Virus record (IMG/VR): IMGVR_UViG_2554235185_000012 | Length of the DNA: 41,213 nt | Origin: a virus | Taxonomy: Duplodnaviria; Heunggongvirae; Uroviricota; Caudoviricetes | Reading direction: 5' to 3' (one strand) | In this document: piece by piece, positions 1 to 41,213 of the stretch | Position numbering within the stretch: the first letter of the stretch is position 1 | Layout of the letters: the number at the start of each line of letters is the position of its first letter | Notes under the pieces: generated by a model | What the model saw: the letters and a program-made list of their open reading frames with translations, nothing else | What the model was told of the DNA's origin: nothing | Database searches by the model: none | Translations under genes and position numbers: made by a program

Positions 1-1284
1 TTACTTCTTCGCCTCTGCAACCACTTTGCTACCCACGCCGCGGTTATTGTATTCCCACATGCGGTTGTAGTTAGTGTCATTCAGATTGCGTTGTATTTCG
101 TCGTTATCATCAACGCTGCCGGTGTTACCCGCAAACGGACGATTAGAGATCACCGCATCAGCCCAGGGTTTGGCTGTGTTAAAACCTTCGTTGATGGCGC
201 TATCACGGATCACCACCTGACCGTTGGTATTGGCATCAACATCCAGCGAGCGACCCAGTTGCGCCACGCCATCACCGGAAGCATTGAAACGGCTGTTTAC
301 GGCGAGGAAACCGTAATAGATGTTAGACAGCGTAGCCGGTGCAAACACATACGCTTCTTGCTGAGTACGTGAGTTCACCACGCGGAATTCGGTGTTATCG
401 AACACCACTGCGCCGCGACCAGAAACGATATCCACATCCCCTTCAATGTAACTGTTGGTCACCAGAGTACGCGGCTGACGGTTGGTTTCCAGACGGTTTT
501 GCACACCACTGTTGGTGACAAAGAAGGTATTCTGACGACCGAGAATGTTGACGTTATTGATCTGCACTTTGTCACCATCAGTACGCAGTGCCACCGCCGG
601 ATGGTTACCCGCATCTACGCTATCGCCCAGCGTGTTTTCGATGGTCAGATTTTGCAGTTGCAGGCCATTGTTTTGTGACCAGAAGACCGCAGAGCAGAGA
701 ACACCGATACTGTCGCTGCGTTTGCTCTGGCAGCTATCGTACATATACCACGCTGGTTTACCTGGCATATATTTGCCGCGCGGGTTGACGTCGTGACGCC
801 AGTCGGCAGGGCTCATGCCCCCATCAAGGGAAAGCCCAATCTTCACATCAATCGGTTTTTCACCTGTACCGTACAGAGTAATTCCACCCGGAGCGGCAGG
901 GACATACACCGTTCCCTGATACTCACCAGGCATCACGGCAATATACTGGCGCTTGTTGGTGCGCTTGATAATTGCCGCATCTACCGCCGCCTGAATCGTG
1001 GTATGCGTTACACCTTGAGTACCCGCCGGGCCGACAACAAAGTCAGGTTGCGCAGGCAGGGTAATCGGGGAAGGATTCCACGCTGCCGCACCTGGTGTCA
1101 GGGATGCAAAATAGTGTTGAGCATCGAAATTCTGCGCTTCTTTTGCCGACAGAATCGGGCGAGAAGAGGTACCAGGCGCGGTTTGATCAGAAGGACGTTG
1201 ATCGGGCGGTGTTGAGCTACAGGCGGTCAGCGTCACGCCAAAAGCCAATGCCAGCGCCAGACGGGAAACTGAAAATGTGTTCAC
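1..1284 (-). CDS. ybhC: Host YbhC, pectinesterase-family outer-membrane lipoprotein (acyl-CoA thioesterase); complete, GTG start
   Basis: 427-aa ORF with lipoprotein signal peptide and lipobox (LTAC); recognised as E. coli YbhC, the gene flanking attB lambda on the gal side. Confidence 0.85.
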   Translation of the reverse strand: MNTFSVSRLALALAFGVTLTACSSTPPDQRPSDQTAPGTSSRPILSAKEAQNFDAQHYFASLTPGAAAWNPSPITLPAQPDFVVGPAGTQGVTHTTIQAAVDAAIIKRTNKRQYIAVMPGEYQGTVYVPAAPGGITLYGTGEKPIDVKIGLSLDGGMSPADWRHDVNPRGKYMPGKPAWYMYDSCQSKRSDSIGVLCSAVFWSQNNGLQLQNLTIENTLGDSVDAGNHPAVALRTDGDKVQINNVNILGRQNTFFVTNSGVQNRLETNRQPRTLVTNSYIEGDVDIVSGRGAVVFDNTEFRVVNSRTQQEAYVFAPATLSNIYYGFLAVNSRFNASGDGVAQLGRSLDVDANTNGQVVIRDSAINEGFNTAKPWADAVISNRPFAGNTGSVDDNDEIQRNLNDTNYNRMWEYNNRGVGSKVVAEAKK

Positions 1285-1330
1285 AGGTTGCTCCGGGCTA
1301 TGAAATAGAAAAATGAATCCGTTGAAGCCT

Positions 1331-1345
1331 GCTTTTTTATACTAA
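1331..1345. repeat. attL: attL core (GCTTTTTTATACTAA), followed by lambda P-prime arm sequence
   Basis: Exact 15-bp lambda core; downstream sequence matches the lambda attP P-prime arm up to the int stop. Confidence 0.9.
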
Positions 1346-1418
1346 GTTGGCATTATAAAAAAGCATTGCTTATCAATTTGTTGCAACGAACAGGTCACTA
1401 TCAGTCAAAATAAAATCA

Positions 1419-2489
1419 TTATTTGATTTCAATTTTGTCCCACTCCCTGCCTCTGTCATCACGATACTGTGATGCCATGGTGTCCGACTTATGCCCGAGA
1501 AGATGTTGAGCAAACTTATCGCTTATCTGCTTCTCATAGAGTCTTGCAGACAAACTGCGCAACTCGTGAAAGGTAGGCGGATCCCCTTCGAAGGAAAGAC
1601 CTGATGCTTTTCGTGCGCGCATAAAATACCTTGATACTGTGCCGGATGAAAGCGGTTCGCGACGAGTAGATGCAATTATGGTTTCTCCGCCAAGAATCTC
1701 TTTGCATTTATCAAGTGTTTCCTTCATTGATATTCCGAGAGCATCAACATGCAATGCTGTTGGGATGGCAATTTTTACGCCTGTTTTGCTTTGCTCGACA
1801 TAAAGATATCCATCTACGATATCAGACCACTTCATTTCGCATAAATCACCAACTCGCTGCCCGGTAACAACAGCCAGTTCCATTGCAAGTCTAAGCCAAC
1901 ATGGTGATGATTCTGCTGCTTGATAAATTTTCAGGTATTCGTCAGCCGTAAGTCTTGACCTCCTTACCTCTGATTTTGCTGCGCGAGTGGCAGCGACCGG
2001 GTTTGTTGTTATATGGCCTTCAGCTATTGCCTCTCGGAATGCATCGCTCAGTGTTGATCTGATTAACTTGGCTGATGCCGCCTTGCCCTCGTCTATGTAT
2101 CCATTGAGCATTGCCGCAATTTCTTTTGTGGTGATGTCTTCAAGTGGAGCATCAGGCAGACCCCTCCTTATTGCTTTAATTTTGCTCATGTAATTTATGA
2201 GTGTCTTCTGCTTGATTCCTCTGCTGGCGAGTATTTTTTCGTAGCGATCAAGCCATGAATGTAACGTAACAGAATTATCACTGTTGATTCTCGCTGTCAG
2301 AGGCTTGTGTTTGTGTCCTGAAAATAACTCAATGTTTGCCTGTATTGCTTCAGTAATTGCTATCCTCCTGTCTCTGCCTAATCCAAACTCTTTACCCGTC
2401 CTTGGGTCCCTGTAGCAGTAATATCCATTGTTTCTTATATAAAGGTTAGAGGGTAAATCCCGGCGCTCATGACTTCGCCTTCTTCCCAT
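1419..2489 (-). CDS. int: Lambda-type integrase (tyrosine recombinase)
   Basis: 356 aa beginning MGRRRSHERRDLP, recognised as near-identical to lambda Int; adjacent to attL. Confidence 0.95.
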   Translation of the reverse strand: MGRRRSHERRDLPSNLYIRNNGYYCYRDPRTGKEFGLGRDRRIAITEAIQANIELFSGHKHKPLTARINSDNSVTLHSWLDRYEKILASRGIKQKTLINYMSKIKAIRRGLPDAPLEDITTKEIAAMLNGYIDEGKAASAKLIRSTLSDAFREAIAEGHITTNPVAATRAAKSEVRRSRLTADEYLKIYQAAESSPCWLRLAMELAVVTGQRVGDLCEMKWSDIVDGYLYVEQSKTGVKIAIPTALHVDALGISMKETLDKCKEILGGETIIASTRREPLSSGTVSRYFMRARKASGLSFEGDPPTFHELRSLSARLYEKQISDKFAQHLLGHKSDTMASQYRDDRGREWDKIEIK

Positions 2490-2685
2490 TTCTGATCCTC
2501 TTCAAAAGGCTACCTGTTACTGGTCGATTTAAGTCAACCTTTACCGCTGATTCGTGGAACAGATACTCTCTTCCATCCTTAACCGGAGGAGGGAATATCC
2601 TGCATTCGCGCACCCATCGACGAACTGTTTCAAGGCTTCTTGGGCGTCGCTGGCGTGCGTTCCACTCCTGAAGTGTCAAGTACAT
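2467..2685 (-). CDS. xis: Excisionase Xis (72 aa)
   Basis: MYLTLQEWNARQRRPRSLETVRRWVRE matches lambda Xis; 3-prime end overlaps the int start as in lambda; the longer ORF in the track is an upstream extension. Confidence 0.9.
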   Translation of the reverse strand: MYLTLQEWNARQRRPRSLETVRRWVRECRIFPPPVKDGREYLFHESAVKVDLNRPVTGSLLKRIRNGKKAKS

Positions 2686-2799
2686 CGCAAAGTCTCCGCA
2701 ATTACACGCAAGAAAAAGCCGCATTGATGCGGCGATGGTAGGTCTGGATATCATTGAGCAATGAACAGGCCTCATCGAGTGTGAGGCTGTATGGCTCCA

Positions 2800-3105
2800 T
2801 TATTTCACCTCTTGTTGTGACATTGTTGAAAAATGGATACCAGCTCGTTGCTGCCAGATGATCCAACCGAGAGTCATATCCCATGCCATGTATTCGTTAT
2901 TGCCGTTTTTTGCTCTCCGACGATCTACTAAGTCACCGAAACGCTTTTCCATGAATAATTCATAAGCTTCGCGTTCATCTGGTTCTACTTCCAGAGATAG
3001 GAGTGCGATTTCATAAGCACGGCGCTCAATATCGTCTCGCACGTCAAGGCTGCTGATACGCTCTTTAATTTCTTTAATCAGTTCTTTGTCGGTAAAAGTG
3101 GTCAT
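2800..3105 (-). CDS. Hypothetical early protein (101 aa, YfdT-like size and position)
   Basis: ORF in the leftward early operon; acidic; stop/start abutting the next gene. Confidence 0.5.
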   Translation of the reverse strand: MTTFTDKELIKEIKERISSLDVRDDIERRAYEIALLSLEVEPDEREAYELFMEKRFGDLVDRRRAKNGNNEYMAWDMTLGWIIWQQRAGIHFSTMSQQEVK

Positions 3106-3467
3106 TATGCTCCAGCCTCCGGTGCTTTTGGCATTACTGCCCAGTGAGTGATATTGACGTTTTCAAGGTCCCCGACCTGAAATGTCCACTGCCATTCTCC
3201 GGTTTCTTTTTGTCCCCAGGTGTACCAGAGAGAACGCCAGCCAATTAGCCAGCCTTCTCCGTTAGCATCGAATAACAAAACACTTTCATTTGCTGGTGGC
3301 AGTTCAGTTGACACTGGTATTACTTTGTTTTCCTGTGCTGCACATTTAGCTTCAAGCGCATCGAATTTACGCACCAGGTATTCAGCATCTGTTTCATTTA
3401 CTTTCAGATCTCGCGGTACACATCTCCCACGAAGAAACCCTTCCATTTCGAAAACATTCATGCGCAT
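3105..3467 (-). CDS. DUF551-type phage protein (120 aa)
   Basis: Trp-rich C-terminus ending ITHWAVMPKAPE, typical of DUF551 proteins. Confidence 0.55.
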   Translation of the reverse strand: MRMNVFEMEGFLRGRCVPRDLKVNETDAEYLVRKFDALEAKCAAQENKVIPVSTELPPANESVLLFDANGEGWLIGWRSLWYTWGQKETGEWQWTFQVGDLENVNITHWAVMPKAPEAGA

Positions 3468-3994
3468 TTGCGTAACTCCGATAACTCGTTAAAGCGTTCC
3501 ATAAACATCCCGTAGGCATGGCCCGGTGCCAGTGGAATCACGTTGAACATCTCTGTTGCCGGGATACCTTCCAGTACAGGCCAGAAAGAGCCATCATCAA
3601 GCCCGAGATCGCGGCGTTCGGTTGCCAGCATGATGAGATCGGCATATTTCACGGGCGTACTCATAACTGGGGGTAATCCGTATTTCTCACGGATTACGGA
3701 GTCTATTTTTTCTTCCATTTGTTTATAGTCAGGAAGAAGGCGTTTCAGTGGTGCGGGAATGTCCTGGCAATACGCTTCTGTTGCATCATGCATTAACGCT
3801 TCAAAAGCAAATTCCTGCGGCACCAGCTGGCTGCAAAGAACCGCATGTTGGGCGACGCTGTAGAAGTGCGAAAGATGACCGGCAAAGCGACAGATATTTG
3901 AAAGGGAAACCGCGATATCGTTAATATCGATGTCGTCTTTATTTATCCTGTCATAATAAAAATGCTTCCCGGAAAAAGTTTTAATAAATGACAT
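3458..3994 (-). CDS. HD-domain phosphohydrolase (YfdR-like 5-prime-deoxynucleotidase family), 178 aa from the ATG at 3994
   Basis: His/Asp-containing motifs (HDATE, HFYSVAQH) consistent with an HD domain; GGAGAA Shine-Dalgarno before the internal ATG; the track ORF starts at an upstream GTG. Confidence 0.6.
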   Translation of the reverse strand: MSFIKTFSGKHFYYDRINKDDIDINDIAVSLSNICRFAGHLSHFYSVAQHAVLCSQLVPQEFAFEALMHDATEAYCQDIPAPLKRLLPDYKQMEEKIDSVIREKYGLPPVMSTPVKYADLIMLATERRDLGLDDGSFWPVLEGIPATEMFNVIPLAPGHAYGMFMERFNELSELRKCA

Positions 3995-4121
3995 TTTGTT
4001 CTCCACGTATATGCGCTGCACCGCGCTGAATTCTGGTAAAAAGAATCCCTCACCATCCGGCGATTATTGAGTAAATTACGTTTCCATAAATGCCCCCGCA
4101 GGGGCATTTGCAGTAATGAAA

Positions 4122-4946
4122 TCAGGCGGTGAAAGTACCAATAAAGGTTTCTACTTTGCTGTCCTTGAATTTCTCAACAAGCAGATCACGAAATTCGTTA
4201 GCCATTTCTTCCTGCCCCGCCTCCAGCTGAATAATGCGCAGAACCAGTACCGGACGATCGCCAGTGATAATGCTGAGGCGTAATTTAAACGGACGTTCTT
4301 TCAGACCTTCAAACGGAATGCATTTAAATTCAAATGCCACTGGCATAATGTCTTTGGTCTTCGCTTCGACAGACTCCATCAGGGAGCGTTTGCCGCTGAA
4401 GTCATTATCTTCAAAATCAGCGGTCTGGTTTGCTTCAATCGTGATTTTACGGACCGCCGCAGCCGCTTTTGTTGCCTGAATGGTGTCACCATTAGCATCA
4501 AAGCCCACAAGGTAGTCGGCCCAGTCTTCAATCCATTCTGCCAGTGATTTCTGGGAGTTACGCTCGCCATTAACAGACAACAGAGCAGAGAACGGTGCTG
4601 TCTTTTTCAGTTTGAGAGTGGCGGTGTTATCTGCGTGACCTGGTTCATCAATAGTACCCAGGTTAAGCACACTGACGGCACGCATATTATCAGCATCGAT
4701 AAAGCAGCGGGTGCCTTCATCTGCAAGATCTTTAGAATAACGGGTAAAGTCATCGATGCTGGCAGTGGAAAGCGCACCACGGAAACGGAAGCGATTTAAA
4801 TTAAATTTTTCCAGATCATGAATGCGGAAATTCTCAGGCAATGCCACAGCATCGGCACCAATCTTACTGATAATTTCATTAACACCCTGAGCAGAAATAA
4901 GGGCATGGATTTGATTAATTGCGGTTGCGTCTAAGTTCTGAGACAT
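4122..4946 (-). CDS. YfdQ-like protein (DUF2303 family), 274 aa
   Basis: Size and position match the YfdQ family of E. coli prophages; GAGGA Shine-Dalgarno upstream. Confidence 0.55.
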
Positions 4947-5011
4947 AATAAGTCCTCACTATATAAAGATATTCAGTGATGAGATAAATAATCAGTTAAT
5001 TAAGAACGATA

Positions 5012-5374
5012 TTAATGACCTGCTGCGCGGAGTTTTCCGTCAGGTTCACCGGCAAGAGTCAGTAATTGTCCCTGGTCTTCCTGCAGAATAGTCAGGCGAC
5101 CACCGCGATTGACATACATCGGCGTTTCGGTGGTGTCTTCTTCGGAAATTTTCCCGCGGTTAGTCGGGCGAACATATGAGAGTTTGTGTTTGATTTTCAC
5201 ACGGTTCTCATCAAATGGTTCGATTTCCAGGTTGAGTGAGACCTTACCTTTGGTTTTCGTGTTCATCACACCGGAAGCGACTTCACTGAGAACTGCGCCG
5301 ATTTTGGTTTCAAATACGCCGCCGTCCAGCTCCCCGATAAATGCCTGCACATCAGTACTGCGTTCGCTAGCCAT
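5012..5374 (-). CDS. Hypothetical early protein, 120 aa (YfdP-like size); real start at the internal ATG at 5374
   Basis: AGGAGCAGCAAA precedes the ATG of MASERSTDV; the 226-aa track ORF has an Arg/Cys-rich non-protein-like extension. Confidence 0.55.
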   Translation of the reverse strand: MASERSTDVQAFIGELDGGVFETKIGAVLSEVASGVMNTKTKGKVSLNLEIEPFDENRVKIKHKLSYVRPTNRGKISEEDTTETPMYVNRGGRLTILQEDQGQLLTLAGEPDGKLRAAGH

Positions 5375-5811
5375 TTTGCTGCTCCTCATCATATCGACCC
5401 TGCAAGGCCGATTAGTTTCTCCACAAAACAGAGAAGAACACCTGCGGTAGCAGCCGCCCGGATGGATTGGGTTATGAGCCCGTCGTCCGGTGATGCTCTT
5501 CTCTGTTTTGTAAAAAGGACGGTACCAGCCGGAAGCAAGGGTACAAACTGGTACCGCCAGGACTACACACAGCATAAAGTTGTGGTGCCGGGTGCCTCCC
5601 GGTGCCTGGCGAAGGTTGCACACCAGACGGGTGGGTATCCACAGAAGGTCGACTGTCAGCCTCAACCTTAACCCGCGTGCGCTGAGCCGCATTCACCACA
5701 ACGCTAAGGATTCTCTTTGGTTGAAAATACTTAGCTGTTATGTGCCTGTCTTTTCACCACTTCAGGCTCGGTGGTATCCTTTTAAGCCCGTATACATAAA
5801 AGGAAAATCAA

Positions 5812-6057
5812 ATGACTTTTGATGAAAAAGAACTTGATAATGCAATTAATAAAATCATCGTAACGTCGCTCTTTTTCTGTCTCAGCGACACTCAGCAGAA
5901 ACAGTTCTACGAATCGGCTTTCAACATGATCGAGCGTTGTTGTTTCTGCGATGCCGACGAGTTACCTGAAAAAATCAGGAAACAGTTGGCTGATGCTCTT
6001 CGAGTGCGACTTTCTGACCAATTTTCTGAAATGTGCTCTCCGAATTTGGACAAATAG
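5812..6057 (+). CDS. Hypothetical small protein (81 aa), antisense to the early-left operon
   Basis: AAGGAAAA Shine-Dalgarno 8 nt before the ATG; overlaps the 3-prime end of the minus-strand ORF 5975..6250, so only one of the two is likely real. Confidence 0.3.
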   Translation: MTFDEKELDNAINKIIVTSLFFCLSDTQQKQFYESAFNMIERCCFCDADELPEKIRKQLADALRVRLSDQFSEMCSPNLDK

Positions 6058-6250
6058 AAAAAGGCCATTTCCATTCAGGGTCTGATGGAAATACTTCAGC
6101 CTGTTCCAAAGCACGGCGTAAAGAGAACACAACTCCAGCCATAATCTGATGTTTCCCATTGGTCCAGCTATCGCCGCTCTGATCTACAGGGGCGGCTATG
6201 TCGTATGACCAAACGACTTCACAGTTATTGTTTAAAATCTGGACTTTCAT
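5975..6250 (-). CDS. Hypothetical first gene of the pL operon (91 aa from the internal ATG)
   Basis: GCAGGTG Shine-Dalgarno before ATG(MKVQIL); Trp-rich; not Arg-rich, so not N-like. Confidence 0.35.
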   Translation of the reverse strand: MKVQILNNNCEVVWSYDIAAPVDQSGDSWTNGKHQIMAGVVFSLRRALEQAEVFPSDPEWKWPFSICPNSESTFQKIGQKVALEEHQPTVS

Positions 6251-6373
6251 TTCATACACCTGCTTTAACATGAGTGCCTGGTGGCACAACATGACTCAAC
6301 GAATCATCCTGGACTTCATATGCCCCAGGCGGCTACTTCGTGGGCGTCCTGCCTGTTCGTTGTCGGTAAAATG

Positions 6374-6418
6374 ATATTGCTACTTAAAGTTGCAAAAATC
6401 AACTACAAAAAGTAGAAG
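6374..6418 (-). promoter_or_regulatory. Putative pL promoter and oL operators (leftward)
   Basis: On the minus strand TTGATT -N17- CAATAT; spacer carries GCTACTTAAAGTTGC, similar to the oR palindrome. Confidence 0.4.
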
Positions 6419-6721
6419 TTAAGGGCATAAAAACGCATTTTGAAATTAATTCATTGAATTTACAGGTAAAATATTTTGGGGGCTATGATCAAAAAATTAT
6501 ATTGTGAAGTTAGCTGAGTTGTAGAACGTGATGGATTGTTTCATTGTGGCTGAGATCAGTATGTGATCTAGTTAATCATCAAGTGGGGAGAAGTCAATCA
6601 TGAGAGTATTGTTGAGTTTTTGGAGGCTAAGTGTAAAACGGTAGGGAATTTACTACTCAATGGATTGTGTGATTTAGCCTCGATAGTAAGAAAACTAGGG
6701 CAGGTCATAGTCAAAAACTTA

Positions 6722-7006
6722 TCAAAACATAAATTTGGCGAGACCTAAAATCGCCAAGCCTGTTGCAACAGTCCATGCGATCTGTTTATTTACGGCTGAT
6801 GAAATAGCGCTGTTGACTTCACTTAGGCTAGGTTTTTTTGACAACTTTTCATCTATATCTATTTGTTTTTGAAGGATAACAGCGACATCGCGTCGGGTGT
6901 CGGAGAGAGCGTTTCGCAAATCACGAATGTCAGCTCTCATCTCTGCGAGATTTGTTTTTATATCCTCAACATTCGCTTCTAACTTAGCGACTCGGGCTTC
7001 AAGCAT
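6722..7006 (-). CDS. Coiled-coil protein with C-terminal transmembrane anchor (94 aa from ATG 7006; possible 5-prime extension to 7093 or 7129)
   Basis: GGAGGTGATGAC Shine-Dalgarno before ATG(MLEARVAKLEAN); heptad-like N-terminus and hydrophobic tail AWTVATGLAILGLAKFMF; last gene of the cI transcription unit. Confidence 0.55.
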   Translation of the reverse strand: MLEARVAKLEANVEDIKTNLAEMRADIRDLRNALSDTRRDVAVILQKQIDIDEKLSKKPSLSEVNSAISSAVNKQIAWTVATGLAILGLAKFMF

Positions 7007-7073
7007 GTCATCACCTCCGCCATCTCCACCGTGTCTTCTAATTGTGGGAAGTTCACTATTAAATGGTACTACA

Positions 7074-7421
7074 TTATTTTGCGGCGTCGGCATTTTTTTC
7101 ATCTTCCGTTTTTGCTGGGAACTTTTCATTTACCCAGTTCAAAACTGAAAACGCATTTATATGAATTTCATTTCCACAATTGTTGCATATTAGTGAAAAG
7201 TAATACTGGTTAGCAGTATCAGAATAAATGCTTTTTTCAGTAAAAACATTCACATAACTACCAAGTTTCATAGTACATGGCATGCCCACATTCGCGCTGA
7301 CTTGAGGCACAGTCAATCTGTCGTGTCCACATAGTGTACATTTTAGATATATATTCTTTTCTGAGAAATAAGAGACCAACATATCCATGTTAATCTTTTC
7401 GAATCCCTGCTCACTAGCCAT
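7074..7421 (-). CDS. Cys4 zinc-ribbon protein (115 aa), immediately downstream of cI
   Basis: CxxC pairs at C28/C31 and C79/C82; AAGGG Shine-Dalgarno; start 15 nt after the cI stop; visibly AT-rich. Confidence 0.55.
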   Translation of the reverse strand: MASEQGFEKINMDMLVSYFSEKNIYLKCTLCGHDRLTVPQVSANVGMPCTMKLGSYVNVFTEKSIYSDTANQYYFSLICNNCGNEIHINAFSVLNWVNEKFPAKTEDEKNADAAK

Positions 7422-7436
7422 TATATGCCCTTAGAA

Positions 7437-8177
7437 CTATAACCGATTGTATTTTATTGACTCATGAATCAACGCCTTGCCCATTACATAAAGCTGATCC
7501 TGCGATTTTTCATCGATGTACCATTTCTCATAGGCAGGGTTATCCGAAAGAACGGCTAGCTTGTCACCTTGCATTTGAAGACGTTTAACATGAAAAGTCT
7601 TACCGTAAACGAAAGAGTAAATTCCATCAGTCTGGAAGTGACGAACAGAAATGTCGACAAACAGTCGATCTCCGGAAACGAGAGTAGGGGACATACTATC
7701 GCCATTTACAGTCATAACCTTAATATCATCCTGAGAACGGTTACCGAAAAGAGAACGGGCATGTTCTGTTGTGAACTCAATGGCGTAGAGCACATCAACA
7801 TAGTCTGAAAGCATATAGGTTCCAGGTCCTGCGCTAACGCTAAGATCTAAAACTTCTATCCTGTATACGTCGGGTTTTGTTGGATTGGGGATGCTTGCCA
7901 TTTCCTTACATCCTTCTCTCTCGCCAACACCATATTCTAAATATGAAGCCGATACCCCCAGAGCCAACGCAAGTTTATTCATGACAGAGGCACGAGGCTT
8001 CGCTGCGCCGATTGTGTATCGCCGCGCCATTTCATATGTAACGCCAACAAGACTTTTGAGTTGGGTGACAGAAATTCCCTTGTTTGTCATTAACTCGTTT
8101 AGTCTCTTGGCGAAATCTGGATACTTCTGTTCTTCTACCATAGGTAGAAGATTACTCACATCACATACGCTCGTCAT
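7437..8177 (-). CDS. cI: CI-type prophage repressor (HTH plus S24 LexA-like autopeptidase domain)
   Basis: N-terminal HTH (GISVTQLKSLVGVTYEMARR), C-terminal GDSM serine and KRL lysine motifs; divergent from cro; start chosen at ATG 8177 as a leaderless pRM product (alternatives at 8198 or 8141). Confidence 0.8.
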   Translation of the reverse strand: MTSVCDVSNLLPMVEEQKYPDFAKRLNELMTNKGISVTQLKSLVGVTYEMARRYTIGAAKPRASVMNKLALALGVSASYLEYGVGEREGCKEMASIPNPTKPDVYRIEVLDLSVSAGPGTYMLSDYVDVLYAIEFTTEHARSLFGNRSQDDIKVMTVNGDSMSPTLVSGDRLFVDISVRHFQTDGIYSFVYGKTFHVKRLQMQGDKLAVLSDNPAYEKWYIDEKSQDQLYVMGKALIHESIKYNRL

Positions 8178-8180
8178 TTC

Positions 8181-8222
8181 TATTTTAAGTAGTTGCAATT
8201 CGCTACTTTAAGTAGCATTATC
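8181..8222. promoter_or_regulatory. oR operator cluster with pR (rightward) and putative pRM (leftward)
   Basis: pR -35 TTGCAA (8193..8198), 17-nt spacer, -10 CATTAT (8216..8221); 15-bp palindrome GCTACTTTAAGTAGC at 8202..8216; TAAAAT on the minus strand just upstream of the cI ATG. Confidence 0.55.
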
Positions 8223-8248
8223 CCCTCTGGATTTCAGAGGAGAAAGAT

Positions 8249-8512
8249 ATGTCATCTCAAAACTACACCGAGAAAGCAGTAAAGGCTGCGGGAAAGTCTT
8301 TATCTGAAGTAGCTCGTCGCTTTGGTTTTAAATCTACTCAATCTGTCGCTAATTGGGTAATTAACAATCAAGTCCCGTCGGAACGAGTTTTACAACTTTG
8401 TGAGCTGGGGAACTGGTCCGTAACCCCCCATGAGCTGCGTCCTGATATTTATCCAAATCCAAATGATGGATTACCAGAGTGCTATTCAAAAGTTAGCGGT
8501 TCAGTTGCGTAA
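8249..8512 (+). CDS. cro: Cro-like HTH regulator (87 aa)
   Basis: First gene downstream of pR, divergent from cI; GGAGAAAG Shine-Dalgarno; HTH-like segment LSEVARRFGFKSTQSVANW. Confidence 0.65.
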   Translation: MSSQNYTEKAVKAAGKSLSEVARRFGFKSTQSVANWVINNQVPSERVLQLCELGNWSVTPHELRPDIYPNPNDGLPECYSKVSGSVA

Positions 8513-8540
8513 ACGTAACCACAGAAACGAGGAGTTAACC

Positions 8541-9092
8541 GTGGGTAAGCATCACTGGAAAGTAGAAAAACAGCCTGAGTGGTACGTGAAAGCTGTCAGA
8601 AAAACTATCGCGGCGTTGCCGGGTGGTTACGCTGAAGCTGCTGACTGGCTGGATGTAACAGAGAACGCATTATTTAACCGCCTTCGTGCCGATGGCGATC
8701 AGATTTTCCCGCTGGGATGGGCAATGGTTTTACAGCGCGCAGCTGGCACTCACTACATTGCGGATGCTGTCGCACAGTCTGCTGGTGGGGTGTTCGTATC
8801 GCTTCCTGAAATTGAGGAAGTAGAGAACGCCGATATAAACCAGCGCCTGCTGGAAGTCATCGAACAGATCGGGAGTTACTCAAAGCAGATTCGTTCGGCA
8901 ATCGAAGATGGGGTAGTGGAGCCACACGAGCAGACAGCAATTAATGATGAGTTGTATCTGTCAATTTCGAAGCTCCAGGAGCATGCAGCACTGGTCTACA
9001 AAATCTTTTGCGCTCCAGAAAAGAGTGACGCCCGCGAGTGTGCAGCTCCGGGCGTCGTGGCGTTTTGTGTCTGTGGAGAAACTAACGCATGA
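8541..9092 (+). CDS. Putative early regulatory protein (CII/CP76-like), hypothetical; start assigned to GTG 8541
   Basis: GAGGAG Shine-Dalgarno 6 nt before GTG 8541; the track ORF from 8430 overlaps cro; position is that of cII. Confidence 0.4.
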
Positions 9093-9427
9093 ACAGTTTA
9101 ACAACACACTACCGTCGCTCGCAACTGATTGCGCTTCCTGTACCGGGTGGAAAAGCGAAGGTGGAGTATTGCTATGCAGTAAATGTACCAGGTGACAGGG
9201 AAATTGTAACCCACAGCTTTGCAGAGTGGGCTGTGGGTGATTTCAACCGGCAGAAGGAGACAGTCCTTTGCGACAAGTTAACCGCTGGTTCAAAGATCAC
9301 TACGGAGTGCCCGTCAGAGTCATTCGTTGGGAACCGGAAACACAACGGGTTATCTACCTCCGCGAAGGCTATGAGCATGAGTGCTTCAGTCCGCTCGAAC
9401 AGTTTCGTCGTAAATTCAGGGAAATAG
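9089..9427 (+). CDS. Hypothetical protein; reading frame uncertain (a second protein-like frame ends at 9445)
   Basis: ATG overlaps the upstream stop (ATGA coupling); C-terminal half looks low-complexity, while the -1 frame from 9268 reads protein-like. Confidence 0.3.
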
Positions 9428-9436
9428 AGGTCGGTC

Positions 9437-10378
9437 ATGAGCACTAAATTAACCGGCTATGTATGGGATGGTTGCGCAGCGTCAGGCATGAAATTATCCA
9501 GCGTGGCAATTATGGCCCGCCTGGCTGATTTCAGTAATGACGAAGGTGTGTGCTGGCCATCAATTGAAACCATTGCCCGTCAGATTGGCGCGGGGATGAG
9601 TACCGTCAGAACGGCTATCGCACGGCTGGAAGCAGAAGGCTGGTTAACGCGTAAGGCGCGTCGCCAGGGTAACCGCAATGCGTCGAATGTTTATCAGCTT
9701 AACGTTGCGAAGCTTCAGGCAGCGGCATTTTCTCAACTGTCAGATTCTGACCCGTCAAAATCTGACGCATCAAAATCTGACCCGTCAAAATTTGATGCGT
9801 CGAAATCTGGCAAAAAAGCGGGTTTTCACCCGTCAGAATCTGGCGGGGATCCGTCAGTAAAATCAAAACATGATCCGTCAGATAAAAAAACTTCTCGTCC
9901 GGACGCTTCGCAACCGGACACGCAGACGGCTGAACAGGAGTTTTTAACTCGCCATCCTGATGCGGTTGTATTCAGCCCTAAAAAGCGCCAGTGGGGAACG
10001 CAGGATGATTTGACCTGCGCACAGTGGCTCTGGAAAAAAATCATCGCCCTGTACGAGCAGGCCGCCGAATGTGACGGCGAGGTGGTTCGTCCCAAAGAAC
10101 CGAACTGGACAGCCTGGGCAAACGAAATTCGCCTGATGTGTGTGCAGGATGGTCGTACTCATAAACAAATCTGCGAGATGTACAGCCGCGTCAGTCGCGA
10201 TCCGTTCTGGTGCCGTAACGTGCTCAGCCCGTCGAAGCTGCGGGAAAAATGGGATGAGCTTTCCCTGCGCTTATCGCCGTCCGTCAGCACGTACACCGAA
10301 AAACGCGAAGACCCGTACTTCAAAGCCAGTTACGACAACGTGGACTACAGCCAGATCCCGGCAGGATTCAGGGGGTGA
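9437..10378 (+). CDS. Replication initiator (O-like, N-terminal HTH) containing the origin iterons
   Basis: N-terminal HTH typical of phage replisome-organizer proteins; central low-complexity linker encoded by tandem iterons; position equivalent to lambda O. Confidence 0.7.
   Translation: MSTKLTGYVWDGCAASGMKLSSVAIMARLADFSNDEGVCWPSIETIARQIGAGMSTVRTAIARLEAEGWLTRKARRQGNRNASNVYQLNVAKLQAAAFSQLSDSDPSKSDASKSDPSKFDASKSGKKAGFHPSESGGDPSVKSKHDPSDKKTSRPDASQPDTQTAEQEFLTRHPDAVVFSPKKRQWGTQDDLTCAQWLWKKIIALYEQAAECDGEVVRPKEPNWTAWANEIRLMCVQDGRTHKQICEMYSRVSRDPFWCRNVLSPSKLREKWDELSLRLSPSVSTYTEKREDPYFKASYDNVDYSQIPAGFRG
9750..9890. repeat. Putative origin of replication: tandem ~15-bp iterons (CCGTCAAAATCTGA-like) followed by an A-rich tract
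   Basis: At least four tandem 15-bp units at 9750..9809 with further degenerate copies to ~9890, then GATAAAAAAA; lies inside the initiator gene as in lambda ori. Confidence 0.6.
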
Positions 10379-10380
10379 GC

Positions 10381-10869
10381 ATGAGTCTTTTGAATGACGT
10401 TCAGAAATTCATTGAAGCCCATCCGGGCTGTACTTCCGGAGATATTGCGGATGCTTTTGCCGGTTACTCACGGCAGCGCGTTCTGCAGTCAGCAAGCAAG
10501 TTACGTCAGAGTGGGCGTGTGGCTCACCGTTGTGAAGGAGATACACGCAGACATTTCCCGCGCCTGACTGAGAGAGCGCAGGAACCGGAACCACAACCAG
10601 TTCGTGAAACCAGACCTGTGCGCAATTTCTATGTCGGCACTAACGATCCCCGTGTGATTTTGTGCCTGACCCGCCAGGCGGAAGAACTGGAGTCCAGGGG
10701 CTTATACCGTCGTGCTGCAACCGTGTGGATGGCGGCATTCCGTGAAAGCCACTCCCAGCCAGAACGAAACAATTTTCTGACGCGTCGTGAGCGGTGCTTA
10801 CGGAAAAGCAGCAAGCGCGCTGCATCGGGTGAAGAGTGGTATCTGTCAGGGAATTACGTGGGGGCTTAA
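10381..10869 (+). CDS. Winged-helix / PerC-like transcriptional regulator
   Basis: C-terminal RGLYRRAATVWMAAF resembles the PerC family signature; GGGGGTG Shine-Dalgarno before ATG 10381. Confidence 0.45.
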   Translation: MSLLNDVQKFIEAHPGCTSGDIADAFAGYSRQRVLQSASKLRQSGRVAHRCEGDTRRHFPRLTERAQEPEPQPVRETRPVRNFYVGTNDPRVILCLTRQAEELESRGLYRRAATVWMAAFRESHSQPERNNFLTRRERCLRKSSKRAASGEEWYLSGNYVGA

Positions 10870-11522
10870 TGAGTAATAAATATTGCCAGGCGCTGGTGGA
10901 ACTGCGGAACAAACCAGCCCATGAACTGAAGGAAGTGGGCGATCAGTGGCGCACGCCGGACAACATTTTCTGGGGAATTAACACCCTGTTTGGCCCGTTT
11001 GTTCTGGATCTGTTCACTGACGGTGATAACGCCAAATGTGCCGCGTATTACACGGCGGAAGACAACGCGCTGGCGCATGACTGGTCAGAACGTCTTGCGG
11101 AGCTTAAAGGTGCTGCCTTTGGTAATCCCCCATACAGCCGCGCCAGTCAGCATGAGGGGCAATACATCACCGGCATGCGTTACATCATGAAACATGCCAG
11201 TGCCATGCGTGATAAGGGCGGGCGCTATGTTTTCCTGATCAAAGCTGCCACCAGCGAAGTGTGGTGGCCGGAAGATGCAGATCATATTGCTTTTATTCGC
11301 GGGCGTATTGGTTTTGAACTGCCTGTCTGGTTTATCCCGAAAGACGAGAAGCAGGTACCGACAGGAGCTTTTTTCGCTGGTGCTATTGCTGTTTTTGACA
11401 AGACCTGGAAGGGACCGGCAATCAGCTACATCGGGCGCGATGAACTTGAGGCATGTGGTGAGGCGTTTCTGGCGCAGGTTCGCCAGCAGGCGGAAAAACT
11501 GGTCAGGGAGATGGCGGCATGA
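10869..11522 (+). CDS. Phage N6-adenine DNA methyltransferase (Dam-like)
   Basis: NPPY catalytic motif (FGNPPYS); ATG overlaps the upstream TAA. Confidence 0.75.
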   Translation: MSNKYCQALVELRNKPAHELKEVGDQWRTPDNIFWGINTLFGPFVLDLFTDGDNAKCAAYYTAEDNALAHDWSERLAELKGAAFGNPPYSRASQHEGQYITGMRYIMKHASAMRDKGGRYVFLIKAATSEVWWPEDADHIAFIRGRIGFELPVWFIPKDEKQVPTGAFFAGAIAVFDKTWKGPAISYIGRDELEACGEAFLAQVRQQAEKLVREMAA

Positions 11523-11845
11523 CGACGTTAACTCAATGCCAGCAGCAGGTGCTGGATATGCTGATTTCTTATCAGAAAGAACGTGGCTTCCCGCCAACCA
11601 ATCAGGAGGTGGCAACCATGCTGGGATACCGTTCGGTGAATGCAGCGGTGGAGCATCTTCGCGCACTGGAGAAAAAAGGCGCCATCACGATAAAGCGTGG
11701 CGTGGCCCGGGGTATCACGCTTCATACCACAGTGAAGGACGACGACAGCGAGGCAGCCGGGATTATCCGCGCACTGCTTGCCGGTGAGGAAAACGCCAGA
11801 CTGCGTGCAGCCCACTGGTTACATGAGAGGGGCCTGAAAGTATGA
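11519..11845 (+). CDS. LexA N-terminal DNA-binding-domain-like protein
   Basis: MTTLTQCQQQVLDMLISYQKERGFPPTNQEVATMLGYRS resembles the LexA winged-helix N-terminus; start overlaps the upstream stop. Confidence 0.6.
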   Translation: MTTLTQCQQQVLDMLISYQKERGFPPTNQEVATMLGYRSVNAAVEHLRALEKKGAITIKRGVARGITLHTTVKDDDSEAAGIIRALLAGEENARLRAAHWLHERGLKV

Positions 11846-12231
11846 AGCTGATCCTGCCTTTCCCGCCCAGCGTGAACACGTACTGGCGACACCCCAACAA
11901 AGGGGCGTTTGCAGGTAAGAGCCTGATAAGCGCGGCGGGGCGCAAATTCCAGAGCGCGGCGTGTGCAGCAATAGTTGAGCAGTTACGTCGTCTGCCAAAA
12001 CCAACGTCGGCACCTGCTTCAGTGGAGATCGTGTTGTTTCCTCCGGATAACCGGATCCGCGATCTGGACAACTATAACAAGGCGCTGTTTGACGCCCTGA
12101 CCCACGCGGGTGTGTGGGAAGACGACAGTCAGGTGAAAAGAATGCTGGTGGAGTGGGGACCGGTTATCCCGGAAGGGAAGGTCGAGATCACTATCAGTAA
12201 GTACGAGAAAACGGCGGGTGCAGCCGCCTGA
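11842..12231 (+). CDS. rusA: RusA-family Holliday junction resolvase
   Basis: DLDNYNKALFDALT motif and ~129-aa size typical of RusA. Confidence 0.8.
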   Translation: MKLILPFPPSVNTYWRHPNKGAFAGKSLISAAGRKFQSAACAAIVEQLRRLPKPTSAPASVEIVLFPPDNRIRDLDNYNKALFDALTHAGVWEDDSQVKRMLVEWGPVIPEGKVEITISKYEKTAGAAA

Positions 12232-12250
12232 TTAAGAGGAGAAACGAAGT

Positions 12251-13060
12251 ATGAATAATCTGATGGTTATTGATGGTATTGAAGTTCGTCGTGATGCTTA
12301 TGGGCGTTACAGCCTGAACGATCTGCATCGCGCAGCTGTAGCATCTGGTGCCAATGCCAGAACCAAGGAGCCAGGAAAGTTTCTTTCCAGCCAACAAACT
12401 GTTGAACTTGTTCATGAATTGACCAACACCCAGAATTTGGGTGTTGATCCGGTGAGTGTGATTCATGGGGGAAATGAACGGGGAACTTATGTCTGCAAGG
12501 AACTGGTGTATGCCTATGCAATGTGGATCAGCCCGTCATTCCATCTGAAGGTGATCCGTACTTTCGATATGGTAACCAGCACACCGGAAAAATTATCCGG
12601 GCAGGCTGCTGACAAGATGCAGGCTGGCGTGATTCTGCTGGACTTTATGCGCCGGGAGTTAAACCTGTCTAACTCTTCAGTGCTTGGTGCCTGTCAGAAA
12701 CTCCAGGAGGCTGTTGGCTTACCGAATTTGGCACCGCGCTATGCCATTGATGCTCCTGCTGACGCGCCTGATGGCTCAAGCCGCCCCACGCTGTCACTGA
12801 GTGCACTGCTGAAGCAGTATGGTATCCGCCTGACAGCTAATCAGGCATATCACCAGATGGCGAAGCTGGGGATCGTTGAACAACGTGAACGATACAGCCG
12901 CACTGCGATTAACAACATCAAAAAATTCTGGTCGCTGACGGCGAAAGGCTGCATGTTCGGCAAGAACATCACCAGTCCTGCAAATCCGCGCGAGACGCAG
13001 CCGCATTTCTTCGAATCCCGATTCCCTGAGCTGTTAAAGCTGCTCGATACCGTTCATTGA
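12251..13060 (+). CDS. KilA-N domain protein
   Basis: N-terminal YSLNDLHRAA-type KilA-N signature; GAGGAGAAACGAAGTATG Shine-Dalgarno. Confidence 0.6.
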   Translation: MNNLMVIDGIEVRRDAYGRYSLNDLHRAAVASGANARTKEPGKFLSSQQTVELVHELTNTQNLGVDPVSVIHGGNERGTYVCKELVYAYAMWISPSFHLKVIRTFDMVTSTPEKLSGQAADKMQAGVILLDFMRRELNLSNSSVLGACQKLQEAVGLPNLAPRYAIDAPADAPDGSSRPTLSLSALLKQYGIRLTANQAYHQMAKLGIVEQRERYSRTAINNIKKFWSLTAKGCMFGKNITSPANPRETQPHFFESRFPELLKLLDTVH

Positions 13061-13061
13061 G

Positions 13062-14057
13062 GTGACCGTGAGAGCACTACTGACCCCTGAAATAGCCCCG
13101 CGTATGGGGATCGTATTGTTCAGACCCGGTTCAGAGCTGATGCCCCTGTTTATGCAGGGGCGTGTCCTGCTGGAGCCTGAGCCGGAACGTTATTCATCTT
13201 TCGCCAGTGGTGCCGTTCCCGCGGCATCACAACCGCTGGCGCATGATCCTGCCGTTCGGGCCGTGTTCTGCAATGAGGCAGTGATCCGTCGTACTGGTGG
13301 CGTGGAATGTCTTGAAAGCTGGTTACTTCGTGAAAAGGGCTGTCAGTGGCCTCATTCCGACTGGCACAGCGAGAACATGACCACAATGCGACACGCGCCG
13401 GGCGCGATCCGTCTGTGCTGGCACTGCGATAACCAGCTGCGCGATCAGTTCACGGAACGGCTGGAATCAATGGCAACGGATAACTGTGCCCGCTGGGTGT
13501 TGTCTGTTGTGCGTCGGGATCTCGGTTTTGATGACAGTCACGTTGTGACAATGCCGGAACTGTGCTGGTGGCTGATTCGTAATGACCTGGCGGATGCCTT
13601 ACCGGAAAGTGCAGCCCGTAAGGCACTGAGATTACCGAAGCCTGTTGTGCCGTCTGTCACCCGGGAAAGTGACCTTGTGCCTTCGATTCCTGCCACCAGC
13701 ATCATCCATGATAAGGCGAAAAAGGTGCTGGCGCTGAAAGTGGATCCGGAGTCGCCGGAGTCTTTTATGTTACGCCCAAAACGTCGCCGCTGGGTTAATG
13801 AAAAGTACACGCGCTGGGTTAAGACACAGCCGTGTGCATGTTGTGGAAAGCCTGCTGATGATCCCCACCACCTGATAGGTCACGGTCAGGGTGGAATGGG
13901 TACAAAAGCGCATGACCTCTTTGTGTTGCCTTTGTGCAGAAAGCATCACGACGAGCTGCACGCGGATACCGTGGCATTTGAAGAAAAGTATGGCTCCCAG
14001 CTGGAGCTGATATTTCGTTTTATCGATCGTGCGCTGGCAATAGGCGTACTGGCGTAA
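13062..14057 (+). CDS. DUF968 (YdfU-like) protein with C-terminal Cys/His cluster
   Basis: CxxC and His-rich C-terminus (CACCGKPADDPHHLIGHGQ, CRKHHDELH); position after rusA as in Qin-type prophages. Confidence 0.55.
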   Translation: MTVRALLTPEIAPRMGIVLFRPGSELMPLFMQGRVLLEPEPERYSSFASGAVPAASQPLAHDPAVRAVFCNEAVIRRTGGVECLESWLLREKGCQWPHSDWHSENMTTMRHAPGAIRLCWHCDNQLRDQFTERLESMATDNCARWVLSVVRRDLGFDDSHVVTMPELCWWLIRNDLADALPESAARKALRLPKPVVPSVTRESDLVPSIPATSIIHDKAKKVLALKVDPESPESFMLRPKRRRWVNEKYTRWVKTQPCACCGKPADDPHHLIGHGQGGMGTKAHDLFVLPLCRKHHDELHADTVAFEEKYGSQLELIFRFIDRALAIGVLA

Positions 14058-14071
14058 GTGGAGAACTCTAA

Positions 14072-14650
14072 ATGATTAATCCTTCTGAAATTGGCAAAAC
14101 GGGTGAAATGGTTCGTCTTCGTACTCTGGAAAGTATCTGGGTTCAGGGTAAGCTCCGCATGTGGGGACGCTGGTCTTATATCGGCGGTGGTAGTGGTGGG
14201 AACATGTTTAACCAGCTACTGGCATCTGGAAAAATTACCAAAACGGCAATTAAAGAAGCGCTACGCCGGATGAAAAAAGCGGGTATCAGCAAACCAGAGC
14301 TGGAAGCGTTTTTCAAAGAGATTCAGGAAGGGCAGAATAAAAGCGGTCTGGCGTTCTGTACCGATGAGGAAGCGCTGACCATCAACGCTGTACTCAGCGA
14401 TGTCCTTGTGCAGTCAGGACATAAGAATTTATACGCTCTTATTGAAGATCGTTATATCAAACGCCTTAGCAAAAAGGCAATGGCAAGAGACCTAAATAAA
14501 AAGCATCCTGAATGGTGTTTGCGAACCTGTGAAAGCCGGATTGATGTTTGGCTAAATGTAGCAGAATCGATGCTATACAAGCCAATGTGTGATGCATTTG
14601 GCACAAATGGCGACAGATTCCGCTTGAATAGTTGCGCGGAAAGTGCTTGA
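14072..14650 (+). CDS. Putative late-gene antiterminator (Q-like)
   Basis: Last rightward early gene before the lysis cassette; followed by a hairpin terminator; assignment is mainly positional. Confidence 0.4.
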   Translation: MINPSEIGKTGEMVRLRTLESIWVQGKLRMWGRWSYIGGGSGGNMFNQLLASGKITKTAIKEALRRMKKAGISKPELEAFFKEIQEGQNKSGLAFCTDEEALTINAVLSDVLVQSGHKNLYALIEDRYIKRLSKKAMARDLNKKHPEWCLRTCESRIDVWLNVAESMLYKPMCDAFGTNGDRFRLNSCAESA

Positions 14651-14696
14651 ATTATGTTAAGCTCAGGGCGTTAAAGCGAACTGATGCAACAGAACA

Positions 14697-14726
14697 AATA
14701 AAAACCCGCCATTGTGCGGGTTTTTG
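14697..14726. terminator. Bidirectional rho-independent terminator (A-run, ACCCGC/GCGGGT stem, T-run)
   Basis: AAAACCCGCCATTGTGCGGGTTTTT: 6-bp GC stem, 6-nt loop, flanked by an A-tract and a T-tract; sits between converging Q-like and antisense cargo genes. Confidence 0.65.
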
Positions 14727-14731
14727 CATAT

Positions 14732-15211
14732 CTAGAGCAGACCTATAGCGCCACCGGCAATAGCAGTAAGTAAAGGATGTTCTGCTAACTTTCTTAGCAG
14801 CCCCTTTGCTTCTTCTTTCTGCTGTGGCGTACCCTGAGAGCTATTTATTAAGTTATTCAGCGTCTCGATGCTATTGGTAATCTCCTGACGGTTATGATCT
14901 CCAATCTGTACATTCCCTCCGTGAATGTTGATTTGCTGAGAAGAAATAGTTGGTTGTATCTTTTTGGGGCCAACCTTGAGTTGGAAGTGTGGGCCAAAAC
15001 CGCCAATGCTAGTGTCGTAAAAATTAGCTTTATAAATTTCTTTATGTTCTTCCTTACCGTTTGGAAGGAGTCGAACAACAGTATCCCCGTCATCGATGTC
15101 GGCCATTTGGTCGTTTACGATAATTGTATCACCTGCAAACTTGGCCTTATACGGGCCGCATCTGCTGCCATCACGTTTTAAGATGTAGGCATCGTCTTTA
15201 GCTGTAAACAT
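14732..15211 (-). CDS. Orphan cargo protein (159 aa), antisense between Q and holin; function unknown
   Basis: AGGAGT Shine-Dalgarno 5 nt before the ATG; AT-rich; hydrophobic C-terminal tail LLTAIAGGAIGLL; terminators on both sides. Confidence 0.6.
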   Translation of the reverse strand: MFTAKDDAYILKRDGSRCGPYKAKFAGDTIIVNDQMADIDDGDTVVRLLPNGKEEHKEIYKANFYDTSIGGFGPHFQLKVGPKKIQPTISSQQINIHGGNVQIGDHNRQEITNSIETLNNLINSSQGTPQQKEEAKGLLRKLAEHPLLTAIAGGAIGLL

Positions 15212-15323
15212 TTCTACTCCTGTGTAAAGTCATAGCTAGAAAACGCTGACGCTAAACATTTACCGTTAAATGACAGGGAAGTATGAGATATAGGTCAAAA
15301 AAGACAATTTAATGAAACATAAG

Positions 15324-15349
15324 GCCTCGCAACTAAGCGGGGCTTTTTT
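15324..15349 (+). terminator. Putative rho-independent terminator upstream of the lysis genes (candidate tR-prime)
   Basis: GCCTCGC/GCGGGGC stem with one G-U pair, 6-nt loop, then TTTTTT. Confidence 0.45.
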
Positions 15350-15463
15350 CATTTCAGGCTCACGGGAATCATCCGCTACGAGCTTTGGTGATAAATACAG
15401 CCCGAGAAACCTGATACACCTTTCATCATTAAGCGCCATCCGAACTATCGGAGGTGAGAGACC

Positions 15464-15805
15464 ATGAAAATGCATAACGATCCTCATTCCTGGCCTGACT
15501 TACTTGAATTGTTTCAGAGCTGGTGGCGTGGAGACACACCGCTGGGCGCAGTGATTATGTCGATTGTTATGGCTGGTTTACGTATTGCCTATTTTGGCGG
15601 TGGTGGTGGCTGGAAGCGAAAAACACTCGAAATTCTACTCTGTGGCGCTCTGACGCTGACTTTTGCATCCGCTCTTGAGTATGTCGGATGGCCTAAATCA
15701 CTATCTGTTGCCATTGGTGGTGGAGTGGGGCTGATCGGTGTCGATGCTATTCGTGGGGCTGCAATGCGAGTAATCGGTAACAAATTTGGTAGCTCGAAGG
15801 AGTAA
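15464..15805 (+). CDS. Holin (three predicted TM segments, MKM dual-start motif)
   Basis: GGAGGTGA Shine-Dalgarno; three hydrophobic segments; immediately precedes the endolysin. Confidence 0.8.
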   Translation: MKMHNDPHSWPDLLELFQSWWRGDTPLGAVIMSIVMAGLRIAYFGGGGGWKRKTLEILLCGALTLTFASALEYVGWPKSLSVAIGGGVGLIGVDAIRGAAMRVIGNKFGSSKE

Positions 15806-15808
15806 TTT

Positions 15809-16285
15809 ATGCAGGTACTAAATCCTCAGCGTAAAGCTTTCCTGGATATGGTGGCATGGTCAGAGGGAACGGATAACGGGCGACAACCGACACATAACCA
15901 CGGTTATGACGTTATTGTTGGTGGTGAACTATTCACTGATTACTCCGATCACCCTCGCAAACTTGTCACGCTAAATCCGAAACTCAAGTCAACAGCTGCA
16001 GGCCGTTATCAACTTCTTTCCCGTTGGTGGGATGCCTACCGCAAGCAGCTTGGCCTGAAAGACTTCTCTCCCAAAAGCCAGGATGCTGTGGCATTGCAGC
16101 AGATTAAAGAGCGTGGCGCTTTACCGATGATTGATCGCGGTGATATCCGTCAGGCTATCGATCGTTGCAGCAATATCTGGGCGTCGTTACCTGGTGCAGG
16201 TTACGGTCAGTATGAACATAAAATCAGTGACCTGATTTCCCGGTTTAAAGAGGCAGGTGGGGTGGTAAATGAAGTTGAGCTATAA
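15809..16285 (+). CDS. R: Endolysin, lambda R-type lytic transglycosylase
   Basis: 158 aa, recognised as near-identical to lambda R (QRKAFLDM.AWSEGTDNGRQ...). Confidence 0.9.
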   Translation: MQVLNPQRKAFLDMVAWSEGTDNGRQPTHNHGYDVIVGGELFTDYSDHPRKLVTLNPKLKSTAAGRYQLLSRWWDAYRKQLGLKDFSPKSQDAVALQQIKERGALPMIDRGDIRQAIDRCSNIWASLPGAGYGQYEHKISDLISRFKEAGGVVNEVEL

Positions 16286-16661
16286 GCTGGTTATCGCTGC
16301 ATTCTTCTTTACTGTCATTGGTTCTTTCATCTGGTCTGCCAACCACTACTACAGCAAATATCAGCACGAAAAGAAACGTGCTGATGAGGCTGTACAAAAT
16401 GCTGAATCTGCAACAGCCATTACCCGTAACGTCCTGCAATCACTGCAACTCGTCAATACAGTTATAGAGGTTAACCAGCATGCAAAACAGCAGATCGCAC
16501 TGGAGTCACAGAGAACCCAGAAAGATATCAAAGTGGCTGTTGCGGATGATGATTGTGCTGCAGGCCTTGTGCCTGCTGCCGCTGCTGAGCGGTTGCGGAA
16601 GTACGCGAACAGTTTACGTGAGCATTCCGGTGGTTCCGTTACCAGCCACCCTGACGGCTGA
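16269..16661 (+). CDS. i-spanin (Rz-like), N-terminal TM anchor
   Basis: N-terminal TM segment then coiled-coil; start overlaps the endolysin 3-prime end. Confidence 0.65.
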   Translation: MKLSYKLVIAAFFFTVIGSFIWSANHYYSKYQHEKKRADEAVQNAESATAITRNVLQSLQLVNTVIEVNQHAKQQIALESQRTQKDIKVAVADDDCAAGLVPAAAAERLRKYANSLREHSGGSVTSHPDG

Positions 16662-16803
16662 AACGCCTTATCCTGACATTCCGGATAATATGACATGGGG
16701 TAATAGTCTTAATTTAAATGTCAGTCTGCTATCGGCACTTGGCCAGTGCAATCGGGATAAGGCTGATATCAGGCAGGCTGAGAAAAAAAGAGCGGGCTTC
16801 TAA
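16546..16803 (+). CDS. o-spanin (Rz1-like lipoprotein), overlapped architecture
   Basis: Lipobox LLSGC, Pro-rich mature region; begins inside Rz in another frame and extends past the Rz stop. Confidence 0.6.
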   Translation: MMIVLQALCLLPLLSGCGSTRTVYVSIPVVPLPATLTAETPYPDIPDNMTWGNSLNLNVSLLSALGQCNRDKADIRQAEKKRAGF

Positions 16804-16809
16804 GCCCGC
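16782..16809 (-). terminator. Rho-independent terminator for the minus-strand cargo operon
   Basis: On the minus strand GCGGGCTTAGAAGCCCGC hairpin followed by TCTTTTTTT; 22 nt downstream of the ClpP-like gene stop. Confidence 0.6.
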
Positions 16810-16830
16810 ATTATGGTGAATATTATGATT

Positions 16831-17391
16831 TTAAAGTACCCACCAGCGGATCGATTCCGTGGGTATGGTTGCAGCCTCGACTTGATGAACAATTCCCAAC
16901 TCGGAGGCCCTTCCGGGATGAAGGATGGTTGCCGAAGTGATCAAATCCTTCCAATCAGCAATCTCACTTGGATTTTTCTTTTTTGTTTCAATATCCATGA
17001 TTTGAATAAATCGATTTAGATCGTCATCGAGGCATGAAGCCCATTCTCTCAATCGTAGGTGATCTGCGCTGGGTGCGGCGAACCCCCAATGCAGTGGGTG
17101 AAGAAGGAAGCGAGAAAGTGGGTTGGCAGTTCGCACTTCTCCAGCCATATAGATCACGTTTGCGATTGATTCAACATTACTGAGGTTATGCGTAGTAACC
17201 TTTACACCAAGTGACTTTAAAAAATTGTAAGCAGTAAAGCCTGAAACTGTATCTCCACCTTTGCTGGAAATATAGAGCTTAATTTCTGTTGCTGGTTGAT
17301 TAGTATTTGAAACTGCTTTTAAGCAGACATCCATCAGATTAGTTACAGAGGCAACTGTAACATCTGTCAAAAAATGTACCGTATGGATCAT
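16831..17391 (-). CDS. ClpP-fold serine protease-like protein (Ser/His retained), cargo gene
   Basis: Aligns by eye to ClpP: ISSKGGDTVSG vs INSPGGVITAG, VESIA vs AASMG (Ser75), RFLLHPL vs RVMIHQPL (His98); GAGGAG Shine-Dalgarno; AT-rich. Confidence 0.7.
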   Translation of the reverse strand: MIHTVHFLTDVTVASVTNLMDVCLKAVSNTNQPATEIKLYISSKGGDTVSGFTAYNFLKSLGVKVTTHNLSNVESIANVIYMAGEVRTANPLSRFLLHPLHWGFAAPSADHLRLREWASCLDDDLNRFIQIMDIETKKKNPSEIADWKDLITSATILHPGRASELGIVHQVEAATIPTESIRWWVL

Positions 17392-17469
17392 TTTTACTCC
17401 TCAATGGCAGGTCGCTAATGCAACAGGAAATGCAAATAATCGAATGTTATTAGAGCATCAAAGTAGAGC

Positions 17470-18018
17470 CTAGCTCTGTGGCGTGCTTAAGCATTTTGCT
17501 TCGTAATGTACCCTCATGGAAAACATAGCGAATAACATAATGAGCTTATCGCGTAAGCTTGTAGAGGATCCCGTGAAACTTACAACCCTAGTTTCTGCTC
17601 CGTAAACCCCAAGCTTAAAATCTCTAATGGGGGTCAAGCTATCAGGGTAACCGTGCTCCATTAGACTTGTTAAGGAGTCAATCTCACTGTTAGTGATGTC
17701 AGAGTTGTTAATTTGATGTGAACGTTTGTTTCTGAAGTTGTTGAACCTTCGAATAAATTTGTTTAGCTCTGAGCTCATCCCATAGTTCATCGCAAGCTGA
17801 GCTTTAATGGCAAAATCCATGTTGATATTTTCGCCAAAACCGCTGAAGAAATCCCTGTTACCAGAGGCACAGATAATCCAAGCTTCCAAGATTTGTTCAA
17901 TCAAAAGGTGAGTGCGGAGATAGATACCAATGTCATCTTGGGACCGAACTATAGTCATTATTCTATCGGGTTGATGGGATGCTAAAGTCAACTCTTCAAA
18001 ATGAGTAAAATCAAACAT
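17470..18018 (-). CDS. Hypothetical protein with RNxxxH (HEPN-like) motif, first gene of the cargo operon
   Basis: AAGGA Shine-Dalgarno; motif F95-R96-N97-K98-R99-S100-H101 fits the HEPN Rx4-6H pattern; AT-rich. Confidence 0.55.
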   Translation of the reverse strand: MFDFTHFEELTLASHQPDRIMTIVRSQDDIGIYLRTHLLIEQILEAWIICASGNRDFFSGFGENINMDFAIKAQLAMNYGMSSELNKFIRRFNNFRNKRSHQINNSDITNSEIDSLTSLMEHGYPDSLTPIRDFKLGVYGAETRVVSFTGSSTSLRDKLIMLFAMFSMRVHYEAKCLSTPQS

Positions 18019-18193
18019 ATTGATTCCTTGTAGAGGCTATTTTGTTGCTAATATCTTGTAAATTTGAACGTTTACTATCGATTTGTCTAACAAAAAAATC
18101 CTGAGGTTTTTATGGCAAAACCGTAGTGGAATACGCTTCGATTCTGAAAAGGATGCCACATATCGCACGTGAACCAACCAAGAGTATTATGCA

Positions 18194-18544
18194 ATGCCCT
18201 CACGAACCCCAAAAGCCTGCCGTGTTCGCGGCTGCCGCTCTACAACCACAGACCCTTCAGGCTACTGCGAAAGCCACAAAAGCGAAGGCTGGAAGCAATA
18301 CAAACCTGGACAATCCCGTCATCAGCGCGGCTACGGTTCGAAGTGGGACAGTATCCGCGCGCGTGTCCTGAAGCGTGACAAAGGCCTGTGTCAGTTATGT
18401 CTGCGTGCTGGTGTGGTGCGTGAGGCGAAGACCGTTGACCACATCATCCCTAAATCGCATGGCGGCACTGATGTCGACAGTAATCTGCAGAGTTTGTGCT
18501 GGCCGTGTCATAAGGCGAAGACGGCCCGTGAACGGTTGAAGTGA
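18194..18544 (+). CDS. HNH endonuclease (terminase-associated)
   Basis: Cys pairs (CRVRGC, CQLC, CWPCH) and DHIIPKSHGG HNH motif; directly upstream of the terminase small subunit. Confidence 0.8.
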   Translation: MPSRTPKACRVRGCRSTTTDPSGYCESHKSEGWKQYKPGQSRHQRGYGSKWDSIRARVLKRDKGLCQLCLRAGVVREAKTVDHIIPKSHGGTDVDSNLQSLCWPCHKAKTARERLK

Positions 18545-18669
18545 TAATAATTCTCAACTGCCTGAGGGGAGGGGCGGGTCAAATCCCTGCGGCCTGACGT
18601 CTTCCGGACTGCCCGCCCCATCGTTTTTTTATACCCGCGAAAAATGAAATTTAACCAGGAGTGCCGCAT

Positions 18670-19164
18670 ATGGCTGGAACGGCGGGGCGTTCCGGGCGTC
18701 GCCCCAAGCCAACGGCGCGCAAGGCGCTGGCCGGAAACCCCGGCAAGCGAGCCCTGAATAAAGATGAACCTGTTTTTACGCCCATCAAAGGTGTTGAGCC
18801 ACCGGAGTGGTTCGCTGAAGAAGATCTCCCTCTCGCTACGATCATGTGGCAACTGACAACTAAAGAACTCTGCGGTCAGGGCCTGCTGTGCGTGACTGAC
18901 CTTGCGGTGCTTGAGCGGTGGTGCGTGGCCTACGAGTTCTGGCGACGTGCCGTGAAAAATATTGCCAGACAGGGCAACACCATCACCGGTGCAATGGGCG
19001 GTATGGTCAAAAATCCGGAGCTGACTGCCAAAAAAGAACAGGAGTCCGAGATGAGCAGTACGGGGGCAATGCTCGGACTCGACCCCAGCAGCCGCCAGCG
19101 TCTGATTGGCCTGGCGGGGAAGAAGAAAGCCACTAACCCGTTTCTGAAAATCATCGAATCATGA
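18670..19164 (+). CDS. Terminase small subunit (P27-like)
   Basis: Starts [14 protein letters not shown], typical of P27-family small terminase; stop overlaps the large-subunit ATG. Confidence 0.75.
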
Positions 19165-20894
19165 GCCGGAAATCTTACCCCAACGTAAATGCTGCAAATC
19201 AGTATGCCCGGGATGTCGTCCGCGGAAAGATTGTTGCCTGCCAGTTTGTGATTCAGGCCTGCCAGCGCCATCTTGATGACCTGATGGCGGAAAAAAGTAA
19301 GTCGTTTCGTTACCGCTTCGACAAGGACCTGGCTGAACGGGCCGCGAAATTTATTCAGCTGTTGCCGCACACCAAGGGGGAGTGGGCATTCAAACGGATG
19401 CCCATCACGCTGGAGCCGTGGCAGCTATTTGTGATCTGCTGTGCGTTTGGCTGGGTCAATAAAGGCACCCGGTTGCGCCGCTTCCGGGAGGTGTACACCG
19501 AAATCCCCCGTAAGAACGGCAAATCAGCAATCTCTGCCGGTGTTGCCCTGTATTGTTTTGCCTGTGATAACGAGTTTGGCGCGGAAGTGTATTCCGGTGC
19601 CACGACAGAGAAACAGGCGTGGGAAGTCTTTCGCCCGGCGCGACTGATGTGTAAACGCACACCCATGCTGACGGAAGCGTTCGGGATTGAGGTTAACGCC
19701 TCAAACATGAACCGTCCGGAGGATGGCGCGCGGTTTGAACCGCTGATCGGCAACCCAGGTGATGGTTCATCACCCCACTGTGCCGTGGTTGATGAATATC
19801 ACGAGCATGCCACCGATGCGCTTTATACCACAATGCTTACCGGGATGGGGGCGCGACGTCAGCCACTGATGTGGGCCATCACCACCGCCGGGTACAACAT
19901 TGAGGGGCCGTGCTACGACAAGCGGCGGGAAGTCATCGAGATGCTCAACGGCTCGGTGCCTAACGATGAACTGTTCGGGATCATCTATACCGTTGATGAA
20001 GGTGACGACTGGACCGACCCGCAGGTGCTGGAAAAAGCCAATCCAAATATTGGCGTGTCGGTTTATCGCGAATTTTTGTTAAGTCAGCAGCAGCGTGCGA
20101 AAAATAACGCCCGTCTGGCAAACGTCTTTAAAACAAAACACCTCAATATCTGGGTGTCGGCGCGTTCGGCGTATTTCAACCTGGTGAGCTGGCAGAGCTG
20201 CGAGGATAAATCACTGACTCTTGAGCAGTTCGAGGGGCAGCCGTGCATTCTGGCCTTTGACCTGGCGCGTAAGCTGGATATGAACAGCATGGCGCGACTT
20301 TATACCCGCGAGATTGACGGTAAAACGCATTACTACAGTGTGGCCCCGCGTTTCTGGGTACCGTATGACACGGTGTACAGCGTCGAGAAAAATGAAGATC
20401 GCCGGACAGCCGAACGCTTTCAGAAATGGGTGGAAATGGGCGTTCTGACCGTTACCGATGGTGCAGAGGTGGATTATCGCTACATCCTCGAAGAGGCCAA
20501 AGCGGCGAACAAAATCAGCCCGGTCAGTGAGTCACCCATCGACCCTTTCGGAGCGACCGGGCTGTCACATGACCTTGCTGATGAAGACCTGAATCCCGTT
20601 ACTATCGTCCAGAACTTCGCCAATATGTCCGACCCGATGAAAGAGCTGGAGGCAGCGATTGAATCGGGACGCTTTCATCATGACGGCAATCCCATCATGA
20701 CCTGGTGTATCGGCAATGTGGTCGGCAAAAACATGCCAGGTAACGATGATTTAGTGAAGCCCGTCAAAGAGCAGGCGGAAAACAAAATCGATGGTGCAGT
20801 TGCGCTGATTATGGCGGTTGGCAGAGCCATGCTGTACGAGAAAGAAGACACGCTGTCTGACCACATTGAGTCCTATGGGATCCGCTCGCTTTAA
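19161..20894 (+). CDS. Terminase large subunit
   Basis: 577 aa; Walker-type GATTEKQ segment; position and size. Confidence 0.85.
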
Positions 20895-20905
20895 CTGAGG
20901 TAATT

Positions 20906-21088
20906 ATGATCATGCTGATTCTCGCGCCTCTGGTGGGCGTGCTGGGGGCGCTTTTGCTGGCGTATGGTGCCTGGCTGATTTATCCCCCGGCGGGGTTTGT
21001 TGTTGCCGGGGCGTTGTGTCTGTTCTGGTCGTGGCTGGTGGCGCGATATCTCGACCGTACACAGTCGTCTGTCGGCGGAGGTAAATAG
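20906..21088 (+). CDS. Small hydrophobic membrane protein (60 aa)
   Basis: Two hydrophobic segments; fills the gap between terminase and portal. Confidence 0.4.
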
Positions 21089-22329
21089 TGTTCTTTTCGG
21101 GATTATTTCAACGAAAAAGTGACGCACCGGTGACCACGCCAGCAGAGCTGGCGGATGTTATCGGGTTGTCCTACGACACCTATACCGGAAAGCAGATCAG
21201 CAGCCAGCGGGCCATGCGACTGACGGCGGTTTTTTCCTGTGTCAGGGTGCTGGCGGAGTCGGTCGGGATGTTGCCCTGCAACCTGTATCACCTGAACGGC
21301 AGTCTGAAGCAGAGAGCCGCTGGCGAACGTCTGCATAAGCTGATCTCCACGCATCCCAATGGCTATATGACGCCGCAGGAGTTCTGGGAGCTGGTGGTCA
21401 CCTGTCTGTGCCTGCGGGGAAACTTTTACGCCTACAAAGTGAAAGCATTTGGCGAAGTGGCTGAACTGCTGCCCGTCGATCCCGGCTGTGTGGTACCGAA
21501 GCTTAACAGTAGCTGGGAGCCGGTCTATCAGGTCACATTCCCGGATGGCTCCACGGATGTACTGAGCCAGGAGGATATCTGGCATGTGCGCACGCTGACG
21601 CTGGACGGACTGGTGGGGCTGAATCCCATCGCCTATGCCCGCGAGGCAATATCGCTGGCGGCAGCGACCGAAGAGCACGGGGCCAGACTGTTTAGCAATG
21701 GCGCGGTGACGTCGGGTGTGTTGCGTACAGAGCAGACGCTGTCAGATCAGGCTTATGAGCGCCTGAAGAAAGATTTTGAGGAGCGTCACACCGGGCTTGG
21801 CAATGCTCACCGCCCGATGATCCTTGAGATGGGGCTGGACTGGAAGTCGATGGCGCTGAACGCCGAGGACAGCCAGTTCCTGGAAACCCGCAAGTTTCAG
21901 CTTGAAGAAATCTGTCGTCTGTTCCGGGTGCCGTTGCACATGGTGCAGAACACCGATCGCGCCACCTTCAACAATATCGAAGAGCTGGGGCTGGGATTTA
22001 TCAACTATTCACTGGTGCCGTATCTGACCCGCATCGAACAGCGGATCAACACCGGACTGGTACGAAAAAGTAAGCAGGGCGTTTATTACGCCAAATTTAA
22101 CGCCGGGGCGTTACTGCGCGGGGATATGAAGTCCCGTTTTGAAGCCTACGCCACCGGGATCAACTGGGGAATTTACTCTCCCAATGACTGCCGCGACCTG
22201 GAAGATATGAATCCACGACCCGGTGGTGATGTCTATCTCACACCGATGAACATGACCACGAAACCCTCCGATGGCAGTAAAGCCGGTAAGCAGAAGGATA
22301 ACGCCAATGCAGACGAAACAACGTCTTGA
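21088..22329 (+). CDS. Portal protein (HK97-type)
   Basis: 413 aa directly after terminase; size and order. Confidence 0.8.
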   Translation: MFFSGLFQRKSDAPVTTPAELADVIGLSYDTYTGKQISSQRAMRLTAVFSCVRVLAESVGMLPCNLYHLNGSLKQRAAGERLHKLISTHPNGYMTPQEFWELVVTCLCLRGNFYAYKVKAFGEVAELLPVDPGCVVPKLNSSWEPVYQVTFPDGSTDVLSQEDIWHVRTLTLDGLVGLNPIAYAREAISLAAATEEHGARLFSNGAVTSGVLRTEQTLSDQAYERLKKDFEERHTGLGNAHRPMILEMGLDWKSMALNAEDSQFLETRKFQLEEICRLFRVPLHMVQNTDRATFNNIEELGLGFINYSLVPYLTRIEQRINTGLVRKSKQGVYYAKFNAGALLRGDMKSRFEAYATGINWGIYSPNDCRDLEDMNPRPGGDVYLTPMNMTTKPSDGSKAGKQKDNANADETTS

Positions 22330-22957
22330 TGTACCGCTGAGTCTGAAATCTGTCAGTGACTCCGGTGAGTTTGAAGGGTATGGCTCCGTCTTTGGTGTAA
22401 AGGACAGCCACGATGATGTGGTGATGTCCGGGGCATTTGCTGCTTCCCTGCGGGCGTGGAGTGACAGAAAAGCGTTACCTGCGCTGCTCTGGCAGCACCG
22501 CATGGATGAACCCATCGGTGTTTACACCGAAATGAAGGAAGACGATGTCGGGCTTTACGTCAGGGGACGGTTGCTTATTGATGATGATCCCCTCGCAAAA
22601 CGCGCACATGCACACATGAAGGCCGGTTCGTTAACCGGCCTTTCTATTGGGTACGTCCTGAAAGACTGGGAATACGACCGGAGCAAAGAAGCCTTTCTGC
22701 TGAAAGAAATCGACCTCTGGGAAGTCAGCCTGGTGACGTTCCCGTCTAACGACGAGGCGCGGATCAGCGACGTCAAGAACGCACTGGCCCGCGGGGAAAT
22801 CCCCGAACAGAAAAAAATCGAAAGAGTCCTGCGTGATGTCGGACTCTCCCGTACCCAGGCCAAAGCATTCATGGCCGGGGGCTATGGCGCACTGTCCCTG
22901 CGCGACGCTGAGGATGTGGGCTCTGCACTGAATGCACTGAAAAATCTGAACTTCTAA
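22307..22957 (+). CDS. Prohead maturation protease (HK97 S78 type)
   Basis: Positioned between portal and major capsid; AAGGA Shine-Dalgarno before ATG 22307. Confidence 0.75.
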   Translation: MQTKQRLDVPLSLKSVSDSGEFEGYGSVFGVKDSHDDVVMSGAFAASLRAWSDRKALPALLWQHRMDEPIGVYTEMKEDDVGLYVRGRLLIDDDPLAKRAHAHMKAGSLTGLSIGYVLKDWEYDRSKEAFLLKEIDLWEVSLVTFPSNDEARISDVKNALARGEIPEQKKIERVLRDVGLSRTQAKAFMAGGYGALSLRDAEDVGSALNALKNLNF

Positions 22958-22971
22958 TCAGGAGAAATACG

Positions 22972-24177
22972 ATGGCGGTTGATATTAAAGATGTCGAACA
23001 GGTCGCGCAGGAGCTGCAGCAGAAGTTTGACGACTTCAAAGCAAAGAACGACAAGCGCGTGGATGCGATTGAGCAGGAAAAAGGCAAGCTTGCCGGGCAG
23101 GTGGAAACCCTGAACGGGAAACTCAGCGAGCTGGAAAATCTCAAAAGCGACCTTGAAAAAGAGCTGCTTGAGCTGAAACGTCCGGCAGGTGGAGCGCAAA
23201 ATAAACTGGCCACCGAGCATAAAGAGGCGTTTGTGGGCTTCCTGCGTAAAGGCCGTGAAGACGGTCTGCGCGATCTGGAGCGTAAGGCATTGCAGGTGGG
23301 TACCGATGAAGACGGTGGCTACGCCGTGCCGGAAGAACTGGATCGCAACATTCTTAACCTGCTGAAAGATGAAGTGGTGATGCGTCAGGAAGCCACGGTG
23401 ATCACCGTTGGCGGTTCCGACTACAAAAAACTGGTGAATCTGGGCGGTACGGCTTCCGGATGGGTGGGGGAAACGGATACGCGATCCCAGACTGCCACCT
23501 CCAGACTGGAGCTGATTGAACCTCTCATGGGGGAAATCTACGGCAACCCGCAGGCTACCCAGAAAATGCTGGACGATGCCTTCTTCAACGTGGAGGCCTG
23601 GATCAACAGCGAGCTGGCAACCGAATTTGCCGAACAGGAAGAAATTGCCTTTACCTCAGGCAATGGCACCAAGAAGCCGAAAGGGTTCCTGGCGTATGAA
23701 TCCACTGATGAAACCGACAAGGTCCGGGCGTTCGGCAAACTTCAGCATATTGTATCCGGCGAAGCGACCGCGGTGACCGCAGACGCCATTATCAAACTGA
23801 TTTACACGCTGCGTAAGGCACACCGCACTGGCGCGAAGTTCATGATGAACAACAACAGCCTGTTTGCCATACGTCTGCTGAAAGACACCGAGGGTAACTA
23901 TCTGTGGCGTCCGGGGCTGGAACTGGGGCAGCCGTCCTCTCTGGCGGGTTACGGTATCGCTGAAAACGAACAGATGCCGGATATCGCCGCTGATGCGAAA
24001 GCCATTGCATTTGGTAACTTCAAACGGGGTTACACCATCGTTGACCGTATCGGCACCCGCATTCTGCGTGACCCGTACACCAATAAACCGTTTGTCGGTT
24101 TTTATACCACCAAGCGCACCGGCGGGATGCTGGTCGATTCGCAGGCCATCAAACTGCTGAAGATTGCAGCGGCGTAA
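22972..24177 (+). CDS. Major capsid protein (HK97 fold) with N-terminal coiled-coil delta domain
   Basis: 401 aa; heptad-rich N-terminus then capsid domain; followed by a GC hairpin at 24183..24205. Confidence 0.85.
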   Translation: MAVDIKDVEQVAQELQQKFDDFKAKNDKRVDAIEQEKGKLAGQVETLNGKLSELENLKSDLEKELLELKRPAGGAQNKLATEHKEAFVGFLRKGREDGLRDLERKALQVGTDEDGGYAVPEELDRNILNLLKDEVVMRQEATVITVGGSDYKKLVNLGGTASGWVGETDTRSQTATSRLELIEPLMGEIYGNPQATQKMLDDAFFNVEAWINSELATEFAEQEEIAFTSGNGTKKPKGFLAYESTDETDKVRAFGKLQHIVSGEATAVTADAIIKLIYTLRKAHRTGAKFMMNNNSLFAIRLLKDTEGNYLWRPGLELGQPSSLAGYGIAENEQMPDIAADAKAIAFGNFKRGYTIVDRIGTRILRDPYTNKPFVGFYTTKRTGGMLVDSQAIKLLKIAAA

Positions 24178-24226
24178 TCACTCAGGGGCGCGGAACCGCG
24201 CCCCCTGTTCTGACGGGTGAAGAATC

Positions 24227-24427
24227 ATGATCCTGAAACAAGATCTGAAATGGTCACCGGACGGTATGCGTGTTGAGGTCATTCGGGCCGGTGAGTATGA
24301 CGACGGGGCGCTTCCTGCCCGGGTGCAGGAGATTGCACTTCAGGCCGGGTTAGCAGAGCGCGGAATCAGTGCAAAAAGCAGTAAAGCGGCAAAAGAAAAA
24401 AAAGCCACGACCAGTAAAGAGGGCTGA
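24227..24427 (+). CDS. Hypothetical small head-associated protein (66 aa)
   Basis: ORF between capsid and connector genes. Confidence 0.35.
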   Translation: MILKQDLKWSPDGMRVEVIRAGEYDDGALPARVQEIALQAGLAERGISAKSSKAAKEKKATTSKEG

Positions 24428-24429
24428 GT

Positions 24430-24753
24430 ATGCTTCTGACAATGGAAGAGATTAAAGCCCAACTCCGGCTGGATGAGGATTTCGATGCTGATGACCGCCA
24501 TCTGCAACTGCTGGCCTGTGCGGCACAAAAGCGGACGGAAACGTATCTGAACCGGAAGCTCTATGCACCGGATGAAACCATTCCGGACAGCGATCCGGAC
24601 GGGCTGCACCTGCCGGATGATATTCGTCTGGGGATGCTGATGCTTATCAGCCATTTTTACGAAAACCGCTCGTCGGTTACGGAAGTGGAGAAACTCGACA
24701 TGCCGCAGAGTTTTGGCTGGCTTGTCGGCCCGTACAGGTACTTTCCGCAATGA
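24430..24753 (+). CDS. Head-tail connector (gp6-like)
   Basis: 107 aa; position and acidic character. Confidence 0.6.
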   Translation: MLLTMEEIKAQLRLDEDFDADDRHLQLLACAAQKRTETYLNRKLYAPDETIPDSDPDGLHLPDDIRLGMLMLISHFYENRSSVTEVEKLDMPQSFGWLVGPYRYFPQ

Positions 24754-25160
24754 AAATTCGTCAGGCGCAGACCAGCGCAACCTACATTCTGCCGGACCCC
24801 GGTGAACTGAATAAACGCGTCCTGATCCGCCAGCGGGTGGATATGCCCGCGGATAACTTTGGCGTGGAGCCTCAATACCCGGTTACGTTCCGGACATGGG
24901 CGAAGGTTATCCAGACCAGTGCCACCACCTGGCAGGAAACCGCGCAGACCGGGGACGCCATCACCCATTACATCACCATTCGTTACCGCCGGGGGATCAC
25001 TGCTGATTATGAGGTGGTCTGTGATGACAGTGTGTACCGGGTGAAACGTCAGCGTGATCTGAACGGGGCGCGGCGCTTTCTGCTGCTGGAGTGTACGGAG
25101 CTGGGCGAATGTAGGCAGAGTCACGGAGGCAGCAATGGCGACTCCCTTTTTTCACGTTGA
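24750..25160 (+). CDS. Head-tail adaptor / head closure protein
   Basis: Order in head-completion module; start overlaps upstream stop. Confidence 0.55.
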   Translation: MKIRQAQTSATYILPDPGELNKRVLIRQRVDMPADNFGVEPQYPVTFRTWAKVIQTSATTWQETAQTGDAITHYITIRYRRGITADYEVVCDDSVYRVKRQRDLNGARRFLLLECTELGECRQSHGGSNGDSLFSR

Positions 25161-25641
25161 TGTTCAGCAGCCCGCCGAGATGCGCTTTAACCGCGCCCGT
25201 GTCCGGAGGGCGTTTGTCACGATTGGGCAGCGTCATATGCGTGATGCCCGTCGGCTGGTGATGCGCCGTGCGCGGTCGGCACCGGGTGAAAACCCCGGTT
25301 ATCAGACCGGACGCCTGGCTCGTTCGATTGGTTATATGGTGCCGAGAGCCAGTAAAAAGCGAGCCGGTTTTATGACACGCATTGCACCTAACCAGCGCAA
25401 CGGGAAGGGGAACCGGATGATCTCTGGTGACTTCTATCCGGCGTTTCTGTTTTTTGGTGTCCGGGGAGGAGCAAAACGTCGTCGTAGTCATCATCGTGGT
25501 GCATCCGGTGGCAGCGGCTGGCGACTGGCTCCACGTAATAACTTCATGGTGGAAACTCTTGAAAAGAACCGCAGCTGGACACGCTATTTTCTGGCGCGGG
25601 AATTGCGTAAATCACTGAAGCCGGAGAGACGACACAGATGA
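25135..25641 (+). CDS. HK97 gp10-like neck/tail-completion protein
   Basis: Basic 168-aa protein in neck module. Confidence 0.5.
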   Translation: MATPFFHVDVQQPAEMRFNRARVRRAFVTIGQRHMRDARRLVMRRARSAPGENPGYQTGRLARSIGYMVPRASKKRAGFMTRIAPNQRNGKGNRMISGDFYPAFLFFGVRGGAKRRRSHHRGASGGSGWRLAPRNNFMVETLEKNRSWTRYFLARELRKSLKPERRHR

Positions 25642-26198
25642 AACTGACGCCTGTTATTGCTGCGCTGCGTGCCCGCTGCCCGTATTTTGAAAACCGGGTG
25701 GCAGGCGCGGCACAGTTCAAAAATCTGCCGGAGGTCGGAAAGCTGAGACTCCCGGCGGCGTATGTGGTACCGGGTGATGACTCTCCGGGAGAAAACAAAA
25801 GCCAGACCGACTACTGGCAGGAGCTGAAAGAGGGCTTCTCCGTGGTTGTCATACTGAGTAACGGGCGTGATGAGCGCGGTCAGTTTGCCTCGTATGATGT
25901 GGTGGACGATGTCCGGCAGATGCTCTTTAAGGCCCTGCTGGGCTGGAACCCGGAAGCGTGCGGTAACCCGATTACCTATGACGGCGGCACGCTGCTGGAT
26001 CTGAATCGTCATGAGCTGATTTATCAGTTCGATTTTTCGGTCATCAGCGAGCTGACTGAAGACGATACCCGCCAGCAGGATGATCTGAACAGTCTGGATG
26101 AACTGCAAACGCTGGCGATTGATGTTGATTATCTCGAGCCCGGTAACGGGCCTGACGGCGATATCGAACATCACACCGAAATAACCCTTCCTTCCTGA
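25638..26198 (+). CDS. Mu gp37-like tail terminator-type protein
   Basis: Position immediately before the sheath module. Confidence 0.45.
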   Translation: MKLTPVIAALRARCPYFENRVAGAAQFKNLPEVGKLRLPAAYVVPGDDSPGENKSQTDYWQELKEGFSVVVILSNGRDERGQFASYDVVDDVRQMLFKALLGWNPEACGNPITYDGGTLLDLNRHELIYQFDFSVISELTEDDTRQQDDLNSLDELQTLAIDVDYLEPGNGPDGDIEHHTEITLPS

Positions 26199-26206
26199 GA
26201 ATCTTC

Positions 26207-26377
26207 ATGTTTGTGAAACCTGTTAAAGGGCGGTCAGTGCCTGACCCTGCCCGCGGTGACCTTTTGCCCGTCGAAGGGCGAAATGTTGACGAGAACAACT
26301 ACTGGCTGCGCCGTGAAGCAGCGGGTGATATCCGGCGCGTGAATAAAAAGGTGAACACCGATGACGATAAGCTTTAA
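26207..26377 (+). CDS. Small conserved protein (56 aa, DUF2635-like) preceding the tail sheath; below the ORF-track length cutoff
   Basis: Read directly: ATG at 26207, stop TAA at 26375..26377, overlapping the sheath start. Confidence 0.45.
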   Translation: MFVKPVKGRSVPDPARGDLLPVEGRNVDENNYWLRREAAGDIRRVNKKVNTDDDKL

Positions 26378-27857
26378 CACCATTCCGTCGAATACGCTGG
26401 TTCCGCTGTTTTATGCGGAAATGGATAACCAGGCGGCGAATACTGCACAGGACAGCGGAGCATCGCTGCTGATTGGTCATGCCAATAACGGTGCAGAGAT
26501 TGTTGCCAACAGTCTGGTACTGATGTCGTCGGCAGACTATGCACGCCAGATTTGTGGTGCGGGAAGTCAGCTGGCGCGTATGGTCGAGGCTTATCGCCAG
26601 ACTGACCCGTTTGGCGAGCTGTATGTGATTGCCGTTCCTGAATCCACAGGCGCGGCGGCAACGGTTACGCTGACGGTGACCGGGGCGGCAACCGAAACCG
26701 GCACGGTGAATGTGTATGTGGGACGTACCCGCGTGCAGGCACCGGTGACTAACGGCGATAACGTCACGATGATTGTCAGCAGTATCCAGGATGCCATCAA
26801 TGCCGTTCCGACCCTGCCGTTTACGGCTTCATCTTCGGCAGGCGTGGTCACACTGACCGCGCGTCATAAGGGGCTTTGCGGGAATGAAATTCCTGTCAGC
26901 CTCAATTACTACGGCTTTGGTGGGGGCGAAGTGCTGCCAGCGGGCGTACAGATTGCCGTGGCGACGGGTACCGCCGGAACGGGTGCTCCGGTTCTCACCG
27001 GCGCGGTGGCTGCAATGGCGGATGAGCCGTTTGATTATATCGGCCTGCCGTTCAACGACACGGCCTCCGTTAACACGCTGGTGACCGAGATGAACGATAC
27101 CAGCGGTCGCTGGAGCTATGCGCGTCAGCTGTACGGTCATGTGTATACGGCAAAGATCGGCACGCTGTCAGAACTGGTGACCGCTGGTGACCAGTTTAAC
27201 CAGCAGCACATTACCCTGGCGGGGTACGAAAAAGAGACCCAGACGCCTGCCGACGAGCTGGCGGCAAGCCGTACCGCCCGCGCAGCGGTGTTTATCCGCA
27301 ACGATCCGGCACGTCCCACGCAGACCGGTGAGCTGGTGGGTATGCTGCCTGCGCCGAAGGGGAAACGGTTCACGATGACCGAGCAGCAGACCCTGTTGTC
27401 TCATGGCGTGGCAACGGCGTATGTCGAAAGCGGGGTGCTGCGCATTCAGCGTGATGTCACCACGTACAGGAAAAATTCTTACGGGGTTGCGGATAACAGC
27501 TACCTCGACAGCGAGACGCTGCATACCAGTGCGTATGTACTGCGCAAACTGAAATCCGTCATTACCAGTAAGTACGGGCGTCACAAGCTTGCCAGCGACG
27601 GTACCCGCTTTGGTCCCGGTCAGGCGATTGTCACCCCGGCGGTAATCAAAGGGGAACTGCTGGCAACCTACCGTCAGCTTGAGCGTGCGGGGATCGTGGA
27701 AAACTACGAACTGTTTAAGCAGTACCTGGTTGTGGAGCGTGATGCCAGCGATCCGAACCGCCTGAACACGCTGTTCCCGCCTGACTATGTTAACCAGTTG
27801 CGTGTTTTTGCCGTGGTTAACCAGTTCCGTCTTCAGTATTCAGAGGAGTCTGCATAA
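26361..27857 (+). CDS. Contractile tail sheath protein (Mu L-like)
   Basis: 498 aa followed by a ~118-aa tube gene, then chaperone-with-frameshift and tape measure: canonical contractile-tail order. Confidence 0.8.
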   Translation: MTISFNTIPSNTLVPLFYAEMDNQAANTAQDSGASLLIGHANNGAEIVANSLVLMSSADYARQICGAGSQLARMVEAYRQTDPFGELYVIAVPESTGAAATVTLTVTGAATETGTVNVYVGRTRVQAPVTNGDNVTMIVSSIQDAINAVPTLPFTASSSAGVVTLTARHKGLCGNEIPVSLNYYGFGGGEVLPAGVQIAVATGTAGTGAPVLTGAVAAMADEPFDYIGLPFNDTASVNTLVTEMNDTSGRWSYARQLYGHVYTAKIGTLSELVTAGDQFNQQHITLAGYEKETQTPADELAASRTARAAVFIRNDPARPTQTGELVGMLPAPKGKRFTMTEQQTLLSHGVATAYVESGVLRIQRDVTTYRKNSYGVADNSYLDSETLHTSAYVLRKLKSVITSKYGRHKLASDGTRFGPGQAIVTPAVIKGELLATYRQLERAGIVENYELFKQYLVVERDASDPNRLNTLFPPDYVNQLRVFAVVNQFRLQYSEESA

Positions 27858-28213
27858 TGGCCCGTATCGGGGGAACCTGTTATTTCAAAATTGACGGTCA
27901 GCAGCTATCGCTGACCGGCGGCATTGAGGTGCCCATGAACAGGACGGTCAATGATGACATCATCGGCCTGGACGGTTCAGTGGACCGCAAGGAAACTCAC
28001 CGTGCGCCTTATGTCAAAGGGACCTTCAAGGTGCCGAAGAATTTTCCGGTGAGCAAAATCACCTCGTCTGATGAGATGACCATCACTGCTGAGCTGGCGA
28101 ACGGTCAGGTCTATGTATTGTCGTCAGCCTGGCTGCACGGCGAAGCGAACCATAATGCCGAAGAAGGCACGGTTGATCTTGAGTTCCACGGTGAAGAAGG
28201 GGATTACCAGTAA
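27857..28213 (+). CDS. Tail tube protein
   Basis: 118 aa immediately after the sheath. Confidence 0.75.
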   Translation: MARIGGTCYFKIDGQQLSLTGGIEVPMNRTVNDDIIGLDGSVDRKETHRAPYVKGTFKVPKNFPVSKITSSDEMTITAELANGQVYVLSSAWLHGEANHNAEEGTVDLEFHGEEGDYQ

Positions 28214-28482
28214 TGAAAGAGCTTGAGTTAAAGAAACCGATTACCGCTCATGGCGAGACACTCTCCGTACTGGAGTTTGATGAGCCCACCGGGAAAGATG
28301 TCCGCGAGCTGGGGTATCCCTACCAGATGAATCAGGATGAGTCCGTCAGACTTCTGGCGCATGTTGTATCGAAATACATTGTGCGGCTGGCGAAAGTGCC
28401 GCAAAGCTCTGTCGACCAGATGTCTCCGGCAGACCTGAATGCAGCGGCGTGGCTTGTGGCTGGTTTTTTCCTCCAGGCCTGA
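28213..28482 (+). CDS. Tail assembly chaperone (frame 0 product)
   Basis: Between tube and tape measure; overlapping -1 frame ORF 28449..28637 linked through a slippery heptamer. Confidence 0.7.
   Translation: MKELELKKPITAHGETLSVLEFDEPTGKDVRELGYPYQMNQDESVRLLAHVVSKYIVRLAKVPQSSVDQMSPADLNAAAWLVAGFFLQA
28464..28470 (+). other. Programmed -1 ribosomal frameshift slippery site T_TTT_TTC, giving a chaperone fusion extending to 28637
   Basis: Heptamer in the X_XXY_YYZ register of the chaperone frame; downstream -1 frame open to 28637. Confidence 0.65.
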
Positions 28483-28623
28483 CGGCTGAATACCTCACTG
28501 ATCGCTTCTTTGACTGCGCCAGCTACTGGCGCATTAATCCCTTCGAATTGCTGAATATGCCGATCAGTGAAATTCCCTTGCTGGTCAGTCAGGCAAACAG
28601 GATAGAGCAGGAGAAACGCGCAC

Positions 28624-30456
28624 ATGGCGGAATTTGAGCTTAAGGCGTTGATCACCGGTGTCGACAGGCTTTCTCCCGCGCTGTCGAAAATGCAAAAGAA
28701 AATCCGGGGATTTAAACGCCAGGCGGAAGAAGCGTCACAGGGTGGGCTGGCGCTTGGAGGCGGACTGGCAGCGGGTCTGACGCTTTCCCTGAAATCTTAT
28801 GCCGATCAGGAAAACGCCGCCACCGGGCTGAAAGTCGCCATGATGGATGCGAACGGCGAGGTTGGAAAGAGCTTTCAGGACATCAATAAACTGGCTATTG
28901 GCCTGGGTAATCAGCTACCCGGTACAACGGCTGATTTCCAGAACATGATGCAGATGCTGGTGCGTCAGGGGATCCCGGCAGAAAACATTCTTGGCGGTGT
29001 GGGTAAAGCGACAGCTTATCTTGCGGTACAACTGAAAAAAACACCGGAAGCGGCTGCCGAGTTTGCCGCAAAGATGCAGGATGCTACCGGAACGGCGTCA
29101 AAAGACATGATGGGGCTGTTCGACACTATCCAGAAGGCGTTTTATCTGGGCGTTGACGATACCAACATGTTGTCCTTCTTCACTAAAACCAGCTCTGTTC
29201 TGAAGATGGTGAACAAGGACGGTCTTCAGGCTGCACAGAGCCTTGCCCCCATCAGCGTCATGATGGATCAGATGGGGATGAACGGGGAGTCGGCAGGTAA
29301 CGCCCTGCGAAAAGTTATCCAGTCCGGATTAAGCGTTAAGAAAATCAGGGACGTCAATAAAATCATGGCCCGCCAGAAACTCGGGGTACAGCTCGATTTT
29401 ACTGACGGCAAAGGGAGTTTTGGCGGTCTTGATAACATGTTCAGGCAACTGGCAAAGCTGCGAAAACTGACCGACGTTAAGCGAACAGGCGTACTTAAGG
29501 CAATATTTGGTGATGATGCCGAAACCCTTCAGGTGGTCAATGCACTAATCGATAAAGGAAAGGATGGCTACGATCAGATCCAGCAGAAGATGAATAAACA
29601 GGCCAGCCTGAATAAACGTGTTCAGGCTCAGCTTGGTACGCTGTCCAACCTGTGGGAGGCAATGACGGGGACCGCAACTAACGGTCTTGCAGCTATTGGC
29701 GGCGCATTTTCTGGTGACGCCAAAAATATCACGCAGTGGCTGGGGGAGTTGGGGGAGAAATTCACGAAGTTTGCGGATGAAAATCCCCGGGTTATTCGCG
29801 GCGTCGTCGGGCTTGCTGCCGGTCTTGCGATTCTGAAACTGGGATTGATGGGCGTTGGCGGTGCCATCAGTATTGTCAGCAGGATCATGTCGATGACGCC
29901 GATTGGCATGATTGCGACGGCGATAGCCCTGGCTGCGGGATTAATTATCACTAACTGGGATGTTGTCGGACCTTATTTTAAGAAACTCTGGGAAACCATT
30001 GGTCCTTATTTTGAGGCTGGCTGGGAACTCCTTAAGAAAGTTTTTGCCTGGTCGCCGCTGGGGATGGTGATCAATAACTGGGGACCGGTTGTTAAGTGGT
30101 TTCAGGATATGTGGGACAAGCTGAAGCCAATTATTGAGTGGTTTACCGACAGTTCCGGTGACACGGTCGATGCCATTAACTCTGCGCAGTGGGGCGCGGG
30201 TGCTTATGATGCTTATGGGACGGGAATACCGGCGCGGGGATACACACCTTATCCGGCGGTGGATCCGGCTCAGTCAAACAACGCCTCCGATGCCACAGGC
30301 CCGAATCCCTTCATGATTAACAAAGCTTCTGCGCCAAAAGTTGATGGCGAGATCAAGGTTTCATTTATGAATATGCCACCAGGTATGCGGGTTACGGAAA
30401 CACGTTCCAGTGGCATTGATATTAATCACGATGTTGGGTACACCAGATTTAGGTAA
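28624..30456 (+). CDS. Tail tape measure protein
   Basis: 610 aa, Ala/Gly-rich helical with hydrophobic central segments; follows the chaperone pair. Confidence 0.85.
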   Translation: MAEFELKALITGVDRLSPALSKMQKKIRGFKRQAEEASQGGLALGGGLAAGLTLSLKSYADQENAATGLKVAMMDANGEVGKSFQDINKLAIGLGNQLPGTTADFQNMMQMLVRQGIPAENILGGVGKATAYLAVQLKKTPEAAAEFAAKMQDATGTASKDMMGLFDTIQKAFYLGVDDTNMLSFFTKTSSVLKMVNKDGLQAAQSLAPISVMMDQMGMNGESAGNALRKVIQSGLSVKKIRDVNKIMARQKLGVQLDFTDGKGSFGGLDNMFRQLAKLRKLTDVKRTGVLKAIFGDDAETLQVVNALIDKGKDGYDQIQQKMNKQASLNKRVQAQLGTLSNLWEAMTGTATNGLAAIGGAFSGDAKNITQWLGELGEKFTKFADENPRVIRGVVGLAAGLAILKLGLMGVGGAISIVSRIMSMTPIGMIATAIALAAGLIITNWDVVGPYFKKLWETIGPYFEAGWELLKKVFAWSPLGMVINNWGPVVKWFQDMWDKLKPIIEWFTDSSGDTVDAINSAQWGAGAYDAYGTGIPARGYTPYPAVDPAQSNNASDATGPNPFMINKASAPKVDGEIKVSFMNMPPGMRVTETRSSGIDINHDVGYTRFR

Positions 30457-30490
30457 AGACGAACAGGGAGGGCCGCCCTCCCTGAACTTA

Positions 30491-30898
30491 CTGTGCGAAC
30501 ACGCAATTTCGGCCTGATGGGGAGCCGACAATTCTGGACATTTTTCCGCAAATAACAGTTACTTGTTCTCCTTTTTTAAGAGCAGCAGCTGTTGATTTTT
30601 CAGAGTCTTGCATCTCCATTCTTGCTGGCATGAATTCATTTTCAGTTCTGAATTTAATAATTATAGAGTCAGTAAAGTCCTTATCAATGGATTGTACGAT
30701 ACCTCTAACGGCGATTAATTTACCTTTTAACTGTTCATCGGTAGCGACTTCATTTTCTTCATACTCTTTAAACAGCTGTCGAGCAGTAGTGTTGTAGATT
30801 TCTTTTTGCGGTGCCGCAGCTTCCGTATCGGATGAGTATGAAGAATTAGAGCCTTTATCGTTACCAGTAAATATTACTACTGATAATAAATATGGGAC
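30491..30898 (-). pseudogene. Start-less protein-like antisense ORF (~136 codons); probable 5-prime-truncated moron remnant or gene with non-canonical start
   Basis: Translated codon by codon: open from stop at 30899..30901 to stop at 30488..30490, first ATG only at 30629..30631; reads protein-like; AT-rich insert between GC-rich tail genes. Confidence 0.4.
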
Positions 30899-30902
30899 TT
30901 AT

Positions 30903-32228
30903 ATGACGTGGAAAGACAGACTTCAGGACGCGTCATTTCGCGGCGTGCCGTTTAAGGTTGAAGAAGAAAGTGCGGGAACCGGTCGCCGTGTGGAAACACA
31001 TGAATACCCGAACCGCGACAAACCCTATACCGAAGACCTGGGGAAAATCACTTTTCGCCCGTCCATCACGGCTTATGTGGTGGGAGATGACTGCTTTGAC
31101 CAGCGCGATCGCCTGATTGACGCGCTGAATAAACCCGGTCCCGGCACGCTTGTCCATCCGACATACGGTGAGCTGAAAGTCTGTGTTGACGGAGAAGTTC
31201 GGGTCAGCACATCGAAGAGTGAAGGGCGTATTGTCCGCTTTGACCTGAAGTTTGTCGAAGCGGGAGAACTCTCTTACCCCACTTCAGGTGCGGCGACGGC
31301 GCAGACGCTGATGTCATCCTGTTCTGCACTGGATGACTGCATCAGTGACAGCTTCAGAGGTTTCAGTATCGATGGCGTGGCGGATTTCGTGCAGAACGAC
31401 GTCGTCGGTAATGTCAGCACAATGCTTGGGTATGTTTCTGATGCGATGAAAGTGGTGGATTCTGCCGTATCGGATGCTGCCAGGCTGTTGCAGGGGGATA
31501 TCTCGGTACTTCTGCCGCCACCATCGTCAGGCAAAAATCTCGTTGAGCAGGTGCAGAAAATGTGGCGTACCGGGAAACGCCTTTATGGTAACGCCAGCGA
31601 CCTGGTCACCATGATCAAAACGCTTTCCGGTGTCAGCCTCGGCAGCGATCTGCAACCGCGCGGCGTCTGGAAAACGGACAGTAAAACCACCGCCACGGCT
31701 ACGCAGCAGCGTAACGTGGTTGCCAGCACCCTTCGTACGACCGCAATCAGCGAAGCGGCGTATGCCGTCACCCGATTGCCTGCGCCAACAACTTCCGCGG
31801 TGATGCAGAATGCCGCAGTGGGGCAGGCAACAACACCTGCGCAGAGCACTGGCTGGCCTTCCGTCACGCATCCGGCACTGAACAATGCACCGACGGTGAA
31901 AAACACAGTTGACCTGCCGACGTGGGAAGAACTGACTGACATTCGCGACACACTGAATACGGCAATTGATAAGGAGTTGTCCCGTACAACCAGTGATGCG
32001 CTGTTTCTGGCGCTGCGCCGGGTGAAAGCAGATCTGAATGCGGATATCAACACGCGCCTTGAACAGTCTGCACGGATCATTCAGCGCACGCCGGATGAGG
32101 TTTTACCCGCGCTGGTGCTGGCGGCGACCTGGTTTGATAACGCGGCGCGTGACGCGGACATTATCCGGCGTAATGCCATTACGCATCCCGGATTTGTGCC
32201 GGTGATCCCTCTGAAGGTGCCAGTGTAA
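30903..32228 (+). CDS. DNA circularization protein (Mu N-like)
   Basis: 441 aa directly downstream of the tape measure region. Confidence 0.65.
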   Translation: MTWKDRLQDASFRGVPFKVEEESAGTGRRVETHEYPNRDKPYTEDLGKITFRPSITAYVVGDDCFDQRDRLIDALNKPGPGTLVHPTYGELKVCVDGEVRVSTSKSEGRIVRFDLKFVEAGELSYPTSGAATAQTLMSSCSALDDCISDSFRGFSIDGVADFVQNDVVGNVSTMLGYVSDAMKVVDSAVSDAARLLQGDISVLLPPPSSGKNLVEQVQKMWRTGKRLYGNASDLVTMIKTLSGVSLGSDLQPRGVWKTDSKTTATATQQRNVVASTLRTTAISEAAYAVTRLPAPTTSAVMQNAAVGQATTPAQSTGWPSVTHPALNNAPTVKNTVDLPTWEELTDIRDTLNTAIDKELSRTTSDALFLALRRVKADLNADINTRLEQSARIIQRTPDEVLPALVLAATWFDNAARDADIIRRNAITHPGFVPVIPLKVPV

Positions 32229-33307
32229 TGAACGATAACGTCACGCTACGGGTAAATGGCCGGGAGTGGAATGGCTGGACATCGGTGCGCATCGGTGCCG
32301 GTGTTGAACGACTGGCGCGGGATTTCAGTGTGGAGATCACTCGCCAGTGGCCGGGAGATGAGGGTATCACCACGCTTCAGCCGCGCATTAAAAACGGTTC
32401 AAAAGTGGAAGTGCTGATTGGTGATGAGCTGGTGATCACCGGCTGGGTGGAGGCGACTCCCGTTCGTTACGATGCCCGTTCGGTCAGCACCGGTATTGCC
32501 GGACGTAGTCTGACGGCTGACCTGATTGACTGTGCAGCCGAACCGACACAGTTTAACGGACGCTCGCTGGTGCAGATTGCGCAGGCGCTTGCTGCGCCTT
32601 TCGGCATTGAGGTGGTGAACAGCGGTGCGCCGTCGGGTGTTATTCCTGATGTTCAGCCTGATCACGGTGAAACGGTGATTGAGGTAATCAACAAAATACT
32701 CGGTCAGCAGCAGGCGCTGGCTTATGACGACCCGCACGGCAGGCTGGTGATTGGTGGTATTGGCTCAACGCGGGCACATACCGCGCTGGTACTCGGGGAA
32801 AACATCCTTTCCTGCGATACGGAGAAGAGTATCCGGGAGCGGTTTTCTGTTTACCAGGTGGCGGGGCAGCGTGCCGGAAACGACGATGATTTCGGTGAGG
32901 CCACCACCACCGCGCTGCGGGCCCGCACAGAGGACGCATTTATTGCCCGTTACCGTCCGATGTATATCAGGCAGACAGGACAGGCTACGGGGGCTGGCTG
33001 TATTGCCCGTGCGGACTTTGAAGCCCGACAACGGGCGGCGCGGACGGATGAAACCACCTATGTGGTGCAGGGCTGGCGACAGGGTAACGGTACGCTGTGG
33101 CAGCCCAACCAGCGGGTGATTGTCTTTGATCCGGTCTGTGGTTTCGACAACACCGAACTGCTTGTTTCGGAAGTCACGTTTACTCAGGACCAGAACGGCA
33201 CCCTGACGGAAATCCGTGTCGGCCCACCAGATGCTTATCTGCCTGAACCCGAAGCCCCCGGCGCGCGGAAAAAGAAAAAAGCCAGAGTACAGGAGGACCC
33301 GTTCTGA
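32228..33307 (+). CDS. Baseplate hub / tail protein (Mu P-like)
   Basis: Position and size in Mu-type baseplate module. Confidence 0.6.
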   Translation: MNDNVTLRVNGREWNGWTSVRIGAGVERLARDFSVEITRQWPGDEGITTLQPRIKNGSKVEVLIGDELVITGWVEATPVRYDARSVSTGIAGRSLTADLIDCAAEPTQFNGRSLVQIAQALAAPFGIEVVNSGAPSGVIPDVQPDHGETVIEVINKILGQQQALAYDDPHGRLVIGGIGSTRAHTALVLGENILSCDTEKSIRERFSVYQVAGQRAGNDDDFGEATTTALRARTEDAFIARYRPMYIRQTGQATGAGCIARADFEARQRAARTDETTYVVQGWRQGNGTLWQPNQRVIVFDPVCGFDNTELLVSEVTFTQDQNGTLTEIRVGPPDAYLPEPEAPGARKKKKARVQEDPF

Positions 33308-33855
33308 TGAGGACGATTGAAGCCATGCAGCGACAACTCCTCGGCCTGATTGGGCGGGCCGTGGTGAAAAGCATCAGTGCCGCCACGAAATGTCAGACCG
33401 TGGATGTGTCCCTGATTGCCGGTGAACCCAAAGCCGGGGTTGAACATCTTGAACCCTACGGTTTTACTGCAAGGGCAAACAGTGGTGCGGAAGCGGTGGT
33501 GTTGTTTCCGGATGGCGACCGTTCTCATGCGGTGGTTGTTACGGTGTCGGACCGTCGCTACCGCCTGAAAGGGCTGCAGACGGGGGAGGTGGCTGTCTAT
33601 GACGATCAGGGGCAGTCCGTGACGCTGACCCGGGAGGGGATTGTGGTGGACGGTGCAGGTAAAACGATCACGTTTCGCAATGCACCTGAAGCACGTTTTG
33701 AAATGGACCTGGAAGTGACAGGACAGGTGAAAGACCTGTGCGACTCCGGCGGCACCACCATGTCAGCGATGCGGCTTGCCTATAACGGGCATCGTCACAG
33801 AGAGAACGGTCAGGGCAGTAACACCGACAAACCTGATAAATCGATGGAGGCATGA
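33307..33855 (+). CDS. Baseplate assembly protein V-like (spike)
   Basis: Position in Mu-type baseplate module. Confidence 0.55.
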   Translation: MRTIEAMQRQLLGLIGRAVVKSISAATKCQTVDVSLIAGEPKAGVEHLEPYGFTARANSGAEAVVLFPDGDRSHAVVVTVSDRRYRLKGLQTGEVAVYDDQGQSVTLTREGIVVDGAGKTITFRNAPEARFEMDLEVTGQVKDLCDSGGTTMSAMRLAYNGHRHRENGQGSNTDKPDKSMEA

Positions 33856-34280
33856 TGGAACTGTGGCTGACGGTGAACGGTAAACGCACCTGCGCCAGCG
33901 CACCGCTGGATCCGCTGACCCGCGCCGTGGTGATTTCCCTGTTTACCTGGCGGCGGGCGGAGCCTGATGACAATGCCGACGTCCCGATGGGATGGTGGGG
34001 GGATACCTGGCCTGAGGTACAGAATGACCGTTACGGCTCCCGACTGTGGCTGCTTCAGCGCAGCAAACTGACCAATCAACTGGTGCAGACGGTAAGGGGG
34101 TATATCCGCGAATGCCTGCAATGGATGATTGATGACGGCGTGGTGTCCCGTATTGATCTGGATATCCGCCGCACCGGGATTAATGAACTGGGTAACAGTA
34201 TCACTCTCTGGCGTCGTGACGGACCGGTAATGATTTCTTTTGATGATCTGTGGAGTGCGATAACGCATGGCGGACAGTGA
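33852..34280 (+). CDS. Mu gp46-like baseplate protein
   Basis: Order and size in baseplate module. Confidence 0.55.
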   Translation: MMELWLTVNGKRTCASAPLDPLTRAVVISLFTWRRAEPDDNADVPMGWWGDTWPEVQNDRYGSRLWLLQRSKLTNQLVQTVRGYIRECLQWMIDDGVVSRIDLDIRRTGINELGNSITLWRRDGPVMISFDDLWSAITHGGQ

Positions 34281-35325
34281 ATTTCAGCGCCCGACGCTGG
34301 CAGAAAATATCAGTATGCTCCGTAACGATTTATTCGCCAGGCTGGACGTCAGCGACACGCTCCGGCGCATGGATGAAGACGTGCGGGCAAAGGTGTATGC
34401 GGCGGCGCTGCATACGGTTTACGGGTACATCGATTATCTGGCAATGAACATGCTGCCTGACCTGTGCGATGAGTCCTGGCTGGCGCGACATGCTGCGATG
34501 AAACGGTGTCCGCGCAAGGGGGCCACGGCTGCCAGCGGGTATATGCGCTGGGAAGGTGTCAGCGATGGCCTGAAGGTGACCGCCGGAAGTGTTATTCAGC
34601 GCGATGACCTGGTTCAGTACACGGCAACTGCCGATGCAACCAGCACCGGTGGTGTCCTGCGCGTGCCGATCGCCTGCTCAAGTGCAGGCGCGGTCGGTAA
34701 CGCTGACGACGGTACGTCATTAATCCTGGTCACGCCGGTTAATGGTCTGCCGTCTTCCGGCGAGGCAGATACCCTGACAGGTGGATTTGATACTGAAGAG
34801 CTGGAAACGTGGCGCGCCCGCGTCATTGAGCGGTATTACTGGACGCCTCAGGGCGGGGCTGACGGGGACTATGTCGTCTGGGCTAAAGAAGTGCCCGGCA
34901 TTACCCGCGCATGGACATACCGACACTGGATGGGAACGGGGACTGTCGGTGTGATGATTGCCAGCAGTGACCTGATTAACCCCATTCCGGAAGAATCAAC
35001 GGAAACGGCGGCAAGACAACATATCGAGCCACTGGCCCCGGTGGCAGGCTCTGATTTGTATGTATTCAGGCCGGTGGCGCACAAAGTGGATTTTCATATC
35101 CGCGTGACGCCGGACACACCGGAAATACGGGCTGCCATCACCGCGGAGTTGCGTTCATTCCTGCTGCGTGATGGTTATCCGCAGGGAGAGCTTAAGGTAT
35201 CGCGTATCAGTGAAGCGATTTCCGGTGCGAACGGGGAATACAGCCATCAGTTGCTTGCTCCGGCGGACAATATCTCCATTGCAAAAAATGAACTGGCGGT
35301 TCTGGGGACGATTTCATGGACGTGA
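34267..35325 (+). CDS. Baseplate J-like protein (Mu gp47-like)
   Basis: 352 aa; order in baseplate module. Confidence 0.6.
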
Positions 35326-35900
35326 CAAACGATGATTACATCCGTCTGTTGTCGGCACTGTTGCCCCCTGGTCCGGCGTGGTCAGCCAGCGATCCGGCGA
35401 TTGCCGGTGCGGCACAGTCATTAACCCGTGCTCATCAGCGTGCGGATGCCCTGATGCGGGAGCTGGATCCGCGCACCACCACCGAACTGATAAACCGCTG
35501 GGAGCGTCTGTGCGGCCTGCCGGATGAATGTATTCCGGCAGGGACGCAGACCCTTCGCCAGCGTCAGCAACGGCTGGATGCGAAGGTTAACCTGGCGGGT
35601 GGCATCAATGAGGATTTTTACCTTGCGCAGCTTGCTGCCCTGGGCAGACCAGATGCCACCATCACGCGATACGACAAAAGCACGTTCACCTGCTCATCGG
35701 CCTGTACTGACGCGGTGAATGCGCCGGAATGGCGGTATTACTGGCAGGTCAATATGCCAGCTGCCACCAACACCACCTGGATGACATGTGGCGATCCCTG
35801 TGATTCCGCACTGCGTATCTGGGGGGACACCGTTGTCGAGTGCGTGCTTAACAAACTCTGCCCGTCGCATACCTACGTAATTTTTAAATATCCGGAGTAA
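35316..35900 (+). CDS. Mu gp48-like (YmfQ/DUF2313-type) tail protein
   Basis: Order, immediately before tail fiber. Confidence 0.55.
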
Positions 35901-35903
35901 TTC

Positions 35904-36836
35904 ATGCATCGTATAGACACGAAAACCGCGCAGAAGGATAAGTTCGGCGCGGGTAAGAACGGTTTTACCCGTGGTAACCCCCAGACCGGCACGCCTGCCA
36001 CCGATCTGGATGATGACTACTTTGACATGTTGCAGGAGGAGCTTTGCAGCGTGGTGGAGGCATCCGGTGCCAGCCTGGAGAAGGGGCGGCATGACCAGTT
36101 GCTTACAGCGCTTCGTGAGCTGCTGTTAAGCCGCAAGAATCCGTTTGGCGATATCAAATCGGATGGCACGGTGAAAACGGCTCTCGAAAACCTTGGTTTG
36201 GGAGATGGCTCGGGGCGTTACAGCAAAACTGTCGTTTTTTCATCGTCGGGTTCATATACGTGGCCAGCTGACGTAAAACGAATTGACGTTATTCTGACTG
36301 CGGCGGGCGGCGGTGGCGGTGGATGTAACGCGGAGAACGCAAATCAGACATTTTCAGGGGCTGGCGGAGGAGCCGGAGGTACTGTTTTTGCCACTATTTA
36401 TGCGACAGACAACGATGCCGGGCCAGGAACCTATACAGTGACAATTGGCAGCGGTGGTAGTGGTGCCAATGGGGCAGGGTCTGGAAATAATGGCGGTAAT
36501 AGTTCGTTCATGACATTAACTGCGCTCGGCGGCCAGGGTGGGCAATGGGGCGGCGCTACAAATACCGCTGGCGGGCGCGGTGGCTCAGGTTCTGGCGGTT
36601 ATAAAACTGAACAAGGCGGAGACGGTTCAGACGGACAGGCGGGCCAGGCGCTATTAGTAGGCAATGGGGCATCGAGCTATTGGGGTGGCGGCGGCCGCGC
36701 TGGGCAACTGAGCGGTAATCCTGGAGTTTGCTCTGGCTCCGGCGGCGGGGGTGCATACGATAATAGCTATTCACACACGTCAGGACGTGGCGGGCACGGA
36801 GCTAATGGCGTGCTGGTAATTCGGGAGTACATGTAA
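35904..36836 (+). CDS. Tail fiber protein with conserved N-terminus and glycine-rich C-terminal domain
   Basis: N-terminus [26 protein letters not shown] typical of side tail fibers; C-terminal GGxGG-rich segment; followed by tfa. Confidence 0.75.
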
Positions 36837-37241
36837 ATGAATGATGTCTATGCAGTTGTTGATAATAACGTTGTTATTAATGTCATTATCTGGGACGGAA
36901 TTTCTGAATGGAAACCAGAGGCTGGTAATTTAGTTCCGTTAAACGGCGATGCTGGCATCGGTTGGTCATATTCAGACGGAGTATTTACCGCGCCACCTCC
37001 CCCAGAACGCTCTCACAACGCGTTAGTTGCGGAGGCTGAGCTGCAGAAATCAGCACTACTGACCGTAGCAAATAACGCAATAGCACCGCTGCAGGATGCC
37101 GTTGATTTGGAAATGGCGACAGACGATGAACAGACGTTACTGCTGGCGTGGAAAAAATACAGGGTACTGCTGAACCGTGTTGATACCTCAGCGGCACCCG
37201 AAATAGAGTGGCCTACGCAACCGGGGGAGCGGGCCAGTTGA
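36837..37241 (+). CDS. tfa: Tail fiber assembly protein (Tfa)
   Basis: C-terminus [33 protein letters not shown] typical of Tfa chaperones. Confidence 0.8.
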
Positions 37242-37470
37242 TATCAGGCGCAGCGTCAGCATCAACTGCTGTCACTGCGTCGATGTAGTCGAGTACCGCA
37301 TTCAGCCGCGTTTTTTCATCATCAGTCAGTTTGCGGCCTGCACTTCTCCGTTGGCATCTTTGTTATATGGTACAACTGCGCAGAGGCCTGTCTCTTCAAT
37401 TGTGCCAGTTGAATACTACGATACAACGCTCGGCCTTCCTGTTTGGTGGAACATAACCACATCCACATGG
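37213..37470 (-). pseudogene. Inverted, frameshifted remnant of a second tail fiber assembly gene
   Basis: Minus-strand translation gives [37 protein letters not shown] (Tfa C-terminus) ending at 37213, convergent with tfa; upstream Tfa-like text lies in another frame. Confidence 0.5.
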
Positions 37471-37539
37471 AAAAGAGCTGATGGTGCAGATGTATAATTC
37501 TGGTGCCGCGCATGCGGCACCAATAAAAAACATATTAAA

Positions 37540-39015
37540 CTAAAGTGAATCTATTCCATTTTTCCAAATAAGAACTTTTTTGTCTTGTATTTTATGAGTG
37601 CTATCAGGCTGCCCAAACTGTTTTATGGCCTTTTCCTCTTGCTCTACATCATCAGCAATTAAAAAATTAGCTCCTTTTTGGTACCATTCTTTTTTTGATA
37701 ACCAATTATATGGTGTGAATCTATCACCATACGACTCAAATGGAGCTACGTTGATATCACTAAATCCAGCAACAGATGATGCAAACCAAAATGATGCATA
37801 ACCTCTTTGTAGTTTATTTTTTATTAAGAAATCTCTTAATTCTATTGTAATATCATTTTTATTAACAATGTTTTTTGTTGTTGCCATCGTTGGCAACGAT
37901 AACGCAATAACGATTAATGATATTAGTAAATTTGTCTTCACTGGTAAGGAGAAAGAATTTCTAGCAATCACAATTGACATGAAAATAAACGTTGGGACTA
38001 TGTATCTAATTGAGAAAAGATTTGTTGGCCTGTCACTTGAAACATAGGCAATCAACATGACTAATGATGATACAATAAGAACCTGGTCAATAAAATCAAT
38101 TTCTTTAAATTTAAGAATGTTTTTATAAGATAAAAATAAGAATACAAAAATGAAAAACACCTTTATCATGGTGAATAATGAGTTAAAGCTACCTATCTCC
38201 ATTCCAAACGCGTACCCACCAAAAAATTTGAATACGCCCATGATAACAAGAGATATGTTGCTTGTTATTTGTTGAAACTCTACTATGTGAGGTTTGGTTA
38301 TGCCTGGCAGGTTAAATCCACCAAGCTTAATGAATATAAATGATATGAGCTCAGCAATAAATATAGATGATATAGTGAAAACCAACAATAACAAATCATT
38401 AGTATTCAACGAATCTCTTTTCATTAGAGAAGCATACATTCTATATATGCAAACAAAAACTATAGGTATTATAAAGGCATATTTAGATATATCATCACTA
38501 AAAACAAGCAACGATAACATAAATACATATGGAAAAAGTAATTTTAAATCATTTTTCTTTCTGTATCTATCTATTATTAGTATGATCGCCAGCATGTAAA
38601 TGTACGCACCAATATGTATACATGCTATAAGCATTATACTTGATGAGAAAACCGTTGGAATTCCAAATACAGAAAGAACAGGCCATAACGATGCCCTGCT
38701 TTTAGTATGAGAGATATATAGCGATAGTGTTACTAACATAGACATGAAAATTCCAGGCACAATATAGTACAGATTTTCATTAAATCCTATTATTTTTATC
38801 GCTATAGCATATGGTATTATTTCTGTGAAATAGAATGATACAGTTGATAAATCCCACCCACTGAGAAAAATATTTCCTTCAGTAATATCCCTTGCCTCTC
38901 TGAATGAAGACATGACATCTGAGTTTGGAATTATGTTTTTAGCAATCATTGAGTAAATTATTGATAATACAATAAATGTTGCCAGCCAATATAAAAGCTC
39001 AAGCTTCTTGCTCAT
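37540..39015 (-). CDS. Serotype-specific O-antigen glucosyltransferase (GtrC-type polytopic membrane protein)
   Basis: 491 aa, many TM segments, very AT-rich; directly downstream of gtrB and gtrA. Confidence 0.7.
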
Positions 39016-39929
39016 TTTTTACCCTTAAGTACATACTTTGGACGCTGCTTAACTTCAATGTAAATTCTACCAATATACTCACCGAGCACTCCAATCCCAA
39101 TTAACTGGATGCCGCCAAGAAATAATATTGATACAAGAATTGAAGGGTATCCAGGTACATTATTATCAAAAATTAATTTATCAATTATCATCCATGAACC
39201 GTATGTAAATGATATACATGCAATAAATAACCCAATATAGGTCCACATGCGAAGCGGGAATGTTGAGAAGCTAGTGATCCCTTCCAGCGCCAAGTTCCAT
39301 AGCTTCCATCCATTGAACTTTGTGCTTCCTGCAACGCGTTCTGCTCGCGCATATTCTACGACATCGGTTCGACCACCAACCCAGCTCAGCACACCCTTCA
39401 TAAACAGGTTTCGTTCTGGCATGAGCTTAATGTTTTCTACTACTTCGCGAGACATGAGCCGGAAGTCGCCAACATTCTCTTCTATCTGAGGGTTGCTGAT
39501 TTTGTTATGAAGTTTATAGAACCACTCAGCAGATTTACGCTTCAGCCTGCTGTCAGTGGAGCGGTCAGAGCGTTTAGCCAGAACCATATCTGCACCGGCC
39601 TGCCATTTCTCTATCAAGTGAGGAATAACTTCGATAGGGTCTTGCAGATCAACGTCAATCGGGATAATTGCCTCCCCGGTAGCATGGTCCAGACCTGCGA
39701 ACAGGGCGGGTTCTTTGCCGAAGTTACGTGTGAACGACAGCGAAACAACAAGCGGGTCGGCAACAGCAAGCTCGTTGATAATTGATTCTGTAGCGTCTTT
39801 GCTGCCATCGTTTATGAAGACTATCTCGACTTCATGCTGCTGAAGCCCTTCAAATTCGCGCACAGTTTTATAAAAAATAGGTATCGTGGCCTCTTCGTTA
39901 AAGACCGGAACGACTAAAGAAATTTTCAT
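39012..39929 (-). CDS. gtrB: Bactoprenol glucosyltransferase GtrB (GT2 family)
   Basis: N-terminal GT2 domain ([17 protein letters not shown]) and two C-terminal TM segments. Confidence 0.85.
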
Positions 39930-40288
39930 TTCGCATCCCTAAAGACAATGAACTTTGAATAGACGAAACCGCACACCAGGCTGATGGCGGAGAAGGTGAC
40001 AAGAGTTATCATCGGGGGAAGTGCGCATCTATCAGCAGCCCATCCAACAGTAGCACTGAGTGTTCCCATGAACCCGACATATAACATGTAGCGCATCGTT
40101 GTAGTTGATGCTTTGAATGTGAATTTTGCATTCGCGAAGAAGCTAAAACTCACAGCCACAACGAAACCTGCGAAGTTTGCCAGAGCCTGATTGGTATGCG
40201 CGGCATAGATACATACACCAAAAACCACCCAGTGTATAAGTGTGTTCAGCACACCAATCGAGGTGTACCTTGCAAATATATTTAACAT
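39926..40288 (-). CDS. gtrA: GtrA flippase-like small membrane protein
   Basis: 120 aa, four hydrophobic segments; overlaps the gtrB start. Confidence 0.8.
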
Positions 40289-40450
40289 TTATTTAATCAA
40301 TGAGTTCTGAAAGGTATGAAGTCTATCATCCAAGTCTCAATCGATCGATACTTGCGGTAGTTGATGAGGAAAACTCTGGTACACAAAGCTTTGCACTGGA
40401 CTGCAAGGTGTTGTGCTTCTCTGGAGTGCGATATGTTTGATGACAAAAAA

Positions 40451-40485
40451 TTAGCGCAAGAGGACAAAAAATCACCTTGCGCTAA
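40451..40485 (-). terminator. Inverted repeat TTAGCGCAAG-N15-CTTGCGCTAA with T-run on the minus strand (insulator upstream of the gtr promoter region)
   Basis: Perfect 10-bp inverted repeat; minus-strand reading places TTTTTTGTC after the hairpin. Confidence 0.35.
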
Positions 40486-40631
40486 TGCTCTGTCTCAGGT
40501 CACTAATACCATCTAAGTAGTTGATTCATAGTGACTGGATATGTTGTGTTTTGTAGTATCATGCAGTCTATTTTTTAGACTAAATGTATTTTAACACATT
40601 GATATTATTGGCTTTTGCTGTTTTGCGTTCA

Positions 40632-40646
40632 GCTTTTTTATACTAA
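40632..40646. repeat. attR: attR core (GCTTTTTTATACTAA), preceded by a lambda-like P arm and followed by host B-prime
   Basis: Exact core; downstream CTTGAGCGAAACGGGAAGG is the host side of attB lambda. Confidence 0.9.
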
Positions 40647-40736
40647 CTTGAGCGAAACGGGAAGGTAAAAAGACAAAAAGTTGTTTTTAATACCTTTAAG
40701 TGATACCAGATGGCATAGCGCCATCTGGCAGAGTGA

Positions 40737-41213
40737 TTAACTAAACATCGCAGTAATCGAGGCGCTTGCCAGAGAATGGAAATGGACGTTAAACCCGACC
40801 ATCGCGCCGCTGGCACCTTCATCGACATCAATACGTTCTACATCCAGCGCGTGAACGGTAAAAATGTAGCGATGGGTTTCGCCTTTCGGCGGCGCTGCAC
40901 CATCGTACCCGGTTTTACCAAAGTCGGTACGCGTCTGCAAAACGCCGTCTGGCATTGCTACCAGACCAGAGCCAAACCCTTGCGGTAATACGCGGGTATC
41001 AGCGGGTAAATTAACAACTACCCAGTGCCACCAGCCGGAGCCGGTTGGCGCATCCGGGTCGTAGCAGGTGACAACAAAACTTTTCGTTCCCGCAGGAACA
41101 TCATCCCACGCCAGATGCGGTGAAACATTATCGCCATCGTAACCCATGCCGTTAAAGACATGACGATGTGGCAACTTATCGCCATCGCGCAGATCATTAC
41201 TGATGAGTTTCAT
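40737..41213 (-). CDS. ybhB: Host YbhB, PEBP-family protein; complete
   Basis: 158 aa beginning MKLISNDL, recognised as E. coli YbhB, the gene flanking attB lambda on the bio side. Confidence 0.85.
   Translation of the reverse strand: MKLISNDLRDGDKLPHRHVFNGMGYDGDNVSPHLAWDDVPAGTKSFVVTCYDPDAPTGSGWWHWVVVNLPADTRVLPQGFGSGLVAMPDGVLQTRTDFGKTGYDGAAPPKGETHRYIFTVHALDVERIDVDEGASGAMVGFNVHFHSLASASITAMFS

Follow-up and report, generated by a model that had tools for sequence, protein, structure and literature searches.

An apparently complete SfV-lineage prophage with a lambda integration cassette and a gtr operon at the lambda attachment site of Escherichia coli

Which phage occupies the lambda attachment site in this genome, is it still functional, and what does it bring to its host? 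The window, i.e. the whole stretch of 41,213 nucleotides that was analysed, is 100% identical to sequence of E. coli PCP06238. It contains exactly two copies of the 15-bp lambda core GCTTTTTTATACTAA, at 1331–1345 and 40632–40646 (0 matches in shuffled sequences), and the ybhC and ybhB flanks, when joined, restore what we take to be the attB sequence. No tRNA gene was found in the window. The prophage between the cores is genuine and apparently complete. This temperate prophage of 39.3 kb belongs to the SfV/SfII/SfI/e14 lineage and shows its lambda-like gene order, HK97-type head, HNH-dependent cos packaging and Mu-like contractile tail. The sequence-only reading had described a mosaic prophage with lambda-identical cores at lambda attB, and the exact cores, the flanks and the module map confirm this. 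Comparison with SfV-like phages bore out the mosaicism but not the framing of that reading, as the prophage is an SfV-family phage. Judged by DNA alignment, the contribution of lambda is only a single 1.66-kb cassette, the counterpart of lambda 27470–29126, which comprises the sib/tI region, P arm, core, P′ arm, int and xis. The exchange of modules between lambda and SfV-type phages is well known. The features of the cassette are:

1331–1345, no strand: attL core (B-O-P′ junction), exact match to the lambda 15-bp overlap region
1346–1418, no strand: P′ arm, 100% lambda identity in 100-bp blocks against NC_001416
1419–2489, minus strand: int, lambda-type tyrosine integrase of 356 aa, 99.2% aa identity to lambda Int
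2467–2685, minus strand: xis, lambda excisionase of 72 aa, 98.6% aa identity, single change G59S
40437–40490, minus strand: hairpin with a trailing U run (int-sense strand), from lambda alignment (fold −33.1 kcal/mol, z −3.5)
40472–40631, no strand: variant of the lambda P arm, differing at 25 of the 160 positions left of the core
40632–40646, no strand: attR core (P-O-B′ junction), exact core match

The region 1331–2733 (core, P′ arm, int, xis) is 98.1% identical to lambda and the first ~400 bp past the core are 100% identical; the homology stops near 2733, beyond xis. Int differs from lambda Int by three substitutions (P14S, H164P, I248V) and retains all six catalytic residues (R212, K235, H308, R311, H333, Y342). 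At the protein level, int and xis are thus essentially those of lambda, as had been claimed. Lambda-identical arms had also been claimed, which is correct for the P′ arm and incorrect for the P arm. In the latter, divergence from lambda spans about −86 to −14, with only ~70% identity over the last 60–80 bp toward the core. The P1, H1, P2 and X1 sites presumably lie in the nearly unchanged part, and the diverged part presumably includes X1.5, X2, F and H2. The hairpin is presumably the homologue of the lambda tI/sib region.

Both edges of the cassette run straight into SfV-type sequence. In the Shigella SfV-type phages, the integrase has 387 aa and the integration site is tRNA-thrW (PMC3636060). 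In contrast, the SfV-type integrase and the tRNA-thrW site next to proA are absent here, and Int aligns with SfV Int over only 48 aa (E = 0.008). The native thrW-type integration module was swapped for the lambda sib/tI-attP-int-xis cassette, and the prophage therefore resides in lambda attB between ybhC and ybhB.

The early and lysis modules, which follow int and xis, are organized as follows:

2800–6250, minus strand: SfV-type early-left operon, 99.4% nt identity to SfV 21981–25605
6380–6415, no strand: candidate left operators (two CTAC-N5-GTAG palindromes) and pL region, from palindrome and repeat analysis
6722–7421, minus strand: two genes 3′ of cI, in rex position, no functional family found
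7437–8141, minus strand: cI repressor (Pfam HTH_3 and Peptidase_S24)
8135–8215, no strand: candidate right operators, three CTAC-N5-GTAG sites between cI and cro
8249–8512, plus strand: cro-like regulator, from annotation
8541–9092, plus strand: CII-like YmfL (Phage_CP76; phrog_101 CII-like activator)
9268–10869, plus strand: replication module, starting with a DUF4222 protein
9437–10378, plus strand: O-like initiator of this module (phrog_391 'replication initiation O-like', 1.6e-135; HTH_36)
10375–10869, plus strand: YfdN/PerC-domain protein of this module
10869–14057, plus strand: nin-like region, 95–97% nt identity to SfII and vB_EcoM-689R6
14072–14650, plus strand: Q-like late antiterminator (DUF1133, 6.5e-90; Phage_antitermQ, 9e-9; phrog_753 Q-like)
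15464–16803, plus strand: lysis cassette, 86–92% nt identity to SfIV, SfV and 720R4
15464–15805, plus strand: holin, 94.6% identity to SfV S and 25% to lambda S
15809–16285, plus strand: GH24 endolysin, 93.7% protein identity to SfV R and 88% to lambda R
16269–16661, plus strand: Rz, not lambda-like
16546–16803, plus strand: Rz1

According to Pfam and PHROG, the early-left operon codes for a yfdT-like product, a DUF551 protein, the YfdR HD 5′-deoxynucleotidase, YfdQ (DUF2303), YfdP and a 91-aa protein similar to SfV orf33; N and exo/bet/gam were not found in it. PGAP flags one frameshifted hypothetical gene at 5389–5699. None of 50,697 phage records contained a near match to the immunity region. 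Its left operator region pairs with the OR region as a 57-nt inverted repeat. The cI repressor keeps the S24 motifs GDSMS and VKRL and is only 36% identical to SfII cI. The genes in rex position code for a coiled-coil protein of 126 aa whose C-terminus carries a membrane anchor, and for a Cys-rich protein of 115 aa. The O-like initiator shows weaker matches to families labelled primosomal or DnaD-like helicase loader, and no separate P, DnaC or DnaB gene was found in the replication module. The nin-like region contains genes for a Dam methylase, a protein with a LexA DNA-binding domain, a RusA resolvase, a KilA-N protein and a DUF968/HNH protein. The Q-like protein is related neither to lambda Q nor to SfV Q.

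Among all prophage proteins, no profile match to the N, Exo, Bet, Erf, lambda-P, DnaC or DnaB families was obtained, in agreement with the earlier observation that such genes are missing. The endolysin had been called essentially lambda, which is not the case: it is nearer to SfV R, and its DNA is 86% identical to lambda R over 396 bp. On sequence comparison, the traits that had been presented as odd are normal for the SfV family. SfV also has a lambda-R-like endolysin, and its annotated record lists no N, exo/bet or P-type loader gene.

The structural modules are as follows:

18194–20894, plus strand: packaging genes for an HNH endonuclease, the P27-family small terminase and the large terminase, with cos (sequence and Pfam comparison)
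20906–26198, plus strand: HK97-type head and neck (Pfam; SfII counterparts full length, 92.7–100% aa identity)
26207–30456, plus strand: contractile tail (DUF2635 protein similar to Mu gp38, sheath, tube, assembly chaperone, tape measure)
30903–35900, plus strand: Mu-like baseplate, 97.5% nt identity to SfII, SfI and SfV
35904–37341, plus strand: host-range module (hybrid tail fibre, tail-fibre assembly protein, tfa remnant)
37213–37341, minus strand: inverted tfa remnant of this module

The cos region (~18545–18660) is the start point of the linear records of SfII, SfV and SfI. The head and neck genes code for YmfR, portal, S78 prohead protease, major capsid protein, connector, head closure, neck and tail terminator, and the baseplate genes for a DNA circularisation protein and homologues of gpP, gp45, gp46, gp47 (Baseplate_J) and gp48. 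Matches to Phage_portal, Peptidase_S78 and Phage_capsid, and to sheath, tube, DNA_circ_N and Baseplate_J families, bear out the HK97-type head and the contractile tail that had been predicted. All 22 core head-to-baseplate genes of SfII and the HNH gene are present at full length and gap-free with 92.7–100% aa identity; together with the S24 domain of cI, this agrees with the earlier statement that the modules are complete. The tail fibre is a single intact ORF of 310 aa that consists of an SfV-like N-terminal 105 aa and a glycine-rich C-terminus, and it is 100% identical to the fibre of E. coli 042.

The organisation matches SfV and SfII gene for gene, with 95–99% DNA identity over most of the length. 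SfV, SfII, SfI and SfIV share with the window prophage the gene order, which runs from early-left over the tail genes to gtrC-gtrB-gtrA next to attP, as well as 95–99% nt identity over early-left, nin-like, head and tail regions and cos packaging with an HNH protein and a P27-type small terminase; the head and tail module is 97–98% identical to the SfV family and collinear with SfV. Differences to these phages concern the immunity region, Q, the tail-fibre tip and gtrC. The induced E. coli phages vB_EcoM-720R4 and vB_EcoM-689R6 and the prophages e14 and CPS-53 are 96–98% identical in early-left, replication/nin-like and morphogenesis regions, whereas their integration modules are different. 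The gene names yfdG, yfdH, yfdN, yfdP to yfdT, ymfL, ymfQ, ymfR and stfP recur here, which we assign to the K-12 cryptic prophages e14 and CPS-53. In contrast to the window prophage, 689R6 keeps a DNA invertase beside its tail fibre genes, and the records of 720R4 and 689R6 contain no gtr cassette.

The nearest sibling is prophage 042p1 (ROD15) of enteroaggregative E. coli 042, described in 2010 by Chaudhuri et al. at the same site and with the same cargo (PMC2808357). Both share the insertion site with a 15-bp direct repeat, a lambda-type int (98.9% aa identity), the xis protein accession and 98.6% nt identity from the HNH gene through head, tail, fibre, gtrC, gtrBA and the P arm to ybhB. The early half of 042p1 is lambda/P22-like, with N, kil, RecT and a CII-family protein, its own replication protein and DnaB-type helicase, ninB to ninH, another Q and another lysis cassette, whereas the window prophage has an SfV-type early half and extra cargo (a ClpP-like pair and a 159-aa gene). 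The phage itself is ordinary, since this near relative was already described, and as a phage it adds little to the published sibling.

For the life cycle, the following course is proposed. The self-cleaving S24 cI of the new immunity type would act on the CTAC-N5-GTAG operators flanking the immunity region, and SOS induction would remove it. Early genes would then be expressed without an N-type antiterminator, replication would be begun by the single O-like initiator, and the DUF1133 Q-like protein would switch on the late operon from lysis through tail. Int and Xis would excise the prophage by recombining attL with attR. This reading as a whole, i.e. an SfV-lineage prophage with a lambda att-int-xis swap, the regulation and excision just outlined, and gtr-based conversion, is very probably correct. 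SfI, SfII and SfV have been induced and seen as myoviruses (PMC3636060).

Alternatively, the prophage could be fixed and defective, intact-looking but producing neither excision nor particles, and kept for gtr and other cargo. The diverged P arm, the inverted tfa remnant in the absence of an invertase, a cargo gene that looks truncated (see below), the flagged frameshift and the IS insertions and frameshifts in same-site relatives such as GN06156 would fit. However, the frameshift lies where SfV has no annotated gene, the 22 core genes and the HNH gene are full length, Int catalytic residues and cI S24 motifs are retained, Xis has one change, and 042p1 carries the same P-arm variant and was judged by its authors to have all genes for a functional phage (PMC2808357). 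We therefore consider a defective prophage unlikely.

Far less probable is a true lambda derivative (Lambdavirus) that acquired foreign late genes. Beyond the 98–100% identity of int, xis and P′ arm and the 88% identical endolysin, likeness to lambda comprises the attP core, the tI/sib-like hairpin and the use of attB between gal and bio. Yet lambda DNA homology is confined to 1331–2733, 40377–40650 and the 396 bp of R, and SfV-type sequence directly abuts the cassette on both sides. The early-left, replication, nin-like, lysis, head and tail modules match SfV, SfII or 689R6 at 86–99%. Moreover, cI, Q, S and Rz are unrelated to lambda, and no DNA homology to lambda 1–27469 was found in the window; the lambda-type head (gpE, gpD) and non-contractile tail (gpV, gpJ) are absent, and sheath and baseplate genes are present. 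From the lambda set of N antitermination, Red (Exo, Bet, Gam) and O/P pair, only an O-like initiator was found. Integration modules vary within the SfV family anyway: SfV has a thrW-type int, and the integrase in the 689R6 record adjoins an isocitrate dehydrogenase gene. An assembly artefact fusing two prophages is practically negligible: the full set of modules is found together in just one of 5426 complete E. coli genomes, but every junction is seen independently in other genomes (ybhC-int-xis-SfV early-left with 100% coverage in SCU-482, GN05505 and SW070912; tail-gtr-attR-ybhB in 042 and others), the overall layout recurs at the same site in GN06156, and the exact att cores and joined flanks restore the presumed attB.

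The SfV-lineage prophage also carries cargo on the opposite strand that the sequence-only reading did not mention, namely several morons (single genes or pairs) and, as main cargo, a gtrABC cassette at 37540–40288, which lies beside attR and opposite to the tail genes:

14732–15211, minus strand: 159-aa cargo gene between Q and holin, sole match an unannotated PHROG
16831–18018, minus strand: gene pair for a ClpP-fold protease-like protein (186 aa; CLP_protease, 2e-12) and a 182-aa protein
30488–30874, minus strand: OB-fold 'Sie-like' gene (tRNA_anti-like, 4e-16; phrog_8545 'superinfection exclusion Sie-like')
37540–39015, minus strand: gtrC-type gene, 491 aa, ~30% GC, 99.4% aa identity to Ec042-0853 of E. 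coli 042
39012–39929, minus strand: gtrB, 86% aa identity to SfV GtrB (PGAP: GT2)
39926–40288, minus strand: gtrA, 86% aa identity to SfV GtrA (PGAP: GtrA family)

The ClpP-fold pair occurs in 14 of 5426 E. coli genomes and gave no match in PADLOC. The OB-fold gene aligns to phrog_8545 only from profile position 42 onward, and no ATG, GTG or TTG start codon was found for it; it probably lacks its 5′ end.

GtrC matched no family in Pfam (including the GtrII-type family), NCBIfam or PADLOC. It has no significant similarity to GtrV or GtrII and is 22% identical to GtrI over 311 aa; its homologues form only 16 clusters, 28–62% identical and none of them named. The protein contains ~10 hydrophobic segments, and the top fold matches of its AlphaFold model (pLDDT 84.9, pTM 0.86) are the GT-C enzymes PglB, STT3, ArnT and AftB with TM ~0.5. 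GtrC is thus predicted to be a GT-C-fold transferase. Because it carries an O-antigen glucosylation operon, the prophage is a candidate serotype converter. In the lysogen, GtrB would form Und-P-glucose, GtrA would flip it across the membrane and GtrC would transfer the glucose to the O antigen, so that gtrA-gtrB-gtrC would add a glucose side branch.

Genome-based typing reports E. coli O17, O44, O73, O77 and O106, which have one common O-antigen gene cluster, jointly as 'O77g'. PCP06238 carries this cluster (wzx/wzy), as do at least five other carriers of the gtrC allele; only 93 of 5426 genomes contain the cluster. The association may be due in part to clonal relatedness. Glucosylation in O44 has been ascribed to a gtr prophage (PMC7685785). 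Strain 042 is O44:H18, and with its GtrC 99.4% identical and the O77-group backbone genes in the host, serogroup O44 is predicted for PCP06238. GN06156 and the DG strains have a different gtrC at the same site. It is quite possible, if still tentative, that the unannotated GtrC is the O44-specific glucosyltransferase and that gtrC alleles of SfV-like prophages at lambda attB separate O17, O44, O73 and O106 from O77.

The prophage also represents a natural case in which lambda Int and Xis presumably work with a diverged P arm. The distinction of O17, O44, O73 and O106 from O77 is beyond current whole-genome typing, and a recent HUS outbreak lineage belongs to O77g (PMC13188871). The gtrC allele of prophages at lambda attB is a concrete candidate marker that may tell the O77g serogroups apart.

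The window is identical (100%) to NZ_CM129870.1 3459660-3500872, reverse-complemented, from the chromosome of E. coli PCP06238, a strain isolated from Galapagos seawater. A tRNA scan found no tRNA genes in the window, which is flanked by two bacterial genes:

1-1284, minus strand, ybhC, left flank
40737-41213, minus strand, ybhB, right flank

The lambda overlap sequence GCTTTTTTATACTAA occurs in exactly two copies, at 1331-1345 and 40632-40646, compared to zero in shuffled sequence. When joined, the two flanks rebuild the attB sequence. The element is therefore a 39.3-kb prophage sitting in lambda attB. Both the limits proposed by the sequence-only reading (1331-40646) and its lambda-identical att cores proved exact.

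The gene order corresponds, gene for gene, to that of the annotated genomes of SfV and SfII, which like SfI and SfIV are serotype-converting myophages of Shigella flexneri. The closest counterparts of the modules, including the induced E. coli phages vB_EcoM-689R6 (689R6) and vB_EcoM-720R4 (720R4), are listed below.

Modules of the prophage and their counterparts (identities from blastn)
2738-6363, early-left genes: SfV, 99.4%
6364-8516, immunity region: near match in none of 50,697 phage records, full-length in 16 E. coli genomes
8516-14066, CII-like gene to DUF968 gene: SfII and 689R6, 95-97%
14066-15443, Q-like gene and a gene without family: no match in phage records
15443-16772, lysis cassette: SfV, SfII, SfIV and 720R4, 86-92%
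16772-18177, cargo gene pair: 14 E. coli genomes only
18194-30459 and 30899-36205, head, tail and baseplate: SfII, SfI and SfV, 97-98%
36205-39034, tail-fibre tip, tfa and gtrC: E. coli 042 only, 98.6%
39034-40408, gtrB, gtrA and upstream region: Sf phages, ~80%

Homology to lambda, as measured by blastn of the window against NC_001416, is confined to three stretches:

1331-2733, core, P' arm, int and xis: lambda 27724-29126, 98.1%
40377-40650, tI/sib region, P arm and core: lambda 27470-27742, 87.2%
endolysin gene, 396 bp: 86.1%

Int differs from lambda Int by three substitutions (P14S, H164P, I248V) and retains R212, K235, H308, R311, H333 and Y342; Xis carries the single substitution G59S. 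The assignment of both genes to lambda was thus correct. The claim of lambda-identical arms holds for the P' arm, which together with the first ~400 bp is 100% identical to lambda, but not for the P arm, where 25 mismatches lie within the 160 bp left of the core. The P-arm stretch from about -143 to -87, which carries P1, H1, P2 and X1 of the lambda attP map, contains one change. The stretch from -86 to -14, where X1.5, X2/F and H2 lie on that map, has clearly diverged, and an IHF-like match YAANNNNTTGATW persists within it. The same P-arm variant is found in E. coli 042. On the int-sense strand, positions 40437-40490 form a long hairpin with a trailing U run (fold -33.1 kcal/mol, z -3.5), which aligns with the tI/sib region of lambda. 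As in lambda, integration has parted this hairpin from int. With this hairpin preserved at attR, int may still be subject to retroregulation.

Three-way alignments placed the recombination junctions at ~2725-2738 and ~40375-40381. SfV-type sequence resumes directly on the inner side of both, and the lambda contribution thus amounts to one 1.66-kb integration cassette. At the right junction (40375-40410), SfV/SfII and lambda share a similar patch of ~35 nt, about two thirds identical by eye, which coincides with the switch of the window from SfV-like to lambda-like. The patch may be a common boundary element behind the module swap.

The endolysin had also been ascribed to lambda; this assignment did not stand. 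Its identity is 93.7% to SfV R versus 88% to lambda R, that of the holin is 94.6% to SfV S versus 25% to lambda S, and Rz is SfV-like. Judged by these identities, the genes represent the lysis cassette of the SfV family.

Among all early proteins, Pfam and PHROG scans detected none of the N, Exo, Bet, Gam, Erf, lambda-P, DnaC or DnaB families, in agreement with the reported absence of N, exo/bet/erf and a helicase loader. N-, Red/Erf- and P/DnaC/DnaB-type genes are likewise missing from the annotated SfV record. Since the annotated SfV and SfII records carry the same gene set, these absences are a family trait and not an anomaly. The N position is occupied by a 91-aa protein similar to SfV orf33 and without recognised family, and the early-left set includes YfdP, YfdQ (DUF2303), YfdR and a DUF551 protein. 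PGAP flags a hypothetical gene at 5389-5699 (minus strand) as frameshifted, and does so also in the sibling prophage of E. coli GN06156. The flag probably does not mark a true defect, because SfV, which matches this stretch at 99.4% identity, lacks an annotated gene here. YmfL is CII-like. The single O-like initiator (phrog_391, 1.6e-135) also matches PHROG families annotated as primosomal or as DnaD-like helicase loader; a loader function may therefore reside within this protein. Further genes code for a PerC-domain YfdN, Dam, RusA, a KilA-N protein, a DUF968/HNH protein and a DUF1133 Q-like antiterminator. The repressor cI combines an HTH with a Peptidase_S24 domain and keeps the GDSMS and VKRL motifs, which fits RecA-stimulated self-cleavage. 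Three CTAC-N5-GTAG palindromes lie between cI and cro (8135-8215) and two at 6380-6415; together, both regions constitute a 57-nt inverted repeat. These candidate operators would correspond to the usual OR/OL layout.

The HK97-type head and the contractile tail of the earlier description were both confirmed by Pfam. The head is represented by Phage_portal, Peptidase_S78 and Phage_capsid, packaging by a P27-type small terminase and a large terminase with an adjoining HNH gene, and the Mu-like tail by three sheath domains, Tail_tube, DNA_circ_N and Baseplate_J. For each of the 22 core head-to-baseplate genes of SfII, an isolated phage, and for the HNH gene, the prophage has a counterpart that is full-length and gap-free (92.7-100% aa identity). 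Compared to the SfII late genes, only the C-terminus of the tail fibre and the fibre assembly protein differ. At the level of gene content, completeness of the prophage is supported. SfI, SfII and SfV have been induced and observed as myoviruses; their packaging is of the cos type and their integration site is thrW (PMC3636060).

PGAP divides the tail fibre (35904-37341 region) into a "partial stfP" and a "glycine-rich" protein. A broken fibre was rejected, as both features lie in-frame within a single uninterrupted 310-aa ORF. This fibre has an SfV-like N-terminus and a new tip, and is identical to that of E. coli 042. Behind it, at 37213-37341, lies part of another tail-fibre assembly gene in inverted orientation. 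No DNA invertase was found beside the segment 35904-37341, whereas 689R6 has retained one. The arrangement resembles the remains of a host-range segment that was once invertible.

Three further loci carry cargo genes:

6722-7421, minus strand, two genes in the rex position, between cI and OL
16831-18018, minus strand, gene pair between lysis cassette and HNH gene
30488-30874, minus strand, OB-fold (tRNA_anti-like) gene between the tape measure and DNA circularisation genes

At the first locus, one gene encodes a coiled-coil protein of 126 aa whose C-terminus carries a membrane anchor, the other a 115-aa protein containing two CxxC pairs. The genes at the second locus encode a ClpP-fold protein (186 aa), in which Ser and His residues are apparent, and a 182-aa protein without family. 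This pair occurs in 14 E. coli genomes, adjoining Rz1 every time, and may be an exclusion or defence module. PADLOC and NCBIfam yielded no significant match to known defence systems for the ClpP-like pair (no PADLOC match at all), a 159-aa gene, the two genes downstream of cI and the OB-fold gene. The OB-fold gene matches the PHROG 'superinfection exclusion Sie-like' from profile position 42 only and has no ATG, GTG or TTG start; it has therefore probably lost its 5' end. The gene is also found in E. coli 042. In 720R4 and GN06156 its place is taken by other genes, which points to a hot spot for insertions.

The main cargo, overlooked by the sequence-only reading, is a gtrABC cassette beside attR:

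39926-40288, minus strand, gtrA
39012-39929, minus strand, gtrB
37540-39015, minus strand, gtrC-type gene, 491 aa, ~30% GC

In SfV, the gtr genes occupy exactly the same position and order near att, and GtrA and GtrB are 86% identical to their SfV counterparts. The 491-aa protein, which shares 99.4% identity with Ec042-0853 of E. coli 042, matched no Pfam, NCBIfam or PADLOC model. Among 5.8 billion proteins, it has, besides its own cluster, only 16 homologue clusters (28-62% identical, all unnamed) from E. coli, Salmonella, Serratia and Citrobacter. It is a polytopic membrane protein, and D33 and D43 of its first loop are invariant across the alignment. The AlphaFold model is confident (pLDDT 84.9, pTM 0.86), and its best PDB matches are all GT-C enzymes, namely PglB, STT3, ArnT, DPY19, AftA and AftB (TM ~0.5). 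The protein is thus a GtrC-type transferase belonging to an uncurated family.

The exact module combination was found in PCP06238 alone among 5426 complete genomes, the next best covering ~80%; each module and each junction is also seen in other genomes. The prophage 042p1 of E. coli 042 (ROD15; 877116-917926) has a 15-bp direct repeat and carries gtrAB and Ec042-0853 as cargo; its description of 2010 calls one half lambda/P22-like and the other SfV-like (PMC2808357). Site, int, late half and gtr genes are common to 042p1 and the window prophage, but the early half of 042p1 is of the N/RecT/DnaB type. SfV has a thrW-type int instead of the lambda int, and in the 689R6 record the integrase adjoins the isocitrate dehydrogenase gene, which represents another integration module. 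The sibling prophage of GN06156 (NZ_CP095529.1 1634000-1678000) has the same site and the same SfV-type early region. An IS3 element lies within its KilA-N gene, its rusA is frameshifted, and a cargo gene with a TIR domain stands between Q and holin; its gtrC is a different one, of the glucosyltransferase-domain type. The window prophage is an SfV-family phage, probably serotype-converting, with a lambda integration cassette. The mosaic description was right in outline; it overstated the P arm and the endolysin and missed the gtr cargo. Its interpretation is supported in part, the SfV-family framing having been missed. With 042p1 published earlier, the prophage adds a member to an already described SfV-like lineage.

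PCP06238 carries the O17/O44/O73/O77/O106 wzx/wzy genes at ~100% identity (NZ_CM129870.1 1951360-1953968). In E. coli 042, an O44:H18 strain, they are located at L012:22297-24905. This O77-group cluster is present in 93 of the 5426 complete genomes, and the gtrC allele of the window in 11 records. At least six of these 11 are among the 60 O77-group genomes listed (042, PCP06238, GN05505, FDAARGOS_1288 and two LP-26-E1-261 records). GN06156 and the DG strains, the latter O77-group, have a similar prophage with a different gtrC at the same site. A review ascribes the O44 glucose side branch to a gtr prophage (PMC7685785). We infer that the window prophage would confer O44; clonal relatedness may inflate the association of gtrC with the O77 group. 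A genome announcement on O77g gave no link between the gtrC allele and agglutination serogroup, its strains having been typed in silico except for the O17 reference. The serogroups of the O77 group are inseparable by current genome-based typing (PMC13188871). The gtrC allele at lambda attB may tell apart serogroups that are lumped as O77g by genome typing.

Follow-up and report, generated by a model that had tools for sequence, protein, structure and literature searches.

The window analyzed here is a 41,213-nt stretch of DNA from a virus of the Caudoviricetes (IMG/VR record IMGVR_UViG_2554235185_000012). Positions 5375-5811 form a 436-bp gap with no credible gene inside, bordered on the left by orf32 (YfdP/Sb37-like, minus strand, ATG at 5374-5372) and on the right by an 81-aa plus-strand ORF that starts at 5812. 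The original prediction had described this gap as a GC-rich, non-coding island carrying a structured RNA on the pL transcript, and our analysis agrees with it on each of these points. G+C content in 200-nt windows is 0.535-0.575 over 5300-5700, compared with 0.355-0.49 in the left flank and 0.375-0.43 in the right flank. Relative to dinucleotide shuffles, the folding z-score of the 436 nt is -6.1 for the minus strand and -3.8 for the plus strand. The island is non-coding, and the leftward early transcript folds here into two conserved RNA structures. These two modules are independent of each other, and both are read on the minus strand, in the direction of the early-left operon, as indicated by G-U pairs that are compatible with the minus strand only and by the better folding of that strand.

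Two inverted repeats had been noticed before and were thought to be nested in one structure. Folding and covariation analysis across homologues showed that both are kept through compensatory changes, but that each closes a separate, unrelated module. The first is real, with arms at 5423-5447 / 5487-5511 (25 nt, 84% complementary), although it had been placed 1-2 nt away from its exact 15-mer (5423-5437 / 5497-5511). The second is exact, with GTTGTGGTG at 5579-5587 and CACCACAAC at 5694-5702. A third exact repeat of 9 nt (5520-5528 / 5548-5556), absent from the original prediction, is the stem of a terminator.

It is barely conceivable that the region codes for a protein, either through a minus-strand "YmfH"-type ORF (5692-5375, fused here to orf32) or through a plus-strand 69-aa ORF (5462-5671). 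The homologous stretch of E. coli K-12 is annotated as the protein YmfH, and the plus-strand ORF matches phrog_3651 at E 2e-46 and is open in Salmonella ST64B too. However, these overlapping ORFs lack a coding signature. No Pfam family was found for any of them, and the 118 variable sites are even over codon positions in every frame (36/38/44, for instance, or 27/28/28). In a comparison with ST64B, the plus-strand ORF has single-site codon differences of 5/3/7 at codon positions 1, 2 and 3, and 21 of its codons change non-synonymously against 6 synonymously, whereas the neighbouring real gene used as a control gives 4/5/46, with 42 synonymous versus 46 non-synonymous codons. In addition, the minus-strand frame shifts between the window and ST64B across the left-hand RNA module, and the phrog_3651 family is explicable as ORF calls over conserved non-coding DNA.

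In the direction of transcription, the island opens with an upstream leader (5736..5811, minus strand) in which repeat search and folding reveal two small hairpins (5777-5784/5797-5804 and 5756-5775). In the annotation of phage SfV, orf33 ends in a weak rho-independent terminator that corresponds to about 5792-5824. A further hairpin at 5703..5735 (minus strand), directly upstream of the first module, is formed by an inverted repeat of 13 nt that is 85% complementary (I2, arms 5723-5735 / 5703-5715). It is present in the minimum free energy (MFE) fold, is kept in SfV-like relatives, and has only 2 variable sites out of 33 among 31 homologues.

The first module occupies 5577..5703 (minus strand) and is modelled as a five-helix pseudoknotted RNA. 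Its closing helix P1 pairs GTTGTGGTG with CACCACAAC (5702-5694/5587-5579) and encloses P2, a bulged hairpin with a UNNGC loop (5690-5675), P3 (5674-5672/5631-5629), P4 (5627-5621/5611-5605) and P5 (5602-5598/5592-5588, loop AGGCA); the pseudoknot joins 5669-5663 to the P4 loop at 5618-5612. Over 95 distinct sequences, 94% of cells are paired and double changes occur in 18 of the 28 pairs, a level reached by none of 500 shuffles. This support covers P1-P4, with P2 and P3 maintained through double compensatory changes, and the pseudoknot is represented by at least 9 covarying sequence types. Its 5' strand could alternatively pair locally, in a rival hairpin of 5669-5662 with 5652-5645. P5 covaries in remoter early-left relatives (CCGGG/CCCGG versus GGUGG/CCACC) while its AGGCA loop is unchanged. 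More than 120 viral contigs carry an exact copy of the invariant 22-mer, CACCGGGAGGCACCCGGCACCA. The family samples were seeded with exact motifs, and the apparent invariance of these motifs is inflated as a result. Five helices, a pseudoknot and a 22-nt invariant stretch go beyond ordinary seed-type sRNAs, which hints at a protein or ligand partner. Scanning for promoters gave no sigma-70 site just ahead of the core, and its expression would thus depend on pL or on an unrecognised promoter. Two candidates picked by eye, AAGACA-17-TATTTT and GAGAAT (the latter with no -35 element), are weak and were not trusted.

The Rfam/Infernal scan suggested with the original prediction had a mixed outcome: nothing in the whole window matches at gathering level, but the STnc100 family (RF02076, gathering threshold 47 bits) matches below its cut-off, at 39.5 bits (E 5.3e-7), over its full length (5724..5509, minus strand). 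Canonical STnc100 copies score 54-132 bits. Our own covariance model R1 gives 87.6 bits (E about 1e-23) across all 127 positions of the core. The architecture of the family is also present, with P1, P2, P4, P5 and the invariant 3' segment, followed shortly by a terminator that would give an RNA of about 200 nt. By sequence comparison, module 1 can thus be classed as a divergent member of the known STnc100/EcOnc27/PasD prophage sRNA superfamily. It shares with STnc100/EcOnc27/sRNA103 and with PasD1/PasD2 of EPEC prophages the closing helix UGGUG...CACCA, the AAU junction, the bulged P2 with its UNNGC loop, the P4 hairpin, the invariant CACCGGGAGGCACCCGGCACCA, a downstream intrinsic terminator and a prophage location. 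It differs from them in that its P2 and P3 stems have been replaced via compensatory changes and in that its interior and linker are different. Its site also differs, the early-left operon in the orf33-orf32 spacer rather than the Q / stx / lysis region beside tRNA genes, and it has no recognisable promoter of its own. The pseudoknot is not part of the Rfam consensus-structure line printed with the RF02076 match.

Published work argues for a small-RNA role of this family. STnc100 is EcOnc27/sRNA103, an Hfq-binding sRNA, and PasD, which is related to it, depends on Hfq for its stability (PMC12711010; PMC8550237; bioRxiv 10.64898/2026.05.13.724894). Family members accumulate as terminated RNAs of about 200 nt (PMC12711010; PMC8550237). 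Some of them have a consensus TTGACA-17-TAAATT promoter, start at P1 and end at their own terminator, and they are also found in tandem arrays of up to 5 copies. Association with Hfq is documented for the K-12 homologue as well, the "ymfH" RNA of the e14 element, which is 90.8% identical and has a U-tract nearby. In K-12 RIL-seq data this RNA, whose P5 is mutated, was recovered in 81 and 117 chimeric fragments, always as the second chimera partner, and its sRNA score, 0.113, slightly exceeds that of DicF (PMC8175672, Supplementary Table 1). In these data it behaves as an Hfq-bound sRNA. The original prediction had listed a discrete sRNA among the candidate roles, and this fits the right-hand half of the island, where an STnc100/PasD-family RNA is followed by its own terminator. 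Identity with PasB was considered and rejected because PasB sits in a structural-gene operon.

Downstream of the core, a comparison of 15 homologous leaders and a separate alignment (A3) delimit a single-stranded linker, UUUAUGCUGUGUGUAGUCCUGG (5559..5578, minus strand). This is the most variable part among close homologues, and a motif within it, GCUGUGUGUAGUC(U/C)UGG, recurs in most other genera even with a different core and terminator stem, making it a candidate seed or protein-binding site. A target search for the linker within the window returned chance-level matches only. The intrinsic terminator follows at 5512..5558 (minus strand), identified from its repeat and its fold, with the stem 5558-5548/5528-5518, then UCCUUUUU and the U-tract 5516-5512. 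The stem contains the exact 9-nt inverted repeat (I6), reaches 13 bp in the MFE fold, begins 21 nt after P1 and is followed by UUUUU. At the same place ST64B has a wholly different stem, GUCGGCGUC...GACGCCGAC, followed by an identical UUUUUAC, and the arrangement is present in more than 20 Enterobacterales species. The terminator is conserved even where its stem has been replaced completely.

Another reading of the core is a sensor, either a riboswitch or an attenuator that binds a protein, which would control the firing frequency of the adjacent terminator and thereby gate expression of the tRNA-like element described below, of orf32 and of the following genes. The complex pseudoknotted fold, with its invariant junction and loop nucleotides, is more aptamer-like than a seed sRNA, and all subfamilies have a terminator 20-45 nt further downstream. 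The P2 hairpin of canonical STnc100 is near-identical to the terminator stem (CCCCUNNGCGGAGGGG versus GCCCCUCUCCGGAGGGGC), a likeness that could allow alternative pairing. This likeness is absent in the window, however. A non-exhaustive look at 15 diverse early-left leaders showed no conserved antiterminator pairing between core and terminator; in the MFE folds of most of them the two form separate domains, with no shared alternative pairing seen. No Rfam riboswitch family matches. We consider a sensor rather unlikely.

The original prediction had also proposed that the island could be an N-independent antitermination RNA similar to put of phage HK022. In such a case the nascent core would act in cis in place of an N protein, binding RNA polymerase and enabling it to pass the terminator at 5512-5558 as well as others further on. 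As anticipated, no N-like protein is evident among the ORFs tested, and at least one conserved terminator separates pL from the downstream early-left genes. The ST64B copy is found in the 815-bp gap between cI and sb37 and therefore closer to pL, and one type of phage has a family member whose start coincides with the promoter between Q and the lysis genes. Like putL/putR, the element is a structured early-transcript RNA upstream of terminators in a lambdoid phage with no obvious N. The comparison goes no further. As background, put is an RNA of about 70 nt with two stem-loops, right after the promoter (see PMC9378689). Module 1 is a predicted five-helix pseudoknot of about 125 nt with its own terminator, and it does not lie immediately after an early promoter: with pL inferred at 6402-6374 from an operator repeat common to pR (CTTTAAGTAGCA), the element is about 665 nt downstream, and a 105-aa ORF with a PHROG family match lies between pL and the start of the core at 5702. 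No sequence or structure match to putL/putR was found; even when 3 mismatches are allowed, the 22-mer is absent from the whole HK022 genome, and R1 finds nothing there better than E 1.4, with filters on or off. Family members are moreover individually terminated as RNAs of about 200 nt (PMC12711010; PMC8550237), the K-12 homologue, with its nearby U-tract, behaves like an Hfq-bound sRNA, and tandem promoter-RNA-terminator arrays would be senseless for a cis antiterminator. A put-like role is very unlikely on this evidence.

The second module, at 5423..5511 (minus strand), is a tRNA-like three-way junction (TLS) recovered by MFE folding, RNAalifold and covariation. A 20-bp closing stem (5511-5492/5442-5423), which corresponds to the first inverted repeat, carries arm A (5490-5484/5464-5458) and arm B (5457-5454/5447-5444). 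The tip of arm A reads GGG-CUCAUAA-CCC (5481-5469), with the "anticodon" CAU at 5476-5474. Folded alone, the 89-nt TLS has an MFE of -45.5 kcal/mol (z = -7.4), and RNAalifold found the identical junction de novo from 20 species variants. The closing stem is present in both MFE and centroid folds and consists of 19 pairs and one bulge across the 20 aligned species variants. The TLS is conserved with covariation across Enterobacterales prophages: 98.2% of cells are paired, double changes occur in 8 pairs, and 0 of 500 shuffles reach this level. A 22-mer taken as evidence for the TLS is found a single time in the window, against a chance expectation of 0.

Positions 5482-5469 of the minus strand read CGGGCUCAUAACCC, which is identical to the anticodon stem-loop of the E. 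coli initiator tRNA (tRNA-fMet), including the three G-C pairs and the CUCAUAA loop of an initiator anticodon arm. The reference was a 77-nt tRNA-Met that 5425 of 5426 E. coli genomes carry with 100% identity. About 24 nt of arm A are near-invariant in more than 15 genera and in two structural classes of the element, in contrast to the remaining helices, which covary; CUCAUUA replaces CUCAUAA in ST64B and in one other variant. This tRNA mimicry of the left module had escaped the original prediction.

The two structural classes differ in setting. In the window and other class I copies, the TLS lies in an mRNA leader and is closed by the 20-bp stem; an acceptor stem and NCCA end are absent in the window, where the closing stem is followed by GGAGAA. 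Class II copies belong to phage tRNA clusters and to the Q-lysis region, where they immediately follow phage tRNA genes (at 6 nt from one), and have an acceptor-like stem, GGCCUG/CAGGCC, that runs into (A/G)CCA. In late regions, class II tRNA mimics show no regular linkage to STnc100-like cores. ARAGORN predicts no tRNA in the window and none in class I or class II elements in standard, mitochondrial or pseudogene modes. The Rfam tRNA model gives no match at E up to 10, the same search on a class II element gives chance terminator-type matches only, and no Rfam family was found for the TLS. A literature search for phage tRNA-like elements or initiator-tRNA mimics returned nothing relevant, although its coverage was incomplete and it is thus weak evidence of novelty. 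The TLS, a tRNA-like element with a copy of the initiator-tRNA anticodon arm, has apparently not been described before. The thrS operator is comparable in that a non-tRNA copies a tRNA anticodon arm, and the site in the window is likewise a 5' UTR. In contrast to mimics of the thrS-operator type, the TLS copies the initiator arm, is phage-encoded and exists in two forms.

Such an element could be a mere DNA relic, a tRNA gene fragment left by integration or recombination and devoid of function at the RNA level. Fragments of tRNA genes are common at phage integration sites, and the e14 element adjoins xisE/intE. Yet identity with tRNA-fMet ends after 14 nt, and three helices that are not tRNA-derived are kept by compensatory changes and strand-specific G-U pairs. 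The element is also far from int/att in the window, and class II copies lie in the Q-lysis region, all of which makes a relic highly improbable.

The tRNA mimic might instead serve factors that read the initiator-tRNA anticodon arm as a decoy or a sensor, with VapC/MvpT-type PIN nucleases (Shigella, Salmonella), MetRS or the 30S P site as candidates, and so shield phage translation or report toxin activation. The identity of the apical 13-14 nt with the tRNA-fMet stem-loop, down to the three G-C pairs, is consistent with this idea, as are the near-invariance of some 24 nt of the arm across both classes and the NCCA-ended class II copies within phage tRNA clusters. [quoted passage not shown] On the other hand, the idea is purely inferential, the match to the tRNA is limited to the loop and the 3 base pairs next to it, the loop is CUCAUUA instead of CUCAUAA in ST64B and one other variant, and the element of the window sits in an mRNA leader rather than in a free RNA. 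Taken in this form, we regard it as unlikely. More broadly, we tentatively suggest that the TLS may represent a new class of phage RNA, a three-way junction with neither D arm nor T loop that displays the initiator anticodon arm and acts in trans on a host or plasmid factor reading this arm. Such RNAs might be released by RNase III from early-left leaders and by tRNA-processing enzymes from clusters (class II), and could serve as a decoy for a VapC/MvpT-type nuclease or as a modulator of MetRS or the 30S P site.

The remainder of the orf32 5' UTR (5375..5422, minus strand), delineated by its sequence, its MFE fold and cross-genus conservation, begins just after the TLS with the conserved GGAGAA (5422-5417). 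A small hairpin follows (5411-5406/5399-5394), then the Shine-Dalgarno sequence GAGGAG (5387-5382), 7 nt before the AUG at 5374. GGAGA and a hairpin with a UGCAG-type loop are conserved across genera. Immediately upstream, the closing stem of the TLS offers the uninterrupted duplex of about 20 bp or more expected of an RNase III site. The RNase III sites of lambda (pL transcript, N leader, sib) are similar. Like them, the stem of the window is a long perfect early-left duplex shortly before a gene, and it can form only once transcription has passed a terminator. It differs from the lambda sites in closing a three-way junction with a tRNA-like arm, and its cleavage is inferred here.

Taking these elements together, we think that the island is probably best explained as an operon spacer that yields an sRNA with its own terminator and a tRNA mimic released by RNase III. 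It would be an untranslated spacer between the first gene of the operon (orf33-like, 6292-5975) and a second block made of orf32 (YfdP-like) and the genes downstream. The core (5703-5577), the linker and the terminator (5558-5512) would constitute a small RNA of about 190 nt, its 3' end set by the terminator. A terminator hairpin with its U-tail is the usual Hfq-binding module. The conserved core would most likely be a stable scaffold from which the variable linker pairs with targets in trans, presumably with the help of Hfq for this copy too. The terminator would also halt most transcription ahead of orf32, and the TLS (5511-5423) would be produced only when RNA polymerase reads through it. 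Cutting of the 20-bp closing stem by RNase III would then have two products, a small RNA that exposes the copied anticodon arm of the initiator tRNA and an orf32 mRNA with its mature 5' end.

In this scheme the sRNA is the ordinary part, and the interest lies in the tRNA mimic, which is concrete and testable. If the mimic does bind or divert a factor specific for tRNA-fMet, it would reveal a new route by which temperate phages reach translation initiation or tRNA-cleaving toxins. Should it be no more than a signal for RNase III or RNase P, the splitting of the operon into an sRNA and an mRNA would still be explained. Existing annotations of the island consist of nothing or of hypothetical proteins, K-12 ymfH included. 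Once it is recognised as RNA, spurious genes can be dropped, and the STnc100/PasD family gains both a place in the early-left operon and a pseudoknotted core model. The island is present, whole or in part, in 2784 of 5426 complete E. coli genomes, and also in SfV-type Shigella phages, Stx2-converting phages and Salmonella ST64B.

The GC-rich, inverted-repeat-rich island at 5375-5811 carries all the features ascribed to it in the original prediction. Folding supports the structured RNA expected there, with the minus strand (z -6.1 against shuffled controls) performing better than the plus strand (z -3.8). The short repeat GTTGTGGTG/CACCACAAC is helix P1 of a minus-strand core RNA with five helices (P1-P5) and a pseudoknot (module 1, 5703-5577). 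The long repeat is also real, if displaced by 1-2 nt in the coordinates first reported, and is the closing stem of a two-armed, tRNA-like junction on the same strand (module 2, 5511-5423).

The island had been read as non-coding, and several observations bear this out. No ORF overlapping it has a Pfam family, the 118 variable sites in 5375-5692 (31 distinct homologues) are spread evenly over the three codon positions in every frame, and the nucleotides of the minus-strand frame of K-12 ymfH are read in a different frame in ST64B. A plus-strand ORF of 69 aa matches phrog_3651, a family that could stem from ORFs called over conserved DNA. Compared with ST64B, its single-site codon differences number 5/3/7 at positions 1-3, and its differing codons comprise 6 synonymous and 21 non-synonymous ones; a neighbouring real gene used as a control gives 4/5/46 and 42 synonymous versus 46 non-synonymous. 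The entries of phrog_3651 (function unknown; window match at 5462-5668, plus strand) are probably island-spanning ORF calls and not real proteins.

Shigella phage SfV (U82619.2) is 99.8% identical over the island region, beneath which its annotation holds solely a putative terminator at the right edge, and 2784 of 5426 complete E. coli genomes match the island in whole or in part. To its right the window departs from SfV and carries a different repressor module, with the repressor gene at 7437-8198 (minus strand). Copies of the operator-like repeat CTTTAAGTAGCA lie at 8206-8217 on the pR side and at 6389-6378 on the minus strand, with equal spacing to the -35/-10 hexamers at both sites (TTGCAA-17-CATTAT on the pR side and TTGATT-17-CAATAT on the pL side), from which we infer that the early-left promoter pL lies at about 6402-6374 and fires leftward. 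The repeats sit within the spacers of two divergent promoter-like sites (6402-6374, minus; 8190-8221, plus), probably pL/oL and pR/oR, and two minus-strand ORFs (7421-7074 and 7129-6722) between the repressor gene and pL occupy the position of lambda rex. The first early-left gene encodes an orf33-like protein of 105 aa (6292-5975, minus; phrog_3195). The island comes second, followed by orf32 (5374-5012, minus; phrog_204; YfdP/Sb37-like) and the genes for a DUF2303 protein and an HD-domain dNMP phosphatase; by analogy with the SfV annotation, the operon may continue through more genes to xis and int. A convergent plus-strand ORF of 81 aa (5812-6057, phrog_3311) overlaps the 105-aa ORF by 83 nt; both have PHROG families, and one of them is possibly spurious.

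A permissive Rfam scan gave one meaningful match, STnc100 (RF02076), at full length on the minus strand with 39.5 bits (E 5e-7), below the Rfam cut-off of 47 bits; canonical copies score 54-132 bits. The score is low because two helices have been rebuilt by compensatory changes: P2 from CCCC/GGGG to GCGG/CCGC, without loss of its bulged A or UNNGC loop, and P3 from GCG/CGC to GGG/CCC. The invariant 22-nt core segment CACCGGGAGGCACCCGGCACCA is found exactly in more than 120 IMG/VR contigs of very different contexts. A five-helix model was derived from 27 diverse copies, and our covariance model of the core, R1, scores the window copy at 87.6 bits (E ~1e-23). In an alignment of 134 matches (95 distinct sequences), itself fitted to R1 and taken from a sample seeded with the 22-mer, 94% of cells are paired and both partners have changed in 18 of the 28 pairs; none of 500 shuffles and no slid register come close. 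P5 is invariant in the seeded set and reads GGUGG-AGGCA-CCACC in more distant early-left relatives, altered on both sides, so that it covaries too. The pseudoknot joins the strand directly after the 5' side of P3 to the P4 loop through at least nine different complementary sequence pairs across subfamilies (AAGGUUG with CAACCUU in the window copy), with a mean match of 6.8 nt versus 4.9 nt when the loops are shuffled; the window copy could also form a competing local hairpin (5669-5662 with 5652-5645). The right half of the island adds a new and divergent member to a known family of prophage sRNAs and is in that sense ordinary; it fits the small RNA originally offered as one candidate role. 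A weak R1 match at 35708-35819 (plus strand, 10.2 bits, E 0.43), starting CGGUGAAUG, is probably due to chance.

Canonical copies are single or form tandem arrays with as many as five members, and are often located by phage tRNA genes and between Q and the lysis genes. Two subfamilies have a near-consensus promoter (TTGACA or TTGACC, 17-18 nt, TAAATT) whose start falls at P1, together with their own terminator, and are therefore discrete small-RNA genes. In the window, an intrinsic terminator (5558-5512, minus) follows P1 by 21 nt, with a 13-bp stem and then UCCUUUUU; ST64B has a terminator of wholly different stem sequence in the same place, with the same UUUUUAC after it, and over 20 Enterobacterales species show this arrangement. 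The other role first proposed, a cis-acting antiterminator like the put RNA of HK022, is not supported: HK022 has neither the 22-mer nor an R1 match, even with filters off, the core lies about 665 nt from pL, and both the unit-with-terminator design and the arrays speak against it. An attenuator or riboswitch is a less likely reading, suggested by a fold more elaborate than seed sRNAs usually have. No conserved alternative pairing with the terminator was seen in a non-exhaustive search of 15 homologous leaders. A candidate seed or protein-binding site is the single-stranded GCUGUGUGUAGUC(U/C)UGG just upstream of the terminator, since it is kept in most of the Enterobacterales species above even with a different core and stem; no target was found for it within the window. 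On the plus strand, a hairpin at 5756-5775 followed by ATCCTTTTAA scored as terminator-like and could end an antisense transcript, an RNA with no other support.

Arrays of three to five diverged family copies with their own terminators lie by phage tRNA genes in four comparison loci (L010 2265-3380; L057 4378-5462 and 8378-8518; L018 342-1038; L026 1724-2344), the 22-nt segment being identical among copies and the stems differing by compensatory changes. In one phage type (L007 1156-1765), a Q-like antiterminator gene and a holin gene flank two copies; the first starts precisely at a TTGACA-17-TAAATT promoter, where lambda has its pR' leader (6S RNA), and the invariant 5' GGUGAAU might double as a promoter-proximal pause signal. 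In mEp460 (L124 2694-2831) and three further loci (L231, L243, L247), only the left 184 nt are common to the island. A P1-closed RNA (GUUGUGGUG...CACCACAAC or GUUGUGAC...GUCACAAC) occupies the same slot with a very different interior (R1 23 bits or no match); the slot is conserved and its content replaced.

STnc100 overlaps in part EcOnc27/sRNA103, an Hfq-binding sRNA downstream of stx2B (PMC12711010). The EPEC sRNAs PasD1 and PasD2 are Hfq-dependent and detected on Northern blots (PMC8550237), and PasD and STnc100 share common ancestry with different seeds (bioRxiv 10.64898/2026.05.13.724894). The copy in the K-12 prophage e14, 90.8% identical to the island, is annotated as the protein YmfH; its core is damaged by a P5 loop deletion and a G-to-A change, and its tRNA mimic has lost the loop, reading UUAAUAA. 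The gene ymfH (L002 4002-4313) takes its start codon from the AAUG junction of the core RNA. When K-12 RIL-seq data were re-analysed, 'ymfH' gave 81 and 117 chimeric fragments with 3-4 partners, and its SIC scores, 0.667 and 0.75, mean that it is the second RNA in every chimera. It has a nearby U-tract, and its sRNA score, 0.113, exceeds the authors' candidate line of 0.1 and lies just above that of DicF (PMC8175672 Supplementary Table 1). This pattern is that of an Hfq-bound sRNA. Over-expression of 'ymfH' was reported to trigger the Retron-Sen2 toxin (bioRxiv 10.1101/2020.06.22.160242); the active agent could be the RNA and not the protein.

Module 2 folds at -45.5 kcal/mol (z -7.4) into a 20-bp closing stem with two arms. 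Arm A ends in GGG-CUCAUAA-CCC, and the 14-nt stretch CGGGCUCAUAACCC matches the anticodon stem-loop of E. coli initiator tRNA exactly; the sequence of that tRNA was checked against 5425 genomes. Initiator tRNA is characterised by three G-C pairs above a CAU anticodon loop. The first lead to this likeness was a BLAST match adjoining annotated tRNAs in Klebsiella phages, and pattern scans distinguished two classes. Class I, the window type, begins directly after the terminator U-tract, has a closing stem of 19-22 bp and is followed by GGAGA(A) and an Sb37/YfdP-like gene. Genera with this class include Escherichia, Shigella, Salmonella, Citrobacter, Enterobacter, Kosakonia, Leclercia, Mixta, Erwinia and Klebsiella. 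Class II is found in Klebsiella- and Raoultella-type phages, where it sits in the Q-lysis region, 6 nt past the last gene of a tRNA cluster, and its 6-bp closing stem (GGCCUG/CAGGCC) followed by (A/G)CCA makes an acceptor-like end. Some 24 nearly invariant nucleotides (GACGGGCUCAUAAYCCAAUCCA) are common to both classes, as is the junction topology, while covariation is seen in the closing stem, at the base of arm A and in arm B. For class I, RNAalifold gives the same junction de novo, 98.2% of cells are paired with double changes in 8 pairs (reached by none of 500 shuffles), and G-U pairs assign the RNA to the minus strand. Module 2 is not itself a tRNA by ARAGORN (every mode) or the Rfam tRNA model, it matches no Rfam family, and a literature search for a phage tRNA-like or initiator-tRNA mimic found no description. 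As far as we could check, the left half of the island is an undescribed tRNA mimic, widespread in enterobacterial prophages, that deserves experiments.

We propose that polymerase from pL would transcribe orf33 and then the core. Most transcripts would end at 5512-5516, giving an Hfq-binding sRNA, as family data and K-12 RIL-seq suggest, with the pseudoknotted core as a scaffold; read-through transcripts would carry the tRNA mimic. The closing duplex is far longer than stability needs in every class I variant examined, and we therefore suggest that RNase III may cut it, splitting the transcript into the upstream RNA, a small tRNA-like RNA and orf32 mRNA. Release of this tRNA-like RNA from class II loci would fall to tRNA-processing enzymes. 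The invariance of the anticodon-arm copy implies a putative partner that reads initiator tRNA. Enteric VapC toxins cut exactly this anticodon arm (PMC4705866), and a tRNA-like domain has been suggested earlier as a nuclease competitor (PMC7790460); alternatively, the partner could be MetRS or the 30S P site.

In Pantoea phage PA-1 (L232 1510-1740), an RNA that starts GUUGUGGUGAAUC and is not recognised by R1 comes immediately after a tRNA mimic, between the genes for holin and lysozyme; both module types are again adjacent, here in opposite order and in a late region. One IMG/VR contig (L206) carries class I and class II mimics together.

Follow-up and report, generated by a model that had tools for sequence, protein, structure and literature searches.

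In lambdoid phages, the cI-N region is classically occupied by Rex, the earliest abortive-infection system on record. RexA is a protein of ~279 aa, and its partner RexB a polytopic membrane protein with four helices. Known Sie proteins such as SieA and HK97 gp15 are polytopic, and BstA is a single KilA-N protein that acts at phage DNA replication. Among lysis proteins, XhlA shares its late lysis cassette with a holin and an amidase, and the late-expressed S gene of lambda has two starts that lie two codons apart. The immunity region is a hotspot of mosaicism, occupied by rexAB in lambda and by bstA in BTP1 (PMC8585504), and SieA of P22, a single inner-membrane protein, is encoded together with orf59a beside mnt (PMC10883804). 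For the actinobacteriophages Sbash (gp30/gp31), Butters (gp30/gp31) and CarolAnn, Rex-like pairs are reported in which a RexA-like cytosolic protein and a RexB-like membrane protein are expressed from the prophage and defend against unrelated phages; in Butters, the membrane protein is reported to sequester the cytosolic effector (PMC6426596, PMC7542560, PMC6426606, PMC12894663).

The window analyzed here, a stretch of 41,213 nucleotides from an E. coli prophage, carries two small genes, P1 and P2, behind a cI-type repressor gene (Table 1). The cassette belongs to a large modular family whose members consistently occupy prophage slots expressed in the lysogen, which makes it a strong candidate for a new phage-exclusion system. 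The first-pass annotation had described a gene pair after cI, and both open reading frames are present on the minus strand. The repressor was recognized by Pfam matches to Peptidase_S24 (E 8.4e-17) and HTH_3 (E 2e-5) and by PHROG_4, transcriptional repressor (E 3e-50). P1 begins 15 nt after the cI stop codon on the same strand, and no terminator-like site was found between cI and P1. A 13-bp palindrome, CTACTTNNNGTAG, has 11 matches in the window against 0.99 expected; it forms two pairs with identical spacing of 23 bp (6380-6392/6403-6415 and 8180-8192/8203-8215), and an extra site with one mismatch lies at 8135-8147. The genes cI, P1 and P2 are bracketed by operator pairs like OL and OR, which is the arrangement of the rexAB slot. 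The earlier placement of the pair in that slot therefore stands, as P1 and P2 are co-oriented with cI and lie inside the operator-bounded immunity region, separated from cI by the short gap only. Lysogen expression of both genes is predicted because they would be co-transcribed with the repressor. The GC content is 0.356 for P1, 0.430 for P2, 0.434 for cI (close to P2) and 0.504 for the window.

Table 1 Features of the cassette and of the regions around it in the window
Feature	Position	Strand	Remarks
P1 and P2 open reading frames	7074-7421 (115 aa) and 6722-7129 (135 aa, longest ORF)	minus	ORF coordinates checked
P1, 115-aa soluble Cys4 protein (predicted)	7074-7421	minus	CxxC at 28-31 and 79-82; PHROG_4293, E 5e-31
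P2, full-length	6722-7093 (123 aa)	minus	PHROG_3556, E 1.5e-47; overlaps the P1 stop codon (7074-7076)
Internal Shine-Dalgarno sequence and start	7004-7018	minus	GGAGG 7014-7018, 7 nt, invariant ATG 7004-7006
Nested 94-aa P2 isoform (predicted), without N-terminal peptide and linker	6722-7006	minus	codon signature
cI-type repressor (HTH_3 + Peptidase_S24)	7437-8198; RefSeq start 8141 (234 aa)	minus	WP_023145979.1
OR-type operator pair, two CTACTTNNNGTAG	8180-8215		between cI and a divergent cro-like gene (8249-8512, plus)
OL-type operator pair, same palindrome and spacing	6380-6415		marks the left end of the immunity region, ahead of the leftward early genes
Exchangeable cassette, cI stop codon to OL	6417-7437	minus	comparison with L151
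AT-rich non-coding tail, 305 bp	6417-6721		inside the cassette
Lysis cassette: lambda-family holin, GH24 endolysin, Rz/Rz1-like spanins	~15464-16803	plus	

Like lambda RexA and RexB, the pair follows cI on the same strand between OL and OR, hence its expected expression in the lysogen, and combines one soluble with one membrane protein, for which a logic of sensor to membrane effector is proposed. The two systems differ in that they share no sequence relationship: as had been held before, P1 and P2 are unrelated to the Rex proteins, RexA and RexB giving no Pfam match to either protein at E<=1 and none in PADLOC. Furthermore, P1 is a 115-aa Cys4 protein, and P2, unlike RexB, is anchored once, at its C-terminus, and has a long coiled coil and a predicted nested short isoform.

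P1 is best read as a soluble protein with a predicted Cys4 zinc ribbon. Its cysteines are found at positions 28, 31, 49, 79 and 82, in agreement with the two CxxC pairs (C28/C31 and C79/C82) that had been read from the sequence. Among 105 family members, C28, C31, C79 and C82 were the sole invariant columns, and C49 was not conserved. The P1 family comprises 194 clusters among 1.84 billion representatives; exactly two CxxC motifs were present in 143 of the 146 newly returned members, and the family sequences contain the four putative Zn ligands, in two CxxC knuckles, of a zinc ribbon. The AlphaFold2 model of P1 had a pLDDT of 86.2 and a pTM of 0.73, with the acidic C-terminal tail poorly modelled. 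The best PDB sequence match, ComFB (E 0.085), was rejected, and an 861-aa protein with 14 CxxC motifs (P0076), matched by the P1 profile in seven stretches, was set aside as spurious.

P2 consists, in this order, of an N-terminal peptide (NNVVPFNSELP), a Gly-rich linker, a coiled coil and a C-terminal membrane anchor. Its true start is probably ATG 7093 (123 aa) or 7102 (126 aa, RefSeq) and not 7129; ATG 7093 is preceded by GGAAG 9 nt upstream, and homologs begin with MPTP. The best 19-residue hydrophobic window, with a Kyte-Doolittle value of 1.70, is located at the extreme C-terminus (residues 117-135, numbering of the 135-aa ORF). Over residues ~41-117, more than 20 coiled-coil families were matched, all below threshold, and the PDB returned only generic coiled coils such as Lpp, GCN4, c-Jun and CoREST. 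A coiled coil followed by a C-terminal TM helix, the architecture assigned by the first-pass annotation, is thus confirmed by these matches and the hydrophobic window. Of 61 unique P2-family members, 58 had a best window of at least 1.6, none had a second such window, and the residues after it numbered 7 in the median. A double-glycine bacteriocin leader at the P2 N-terminus was considered and rejected, since its hydrophobic spacing misfits by eye and no transporter was found among the annotated neighboring clusters.

The first-pass annotation missed both the modularity of the family and a start site inside P2. The Gly codon at position -4 relative to this site was GGA in 25 of 29 P2 cluster representatives (binomial P 3.6e-14 against a background of 20%), compared with 1/20 at -5 and 3/28 at -3. 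Sequences without the Met at the opening of the P2 body have GTG in its place. This conserved GGAGG, at a constant distance of 7 nt from an invariant Met, therefore implies a nested 94-aa isoform, and suggests that two P2 isoforms are produced. As with S107/S105 of lambda, one membrane-protein gene would yield two nested products that differ at the N-terminus and might set a trigger threshold, for P2 on the basis of codon bias. Unlike in lambda S, the P2 starts are separated by ~29 codons, and the peptide matched to the partner is part of the long form.

The P2-profile search yielded 66 non-redundant loci. A small partner gene was located directly upstream of the P2 relative in 64 of them, with a gap of -56 to +97 nt, and these partners comprised 36 of class B, 21 of the Cys4 type, 4 of class C, 1 of the HK544_041 type and 2 tandem arrangements. 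P2 relatives are accompanied by at least four unrelated small-protein classes, the Cys4 relatives of P1 being one. In the reciprocal search, which used an alignment of one P1 subfamily as query, the gene downstream of the hits nearly always encoded a small protein that combined a C-terminal TM helix with a coiled coil and a run of Gly. The view of the two genes as one module is thereby considerably strengthened, because a search from either gene finds the other adjacent, and does so in several lysogen-expressed slots. As a rule the pair sits behind a lysogeny repressor: a repressor gene (S24 cI, lambda cI, short HTH cI or Arc/Mnt) lay directly before it in at least 36 of the 66 loci.

Nothing significant was obtained for P1 or P2 in Pfam, NCBIfam or PADLOC, and the same was true for the other partner classes. 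The search of PADLOC-DB v2.0.0, which covered P1, P2 and three other partner classes, gave weak matches (LmuB as the best with E ~1e-4, JetC and DruC) that were dismissed as coiled-coil noise. That the proteins have no significant similarity to any known defence protein is a point against the exclusion reading. No paper naming or describing the cassette proteins was found among the papers covered, and none of four family accessions was among the entries listed in the DefensePredictor supplements.

The variety of partners bears on an addiction module of the toxin-antitoxin type, in which P2 would be a membrane toxin and P1 its translationally coupled upstream antitoxin, the prophage being stabilized and defence secondary. 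The overlap of two small genes, of which the first encodes the soluble protein, the holin-like topology of P2 and the acidic, poorly modelled tail of P1 would suit such a module. It is nevertheless improbable, given that four unrelated partner classes for one toxin would be unusual in TA pairs, that the family-library search detected no DNA-binding or known antitoxin domain in P1, and that among the loci sampled none lay outside prophage lysogeny slots.

The positions of some cassettes are relevant to exclusion at the stage of DNA entry. In P22-like phages, a class C + P2 cassette is located directly downstream of mnt and adjoins the ejection-protein genes gp16/gp20, in what, by the P22 gene order, is presumably the orf59a/sieA slot of P22. 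In Salmonella phage S107, the pair is found among lipoprotein morons before the tape-measure gene. These locations, the presence of sieA beside mnt in P22 (PMC10883804) and the existence of membrane-bound defenders acting at injection, such as SNIPE (PMC13190303), are consistent with a membrane-anchored P2 that, with P1 tethered to it on the cytoplasmic side of the inner membrane, would block or intercept injection, the cell surviving. Such a mode of action appears unlikely, however, because the median of 7 residues past the P2 anchor leaves no periplasmic domain to meet ejection proteins. In addition, the single anchor of P2 is unlike the polytopic Sie proteins, and dual isoforms with swappable cytosolic partners fit a triggered effector better.

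The pair also exchanges its parts. Where P1 was 86-98% identical, the N-terminal part of P2 was 63-86% identical and its body only 19-32%, and for P0046/P0047 a kept N-terminus with a swapped body was predicted beforehand and then confirmed. The N-terminal peptide of P2 travels with the P1 type, and the coiled-coil/membrane body is exchanged; this co-segregation points to binding between P1 and P2. The cassette as a whole is exchanged as well. In comparison with L151, which has an identical repressor and a different allele of the pair, similarity ends at 7438 and resumes at 6416, and the segment 6298-6416 is common (91.6%) to prophages with a different cassette. This cassette is missing from approximately 189 of the 206 E. 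coli genomes in which the repressor region occurs, and two such genomes that were examined (repressor the same or nearly identical, one frameshifted) contain a divergent Cys4 + coiled-coil/TM allele. No near-identical DNA was found among sequenced phages. The non-coding tail of the cassette had no Rfam match and folded no better than shuffled sequence (z -0.83). The sRNA svsR, encoded at the cI 3' end in prophage NC-SV (PMC12803456), was considered and found to be unrelated to the cassette.

This turnover has to be weighed against a role in the service of the prophage itself, in which the cassette would tune the lysogeny-lysis switch, induction or lysis timing, or act as an XhlA- or antiholin-like holin accessory. 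Like XhlA of the Bacillus prophage PBSX (PF10779), P2 is small, with an N-terminal coiled coil and a C-terminal TM helix, and this topology is equally compatible with a function in lysis timing. The XhlA-like topology noted in the first-pass annotation fits, but the scores stay below those of the family: P2 gave no match to Pfam XhlA at E<=1, and two P2 relatives reached 19.3 and 20.6 bits against a gathering threshold of 34.7. Weak similarity over the coil and TM helix was found to the PHROG 'hemolysin' families 937/1193 (E ~4e-3), and one P2 homolog is named 'Hemolysin XhlA' in UniRef. P2 differs from XhlA in its location behind a repressor gene, its obligate partner gene and the additional N-terminal peptide and Gly linker. 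The tight linkage of the cassette to repressor genes and a two-isoform design resembling holin/antiholin pairs would also fit a prophage-serving role, and genes in the Rex slot can serve the phage's own switch too, as RexA does. RexA and RexB are reported to influence the lambda switch to lytic growth (bioRxiv 10.1101/2021.04.19.439022). P2 is not the lysis holin, because the prophage encodes a complete set of late lysis genes of its own; P2, behind cI, is ~8 kb from these genes and does not adjoin the endolysin. With a holin-endolysin-spanin set already present under late control, and with a pair that most phages sharing this repressor region either lack or carry as divergent alleles or with unrelated partner classes, a prophage-serving role seems quite unlikely. 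Such turnover is typical of conflict genes and not of core regulation, and the cassette is not confined to repressor genes but is present in tail-gene moron slots as well.

The reading that we prefer, with a probability of about one half, is that the cassette is expressed in the lysogen and belongs to a large, undescribed modular family that likely acts in superinfection exclusion or abortive infection in a Rex-like manner. P2 would be the conserved effector, with its bulk in the cytoplasm and its C-terminal tail anchor in the inner membrane. Long P2, translated by coupling to P1, would carry the ~20-aa N-terminal peptide and flexible Gly linker, and the short 94-aa P2 would be made from the conserved internal GGAGG-7nt-ATG. 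P1 may dock on the peptide of long P2 as an interchangeable subunit for specificity or sensing. As long as the lysogen is uninfected, P1 on long P2 would keep mixed oligomers of long and short P2 inactive, much as an antiholin does. An infection cue acting on P1 would lift this restraint, and freed P2 would permeabilize or depolarize the membrane and abort the infection, resembling RexA/RexB without being related to them. The analysis establishes the architecture, position, synteny and modularity of the pair, the co-segregation of P1 type and peptide, and the codon signature of the internal start; the division into soluble sensor and membrane effector, the roles in exclusion or abortive infection, and in particular membrane damage and anti-phage function are inferred. 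The fact that P2 exposes almost nothing to the periplasm argues against this reading. By analogy, a Butters-type wiring, with the membrane partner sequestering a soluble effector, would also be possible for P1 and P2.

Compared with other prophage defences, the cassette shares with the Sbash, Butters and CarolAnn pairs the combination of a cytosolic and a membrane protein in a prophage, and differs from them in that their sequences are unrelated, their hosts are others, their membrane partners are polytopic and no partner swapping is reported for them. BstA of BTP1 and SieA of P22 are likewise prophage defence genes linked to cI and mnt, respectively (PMC8585504, PMC10883804), but both are single proteins without sequence similarity to P1 or P2. 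If the cassette is an exclusion system, it would be a much smaller and more tractable analog of Rex, with 115 aa plus 94-123 aa. Its natural variation, with four partner classes, swapped bodies and a matched docking peptide, would then hint at how specificity and killing separate, and the internal-start signature would provide a testable handle on how a membrane effector is silenced in the lysogen.

More tentatively, the family might be a widespread, undescribed class of prophage immunity built on one conserved tail-anchored coiled-coil effector. A conserved ribosome-binding site inside the gene would give this effector its two nested isoforms, and at least four unrelated sensors, interchangeable and each docking on a matched N-terminal peptide, would arm it. 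Recombination at the poly-glycine joint would mix sensors and bodies, and the slots would lie beside cI, mnt and tail-gene morons in Enterobacterales, with outliers in other Proteobacteria. In prophages of E. coli, Salmonella, Klebsiella, Photorhabdus and others, the family again follows repressor genes, and the Cys4 + P2 arrangement is kept in a Cellvibrionaceae MAG, an unclassified Pseudomonadota MAG and Falsigemmobacter. The cassette family brings together the function-unknown PHROGs 4293, 3556, 6136, 5893, 4231 and 12039. It is present in phages with lambda immunity and in the Stx1 phage Sp15, and ECs2991, the partner protein in the related cassette of Sp15, has been identified in an O157:H7 proteome (PMC3936929).

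The window contains a lambdoid prophage of E. coli. Its 6400-8250 segment is 100% identical to prophages of strains GB089, 09-00049, MZ1211 and others; the GB089 copy adjoins proA and tRNA-Thr. Eleven matches to the palindrome CTACTTNNNGTAG were counted in the window where 0.99 would be expected, and four of them formed two equally spaced pairs, an OR-type and an OL-type operator pair. Because operator pairs lie on both sides, P1 (the Cys4 protein gene directly after cI) and P2 (the coiled-coil/membrane-anchor gene downstream) fall within an operator-bounded immunity region on the cI strand, and no terminator-like site was found between cI and the pair in a scan of the window sequence. The layout is that of rexAB, as the first-pass annotation had proposed. 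Its description of the pair as AT-rich and unrelated to Rex was likewise borne out: GC was 0.356 for P1 and 0.430 for P2 versus 0.504 for the window, and neither protein had a significant match in Pfam, NCBIfam or PADLOC, RexA and RexB included. The two CxxC pairs of P1 (Cys 28/31 and 79/82; C49 is additional and non-conserved), the coiled-coil character of P2 (residues about 41-117) and its C-terminal hydrophobic helix (117-135) were confirmed. Translation of P2 likely starts at ATG 7093 (MPTPQNN...; GGAAG 9 nt upstream) or 7102 (RefSeq call), not at 7129.

Features of the immunity region and of other prophage genes discussed here
Feature	Coordinates	Strand	Remarks
cro-like gene	starts 8249		divergent from cI
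CTACTTNNNGTAG pair (OR)	8180-8215		23-bp spacing; between cI and cro
cI repressor	7437-8198	-	HTH_3 + Peptidase_S24
Operator-like site CTACCTATGGTAG	8135-8147		one mismatch; 5' part of longest cI ORF
P1	7074-7421	-	115 aa; begins 15 nt past cI
P2, longest ORF	6722-7129	-	overlaps P1 end
Internal GGAGG	7014-7018	-	
Internal ATG	7004-7006	-	predicted 94-aa product
Non-coding tail	6417-6721		305 bp, AT-rich, GC 0.348
CTACTTNNNGTAG pair (OL)	6380-6415		same 23-bp spacing; upstream of leftward early genes
First leftward early gene	5975-6292	-	PHROG 3195, E 8e-70
81-aa ORF	5812-6057	+	end-to-end PHROG 3311 match, E 1.2e-54
Lysis set	about 15464-16803		lambda-type holin, GH24 endolysin, Rz/Rz1-like spanins
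ClpP-like protease subunit (186 aa) and 182-aa hypothetical protein	about 16831-18018	-	between lysis cassette and terminase genes

The CTACCTATGGTAG site, a fifth operator-like site, surrounds the RefSeq cI start codon (8141) 45 bp from the OR pair; it may represent a third OR operator, or have arisen by chance. The 81-aa ORF, absent from the GB089 RefSeq annotation, converges on the first leftward early gene with an 83-nt overlap.

Both proteins matched function-unknown families, P1 PHROG 4293 (E 5e-31) and P2 PHROG 3556 (E 1.5e-47). An exhaustive HMMER profile scan of 1.84 billion representatives expanded the P1 family to 194 clusters, nearly all of stand-alone proteins of 90-165 aa. Exactly two CxxC motifs were present in 143 of 146 newly returned members, and the four cysteines were the only invariant columns in a 105-sequence alignment. 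Proteins of the P1 and P2 families are unnamed in papers within the searchable library, and the four accessions checked were not among the DefensePredictor supplement entries listed. The holin- or XhlA-like topology suggested for P2 held as far as a coiled coil precedes a C-terminal TM segment, but similarity to "hemolysin" (XhlA-type) PHROGs was faint, and the Pfam XhlA model, which has a cut-off of 34.7 bits, gave P2 relatives scores of only 19-21 bits.

To define the gene neighbourhood, 100 loci were collected from genomes and IMG/VR with a P2 profile, neighbouring ORFs were clustered, and 66 non-redundant loci were counted. A small same-strand gene lay directly upstream of the P2 relative in 64, with a gap of -56 to +97 nt and usually an overlap. 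This partner is drawn from one of several unrelated families: class B, the commonest (36 loci; 136-187 aa, PHROG 5893, no Pfam match); Cys4 relatives of P1 (21 loci, with distant pairs in Falsigemmobacter, a Cellvibrionaceae MAG and an unclassified Pseudomonadota MAG); class C (4 loci, PHROG 4231); the HK544_041/ECs2991 type (1 locus, PHROG 12039); and, in Pantoea and Erwinia, tandem P2-like genes (2 loci). A reciprocal search with the S107-type P1 subfamily (47 loci) returned, in nearly all, a downstream small protein with a Gly run, coiled coil and C-terminal TM. P1 and P2 thus form one module that is itself modular. Phage HK544 (L003) and Stx1 phage Sp15 carry HK544_041/040 (ECs2991/2992). 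The tandem genes (loci L015, L016 and L080; 85-99 aa, then 136 aa) have no Cys4 or class B partner and adjoin an AraC-like regulator, not a phage repressor; their context may be non-prophage or degenerate.

The expected association with repressor genes was found at many loci, though not at every one. A lysogeny repressor (S24 cI-type, genuine lambda cI, short HTH cI or Arc/Mnt) stood directly upstream of the pair in at least 36 of 66 loci, a lower bound since the crude gene caller missed some repressor ORFs. In phages with genuine lambda cI and lambda immunity (L073, L082, L086-L101, IMG/VR), the pair stands in place of rexAB and consists of a class B gene plus a P2-family gene of PHROG 6136. 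Elsewhere, pairs lay among tail or baseplate genes: in several Photorhabdus loci they were inserted among baseplate genes, and in Salmonella phage S107 and relatives the Cys4-P2 pair is flanked on one side by Rha genes and on the other by two lipoprotein morons, with the tape-measure gene following. These S107 morons, orf27 and orf28 (L002, 4380-5221), encode small proteins with lipoprotein-type signals (LSGC and LTGC) and form a small moron island with the pair. In P22-like phages, the class C-P2 pair lies immediately 3' of mnt, adjoining ejection-protein genes, in what we take from P22 gene order to be the sieA/orf59a slot. P22 itself has sieA and orf59a beside mnt (PMC10883804). A block to DNA entry without killing of the cell is an alternative that we consider unlikely.

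The slot turns over rapidly. Of 5426 complete E. coli genomes, 206 had the repressor region and only 17 the window's cassette. Two of the genomes lacking this cassette were compared, one with an identical repressor protein, the other with a repressor gene that is nearly identical but carries an annotated frameshift. In both, a divergent allele of this system occupied the slot. Its x1 is a Cys4 protein of 120 aa (P1-profile E 1.2e-18); its x2, matched weakly by the P2 profile (E 8.7e-5), is a 210-aa coiled-coil-like protein whose hydrophobic segment lies close to the C-terminus. The match to the window ended exactly at the cI stop (7437/7438) and resumed at OL (6416/6417). The non-coding tail therefore belongs to the P1-P2 cassette; prophages with the other allele do not share it and have one of ~125 bp. 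It had no Rfam match or canonical terminator, and its RNA fold was no better than shuffled sequence (z -0.83).

P2 proteins begin with a short peptide, followed by low-complexity sequence and a run of Gly; an invariant Met (motif in 60/61) then opens a conserved helix, MLEARVAKLE(A/S)(N/D)VE.IK, which leads into a variable coiled coil and one hydrophobic segment. This segment reached the hydrophobicity cut-off in 58/61 members, a second one was present in 0/61, and a median of 7 residues follows it. In some Photorhabdus members (L008, L012 and L076), tandem repeats within the coiled coil (such as SVESSLSNKIQ and ARLTKSENRFDSKLTEVE(S/G)KFD units) bring the protein to 210-295 aa, and the rod from conserved helix to anchor is therefore freely variable in length. 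At S107-type loci, P1 identity was 87-98% and that of the P2 N-terminal part 63-71%, with three different bodies (the part from the invariant Met onward) sharing 19-32% with one another's reference. The homologs P0046 and P0047 carry the window's N-terminal peptide on another body; a window-type P1 was predicted ahead of them and then confirmed, with an S24 repressor ahead in both. Identity to the window was 86-89% for P1, 83-86% for the N-terminal part and 29% for the body. The peptide and P1 are therefore co-inherited while the body swaps; the Gly linker is the recombination joint, and most simply this would mean that P1 binds the peptide.

At codon -4 from the invariant Met, Gly was encoded by GGA in 46 of the 56 unique sequences and 25 of 29 representatives of clusters at 70% identity (binomial P 3.6e-14); the corresponding GGA rates were 1/20 at -5, 3/28 at -3 and 20% in the remaining genes of these loci. 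This usage places GGAGG exactly 7 nt 5' of the ATG, so the conserved Gly-Gly-x-x-Met is more than a protein feature. More divergent bodies retained GGAGG 4-8 nt upstream, and two loci have, in place of the Met, a Val encoded by GTG, likewise a start codon. Annotators chose the short form for P0023, P0034, P0037 and P0040. The upstream frame, open in all members, encodes a conserved protein sequence and overlaps the partner stop codon. Given this internal signal and the intact upstream frame, P2 most likely makes two products: a long form, whose translation would be coupled to P1, and a short form that would lack the docking peptide.

We favor, with a probability of about 0.5, a two-component exclusion module. 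The cassette resembles the prophage exclusion genes rexAB, bstA and sieA (PMC8585504, PMC10883804) in its lysogen-expressed position, its recurrence beside cI/mnt repressor genes and in tail-moron slots, its rapid allelic replacement and low GC, and its conserved membrane protein with exchangeable partners. The related Sp15 partner ECs2991 was detected in an O157:H7 proteome (PMC3936929). The cI-N region is a mosaic hotspot according to Degnan et al. 2007, as cited by Owen et al. (PMC8585504). In such an exclusion module, specificity would come from P1 or an alternative partner, docked on the long form of P2. P2 itself would act as a tail-anchored effector, its two forms setting the activation threshold, with membrane permeabilisation as the end point. 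The wiring could be reversed, since in the Butters gp30/gp31 pair the cytosolic protein is toxic and is sequestered by its membrane partner (PMC12894663); an addiction module of the toxin-antitoxin kind seems very improbable. That the cassette instead serves the phage itself, in its switch or in the timing of lysis, is quite doubtful. P2 as the lysis holin, identity as a known lysis protein being what the first-pass annotation said would overturn its proposal, is ruled out by the prophage's own holin, endolysin and spanins. Beyond these lysis genes, the ClpP-like gene and its neighbor, whose content was taken from the annotation of the identical prophage in MZ1211, look like another moron pair.

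Follow-up and report, generated by a model that had tools for sequence, protein, structure and literature searches.

Side-by-side HEPN and ClpP-like genes at the lysis-terminase junction of an Escherichia coli prophage are independently mobile single-gene cargo

We analyzed a 41,213-nucleotide stretch of viral DNA (the window; IMG/VR record IMGVR_UViG_2554235185_000012), which belongs to a lambdoid E. coli prophage with a contractile tail. Two minus-strand genes, here called A and B, lie about 78-82 nt apart in an antisense slot with Rz/Rz1 on one side and the HNH-terminase genes on the other (Table 1), which we take, from the lambda map, to be the bor position. The initial annotation had described a pair of AT-rich genes with Shine-Dalgarno (SD) sites and a dedicated terminator, placed as lysogenic-conversion cargo ("morons") in a bor-like slot, and this description was borne out. 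The GC content is 38-41% over positions 17000-18200, compared with 55-58% in the terminase genes, and reading of the sequence places the SD-like motifs AAGGAA and GAGGAG 7 nt ahead of the ATG codons of A and B, respectively. A GC-rich hairpin (16809..16792, minus strand), followed by a T-run, lies directly past the stop codon of B; it is the single terminator of the two genes, and none was called between A and B. Since both have many full-length homologues with E < 1e-50, A and B are not chance ORFs; they are real genes, antisense between the lysis and terminase genes.

Table 1. Features of the A/B locus, in window coordinates.
Feature	Position	Strand	Description
Gene A	17470..18018	-	182 aa; ORF exactly as first described; RefSeq WP_000459434 "hypothetical protein"
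Gene B	16831..17391	-	186 aa; ORF exactly as first described; RefSeq WP_000582030
RNKRSH codons of A (R96-N97-K98-R99-S100-H101)	17716..17733	-	HEPN Rx4H active-site motif
Ser75 codon of B	17169..17167	-	ClpP nucleophile position
His98 codon of B	17100..17098	-	ClpP general-base position
A upstream region	18019..18129	-	travels with A; SD AAGGAA; putative own promoter
A/B cassette junction	17451	strandless	A-only loci match as far as 17452, B-only L099 matches from 17450
B leader	17392..17450	-	travels with B; SD GAGGAG; conserved TGCATTA(T/G); possible own promoter
Intrinsic terminator after B	16782..16809	-	7-bp stem with 6 GC pairs, 4-nt loop, T-run

A scan for the sigma-70 consensus upstream of A and of B returned no credible promoter, its only matches falling inside coding sequence. 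Alignments of the upstream regions of A and of B loci revealed conservation but no clear -35/-10 elements; the leader of B is conserved with that of three B-only loci (L099, L008 and L101). Within this prophage lineage, co-transcription of A and B is possible, as no terminator lies between them, and a functional link could have been acquired. On the lambda and P22 maps, bor, sieA and sieB are lysogen-expressed cargo, localized antisense after Rz/Rz1, beside mnt and beside N, respectively. Given their orientation antisense to the late operon, and by analogy with bor, sieA and mnt, A and B are presumably expressed in the lysogen. The likeness to bor and to P22 sieA/sieB extends to slot logic alone; the proteins themselves, a lipoprotein in the case of Bor and membrane or Abi proteins in that of SieA and SieB, are unrelated to A and B. 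Among 50,697 phage genomes, megablast found no match to the locus. The KAP NTPase of another locus (L001), when sought in the window, was absent, and the Q-holin slot holds a different ORF.

The distribution of the two genes was surveyed with tblastn (171 loci, later 178). A and B adjoin each other only in copies of one prophage lineage that are about 99-100% identical in DNA; in the surveyed loci these copies are 100% identical. All A lineages at 84, 66, 59, 56, 53, 46, 39, 37 and 34% identity lack B alongside, and all B lineages at 96, 78, 70, 57, 54, 52, 50, 45 and 25-42% identity lack A. Of the complete E. coli genomes surveyed (5,426), 15 carry A DNA, there paired with B, and 148 carry B-type DNA, 133 of them with no A-type DNA. 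The A-only loci L019 and L064, whose A proteins are 84% identical, match the window DNA from 18129 to 17452 (85% identity), the match stopping on both sides, and B-only L099, whose B protein is 96% identical, matches from 17450 to 16466. In one phage contig that carries both genes they are 16 kb apart, B lying within the baseplate cluster. A is always found in prophage or viral contigs and is solo in every diverged lineage. Five or more different prophage sites, one of them downstream of mnt in P22-like phages, hold a B-type gene as solo cargo, either antisense to lysis/terminase genes or, in P22-like immI regions, co-directional with and abutting mnt; the neighbors of B-type genes are Rz1, mnt, N, baseplate or tail-fiber genes, and in the loci examined we never saw one beside portal or capsid genes. 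Adjacency in one lineage, solo occurrence in all others and the homology break at about 17451 together mean that a "nuclease plus protease system", as the locus had been read at first, fails. A and B are two independently mobile single-gene cargo genes lying side by side, not one system.

A is a HEPN protein whose RNxxxH motif is of the catalytic type. It has the helical HEPN fold, with the Rx4-6H motif starting the last core helix, and R96, N97, R99 and H101 are invariant among 16 close homologues (alignment A1). Across 69 distant homologues (alignment A3), N97 and H101 never vary and the conservation of R96 is 90% or more; the superfamily-wide invariants are E41, N97 and H101. Members of the superfamily weakly match several HEPN Pfam families, and phage phi80 carries one of them in the same slot, antisense, with the lysis genes on one side and cos on the other. 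Neither A nor B matched PADLOC-DB v2 (2023) at E <= 1, a database older than HepS (see below), and distant relatives of A gave only weak matches, to HEPN-containing models.

The top structural match of A, and its sole match detectable by sequence, is HepS (STM14_3211; PDB 9oij/9oik), an abortive-infection protein of the Salmonella prophage Gifsy-1 published in January 2026 (Sargen et al., Nature 2026; PMC13043305). HepS is a single-protein Abi without a conserved partner, often prophage-borne, and a proven defense nuclease that cuts tRNA anticodon loops; it is held as an inactive tetramer, which is opened when a lambda-J tail-tip peptide of siphoviruses binds to its N- and C-terminal strands through S13, D15, S202 and T203 (PMC13043305). 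The A3 profile detects the HepS sequence with E 8.6e-14 and aligns the RNxxAH motif, so that the motif of A falls on R100-N101-x3-H105 of HepS, residues whose roles have been described (PMC13043305). With a narrow profile, hhalign gave only 66% probability, over 51 columns. A has both sequence and structural homology to HepS and is likewise a stand-alone, single-domain protein of <250 aa (182 aa) without a conserved partner. These comparisons place A within the HepS ("HEPN Solo") family, as a distant member. The initial annotation had recognized no named system here; this no longer applies to A, with HepS since published, and still applies to B as prophage cargo.

The relationship to HepS is a distant one. 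Identity is only about 20%, and A is roughly 30 aa shorter. The trigger-contact residues S13, D15, S202 and T203 appear not to be conserved in A, whose termini align unconvincingly with those of HepS, and at the tetramer interface (F66 aligned with F58 of A, L83 with Y79, K78 with Q74) part of the residues appears not to be conserved. The genetic setting also differs: A occupies the lysis-terminase slot of a contractile-tailed prophage, whereas HepS lies in the replication/antirepressor region of Gifsy-1, a siphovirus for which a J variant is necessary if it is not to target itself (PMC13043305). AbiD/AbiF-like proteins (Abi_2, PF07751) are likewise single-gene HEPN abortive-infection proteins, and a weak local match of Abi_2 to A ends at RNxxxH; however, Abi_2 proteins are larger, and A reaches 14.6 bits, short of the gathering cut-off (25.6), which leaves it outside this Pfam family.

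By analogy with HepS, A is very probably an abortive-infection defense gene. In the lysogen, A would most likely be present as an inactive oligomer, until a protein of an infecting or competing phage binds it directly and switches it on; the paired RNxxxH sites of activated A would then cut RNA, as HepS cuts tRNA anticodon loops, and the infection would be aborted. The trigger of A is probably something other than the lambda-J tail-tip peptide, given that its chain is shorter by about 30 residues and shows no clear equivalent of the HepS termini that bind the trigger. With the trigger-contact residues and some interface residues apparently not conserved, the latency mechanism may differ too.

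B is a ClpP (MEROPS S14) that is truncated at its N-terminus and whose triad positions are occupied by Ser, His and Ala. It matches Pfam CLP_protease above the cut-off (E 2e-12), from profile position 41, and superposes on ClpPs with a TM-score of about 0.75 (Foldseek). In the hhalign alignment with E. coli ClpP, S75 pairs with S97, H98 with H122 and A154 with D171, the triad Asp (Asp171 in mature E. coli numbering), a position that is A, S or T in the B family. As first proposed, B has a ClpP fold that retains the serine and the histidine: S75, H98, D110, H111, R113, E116, D124, W184 and V185 are invariant in 24 homologues. In all, the Ser, the His and 30 or more residues are invariant in this set, among them the C-terminal WWV and many surface residues. 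B opens directly with strand 1 and has neither the N-terminal axial loops nor helix A, which are needed for ClpX/ClpA docking and pore gating. It therefore departs from canonical housekeeping ClpP in both the triad Asp and the N-terminal elements, and all its scores against the NCBIfam ClpP equivalog models are far below their cut-offs.

The nearest characterized relative of B is PpClpP1 of Pseudomonas plecoglossicida (PDB 9UXT; Chen et al., PLoS Pathog 2026; PMC12900304), found with E 1.6e-32 by phmmer from the single sequence and 5.7e-49 with the family profile; Foldseek aligned the two with TM 0.87/0.89 and 36% identity. Both consist of a core of about 183-186 aa without the N-terminal loops and helix, keep Ser and His and have a non-acidic third residue, which is Pro in PpClpP1 and Ala in B. 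PpClpP1 forms a weak homo-14-mer with an open pore of 42.7 Å that does not bind ClpX; its peptidase activity is measurable, depends on Ser and His and is 13-fold weaker than that of canonical ClpP, and together with the housekeeping ClpP (ClpP2) it forms hybrid 14-mers that are more active than PpClpP1 alone (PMC12900304). The tetradecamer, the lack of ClpX binding and the hybridization are known for PpClpP1 only. A further difference is that PpClpP1-type genes are ordinary chromosomal genes of Pseudomonas, whereas B is mobile prophage cargo; we considered PpClpP1 itself as prophage cargo and rejected this, its context being metabolic and chromosomal. The same concept, a second, non-canonical ClpP whose heterocomplexes tune ClpXP, is found in alternative ClpP subunits such as ClpP2 of P. 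aeruginosa, which are host-encoded regulators, unlike the prophage-borne B (PMC13056064, PMC12451819).

Taken together, our model, which we regard as likely, is that two autonomous single-gene morons are stacked in the lysis-terminase hot spot, A being a HepS-type HEPN RNase and B a PpClpP1-like ClpP core. A dedicated two-gene abortive-infection or toxin-type module, with the ClpP-like protease regulating or activating the HEPN nuclease or serving as an effector beside it, would fit the shared strand, the adjacency, the terminator after B only and the defense-like themes that both genes suit. Its distribution largely refutes it: the pairing is confined to one clonal lineage among the 178 loci, the DNA homology blocks separate at 17451, a 96%-identical B exists without A and 84%-identical A genes exist without B, and HepS acts alone, without conserved partners (PMC13043305). 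We consider such a module highly improbable, and of the original abortive-infection reading only the part that concerns A stands, through its kinship with HepS. That A might have a HEPN fold and no defense role is also improbable, though less so. MtlR/YggD proteins are regulators with a HEPN-like fold and without nuclease activity, and A could be of this kind, or else the toxin of an unrecognized toxin-antitoxin pair, in which case it would stabilize the prophage. However, MtlR-type regulators match A at 6-11% identity, much more weakly than HepS, a proven defense nuclease, and the motif residues invariant in the close and distant homologues argue against a non-catalytic role. In A-only loci we saw no conserved small neighbor gene fit to be an antitoxin.

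For B, we weighed an ordinary ClpP-type prohead or scaffold protease, perhaps a remnant of a capsid module and functionless in the lysogen. Its best PHROG match is phrog_94, "head maturation protease" (E 1.8e-25), one phage record gives a homologue this same label, the fold is like that of ClpP-related head-maturation proteases (NF045542, E 1.4e-13), and NCBIfam Clp_rel_HeadMat scores 51 bits. The NCBIfam scores are, however, far under the curated cut-offs (51 vs 120; 51 vs 475). B is also antisense to the structural operon, and its homologues are neither fused nor adjacent to genes for scaffold, capsid or portal proteins. A separate gene of the prophage (22307..22957; RefSeq annotation transferred from a 98%-identical locus) encodes an HK97-type prohead protease, as the initial annotation had pointed out in arguing that B is not needed for the capsid. 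B is present in P22-like phages, which to our knowledge use no prohead protease. Its nearest characterized relative is a cellular ClpP paralogue, and the 30 or more invariant residues speak against a decaying remnant. This explanation is therefore the most improbable of those we considered. It is unlikely, yet more credible, that B alone forms a homo-tetradecameric, unfoldase-independent peptidase acting as a superinfection-exclusion or anti-phage effector on unfolded or injected phage protein. The sieA-, sieB- and bor-like slots of B, its invariant C-terminal WWV and surface residues, and the wide-pored, Ser/His-dependent PpClpP1 homo-14-mer point in this direction, and the weakness of PpClpP1 alone, set against its more active hybrid, points away from it (PMC12900304).

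Under the preferred reading of B as a PpClpP1-like core, B would assemble, as PpClpP1 does, into a wide-pore tetradecamer with weak peptidase activity. B itself would not dock ClpX, but could form hybrid 14-mers with the housekeeping ClpP of the host, shifting ClpXP/ClpAP output in lysogens; this may serve to exclude superinfecting phages, to control lysogeny or to alter the fitness of the host. Hetero-oligomerization with E. coli ClpP is an extrapolation from a chromosomal protein with 36% identity. We tentatively hypothesize, as a possibility that we consider rather improbable, that B stands for a so far unrecognized class of prophage cargo, a gate-less subunit expressed in the lysogen that enters the host ClpP barrel, where the hybrid 14-mers re-tune ClpXP/ClpAP. 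In P22-like phages, B would be expressed from the mnt transcript. The prophage could benefit if superinfecting phages lost their ClpXP-labile proteins faster, lambda-O-type replication initiators for example, or if antirepressor and repressor levels were controlled. If true, this would give prophages a new way of excluding superinfecting phages or of controlling lysogeny, and would explain the solo hopping of B among bor-, sieA-, sieB- and tail-module slots in many Enterobacterales prophages. Any hybridization of B with host ClpP would mean that prophages manipulate a central host protease.

The survey corrects a tempting over-reading: adjacency in a single lineage does not make a system, and here it gives way to two independently mobile cargo genes. 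For A, our results add to the HepS family a distinct clade of Enterobacterales, phrog_5483, which includes the phi80 gene and favors the antisense lysis/terminase junction, thus offering natural variants for studying how the triggers of solo HEPN proteins diversify. For B, they reveal that the "odd" PpClpP1 paralogue type has a widespread prophage-borne clade in superinfection-exclusion slots. We found no paper describing this clade, and literature searches for prophage- or phage-encoded ClpP cargo and for ClpP in defense systems returned nothing relevant. Both labels routinely given to B-type genes, "ATP-dependent Clp protease proteolytic subunit" and "head maturation protease", are misleading. 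Distant B-like genes in MAGs were likewise considered as capsid proteases and rejected; their neighbors encode DnaK, a Na/H exchanger, an HTH-M78 protein, a trypsin-like peptidase and an AAA_15/21 ATPase, among others.

Genes A (the HEPN protein) and B (the truncated ClpP-like protein) form an antisense, terminator-bounded cargo locus. Read on the minus strand, a Shine-Dalgarno-like sequence lies 7 nt 5' of each ATG (AAGGAA for A, GAGGAG for B), and GC content is 38-41% across 17000-18200 versus 55-58% in the neighbouring HNH/terminase genes. The initial annotation, which described two AT-rich minus-strand ORFs with Shine-Dalgarno sites and a terminator, was thus correct in all particulars. 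Locus DNA was found in 15 of 5,426 complete E. coli genomes, at 98.7-100% identity and chromosomal in all. In strain M7424, the prophage adjoins ybhC, and the RefSeq order on the lysis side is holin, lysozyme, DUF2570 (Rz) and LysC (Rz1), followed on the minus strand by 'ATP-dependent Clp protease proteolytic subunit' and 'hypothetical protein', and onward by HNH endonuclease, P27-type small terminase, large terminase, portal, HK97 prohead protease, capsid, tail sheath, tube and baseplate. As window 15486-37439 is 98% identical to this locus, the separate HK97 protease, which had been proposed from the sequence, and the contractile tail transfer to the window.

Coordinates of genes and signals in the window and in related loci
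Feature	Source	Coordinates	Strand	Remark
Q	window	14072..14650
ORF in Q-holin slot	window	14732..15211	-	159 aa, no Pfam match
Holin	window	15464..15805
GC-rich hairpin + T-run	window	16809..16792	-	directly 3' of B
Gene B	window	16831..17391	-	186 aa ORF
Gene A	window	17470..18018	-	182 aa ORF
HK97 prohead protease	window	22307..22957
KAP-family NTPase	M7424 prophage (L001)	17142..18473
PHI80_63	phage phi80, JX871397 (L176)	1172..1786
mnt-linked B-type gene	phage phiv205-1 (L175)	3753..4537
mnt-linked B-type gene	E. coli SF-088 (L178)	3338..4122
mnt-linked B-type gene	Pectobacterium (L011)	5747..6537
B homologue P0023	Klebsiella (L008-L010)	6001..6717		called as 238 aa
PpClpP1-type gene	Pseudomonas putida group (L172-L174)	7001..7552
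B-like gene	uncultured-bacteria MAG (L053)	4370..5908
B-like gene	uncultured-bacteria MAG (L036)	4289..5425
B-like gene	uncultured-bacteria MAG (L037)	7042..8274

A and B are two independent cassettes. We scanned both family alignments against one genome per species (GTDB) and IMG/VR, fetched the contexts of diverged homologues, and searched 171 loci with tblastn for both families, rerunning the search with slot markers on 178 loci. Homologues of A at 84% (Citrobacter braakii), 66% (Enterobacter), 57-59% and 53% identity are solo and antisense, directly beside the small-terminase gene or between lysis and terminase genes, and none has a ClpP-like neighbour in the contexts inspected. Homologues of B are solo too: that of Klebsiella (79%) is antisense directly after LysC, that of a P22-like Pectobacterium prophage (53%) lies directly downstream of the immI mnt-like gene with a 1-base overlap, that of Chromobacterium (53%) between tail-fibre and lysis genes, and that of Proteus (50%) beside the N antiterminator gene. 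Across the tblastn loci, solo lineages occur at 84, 66, 59, 56, 53, 46, 39, 37 and 34% identity for A and at 96, 78, 70, 57, 54, 52, 50, 45 and 25-42% for B, while adjacency was seen only in 100%-identical copies of the window prophage (82-nt gap between matches). By blastn, complete E. coli genomes carry A-type DNA in 15 cases and B-type DNA in 148, 133 of the latter without A (60-80% identity); of two B-only contexts inspected, one is antisense after LysC and the other falls in the immI region (mnt-arc-ant) of a P22-like prophage in decay.

DNA comparison located the join. The A-only loci L019 and L064 match window 18129..17452 at 85% identity, and the B-only locus L099 (protein 96% identical) matches 17450..16466 at 87%, so that the homology blocks meet at ~17451, within the 78-nt 'intergenic' region, and each gene carries its own leader. 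Consequently, the 'operon' reflects two autonomous cargo genes that recently came to be stacked at a hot spot. The proposed nuclease-protease system is not supported, as the 178-locus survey revealed no conserved pairing, an outcome named initially as counting against it. The leader of the solo B in L099 (5960..6000, against window 17392..17420) has a 14-nt insertion, as if the segment with the SD (TTGAGGCATAAAATGAGGAAC) had been duplicated, in the sole region able to hold B's own expression signals. On IMGVR_UViG_3300011912_000003 (44.8 kb; L072, L115), homologues of A (59%) and B (69%) lie ~16 kb apart, A at the terminase junction and B antisense in the baseplate cluster between Dit-like/hub and spike/Baseplate_J genes, which may be chance or may hint that carrying both is selected.

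A has the HEPN fold and motif. Its match to Pfam Abi_2 is sub-threshold and ends at the RNxxxH motif, PADLOC gave no match, and phrog_5483, which it matches, has no assigned function. R96-N97-K98-R99-S100-H101 is present, with R96, N97, R99 and H101 invariant in the alignment of close homologues. An exhaustive profile search placed A in a superfamily of stand-alone ~180-aa proteins (191 cluster representatives at E <= 1e-3); in a 69-member alignment only E41, N97 and H101 are invariant, with R96, H37 and K72 at >=90%, which is the HEPN signature. Members weakly match the RiboL-PSP, Abi_2, Cthe2314, Apea, HepT and Csm6 HEPN Pfam families, and the AlphaFold model of A is confident (pLDDT 88, pTM 0.86). 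The superfamily profile recovers HepS with the RNxxAH residues in register (E 8.6e-14), its only other PDB matches under E 1 being Csm6 HEPN domains (E 0.0086 and 0.11); in a narrow-profile comparison of A with HepS, significance is local only. The HEPN-type Rx4-6H motif noticed initially is upheld.

HepS, from prophage Gifsy-1, is an abortive-infection system made up of one protein (Sargen et al., Nature 2026, PMC13043305). Its tetramer is latent until a siphovirus J tail-tip peptide binds directly and opens it; HepS then cuts tRNA anticodon loops via R100, N101 and H105; its homologues are often prophage-borne, without a conserved partner (PMC13043305). A shares the defining architecture, motif and solo prophage lifestyle, but is 30 residues shorter, with no evident counterpart of the trigger-binding termini. 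It belongs to the kind described, with HepS, in January 2026, and we class it as a new though remote HepS-family member. We consider it likely that A is a latent solo HEPN RNase that a phage protein would activate to abort infection, as in HepS. The window prophage is contractile-tailed and lacks a lambda-J-type tip, so self-targeting would not arise if A sensed siphovirus tail tips in the manner of HepS. PHI80_63 of the classic lambdoid phage phi80 is an uncharacterised member of the same A/HepS-like superfamily (34% identity to A, E 1e-11), antisense between rha/Rz and cos, the slot of A in the window, and would offer an easy experimental handle.

B is a truncated Ser-His ClpP core. It matches Pfam CLP_protease above threshold, yet from profile position 41 only, and scores far under the cut-offs of all NCBIfam ClpP and head-maturation models. 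Family invariants are S75, H98, D110, H111, R113, E116, D124 and a C-terminal W-V. In an hhalign comparison with E. coli ClpP, S75 pairs with S97, H98 with H122 and Ala154 with the triad Asp171, and the alignment starts past the axial-loop region. Among PDB sequences, 9UXT is far ahead of any ClpP (E 5.7e-49 by profile, 1.6e-32 by single sequence), and the AF2 model of B (pLDDT 88) superposes on it with TM 0.87/0.89 at 36% identity. The initial alignment to the ClpP core, with Ser75 and His98 retained, accordingly holds.

9UXT is PpClpP1 of Pseudomonas plecoglossicida, an N-terminally truncated core with a Ser73-His96-Pro 'triad' that assembles into a homotetradecamer whose axial pore measures 42.7 A (PMC12900304). 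Its peptidase activity, for which Ser and His are essential, is 13-fold below the canonical paralogue's; PpClpP1 lacks ClpX binding, but with canonical ClpP forms a more active, ClpX-binding hetero-tetradecamer (PMC12900304). In Pseudomonas, PpClpP1-type genes are ordinary chromosomal genes; in the putida group they are conserved and not prophage cargo, with DUF72, phosphatase and PLD genes to one side and a KGG stress protein to the opposite side. Truncated ClpPs thus fall into two clades, one cellular and one mobile in prophages, and B belongs to the second. The PpClpP1 paper makes no mention of phage (PMC12900304), and our literature search found no paper describing ClpP genes as prophage cargo, a new context for this subtype described in February 2026.

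Could B instead mature capsids? We rejected this: the structural operon lies on the opposite strand to B, the prophage encodes its own HK97 protease, homologues never adjoin portal/capsid genes in the contexts inspected, and P22-like phages, some of which carry them, do without a prohead protease. This agrees with the earlier view that B is dispensable for maturation; one GenBank record mislabels a homologue 'head maturation protease'. B-type genes lie after Rz1 (the position of lambda bor), downstream of mnt (that of P22 sieA), beside N (as sieB-type genes do) and inside tail modules, places that are classic for lysogen-expressed cargo. Because no promoter could be assigned to A or B, we infer from orientation and slot analogy that both would be expressed in the lysogen. 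Among the readings still standing, the most novel would have prophages provide a rogue ClpP subunit and so manipulate proteolysis in the host. Much less certainly than for A, B may form a gate-less 14-mer that would either work by itself on proteins that are unfolded or injected, or hybridise with host ClpP, re-tuning ClpXP/ClpAP in the lysogen by analogy with PpClpP1P2.

In P22-like (Lederbergvirus) phages and prophage remnants, the immI mnt-like repressor gene ends on the base with which the B-type gene begins. The latter thus lies roughly at the sieA position of P22, which implies co-expression with the lysogeny-maintenance repressor. Klebsiella P0023 has a 52-residue N-terminal extension absent from every other family member; DNA homology to the window starts at the canonical ATG, and the start is probably mis-called in 206 member sequences. 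Distant (25-34% identity) stand-alone B-like genes in MAGs adjoin an AAA_15/AAA_21 (OLD/AbiEii-like) ATPase, an HTH+Peptidase_M78 (ImmA/IrrE-like) protein or a trypsin-like peptidase, neighbourhoods reminiscent of conflict systems. Finally, the antisense slot between Q and holin holds the 159-aa ORF in the window and a KAP-family NTPase in the otherwise 96-98% identical M7424 prophage, so that the lineage has a second hot spot for variable cargo.

Follow-up and report, generated by a model that had tools for sequence, protein, structure and literature searches.

What is a long, protein-like open frame doing in a phage tail operon if it has no start codon? The window analysed here is the whole 41,213-nucleotide stretch of DNA, which belongs to an SfV/SfII-like prophage of E. 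coli with a lambdoid head and a Mu-like tail, located between ybhC and ybhB. Within it, an AT-rich island separates the tail tape-measure gene from the DNA-circularization gene, and the cassette that it holds runs antisense to both. The earlier note, made from the letters alone, had offered two explanations for the frame in this island: a moron remnant truncated at its 5′ end, or a gene with unusual initiation. Our analysis favours the first, as the frame is very probably a pseudogene, that is, the remnant of an antisense moron that was decapitated by a 143-bp deletion.

The island (30457-30902) is 446 bp long and has 40% GC, falling to 36-38.5% in the 200-bp windows across it, while its flanks have 52-60%. 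On its minus strand, translation from 30898 to 30491 is stop-free over exactly 136 codons, which removes the concern, raised when the frame was first described, that it might contain stops. A stop-free run of at least 136 codons, in any frame, arose in 8 of 5,000 dinucleotide-preserving shuffles of the island. The coordinates, the base composition and the shuffle test all agree with the original description of a 136-codon minus-strand frame in an AT-rich insert. The same is true of its missing start, said to be absent until about codon 90: translation of the minus strand gives no ATG, GTG or TTG in codons 1-89, and the first canonical start is the ATG at 30631-30629, codon 90. It had also been claimed that ORF callers miss this frame. 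This applies to simple callers, and the ORF listing of the window gives just a 47-aa ORF (30488..30631) at this frame, but it does not apply to NCBI PGAP, which annotates an ‘OB-fold protein’ CDS from the ATA at 30874. The features discussed below are collected in Table 1.

Table 1. Coordinates of the island, its flanking genes and the signals discussed in the text.
Feature	Position	Strand	Basis or remark
Tail tape-measure gene, left flank	28624..30456	+	PF10145, E=1.6e-26
Intrinsic terminator of the cassette: 9-bp GC-rich stem (30484→30464), then TTCGTCTTT	30454..30484	-	Terminator scan
AT-rich island, very probably the remnant of a cargo cassette (moron)	30457..30902	.	Whole spacer from the tape-measure stop to the DNA-circularization start
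Stop codon TAA of the gene	30488..30490	-	Minus-strand translation
Coding remnant, codons 25-148 (N25…Q148) of a 148-aa Sie2009-like OB-fold gene	30491..30862	-	LD91-1 and family alignments
Codon GGA (Gly) at position 130 of the intact protein	30545..30547	-	GAA or another residue, never Gly, in 042, LD91-1 and the other aligned homologues
First canonical start, ATG, codon 90 of the frame	30629..30631	-	Would yield a 47-aa C-terminal fragment; no Shine-Dalgarno
σ70-like hexamers TTGATA-16-TATAAT, 11/12	30660..30687	-	Promoter scan; inside the coding remnant
Junction of the 143-bp deletion	30861..30864	.	3-bp microhomology TAA (30863-30861, minus strand) at both breakpoints of the intact allele
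Twelve in-frame sense codons, VPYLLSVVIFTG, formerly non-coding	30863..30898	-	In the intact allele, this DNA precedes the promoter region
ATA used by PGAP as start of a 128-aa ‘OB-fold protein’ CDS	30872..30874	-	Identical genomes: WP_071593209.1, WP_071821387.1
In-frame TAA closing the frame 5′	30899..30901	-	1 base from the DNA-circularization ATG on the opposite strand
DNA-circularization (Mu gp43/N-like) gene, right flank	30903..32228	+	PF07157, E=6.3e-34

The translation had been called protein-like, with a profile search as the suggested check, and this search placed the 136-aa product well above the gathering threshold of PF12869 (OB-fold, tRNA_anti-like; 61.1 bits against a cut-off of 23.5, E=1.1e-16), with a match that spans profile positions 23-130 of 146. 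The intact allele described below matches phrog_8545 with E=1.5e-49, and the AlphaFold model of its product (pLDDT 85.6, above 90 in the domain) consists of a helix (residues 2-23), a disordered linker and an OB domain. The top Foldseek match of this model is 3F1Z, followed by the anticodon-binding OB domains of AspRS, LysRS and AsnRS, by RPA and by Stn1. Other searches of the protein were negative: NCBIfam gave nothing significant, the search of solved structures by sequence returned spurious coiled-coil matches only, and the PADLOC defence-system scan, which has no model for the family, gave no match. Similarly, the literature searched on PF12869 / tRNA_anti-like yielded no phage-exclusion work.

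The history of the frame can be followed by comparison with E. coli LD91-1, in which the identical junction carries an intact 148-aa CDS, with AAGGTGA 5 nt before its ATG and a GC-rich terminator downstream of its 148 codons. The intact 148-aa protein, listed as WP_000734912.1, opens with MKKLLKW, after which come a transmembrane helix, a linker rich in Ser and Thr, and an OB-fold domain in which two cysteines are invariant. A second full-length allele, of 150 aa and 74% nucleotide identity, lies at the same junction. In a three-way alignment of the window, E. coli 042 and LD91-1, from which the deletion junction was read, the window and 042 have …TTTACTGG-TAA-CGATAAAGG…, while LD91-1 has …TTTACTGG-TAA-TGCCATAAT…(143 bp)…GCAGGCAA-TAA-CGAT. 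The 143 bp deleted comprise 71 bp of upstream DNA and codons 1-24. The upstream part contained an extended −10-like element and the ribosome-binding site; the codons supplied the ATG and the entire membrane helix, including the N-terminal anchor MKKLLKWILYIFIGLVIIGYFAG of the intact allele. The remnant at 30491..30862 retains the Ser/Thr linker and the whole OB domain and, deletion aside, a substitution and a 1-bp indel, the latter in the terminator loop, are all that separates the cassette of the window from the intact allele.

Set side by side with an intact allele from the same junction, the frame bears out the option of a 5′-truncated moron remnant, and the comparison also supplies the intact homologue in related prophages that the earlier note had proposed to look for, with an N-terminal transmembrane helix. 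Its ‘tail of a signal peptide’, on the other hand, turned out to be an artefact: the alignment identifies the residues VPYLLSVVIFTG as the translation of T-rich, formerly non-coding DNA that was fused in frame by the deletion. These 12 codons are open by chance, which is unremarkable at such base composition. The ancestral cassette was an antisense cargo gene with a −10-like element, an AGGTGA ribosome-binding site, an ATG, 148 codons and a terminator, and a single 143-bp deletion between two TAA triplets in the lineage of the window removed the 5′ signals together with codons 1-24. The remaining 124 codons were thereby fused in frame to 12 non-coding codons, giving the start-less frame of 136 codons.

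Two other accounts of the junction were rejected. An assembly artefact does not explain it, as the same junction is present in about 15 complete-genome records, including that of the reference strain 042. The reverse order of events, with a short ancestral allele and a later insertion, does not fit an anchor that is homologous across distant relatives, Sie2009 included. In our family alignment, which covers 35 homologues from Enterobacterales and related bacteria, the N-terminal MKK and helix are found in 34, and the last, a more divergent sequence, still shows a hydrophobic stretch and a basic N-terminus; the homologue of Burkholderia phage Carl1 and Sie2009 align across the anchor region too. 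Because this region is shared by the 150-aa allele, by 34 of the 35 homologues, by Carl1 and by Sie2009, the long form is taken to be ancestral. As judged from the alignments, the glycine codon at position 130 is a non-synonymous change private to the sub-lineage of the window. A frame that is still open and carries this single non-synonymous change fits a very recent deletion and gives no positive sign of decay.

The intact N-terminus looks like an uncleaved signal anchor, and the OB domain behind it is probably periplasmic, to judge from the positive-inside N-terminus, the invariant cysteine pair and the zinc ribbon that relatives carry N-terminal to the helix. The guess that a moron at this site would encode an envelope protein agrees with this arrangement of an N-terminal membrane helix and a probably periplasmic OB-fold domain. 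The only cysteines of the intact E. coli protein are C129 and C144. Some database names give ‘OB-fold putative lipoprotein’, a reading that we rejected for want of a lipobox cysteine: the first 120 residues contain no cysteine in the intact E. coli protein or in any of the 35 aligned homologues.

Could the copy in the window still be a live gene, initiated at a non-canonical codon (the ATA at 30874 or another near-cognate) and producing a 128-aa anchorless, cytoplasmic OB-fold protein? PGAP calls exactly this CDS in identical genomes without a pseudogene flag, the frame is fully open with its OB domain retained whole, the allele is found in about 8 distinct strains, and ATA is a permitted table-11 start with measurable initiation. 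This initiation is low, however, as AUA reaches merely 1-2% of the level of AUG in standard expression cassettes (0.02-3% by reporter construct; bioRxiv 10.1101/063800), and no Shine-Dalgarno precedes the ATA: the anti-SD duplex ΔG is 0.0 there and +0.2 at the ATG at 30631, compared to −4.8 and −3.8 at the ATGs of the two intact alleles. Moreover, the −10-like element is deleted, the promoter scan of the window found no promoter-like site upstream of the frame on the minus strand, and the product would be devoid of the helix present in 34 of the 35 homologues, with its two invariant cysteines in the reducing cytoplasm. In the intact allele, the stretch that contains the ATA does not code for protein, so PGAP seems to have been led by homology to extend the CDS as far as the nearest codon allowed as a start. 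Every canonical and near-cognate in-frame start was also scored for Shine-Dalgarno pairing, and none was credible. We consider a live gene very unlikely, and the unusual initiation entertained by the earlier note finds no support, given the ATA without a Shine-Dalgarno, the deleted promoter-like element and the missing membrane anchor. The listing of the remnant by the NCBI pipeline as a real CDS, and not as a pseudogene, counts against the pseudogene reading.

Upstream of both intact alleles two blocks are conserved, TGC-CATAAT / TGC-TATAAA and AGGTGATAAC-ATG, and the deletion in the window begins exactly at the TGCC of the −10-like block. The putative promoter of the intact allele is proposed from the conservation between these two alleles only; a consensus scan gave no match at the −10-like element. 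In LD91-1, the putative −10 is overlapped by an inverted repeat that resembles an operator, TGGTAATG-N20-CATTACCA; the divergent allele does not have this repeat.

Inside the coding remnant, the promoter scan detected the σ70-like hexamers TTGATA-16-TATAAT, with 11/12 matches. From such an internal site a new small-protein gene could express a C-terminal fragment of 41-47 aa, starting at the ATG at 30631 or at 30613. In-frame ATGs are available at 30631, 30619 and 30613, a GGAG lies directly upstream of the last one (ΔG −5.2) and the terminator has been kept. Against this, chance alone would produce about one promoter-like match of this kind in the AT-rich stretch, and although the intact allele has the site too, synonymous changes have eroded both hexamers in the divergent one, where they read TAGATA and AATTAT. 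Furthermore, no Shine-Dalgarno precedes the ATG at 30631, the GGAG abuts the ATG at 30613 with zero spacing and the fragment would amount to less than half an OB barrel. A new small gene is therefore scarcely credible at all. We treat the internal promoter (30687-30660) as a chance match, in view of the loss of its hexamers at synonymous sites in the 74%-identity allele, and these hexamers are probably a by-product of AT-rich codons.

The terminator of the cassette folds as RNA with −18.4 kcal/mol (z=−2.5), is carried by the intact allele as the same hairpin, and has a T-tract that runs into the end of the tape-measure gene, encoded on the opposite strand. This raises the alternative that the remnant matters as non-coding DNA or RNA, as an antisense or spacer element whose hairpin would tune read-through or stability of the late tail operon, from the tape-measure to the baseplate genes. 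The strong hairpin lies 7 nt past the tape-measure stop codon, all late transcripts must traverse the 446-nt untranslated stretch, and SfII has a terminator annotated at the equivalent empty site, so some hairpin there may be useful. However, a T-tract follows the stem on the minus strand alone, an orientation suited to ending transcription of the cargo gene and not of the tail operon; the cassette is absent altogether from more than 1,000 E. coli genomes whose flanking tail genes are related; and the search of the island for structured RNA gave no Rfam family at gathering score, with a single spurious sub-threshold match to MALAT1. We regard such a role as extremely unlikely. Under the pseudogene reading, the remnant would be neither transcribed from its own promoter nor usefully translated, as far as its sequence signals indicate, and would persist as a mere passenger, an untranslated spacer of 446 nt within the late tail operon.

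Morons, in the Juhala/Hendrix sense, are autonomous cargo cassettes (PMC3594210). The island is extra DNA, as the site is empty in SfII and the spacer between the tape-measure and DNA-circularization genes is about 60 bp in SfI, SfII and SfV, compared to 446 bp in the window and 589 bp with the intact allele; in phage SKA5, other cargo takes the place of the cassette at the same junction. Its base composition is deviant, with 36-40% GC against 52-60%, and a GC3 of 34% in the intact cassette CDS against 57-61% in the neighbouring genes. It also has its own terminator, a minus-strand stem and T-tract at 30484-30454. Its own promoter is missing from the window, as the conserved TGC-CATAAT/TATAAA element is inside the deleted 143 bp, and the window copy does not offer what a functional gene would, a canonical start behind a ribosome-binding site where the conserved coding region begins. 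In its organisation, the cassette resembles the HK97 gp15 moron, another small cargo gene of deviant GC content that adjoins the tape-measure gene within a tail operon and has a terminator of its own; gp15 also has its own promoter, which in the E. coli cassette is putative, and its product inserts in the inner membrane and blocks genome entry (PMC3594210). Otherwise the two differ: gp15 belongs to an unrelated family (YebO-like), has no OB domain and lies upstream of the tape-measure gene, whereas the E. coli cassette is downstream and antisense.

Among 5,426 complete E. coli genomes, 54 carry the intact cassette; 78 genomes are positive for the cassette. The exact 143-bp deletion occurs in the approximately 15 complete-genome records mentioned above, E. 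coli 042 among them, and these represent about 8 distinct strains. SCU-482 is another lysogen with the short allele. Two more independent lesions affect the same gene, an IS1 insertion and a frameshift. Comparison of the two intact alleles gives a pN of 0.15 and a pS of 0.74, from which we conclude that the intact gene is under purifying selection.

What could the intact gene be doing? Judged by profile comparison, its product is a remote homologue of lactococcal Sie2009, the prototype superinfection-exclusion protein of lactococci. Sie2009 (Tuc2009 orf2) matches phrog_8545 with E=1.7e-79 and passes PF12869 with 43 bits, as members of the same two families, and hhalign of the family profile against Sie2009 gives 97.6% probability (E=3.4e-12, 126 columns). 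In both proteins a hydrophobic anchor at the N-terminus is followed by a low-complexity linker and an OB-type domain, and both are encoded by small, single, prophage-borne genes. They differ in that Sie2009 has about 27% identity to the intact E. coli protein and a Gram-positive host, its gene is in the lysogeny module between integrase and repressor and not in the tail operon, and its alignment does not reach the C-terminal segment with the cysteine pair of the enterobacterial proteins. In the literature searched, no paper was found that identifies Sie2009 as a PF12869 OB-fold protein or describes enterobacterial homologues.

Sie2009, a prophage protein associated with the membrane, stops phages from injecting their DNA, and a block of injection that leaves adsorption unaffected is established for no members of the family other than Sie2009 and its close relatives (PMC7693887, PMC4737114). 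By homology, we suggest with moderate confidence that the intact E. coli protein may be made in the lysogen, where its anchor would hold it in the inner membrane and its OB domain would face the periplasm, and that it may hinder DNA injection by incoming phages. The copy in the window, with neither anchor, start codon nor promoter, cannot act like Sie2009, and its prophage would have lost this putative exclusion function. It is tempting to go further and to speculate that the cassette represents a Gram-negative branch of Sie2009, with an inner-membrane anchor and a disulfide-bonded periplasmic OB domain that blocks the entry of DNA from contractile- or long-tailed phages, and that its adjacency to the tape-measure gene, together with three inactivations (5′ deletion, IS1 and frameshift), reflects a cost-benefit turnover of exclusion genes and not neutral decay. 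Taken jointly, these two ideas are tentative and, in our judgement, rather doubtful. If the first is true, the window displays merely the ‘lost’ state of an exclusion system.

For the window itself, the result is a correction: a start-less, protein-like frame in a tail operon is very probably a recently decapitated cargo gene, not a case of exotic initiation, and the 128-aa RefSeq entries with an ATA start (WP_071593209.1, WP_071821387.1) would be better flagged as pseudogenes. The intact allele connects Sie2009, the PF12869 OB-fold family and the cargo slot beside the tape-measure gene in SfV-like E. coli prophages, and it is a modest lead, as a cheap candidate for superinfection exclusion in a Gram-negative host.

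Other proteins resemble the intact product. The nearest solved fold is PDB 3F1Z, a putative nucleic-acid-binding lipoprotein of Klebsiella pneumoniae and structural-genomics target (Foldseek E=1.6e-5, TM 0.53/0.64). Both are envelope-targeted OB-fold proteins of Enterobacterales, although their identity is 17-19% and 3F1Z is described as a lipoprotein while the phage protein has no lipobox cysteine. Compared by description, TcdC of C. difficile, AbiP of Lactococcus and Pdp(Sau) of an S. aureus prophage also combine an N-terminal membrane helix with an OB-type domain; the conserved domain of TcdC matches PF12869 by profile comparison (PMC3575817), and AbiP and Pdp(Sau) are anti-phage proteins (PMC10127798). 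These last two act by abortive infection through a cytoplasmic nucleic-acid-binding domain, whereas the domain of the E. coli protein is probably periplasmic. Finally, the homologues in Pantoea and Serratia are chromosomal and not prophage-borne, just as HK97 gp15 has chromosomal relatives outside prophages (PMC3594210), so the family may have other roles.

The AT-rich insert that the earlier note had seen in the GC-rich tail module measures 446 bp and has 40% GC (36-38.5% in 200-bp windows, against 52-60% in the flanks), spanning from the stop of the tape-measure gene (30456; PF10145, phage minor tail/tape measure) to the start of the DNA-circularization gene (30903; PF07157, DNA circularization N-terminus). 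Translation of all three minus-strand frames between 30440 and 30960 confirmed the earlier codon-by-codon reading: one frame is stop-free from 30898 down to 30491, giving 136 codons, and ATG, GTG and TTG are absent from it until codon 90, the ATG at 30631, which is preceded only by the near-cognates ATA 30874, ATC 30799 and CTG 30775 and then by an ATC/ATT/ATA cluster from 30715 down. Because this first canonical start comes so late, a mechanical ORF list shows only a 47-aa ORF. The open frame is no product of chance, as only 8 shuffles contained at least 136 stop-free codons in any frame when the island was shuffled 5,000 times with its dinucleotides preserved, and its translation is indeed protein-like, matching Pfam PF12869 (tRNA_anti-like OB-fold) with 61 bits (gathering cut-off 23.5).

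This frame is real and derived from a protein gene, and we consider it very probable that it is a pseudogene, recently truncated at its 5′ end, of a moron for a membrane-anchored, Sie2009-like OB-fold protein. When the region 30300-31050 was compared by megablast with 5,426 complete E. coli genomes, the full-length matches fell into two classes: one is collinear with the window (15 records, including strain 042, and SCU-482 at 100% identity), while the second, larger class matches in two pieces that together span 894 bp, compared with 751 bp. In LD91-1, which represents the second class, PGAP annotates a minus-strand 148-aa 'OB-fold protein' that begins MKKLLKWILYIFIGLVIIGYFAGNNDKGSNSS… and has AAGGTGA at optimal spacing before its ATG. 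In a three-way alignment (A1), the window and 042 lack exactly 143 bp present in LD91-1, which reads …TTTACTGG-TAA-TGCCATAAT…GCAGGCAA-TAA-CGATAAAGG… where the window reads …TTTACTGG-TAA-CGATAAAGG…. Since TAA stands at both breakpoints in LD91-1 and once in the window, the deletion took place between two TAA triplets, and with it went 71 bp upstream of the ATG together with codons 1-24. The apparent tail of a signal peptide in the truncated frame is therefore an illusion, as its first twelve codons, VPYLLSVVIFTG, correspond in the intact allele to DNA upstream of the control region; the real gene does begin with a membrane helix.

Coordinates and initiation signals of the features discussed
Feature	Coordinates	Strand	Remarks
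Deletion junction	30861-30864		window; alignment A1
Authentic coding sequence	30862→30491	-	N25 to Q148, from A1
Twelve codons VPYLLSVVIFTG	30898-30863	-	upstream DNA of the intact allele, stop-free by happenstance
In-frame TAA	30901-30899	-	closes the 136-codon frame on its upstream side
Stop codon TAA	30490-30488	-	ends the 136-codon frame
Intact ATG, LD91-1			anti-Shine-Dalgarno duplex ΔG −4.8 kcal/mol
Intact ATG, divergent allele (L006)			anti-Shine-Dalgarno duplex ΔG −3.8 kcal/mol
Window ATA	30874		anti-Shine-Dalgarno duplex ΔG 0.0 kcal/mol
Window ATG	30631		anti-Shine-Dalgarno duplex ΔG +0.2 kcal/mol
Window ATG	30613		anti-Shine-Dalgarno duplex ΔG −5.2 kcal/mol, but GGAG abuts the ATG
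159-aa phrog_16834 protein	14732-15211	-	
186-aa ClpP-like protease	16831-17391	-	PF00574; nearest PHROGs 'head maturation protease'
182-aa phrog_5483 protein	17470-18018	-	

The long form is the ancestral one, because a divergent full-length allele occupies the same junction, homologues share the N-terminus, and the intact gene is under purifying selection. The divergent allele (L006; 74% nucleotide identity, 150 aa) lies antisense between the tape-measure and DNA-circularization genes in other E. coli genomes. In the family protein alignment (A3; Enterobacterales and beyond), 34 of the 35 homologues begin with MKK and a hydrophobic helix, the remaining, more divergent one having a basic N-terminus and a hydrophobic stretch; all 35 have a variable linker rich in Ser and Thr, and two cysteines of their OB domain are invariant. 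Comparison of the two intact alleles gives pN 0.15 and pS 0.74 (saturated), hence the strong purifying selection. Outside the deletion, two changes separate the window from the LD91-1 cassette (A1), a single substitution and an indel of 1 bp in the loop of the terminator. The deletion is accordingly recent, so that the openness of the remaining frame is uninformative about constraint, either way. The substitution is non-synonymous (Glu130→Gly, codon 30547-30545, minus strand), and no aligned homologue has Gly at this position.

The upstream regions of the two intact alleles (alignment A4) are poorly conserved except for two blocks: TGC-CATAAT / TGC-TATAAA, an extended −10-like element ~60 nt before the ATG, and AGGTGATAAC-ATG. 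The window's deletion starts exactly at TGCC, and both blocks are lost. A consensus scan picked up no promoter-like site ahead of the window's frame and none in the intact allele either, so the assignment of the first block as a putative promoter element of the intact alleles comes from conservation only. In LD91-1 (L002 2175-2210), an 8-bp perfect inverted repeat, TGGTAATG-N20-CATTACCA, brackets this putative −10 element; the window's deletion has its left breakpoint within the promoter-distal arm, nearer the DNA-circularization gene, and the repeat is absent from the divergent allele.

The earlier note had offered two alternatives, a 5′-truncated moron remnant or a gene with unusual initiation. 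The 143-bp deletion relative to LD91-1 upholds the former, and we reject exotic initiation: ATA 30874 (ΔG 0.0) and ATG 30631 (ΔG +0.2) have no useful anti-Shine-Dalgarno pairing, and the GGAG at ATG 30613 is left without spacing. In standard expression cassettes, AUA initiates at ~1-2% of the level of AUG (0.02-3% by reporter construct; bioRxiv 10.1101/063800). PGAP/RefSeq nevertheless presents 30488-30874 (minus strand) as an ordinary CDS of 128 aa starting at ATA, not flagged as a pseudogene (WP_071593209.1 in SCU-482, identical to the window; WP_071821387.1 in 042), so the expectation that ORF callers miss the frame holds for the mechanical list but not for PGAP. In our view homology drove this annotation and a pseudogene should stand in its place, and we infer that the truncated remnant is silent. 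The terminator of the cassette is intact, with a 9-bp GC-rich stem (30484-30464), a T-tract on the minus strand and a fold of −18.4 kcal/mol. Within the coding remnant there is also a near-consensus σ70-like TTGATA-16-TATAAT (30687-30660, minus strand, 11/12), which the intact allele shares; it is degraded at synonymous sites in the 74%-identity allele, and so is probably a by-product of AT-rich codons.

Among the 78 cassette-positive genomes, 54 carry the full-length gene and about 15 records this deletion, while in two (EJN001 and EBJ001; L007 2248-3311 in EJN001) an IS1 element cuts off the 3′ end of the gene and also takes prophage DNA to its left. In P0002, from public assemblies (8 member sequences), a frameshift in the GAAAAAATG A-run leads to a 161-aa product, for which a homopolymer sequencing error is possible. 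Thus, the OB-fold gene has been inactivated in at least three separate ways.

The intact 148-aa protein belongs to phrog_8545, 'superinfection exclusion Sie-like' (E=1.5e-49); PADLOC and NCBIfam searches with it returned nothing. Its AlphaFold model, built on the family alignment, is confident (pLDDT 85.6) and consists of a helix (2-23), a disordered linker (24-44) and a β-rich domain. Among solved structures, 3F1Z (a Klebsiella 'putative nucleic acid-binding lipoprotein') comes closest, followed by class II tRNA synthetases (their OB anticodon-binding domains), RPA and Stn1, and the viral structure matches are named 'tRNA_anti-like' and 'host cell surface-exposed lipoprotein'. The phrog_8545 label comes, as an exact product name, from Tuc2009 orf2, which is sie2009 (Lactococcus phage, L009 1339-1860). 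Sie2009 itself matches phrog_8545 (E=1.7e-79), which it shares with the E. coli and Burkholderia phage proteins, passes the Pfam threshold for PF12869 (43 bits) and aligns with the enterobacterial family profile (97.6% probability, E=3.4e-12) over 126 columns comprising anchor, linker and most of the OB domain. We found no paper linking Sie2009 to the PF12869 OB-fold family, and its place there, with relatives in the tail-operon cargo slot of E. coli prophages, is a side observation possibly worth following.

Sie2009, a small prophage protein, associates with the membrane, has a hydrophobic N-terminus and stops DNA injection by heterologous lactococcal phages (PMC7693887, PMC4737114). However, the intact E. 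coli protein is only about 27% identical to it, and our literature search found no experiments on any Gram-negative family member. By analogy, the intact allele may exclude superinfecting phages, a tentative proposal to which we give somewhat less than even chances; remote homology to Sie2009 and genomic context suggest that the protein would act at the inner membrane, on its periplasmic side, to block the entry of phage DNA. An N-in, OB-out topology, with the OB domain in the periplasm, is favoured by the N-terminal lysines, the invariant cysteine pair and the zinc ribbon that some relatives have on the N-terminal side of the membrane helix. Alignment A3 contains no lipobox cysteine, so the protein would be signal-anchored rather than a lipoprotein. 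A homologue with 47% identity in Burkholderia phage Carl1 is encoded downstream of the immunity repressor, in the same orientation and with its own terminator; this linkage, the topology signs and the missing lipobox support a lysogen-expressed, extracytoplasmic role.

Klebsiella phage ST405-OXA48phi1.2 (L010 3132-3800) encodes, antisense among baseplate genes, a 222-aa relative that combines a zinc ribbon at its N-terminus with a PF12869 OB domain; its record name, 'hydrogenase maduration factor', is probably a mis-annotation. Pantoea and Serratia homologues (L012-L017; 60-65% identity) occupy chromosomal settings without recognisable phage genes: in Pantoea their neighbours are copCD-yebY and a WapI-like gene, in Serratia DUF4136/DUF4377 genes. 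Members of the family thus also occur outside prophages, which calls for caution about the proposed exclusion role.

The window holds a whole prophage flanked by ybhC (pectinesterase family, 1-1284) and ybhB (PEBP family, 40737-41213), presumably the classical lambda attB neighbourhood; its ends (1-2489 and 40737-41213) comprise these flanks and a lambda-type integrase with an arm-binding domain. Besides this integrase, the modules include CI- and CII-like regulators, terminase, an HK97-type capsid, a contractile Mu-like tail, a tail fibre and gtrA-gtrB-gtr(type). At the tape-measure/DNA-circularization locus the nearest sequenced phages are SfI, SfII, SfV and SfIV, and in SfV-like phages this junction is a cargo slot, or hot spot, with four observed states: no cargo and a small terminator in SfI, SfII and SfV (SfII: L004 461-520); an unrelated ORF of 170 aa on the plus strand (phrog_8976) in phage SKA5 (L003 1737-2249); the minus-strand OB-fold cassette in 78 of the 5,426 E. 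coli genomes; and its decapitated derivative in the window (30457-30902). The earlier suggestion of a moron is well founded: by the classical criteria (PMC3594210) the cassette is one, being additional DNA of deviating GC content that has a terminator of its own and, when intact, probably also its own promoter. In organisation it resembles the HK97 gp15 moron, which lies beside the tape-measure gene and whose product is also an inner-membrane exclusion protein (PMC3594210).

Just before the terminase, three minus-strand ORFs among plus-strand genes (table) may be further morons. The O-antigen glucosylation module (37540-40288, minus strand) contains gtrA (39926-40288), gtrB (39012-39929) and then a 491-aa type-specific ORF (37540-39015, minus strand) with no Pfam match, and fits a serotype-converting phage, SfV/SfII-like, that resides in E. 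coli.

Follow-up and report, generated by a model that had tools for sequence, protein, structure and literature searches.

A gtrA–gtrB–gtrC cassette of a prophage at the lambda attachment site: a putative O44 conversion locus with a third protein outside the GtrII family

The window considered here (the whole stretch of DNA analysed, 41,213 nucleotides) contains a gtrA–gtrB–gtrC cassette. With a probability of roughly 0.8, this is the cargo by which a myovirus prophage of the SfII/SfV type converts its lysogen; the prophage has a lambda int–xis–attP module and occupies attB lambda, flanked by ybhC and ybhB, and the cassette adds the glucose side branch of the O44 antigen. We infer, or take from the literature, that the sugar is glucose, which position of the O-unit accepts it, and that the cassette confers the O44 phenotype; the acceptor is assigned because gtrC co-occurs with the O77-group backbone and because the literature points to the same structure. 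In the proposed mechanism, GtrB would transfer glucose from UDP-glucose to undecaprenyl phosphate at the cytoplasmic face of the membrane, and GtrA would carry the lipid-bound sugar over to the periplasmic side. There, the third protein, for which a GT-C fold is predicted, would add this glucose at a single site of the Man-Man-Man-GlcNAc O-unit specified by the O17/O44/O73/O77/O106 cluster. According to the literature, the outcome would be the conversion of an unbranched O77-type antigen to O44. Cassettes of the gtr type that modify the O-antigen exclude O-antigen-dependent phages, and the one studied here may do likewise.

The locus itself has been described before. The cassette together with its flanks is 99.4% identical, over 3.76 kb, to E. 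coli 042 (O44:H18), where the cassette occupies 914835..917583, and the identity to the strain PCP06238 is 100% over 37300-40740. In the genome paper on E. coli 042, published in 2010, a prophage named 042p1/ROD15 was mapped to 877116..917926 and noted to have a 15-bp direct repeat, its cargo was given as “gtrAB and Ec042-0853” (914835..917583), one half of it was found to be lambda/P22-like and the other SfV-like, and an alteration of the serotype was predicted (PMC2808357). The prophage 042p1 and the window agree in the length of the interval (2749 bp), in the 15-bp direct repeats, in having ybhB at the flank, and in their SfV-like structural genes; they differ by strain-level SNPs only. Judging by this correspondence, the cassette is the cargo of 042p1 and the combination is not new; it can be regarded as ordinary since the same locus is already on record for strain 042. 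According to two later papers that cite Wang et al. 2007, O17, O44, O73, O77, and O106 have a gene cluster and a Man-Man-Man-GlcNAc backbone in common, and Wang et al. assigned the glucose branch of O44 to a prophage between ybhB and ybhC that carries gtrA, gtrB, and one further gene (PMC7685785, PMC10304059). As the locus, what it carries, and its likely contribution to O44 were reported in 2007 and 2010, the present data carry little weight as a discovery. What is added here is the absence of any Pfam or NCBIfam domain and of detectable similarity to Shigella GtrII-type enzymes in the third protein, the gtrA–gtrB–third gene order in its relatives, the counts of carriers, the exchange of alleles in the gtrC slot, and the identity of a nearby inverted repeat with lambda tI/sib.

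The three genes are arranged head-to-tail in a single minus-strand operon: gtrA (40288..39926, 120 aa), gtrB (39929..39012, 305 aa), and gtrC (39015..37540, 491 aa; Ec042-0853 in strain 042 and “WbbG” in PMC10304059), with the start and stop codons sharing 4 bp at each joint. A distance of 344 bp separates the start of gtrA from the attR core; the prophage-borne cassette adjoins the att site and, in the circular phage, would also lie close to int. The initial annotation had placed a gtrA-gtrB-gtrC cassette next to attR at 37540-40288, and these coordinates proved exact when compared with the open reading frames, the Pfam matches, and the att cores. Its description of the third gene as encoding a polytopic membrane protein of much lower GC content holds as well: the GC content is 0.308 (GC3 0.278) for gtrC, 0.455 for gtrA, 0.440 for gtrB, and 0.515 for the remaining prophage, and the structure model of the third protein has membrane-spanning helices within residues 3-378, with juxtamembrane helices in between.

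The identity of the first two proteins is straightforward. GtrA belongs to the GtrA/DPMS family of small membrane proteins: it matches PF04138 (E 2e-13) and phrog_2224, “GtrA-like O-antigen conversion” (E 2.7e-69). It is identical (100%) to GtrA of GN06156, a genome with a sister prophage at the same site, and 85.8% identical to GtrA of SfII. On the basis of its family, GtrA would be the flippase that moves undecaprenyl-phosphate-glucose across the inner membrane. GtrB matches PF00535 (E 2.8e-30), a family-2 glycosyltransferase domain, as well as phrog_841 (E 4e-165) and phrog_34335, both annotated as “GtrB”, with E about 1e-165; at 85.4% identity to GtrB of SfII, it falls close to the phage GtrB proteins, GT2 bactoprenol glucosyltransferases that, on family grounds, would convert UDP-glucose to undecaprenyl-phosphate-glucose. 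The conservation of GtrA and GtrB, asserted earlier without database searches, is thus borne out. By blastn, homology to SfII spans 39049 to 40408 and includes the 5′ region of gtrA (40289..40379, minus strand), which is common to the Shigella Sf phages and is the presumed site of the gtr promoter.

The third protein, on the contrary, falls outside the GtrII family (PF14264), since all sequence and profile comparisons with GtrII were negative. It has no Pfam match, PF14264 included, even at E≤10, in the same run in which GtrII of SfII and GtrC of GN06156 matched PF14264 with E 1.8e-30 and 1.1e-26, respectively. A search of NCBIfam returned no match either, BLASTP against these two proteins revealed no similarity (E>1), and a tblastn search of 50,697 phage records gave no match. 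Membership in PF14264 is ruled out by these negatives together with a profile–profile comparison (hhalign) in which a profile of 15 family members was aligned with GtrII. Comparison with typed Gtr enzymes had been proposed as a check on the GtrC assignment, and in this respect the expectation failed: the third protein has no homology to the Gtr enzymes of Shigella or P22, the hhalign probability for GtrII being 0.12%. Among the PHROGs, it matches just three families of unknown function over the C-terminal 100-200 residues; the BFVD search for viral structures yielded nothing useful (top TM-score 0.48), and PGAP labels the product as a hypothetical protein.

Dissimilarity of this kind is normal for GtrC families, which in Salmonella are less than 18% identical to one another (PMC3688519). 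The Salmonella gtr operons (P22 gtrABC, GtrC families I-X) follow the same three-gene logic, and their GtrC families show no sequence relationship to each other, each of them being tied to particular O-antigen backbones (PMC3688519, PMC2909390). The lack of similarity in Pfam, NCBIfam, GtrII, and phage tblastn searches, as well as the “hypothetical protein” label, might also be taken to mean that the third gene encodes an unrelated membrane protein (such as a Wzy-type polymerase, an acyltransferase, a transporter, or a ligase) whose position downstream of gtrAB is fortuitous. This is very unlikely because of the predicted fold and the gene context, which are considered below.

The structure model of the third protein (pLDDT 84.3) gave matches at high Z only to GT-C glycosyltransferases. 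Homology to a non-Gtr membrane protein, named in the initial annotation as the sign that would speak against a GtrC, did not emerge at the level of the fold: acyltransferase-3 and transporter matches were absent. An acyltransferase-type GtrC, as in Salmonella family II (acyltransferase-3), was considered and rejected, with no such domain or fold match found. Structural relatives include ArnT (PDB 5f15), the undecaprenyl-phosphate-L-Ara4N transferase, and the GT-C enzymes PglB, AglB, STT3, PMT, ALG, and AftB; the third protein is 7-12% identical to them, and homology to ArnT or the other GT-C enzymes is not detectable at the sequence level. It also differs from these comparators in the number of membrane helices (a presumable 11 versus 13) and in the acceptor, which would be the O-antigen here but is lipid A or protein for ArnT and the other GT-C enzymes.

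When the helices of the model are combined with the positive-inside rule, the third protein appears to have 11 membrane helices and a cytoplasmic N-terminus. Lysine and arginine account for 14/61 residues in the loops assigned to the cytoplasm versus 9/144 in the loops assigned to the periplasm. The family alignment contains 39 invariant columns, including S32-D33, D43, W54..T64, H134, S173-D174, and R337-Y338. According to the same model, every invariant residue would lie on the periplasmic side, along with the alpha/beta domain at the C-terminus (about 385-491), and candidate catalytic residues can be predicted from conservation combined with the model. The third protein is predicted to be a glycosyltransferase fit to use a periplasmic lipid-phosphate sugar.

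The family to which the third protein belongs is large. Eighteen relatives turned up in a word-indexed search, and a full profile search retrieved 4245 representatives at E≤1e-3 and 751 at E≤1e-30, mostly full-length (50% clustering). None of the 10 distant members checked has a Pfam domain, and neither a characterised member of the family nor a Pfam model for it was found. In all four relatives that were checked in their genomes, the gene order is gtrA–gtrB–homologue: in Salmonella serovar Carrau, where the locus adjoins proBA (31% identical), in a Citrobacter prophage, in a prophage with a beta-helix tailspike (62% identical), and in an E. coli prophage of the same kind (P0003), at the same ybhB site, which encodes a 40%-identical protein. 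Across these loci and both GtrC families, the GC content of the third gene is 0.31-0.35 versus 0.40-0.47 for gtrAB. The occupation of the gtrC slot by 4/4 checked homologues, and of the same slot in sister prophages by a bona fide PF14264 GtrC, argues against a membrane protein unconnected with gtrAB, as does the fold. The third gene is, therefore, best regarded as gtrC by its position, the predicted GT-C fold of the product, and its tie to one O-antigen backbone, on which the serotype-specific role originally ascribed to it stands. A definition of the family, along with the biochemical characterisation of one member, would improve the annotation of many genes now called “hypothetical protein”.

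The tie to the backbone follows from the distribution of gtrC alleles. By blastn, the window and GN06156 (L002) are 98.1% identical over 39012-40760 and 95.2% identical over 37001-37484, with no match between, which delimits an exchangeable module (37485..39011) comprising gtrC and 55 bp of its 3′ flank. In sister prophages at the same site, this slot is occupied by a PF14264 glucosyltransferase gene, that of GN06156 among them. The gtrC studied here was found in 11/5426 complete E. coli genomes (20,395 records searched), and the O17/O44/O73/O77/O106 wzy is present in 9/11 of the carriers; the O77-group wzx/wzy pair as such occurs in 93/5426 E. coli genomes. The co-occurrence of gtrC with the O77-group wzy gives a Fisher p = 5e-15, a value that is overstated because the strains are related by shared ancestry. 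The alternative PF14264 gtrC is present in 35 records, including the O17 reference strain K12a, and 33/35 have the same wzy; the two alleles never co-occur. Since sister prophages differ only in this slot, and both alleles track the same wzy and are never found together, the gtrC slot behaves, as far as its distribution tells, like an interchangeable serotype module that goes with a single O-antigen backbone.

It has to be considered whether the third gene, although present, modifies the O-antigen of its host at all: it might be silent, act on another acceptor (ECA, capsule, or protein), or transfer another sugar. Two carriers, ET650 and 300081, have no O77-group wzy, and in them the enzyme either uses a different acceptor or stays idle. 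Moreover, a consensus scan of 40289..40379 upstream of gtrA found no sigma-70 promoter, and Salmonella GtrC families II and IV left the O-antigen unchanged in gel assays (PMC3688519). Such inactivity toward the O-antigen is, nevertheless, improbable. The open reading frame is intact and at least 99.5% identical in 11/11 records and overlaps gtrB by 4 bp, and the other nine carriers possess the O77-group backbone. [quoted passage not shown] O44 conversion by the cassette thus remains the preferred reading.

A bolder proposal can be put forward only tentatively, at somewhat worse than even odds: that the third protein represents a large GT-C family without a Pfam model and that the allele in the gtrC slot of att-lambda prophages (the one described here, the PF14264 type, or neither) resolves O44 and O17 within “O77g”. 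Serogroups O17, O44, O73, O77, and O106 share a cluster and cannot be separated by wzx/wzy genoserotyping (PMC13188871), and recent outbreak work with wzx/wzy cannot split “O77g” (PMC13188871, PMC13248637). In a genome announcement from 2026, the serotypes are in-silico “O77g” calls only, which do not confirm O44 for the strain LP-26-E1-261. If the proposal is true, the allele would split serogroups that are lumped by current genome-based serotyping, including the lineage of the 2025 French STEC O77g:H18 outbreak. In practice, it would serve as an in-silico typing marker by which O44 and O17, at least, could be recognised.

The prophage that carries the cassette has an integration module of the lambda type. 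The 15-bp lambda core GCTTTTTTATACTAA occurs in exactly two copies in the window versus 0.05 expected by chance: as the attL core (1331..1345, plus strand), followed by the lambda P′ arm, and as the attR core (40632..40646, plus strand), both being exact. The int gene (1419..2489, minus strand) encodes a protein with 353/356 residues identical to lambda Int (99%). Overlapping its start is a 102-aa open reading frame (2467..2775) that contains a putative lambda-type xis of 72 aa (2467..2685, minus strand); the last 72 residues, beginning with MYLTLQEWNARQ, presumably match lambda Xis. The xis–int overlap is as in lambda. At the right end, homology to lambda starts at about 40380, and the segment 40380..40631, which aligns with lambda 27399-27799, corresponds to the sib region and the P arm of attP. 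Beyond the core lies the host gene ybhB (40737..41213, minus strand; PF01161, E 2e-42), which marks the bio side of attB lambda and runs past the end of the window; in the annotation of strain 042, ybhB is followed by bioA and bioB. With two cores, the P′ arm and Int on the left, sib and the P arm on the right, and host ybhB beyond, the element is, to judge from these features, a 39.3-kb prophage at attB lambda whose ybhB flank is identified here. The proposal of a lambda-type module at attB lambda is supported by the exact core at both ends and the near-identity of Int, as well as by both arms and the flanking gene.

In this module, the phage resembles lambda in Int, the cores, both arms of attP, and the tI/sib hairpin; beyond sib, lambda has its b-region and the present phage has gtrABC, and the tail genes are not lambda-like. 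Over 18546-36205, the genes for head, tail, and baseplate share 97-98% identity with their counterparts in SfII, SfI, SfIV, and SfV. This homology ends within the tail-fibre gene, whose C-terminus diverges from about 36205. The order int–attP–terminator–gtrA–gtrB–type-specific gene is the same in SfII, SfV, SfI, and SfIV, and in the circular form of the present phage it would read xis–int–attP–terminator–gtrA–gtrB–gtrC, as in SfII. The GC content of the type-specific third gene is also similar, 0.318 in the Sf phage versus 0.308 here. However, the Sf phage loci examined do not have the lambda int/att module, whereas int and att of the present phage are those of lambda. For integration, the Sf phages use the thrW tRNA gene as the site and an integrase of the P22 type.

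Between ybhB and gtrA, the lambda-derived segment contains a hairpin (40438..40497, minus strand) with the inner arms TTAGCGCAAG (40451-40460) and CTTGCGCTAA (40476-40485). Read on the minus strand, the structure 40451..40485 has an energy of -29.6 kcal/mol (z -6.9) and is directly followed by UUUUUU. The repeat is near base-for-base identical to lambda at about 27544-27577, within a continuous lambda block of about 250 bp; its U-run lies on the int-sense strand, and it is located about 150-190 bp from the core. We take this hairpin to be the lambda terminator tI, which doubles as the central part of sib, the RNase III site through which int expression is lowered. In the free phage, tI/sib ends or processes int transcripts. 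The consensus terminator scan missed tI because its loop exceeds 8 nt, and a search for Rfam families across the whole window returned none.

The initial annotation supposed that this inverted repeat may insulate the cassette from host read-through. The orientation is consistent with such an effect: given the minus-strand U-run 3′ of the stem, transcription reading through from ybhB would stop before gtrA, and it is plausible that the tI hairpin between the two genes could act in this way, the termination itself being judged from the sequence. The part of the idea that does not stand is the link to gtr, as the repeat is lambda tI/sib and not specific for the cassette. The strong minus-strand hairpin with its U6 tract, situated between ybhB and gtrA, could be thought to have arisen specifically to insulate or regulate the gtr operon, but this is an unlikely origin for a sequence that matches lambda nearly base for base inside a block running into the P arm and the core, and that is found as the same hairpin in lambda, where gtr genes are absent. 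Any insulation by tI would rather be a by-product of the integration geometry, because the hairpin was inherited along with the lambda att module.

As to the control of the operon, phase-variable gtr promoters of the P22 type, which depend on Dam and OxyR, have four GATC sites, in two pairs, that fall within OxyR half-sites ahead of gtrA (PMC2909390). In the interval 40289-40740, GATC occurs once, at 40343. This signature of the P22-type gtr operons is thus absent here, and Dam/OxyR phase variation was rejected on this ground; since four sites are needed and one is present, expression of the cassette is probably not switched in the manner of P22. At the other end of the operon, a GC-rich hairpin with a 10-bp stem (37500..37523, minus strand; -20.6 kcal/mol, z -4.2) starts 17 nt past the gtrC stop codon, and in spite of the weak U-run downstream of it, it is a candidate for the operon terminator.

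The gtrA-gtrB-gtrC cassette is not confined to one kind of phage. In E. coli ET650 (NZ_CP100936), a P2-like prophage houses the same cassette, with a tail-fibre assembly gene on one side and a tail sheath gene on the other; this copy (L014, 4596-8210) is the equivalent of window 37080-40694. The ET650 segment comprises the 3′ end of tfa, gtrCBA, lambda tI/sib together with the P arm, and the attR core, and it also includes about 48 bp of host DNA from the ybhB side. It looks as if it was derived from the attR junction of a lysogen. Another copy resides in a lambda-like siphovirus prophage of E. coli 300081 (NZ_CM128587), where the equivalent of window 37101-40408 (L015, 4614-7922) lies behind gpJ, lom, stf, and two remnants of tfa and is followed by genes for an AAA ATPase and an S8 peptidase. 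The homology between the window and the 300081 prophage stops at 40408, which is the same endpoint as that of the homology with the Shigella serotype-converting phage SfII. Neither ET650 nor 300081 possesses the wzy of the O17/O44/O73/O77/O106 O-antigen cluster (O77-group wzy).

In all three phage backbones, the cassette is accompanied by what remains of a second, inverted tail-fibre assembly gene, annotated as a remnant by PGAP in E. coli 042. In the window, this remnant is located between tfa and gtrC on the minus strand (approximately 37213-37340) and lacks the N-terminus. It may represent the homology exploited for the cassette transfer. The nearby tail-fibre gene (35904-36836) is one ORF encoding 310 aa, whereas in 042 PGAP describes an ‘stfP’ pseudogene and a separate ORF. 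Similarity of this gene to the Sf phages stops at about 36205, and a glycine-rich domain (PF21722) makes up the C-terminal two-thirds of its product.

Within the cassette, the slot at window 37485-39011 is occupied by different gtrC alleles. In E. coli GN06156 (L002, 3244-4731), the window’s gtrC is replaced by a gene for a PF14264 GtrC. This replacement GtrC is present in 35 E. coli records, all but two of which (33/35) bear the O77-group wzy, and the O17 reference strain K12a is among the carriers; the protein is probably the O17-specific glucosyltransferase. A third allele, P0003, fills this slot at the same ybhB site in E. coli GCA_043310855 (L009, 2800-7904), with a gene for an IS200-type Y1 transposase downstream. 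P0003 belongs to the same family as the window’s GtrC and is 40% identical to it, and the nucleotide match with the window continues into gtrC for about 220 bp from its 5′ end (38792-39015). P0003 may be a mosaic.

Shortly past the gtrC stop codon, within the exchangeable module, there is a perfect 10-bp GC-rich hairpin (37500-37523), which on the gtr strand is preceded by a U-run and followed by a merely weak one. On the host side of attR, the palindrome CCAGATGGCATAGCGCCATCTGG (40706-40728) is situated a short way downstream of the ybhB stop codon and, judging by its sequence, is likely the terminator hairpin of ybhB itself.
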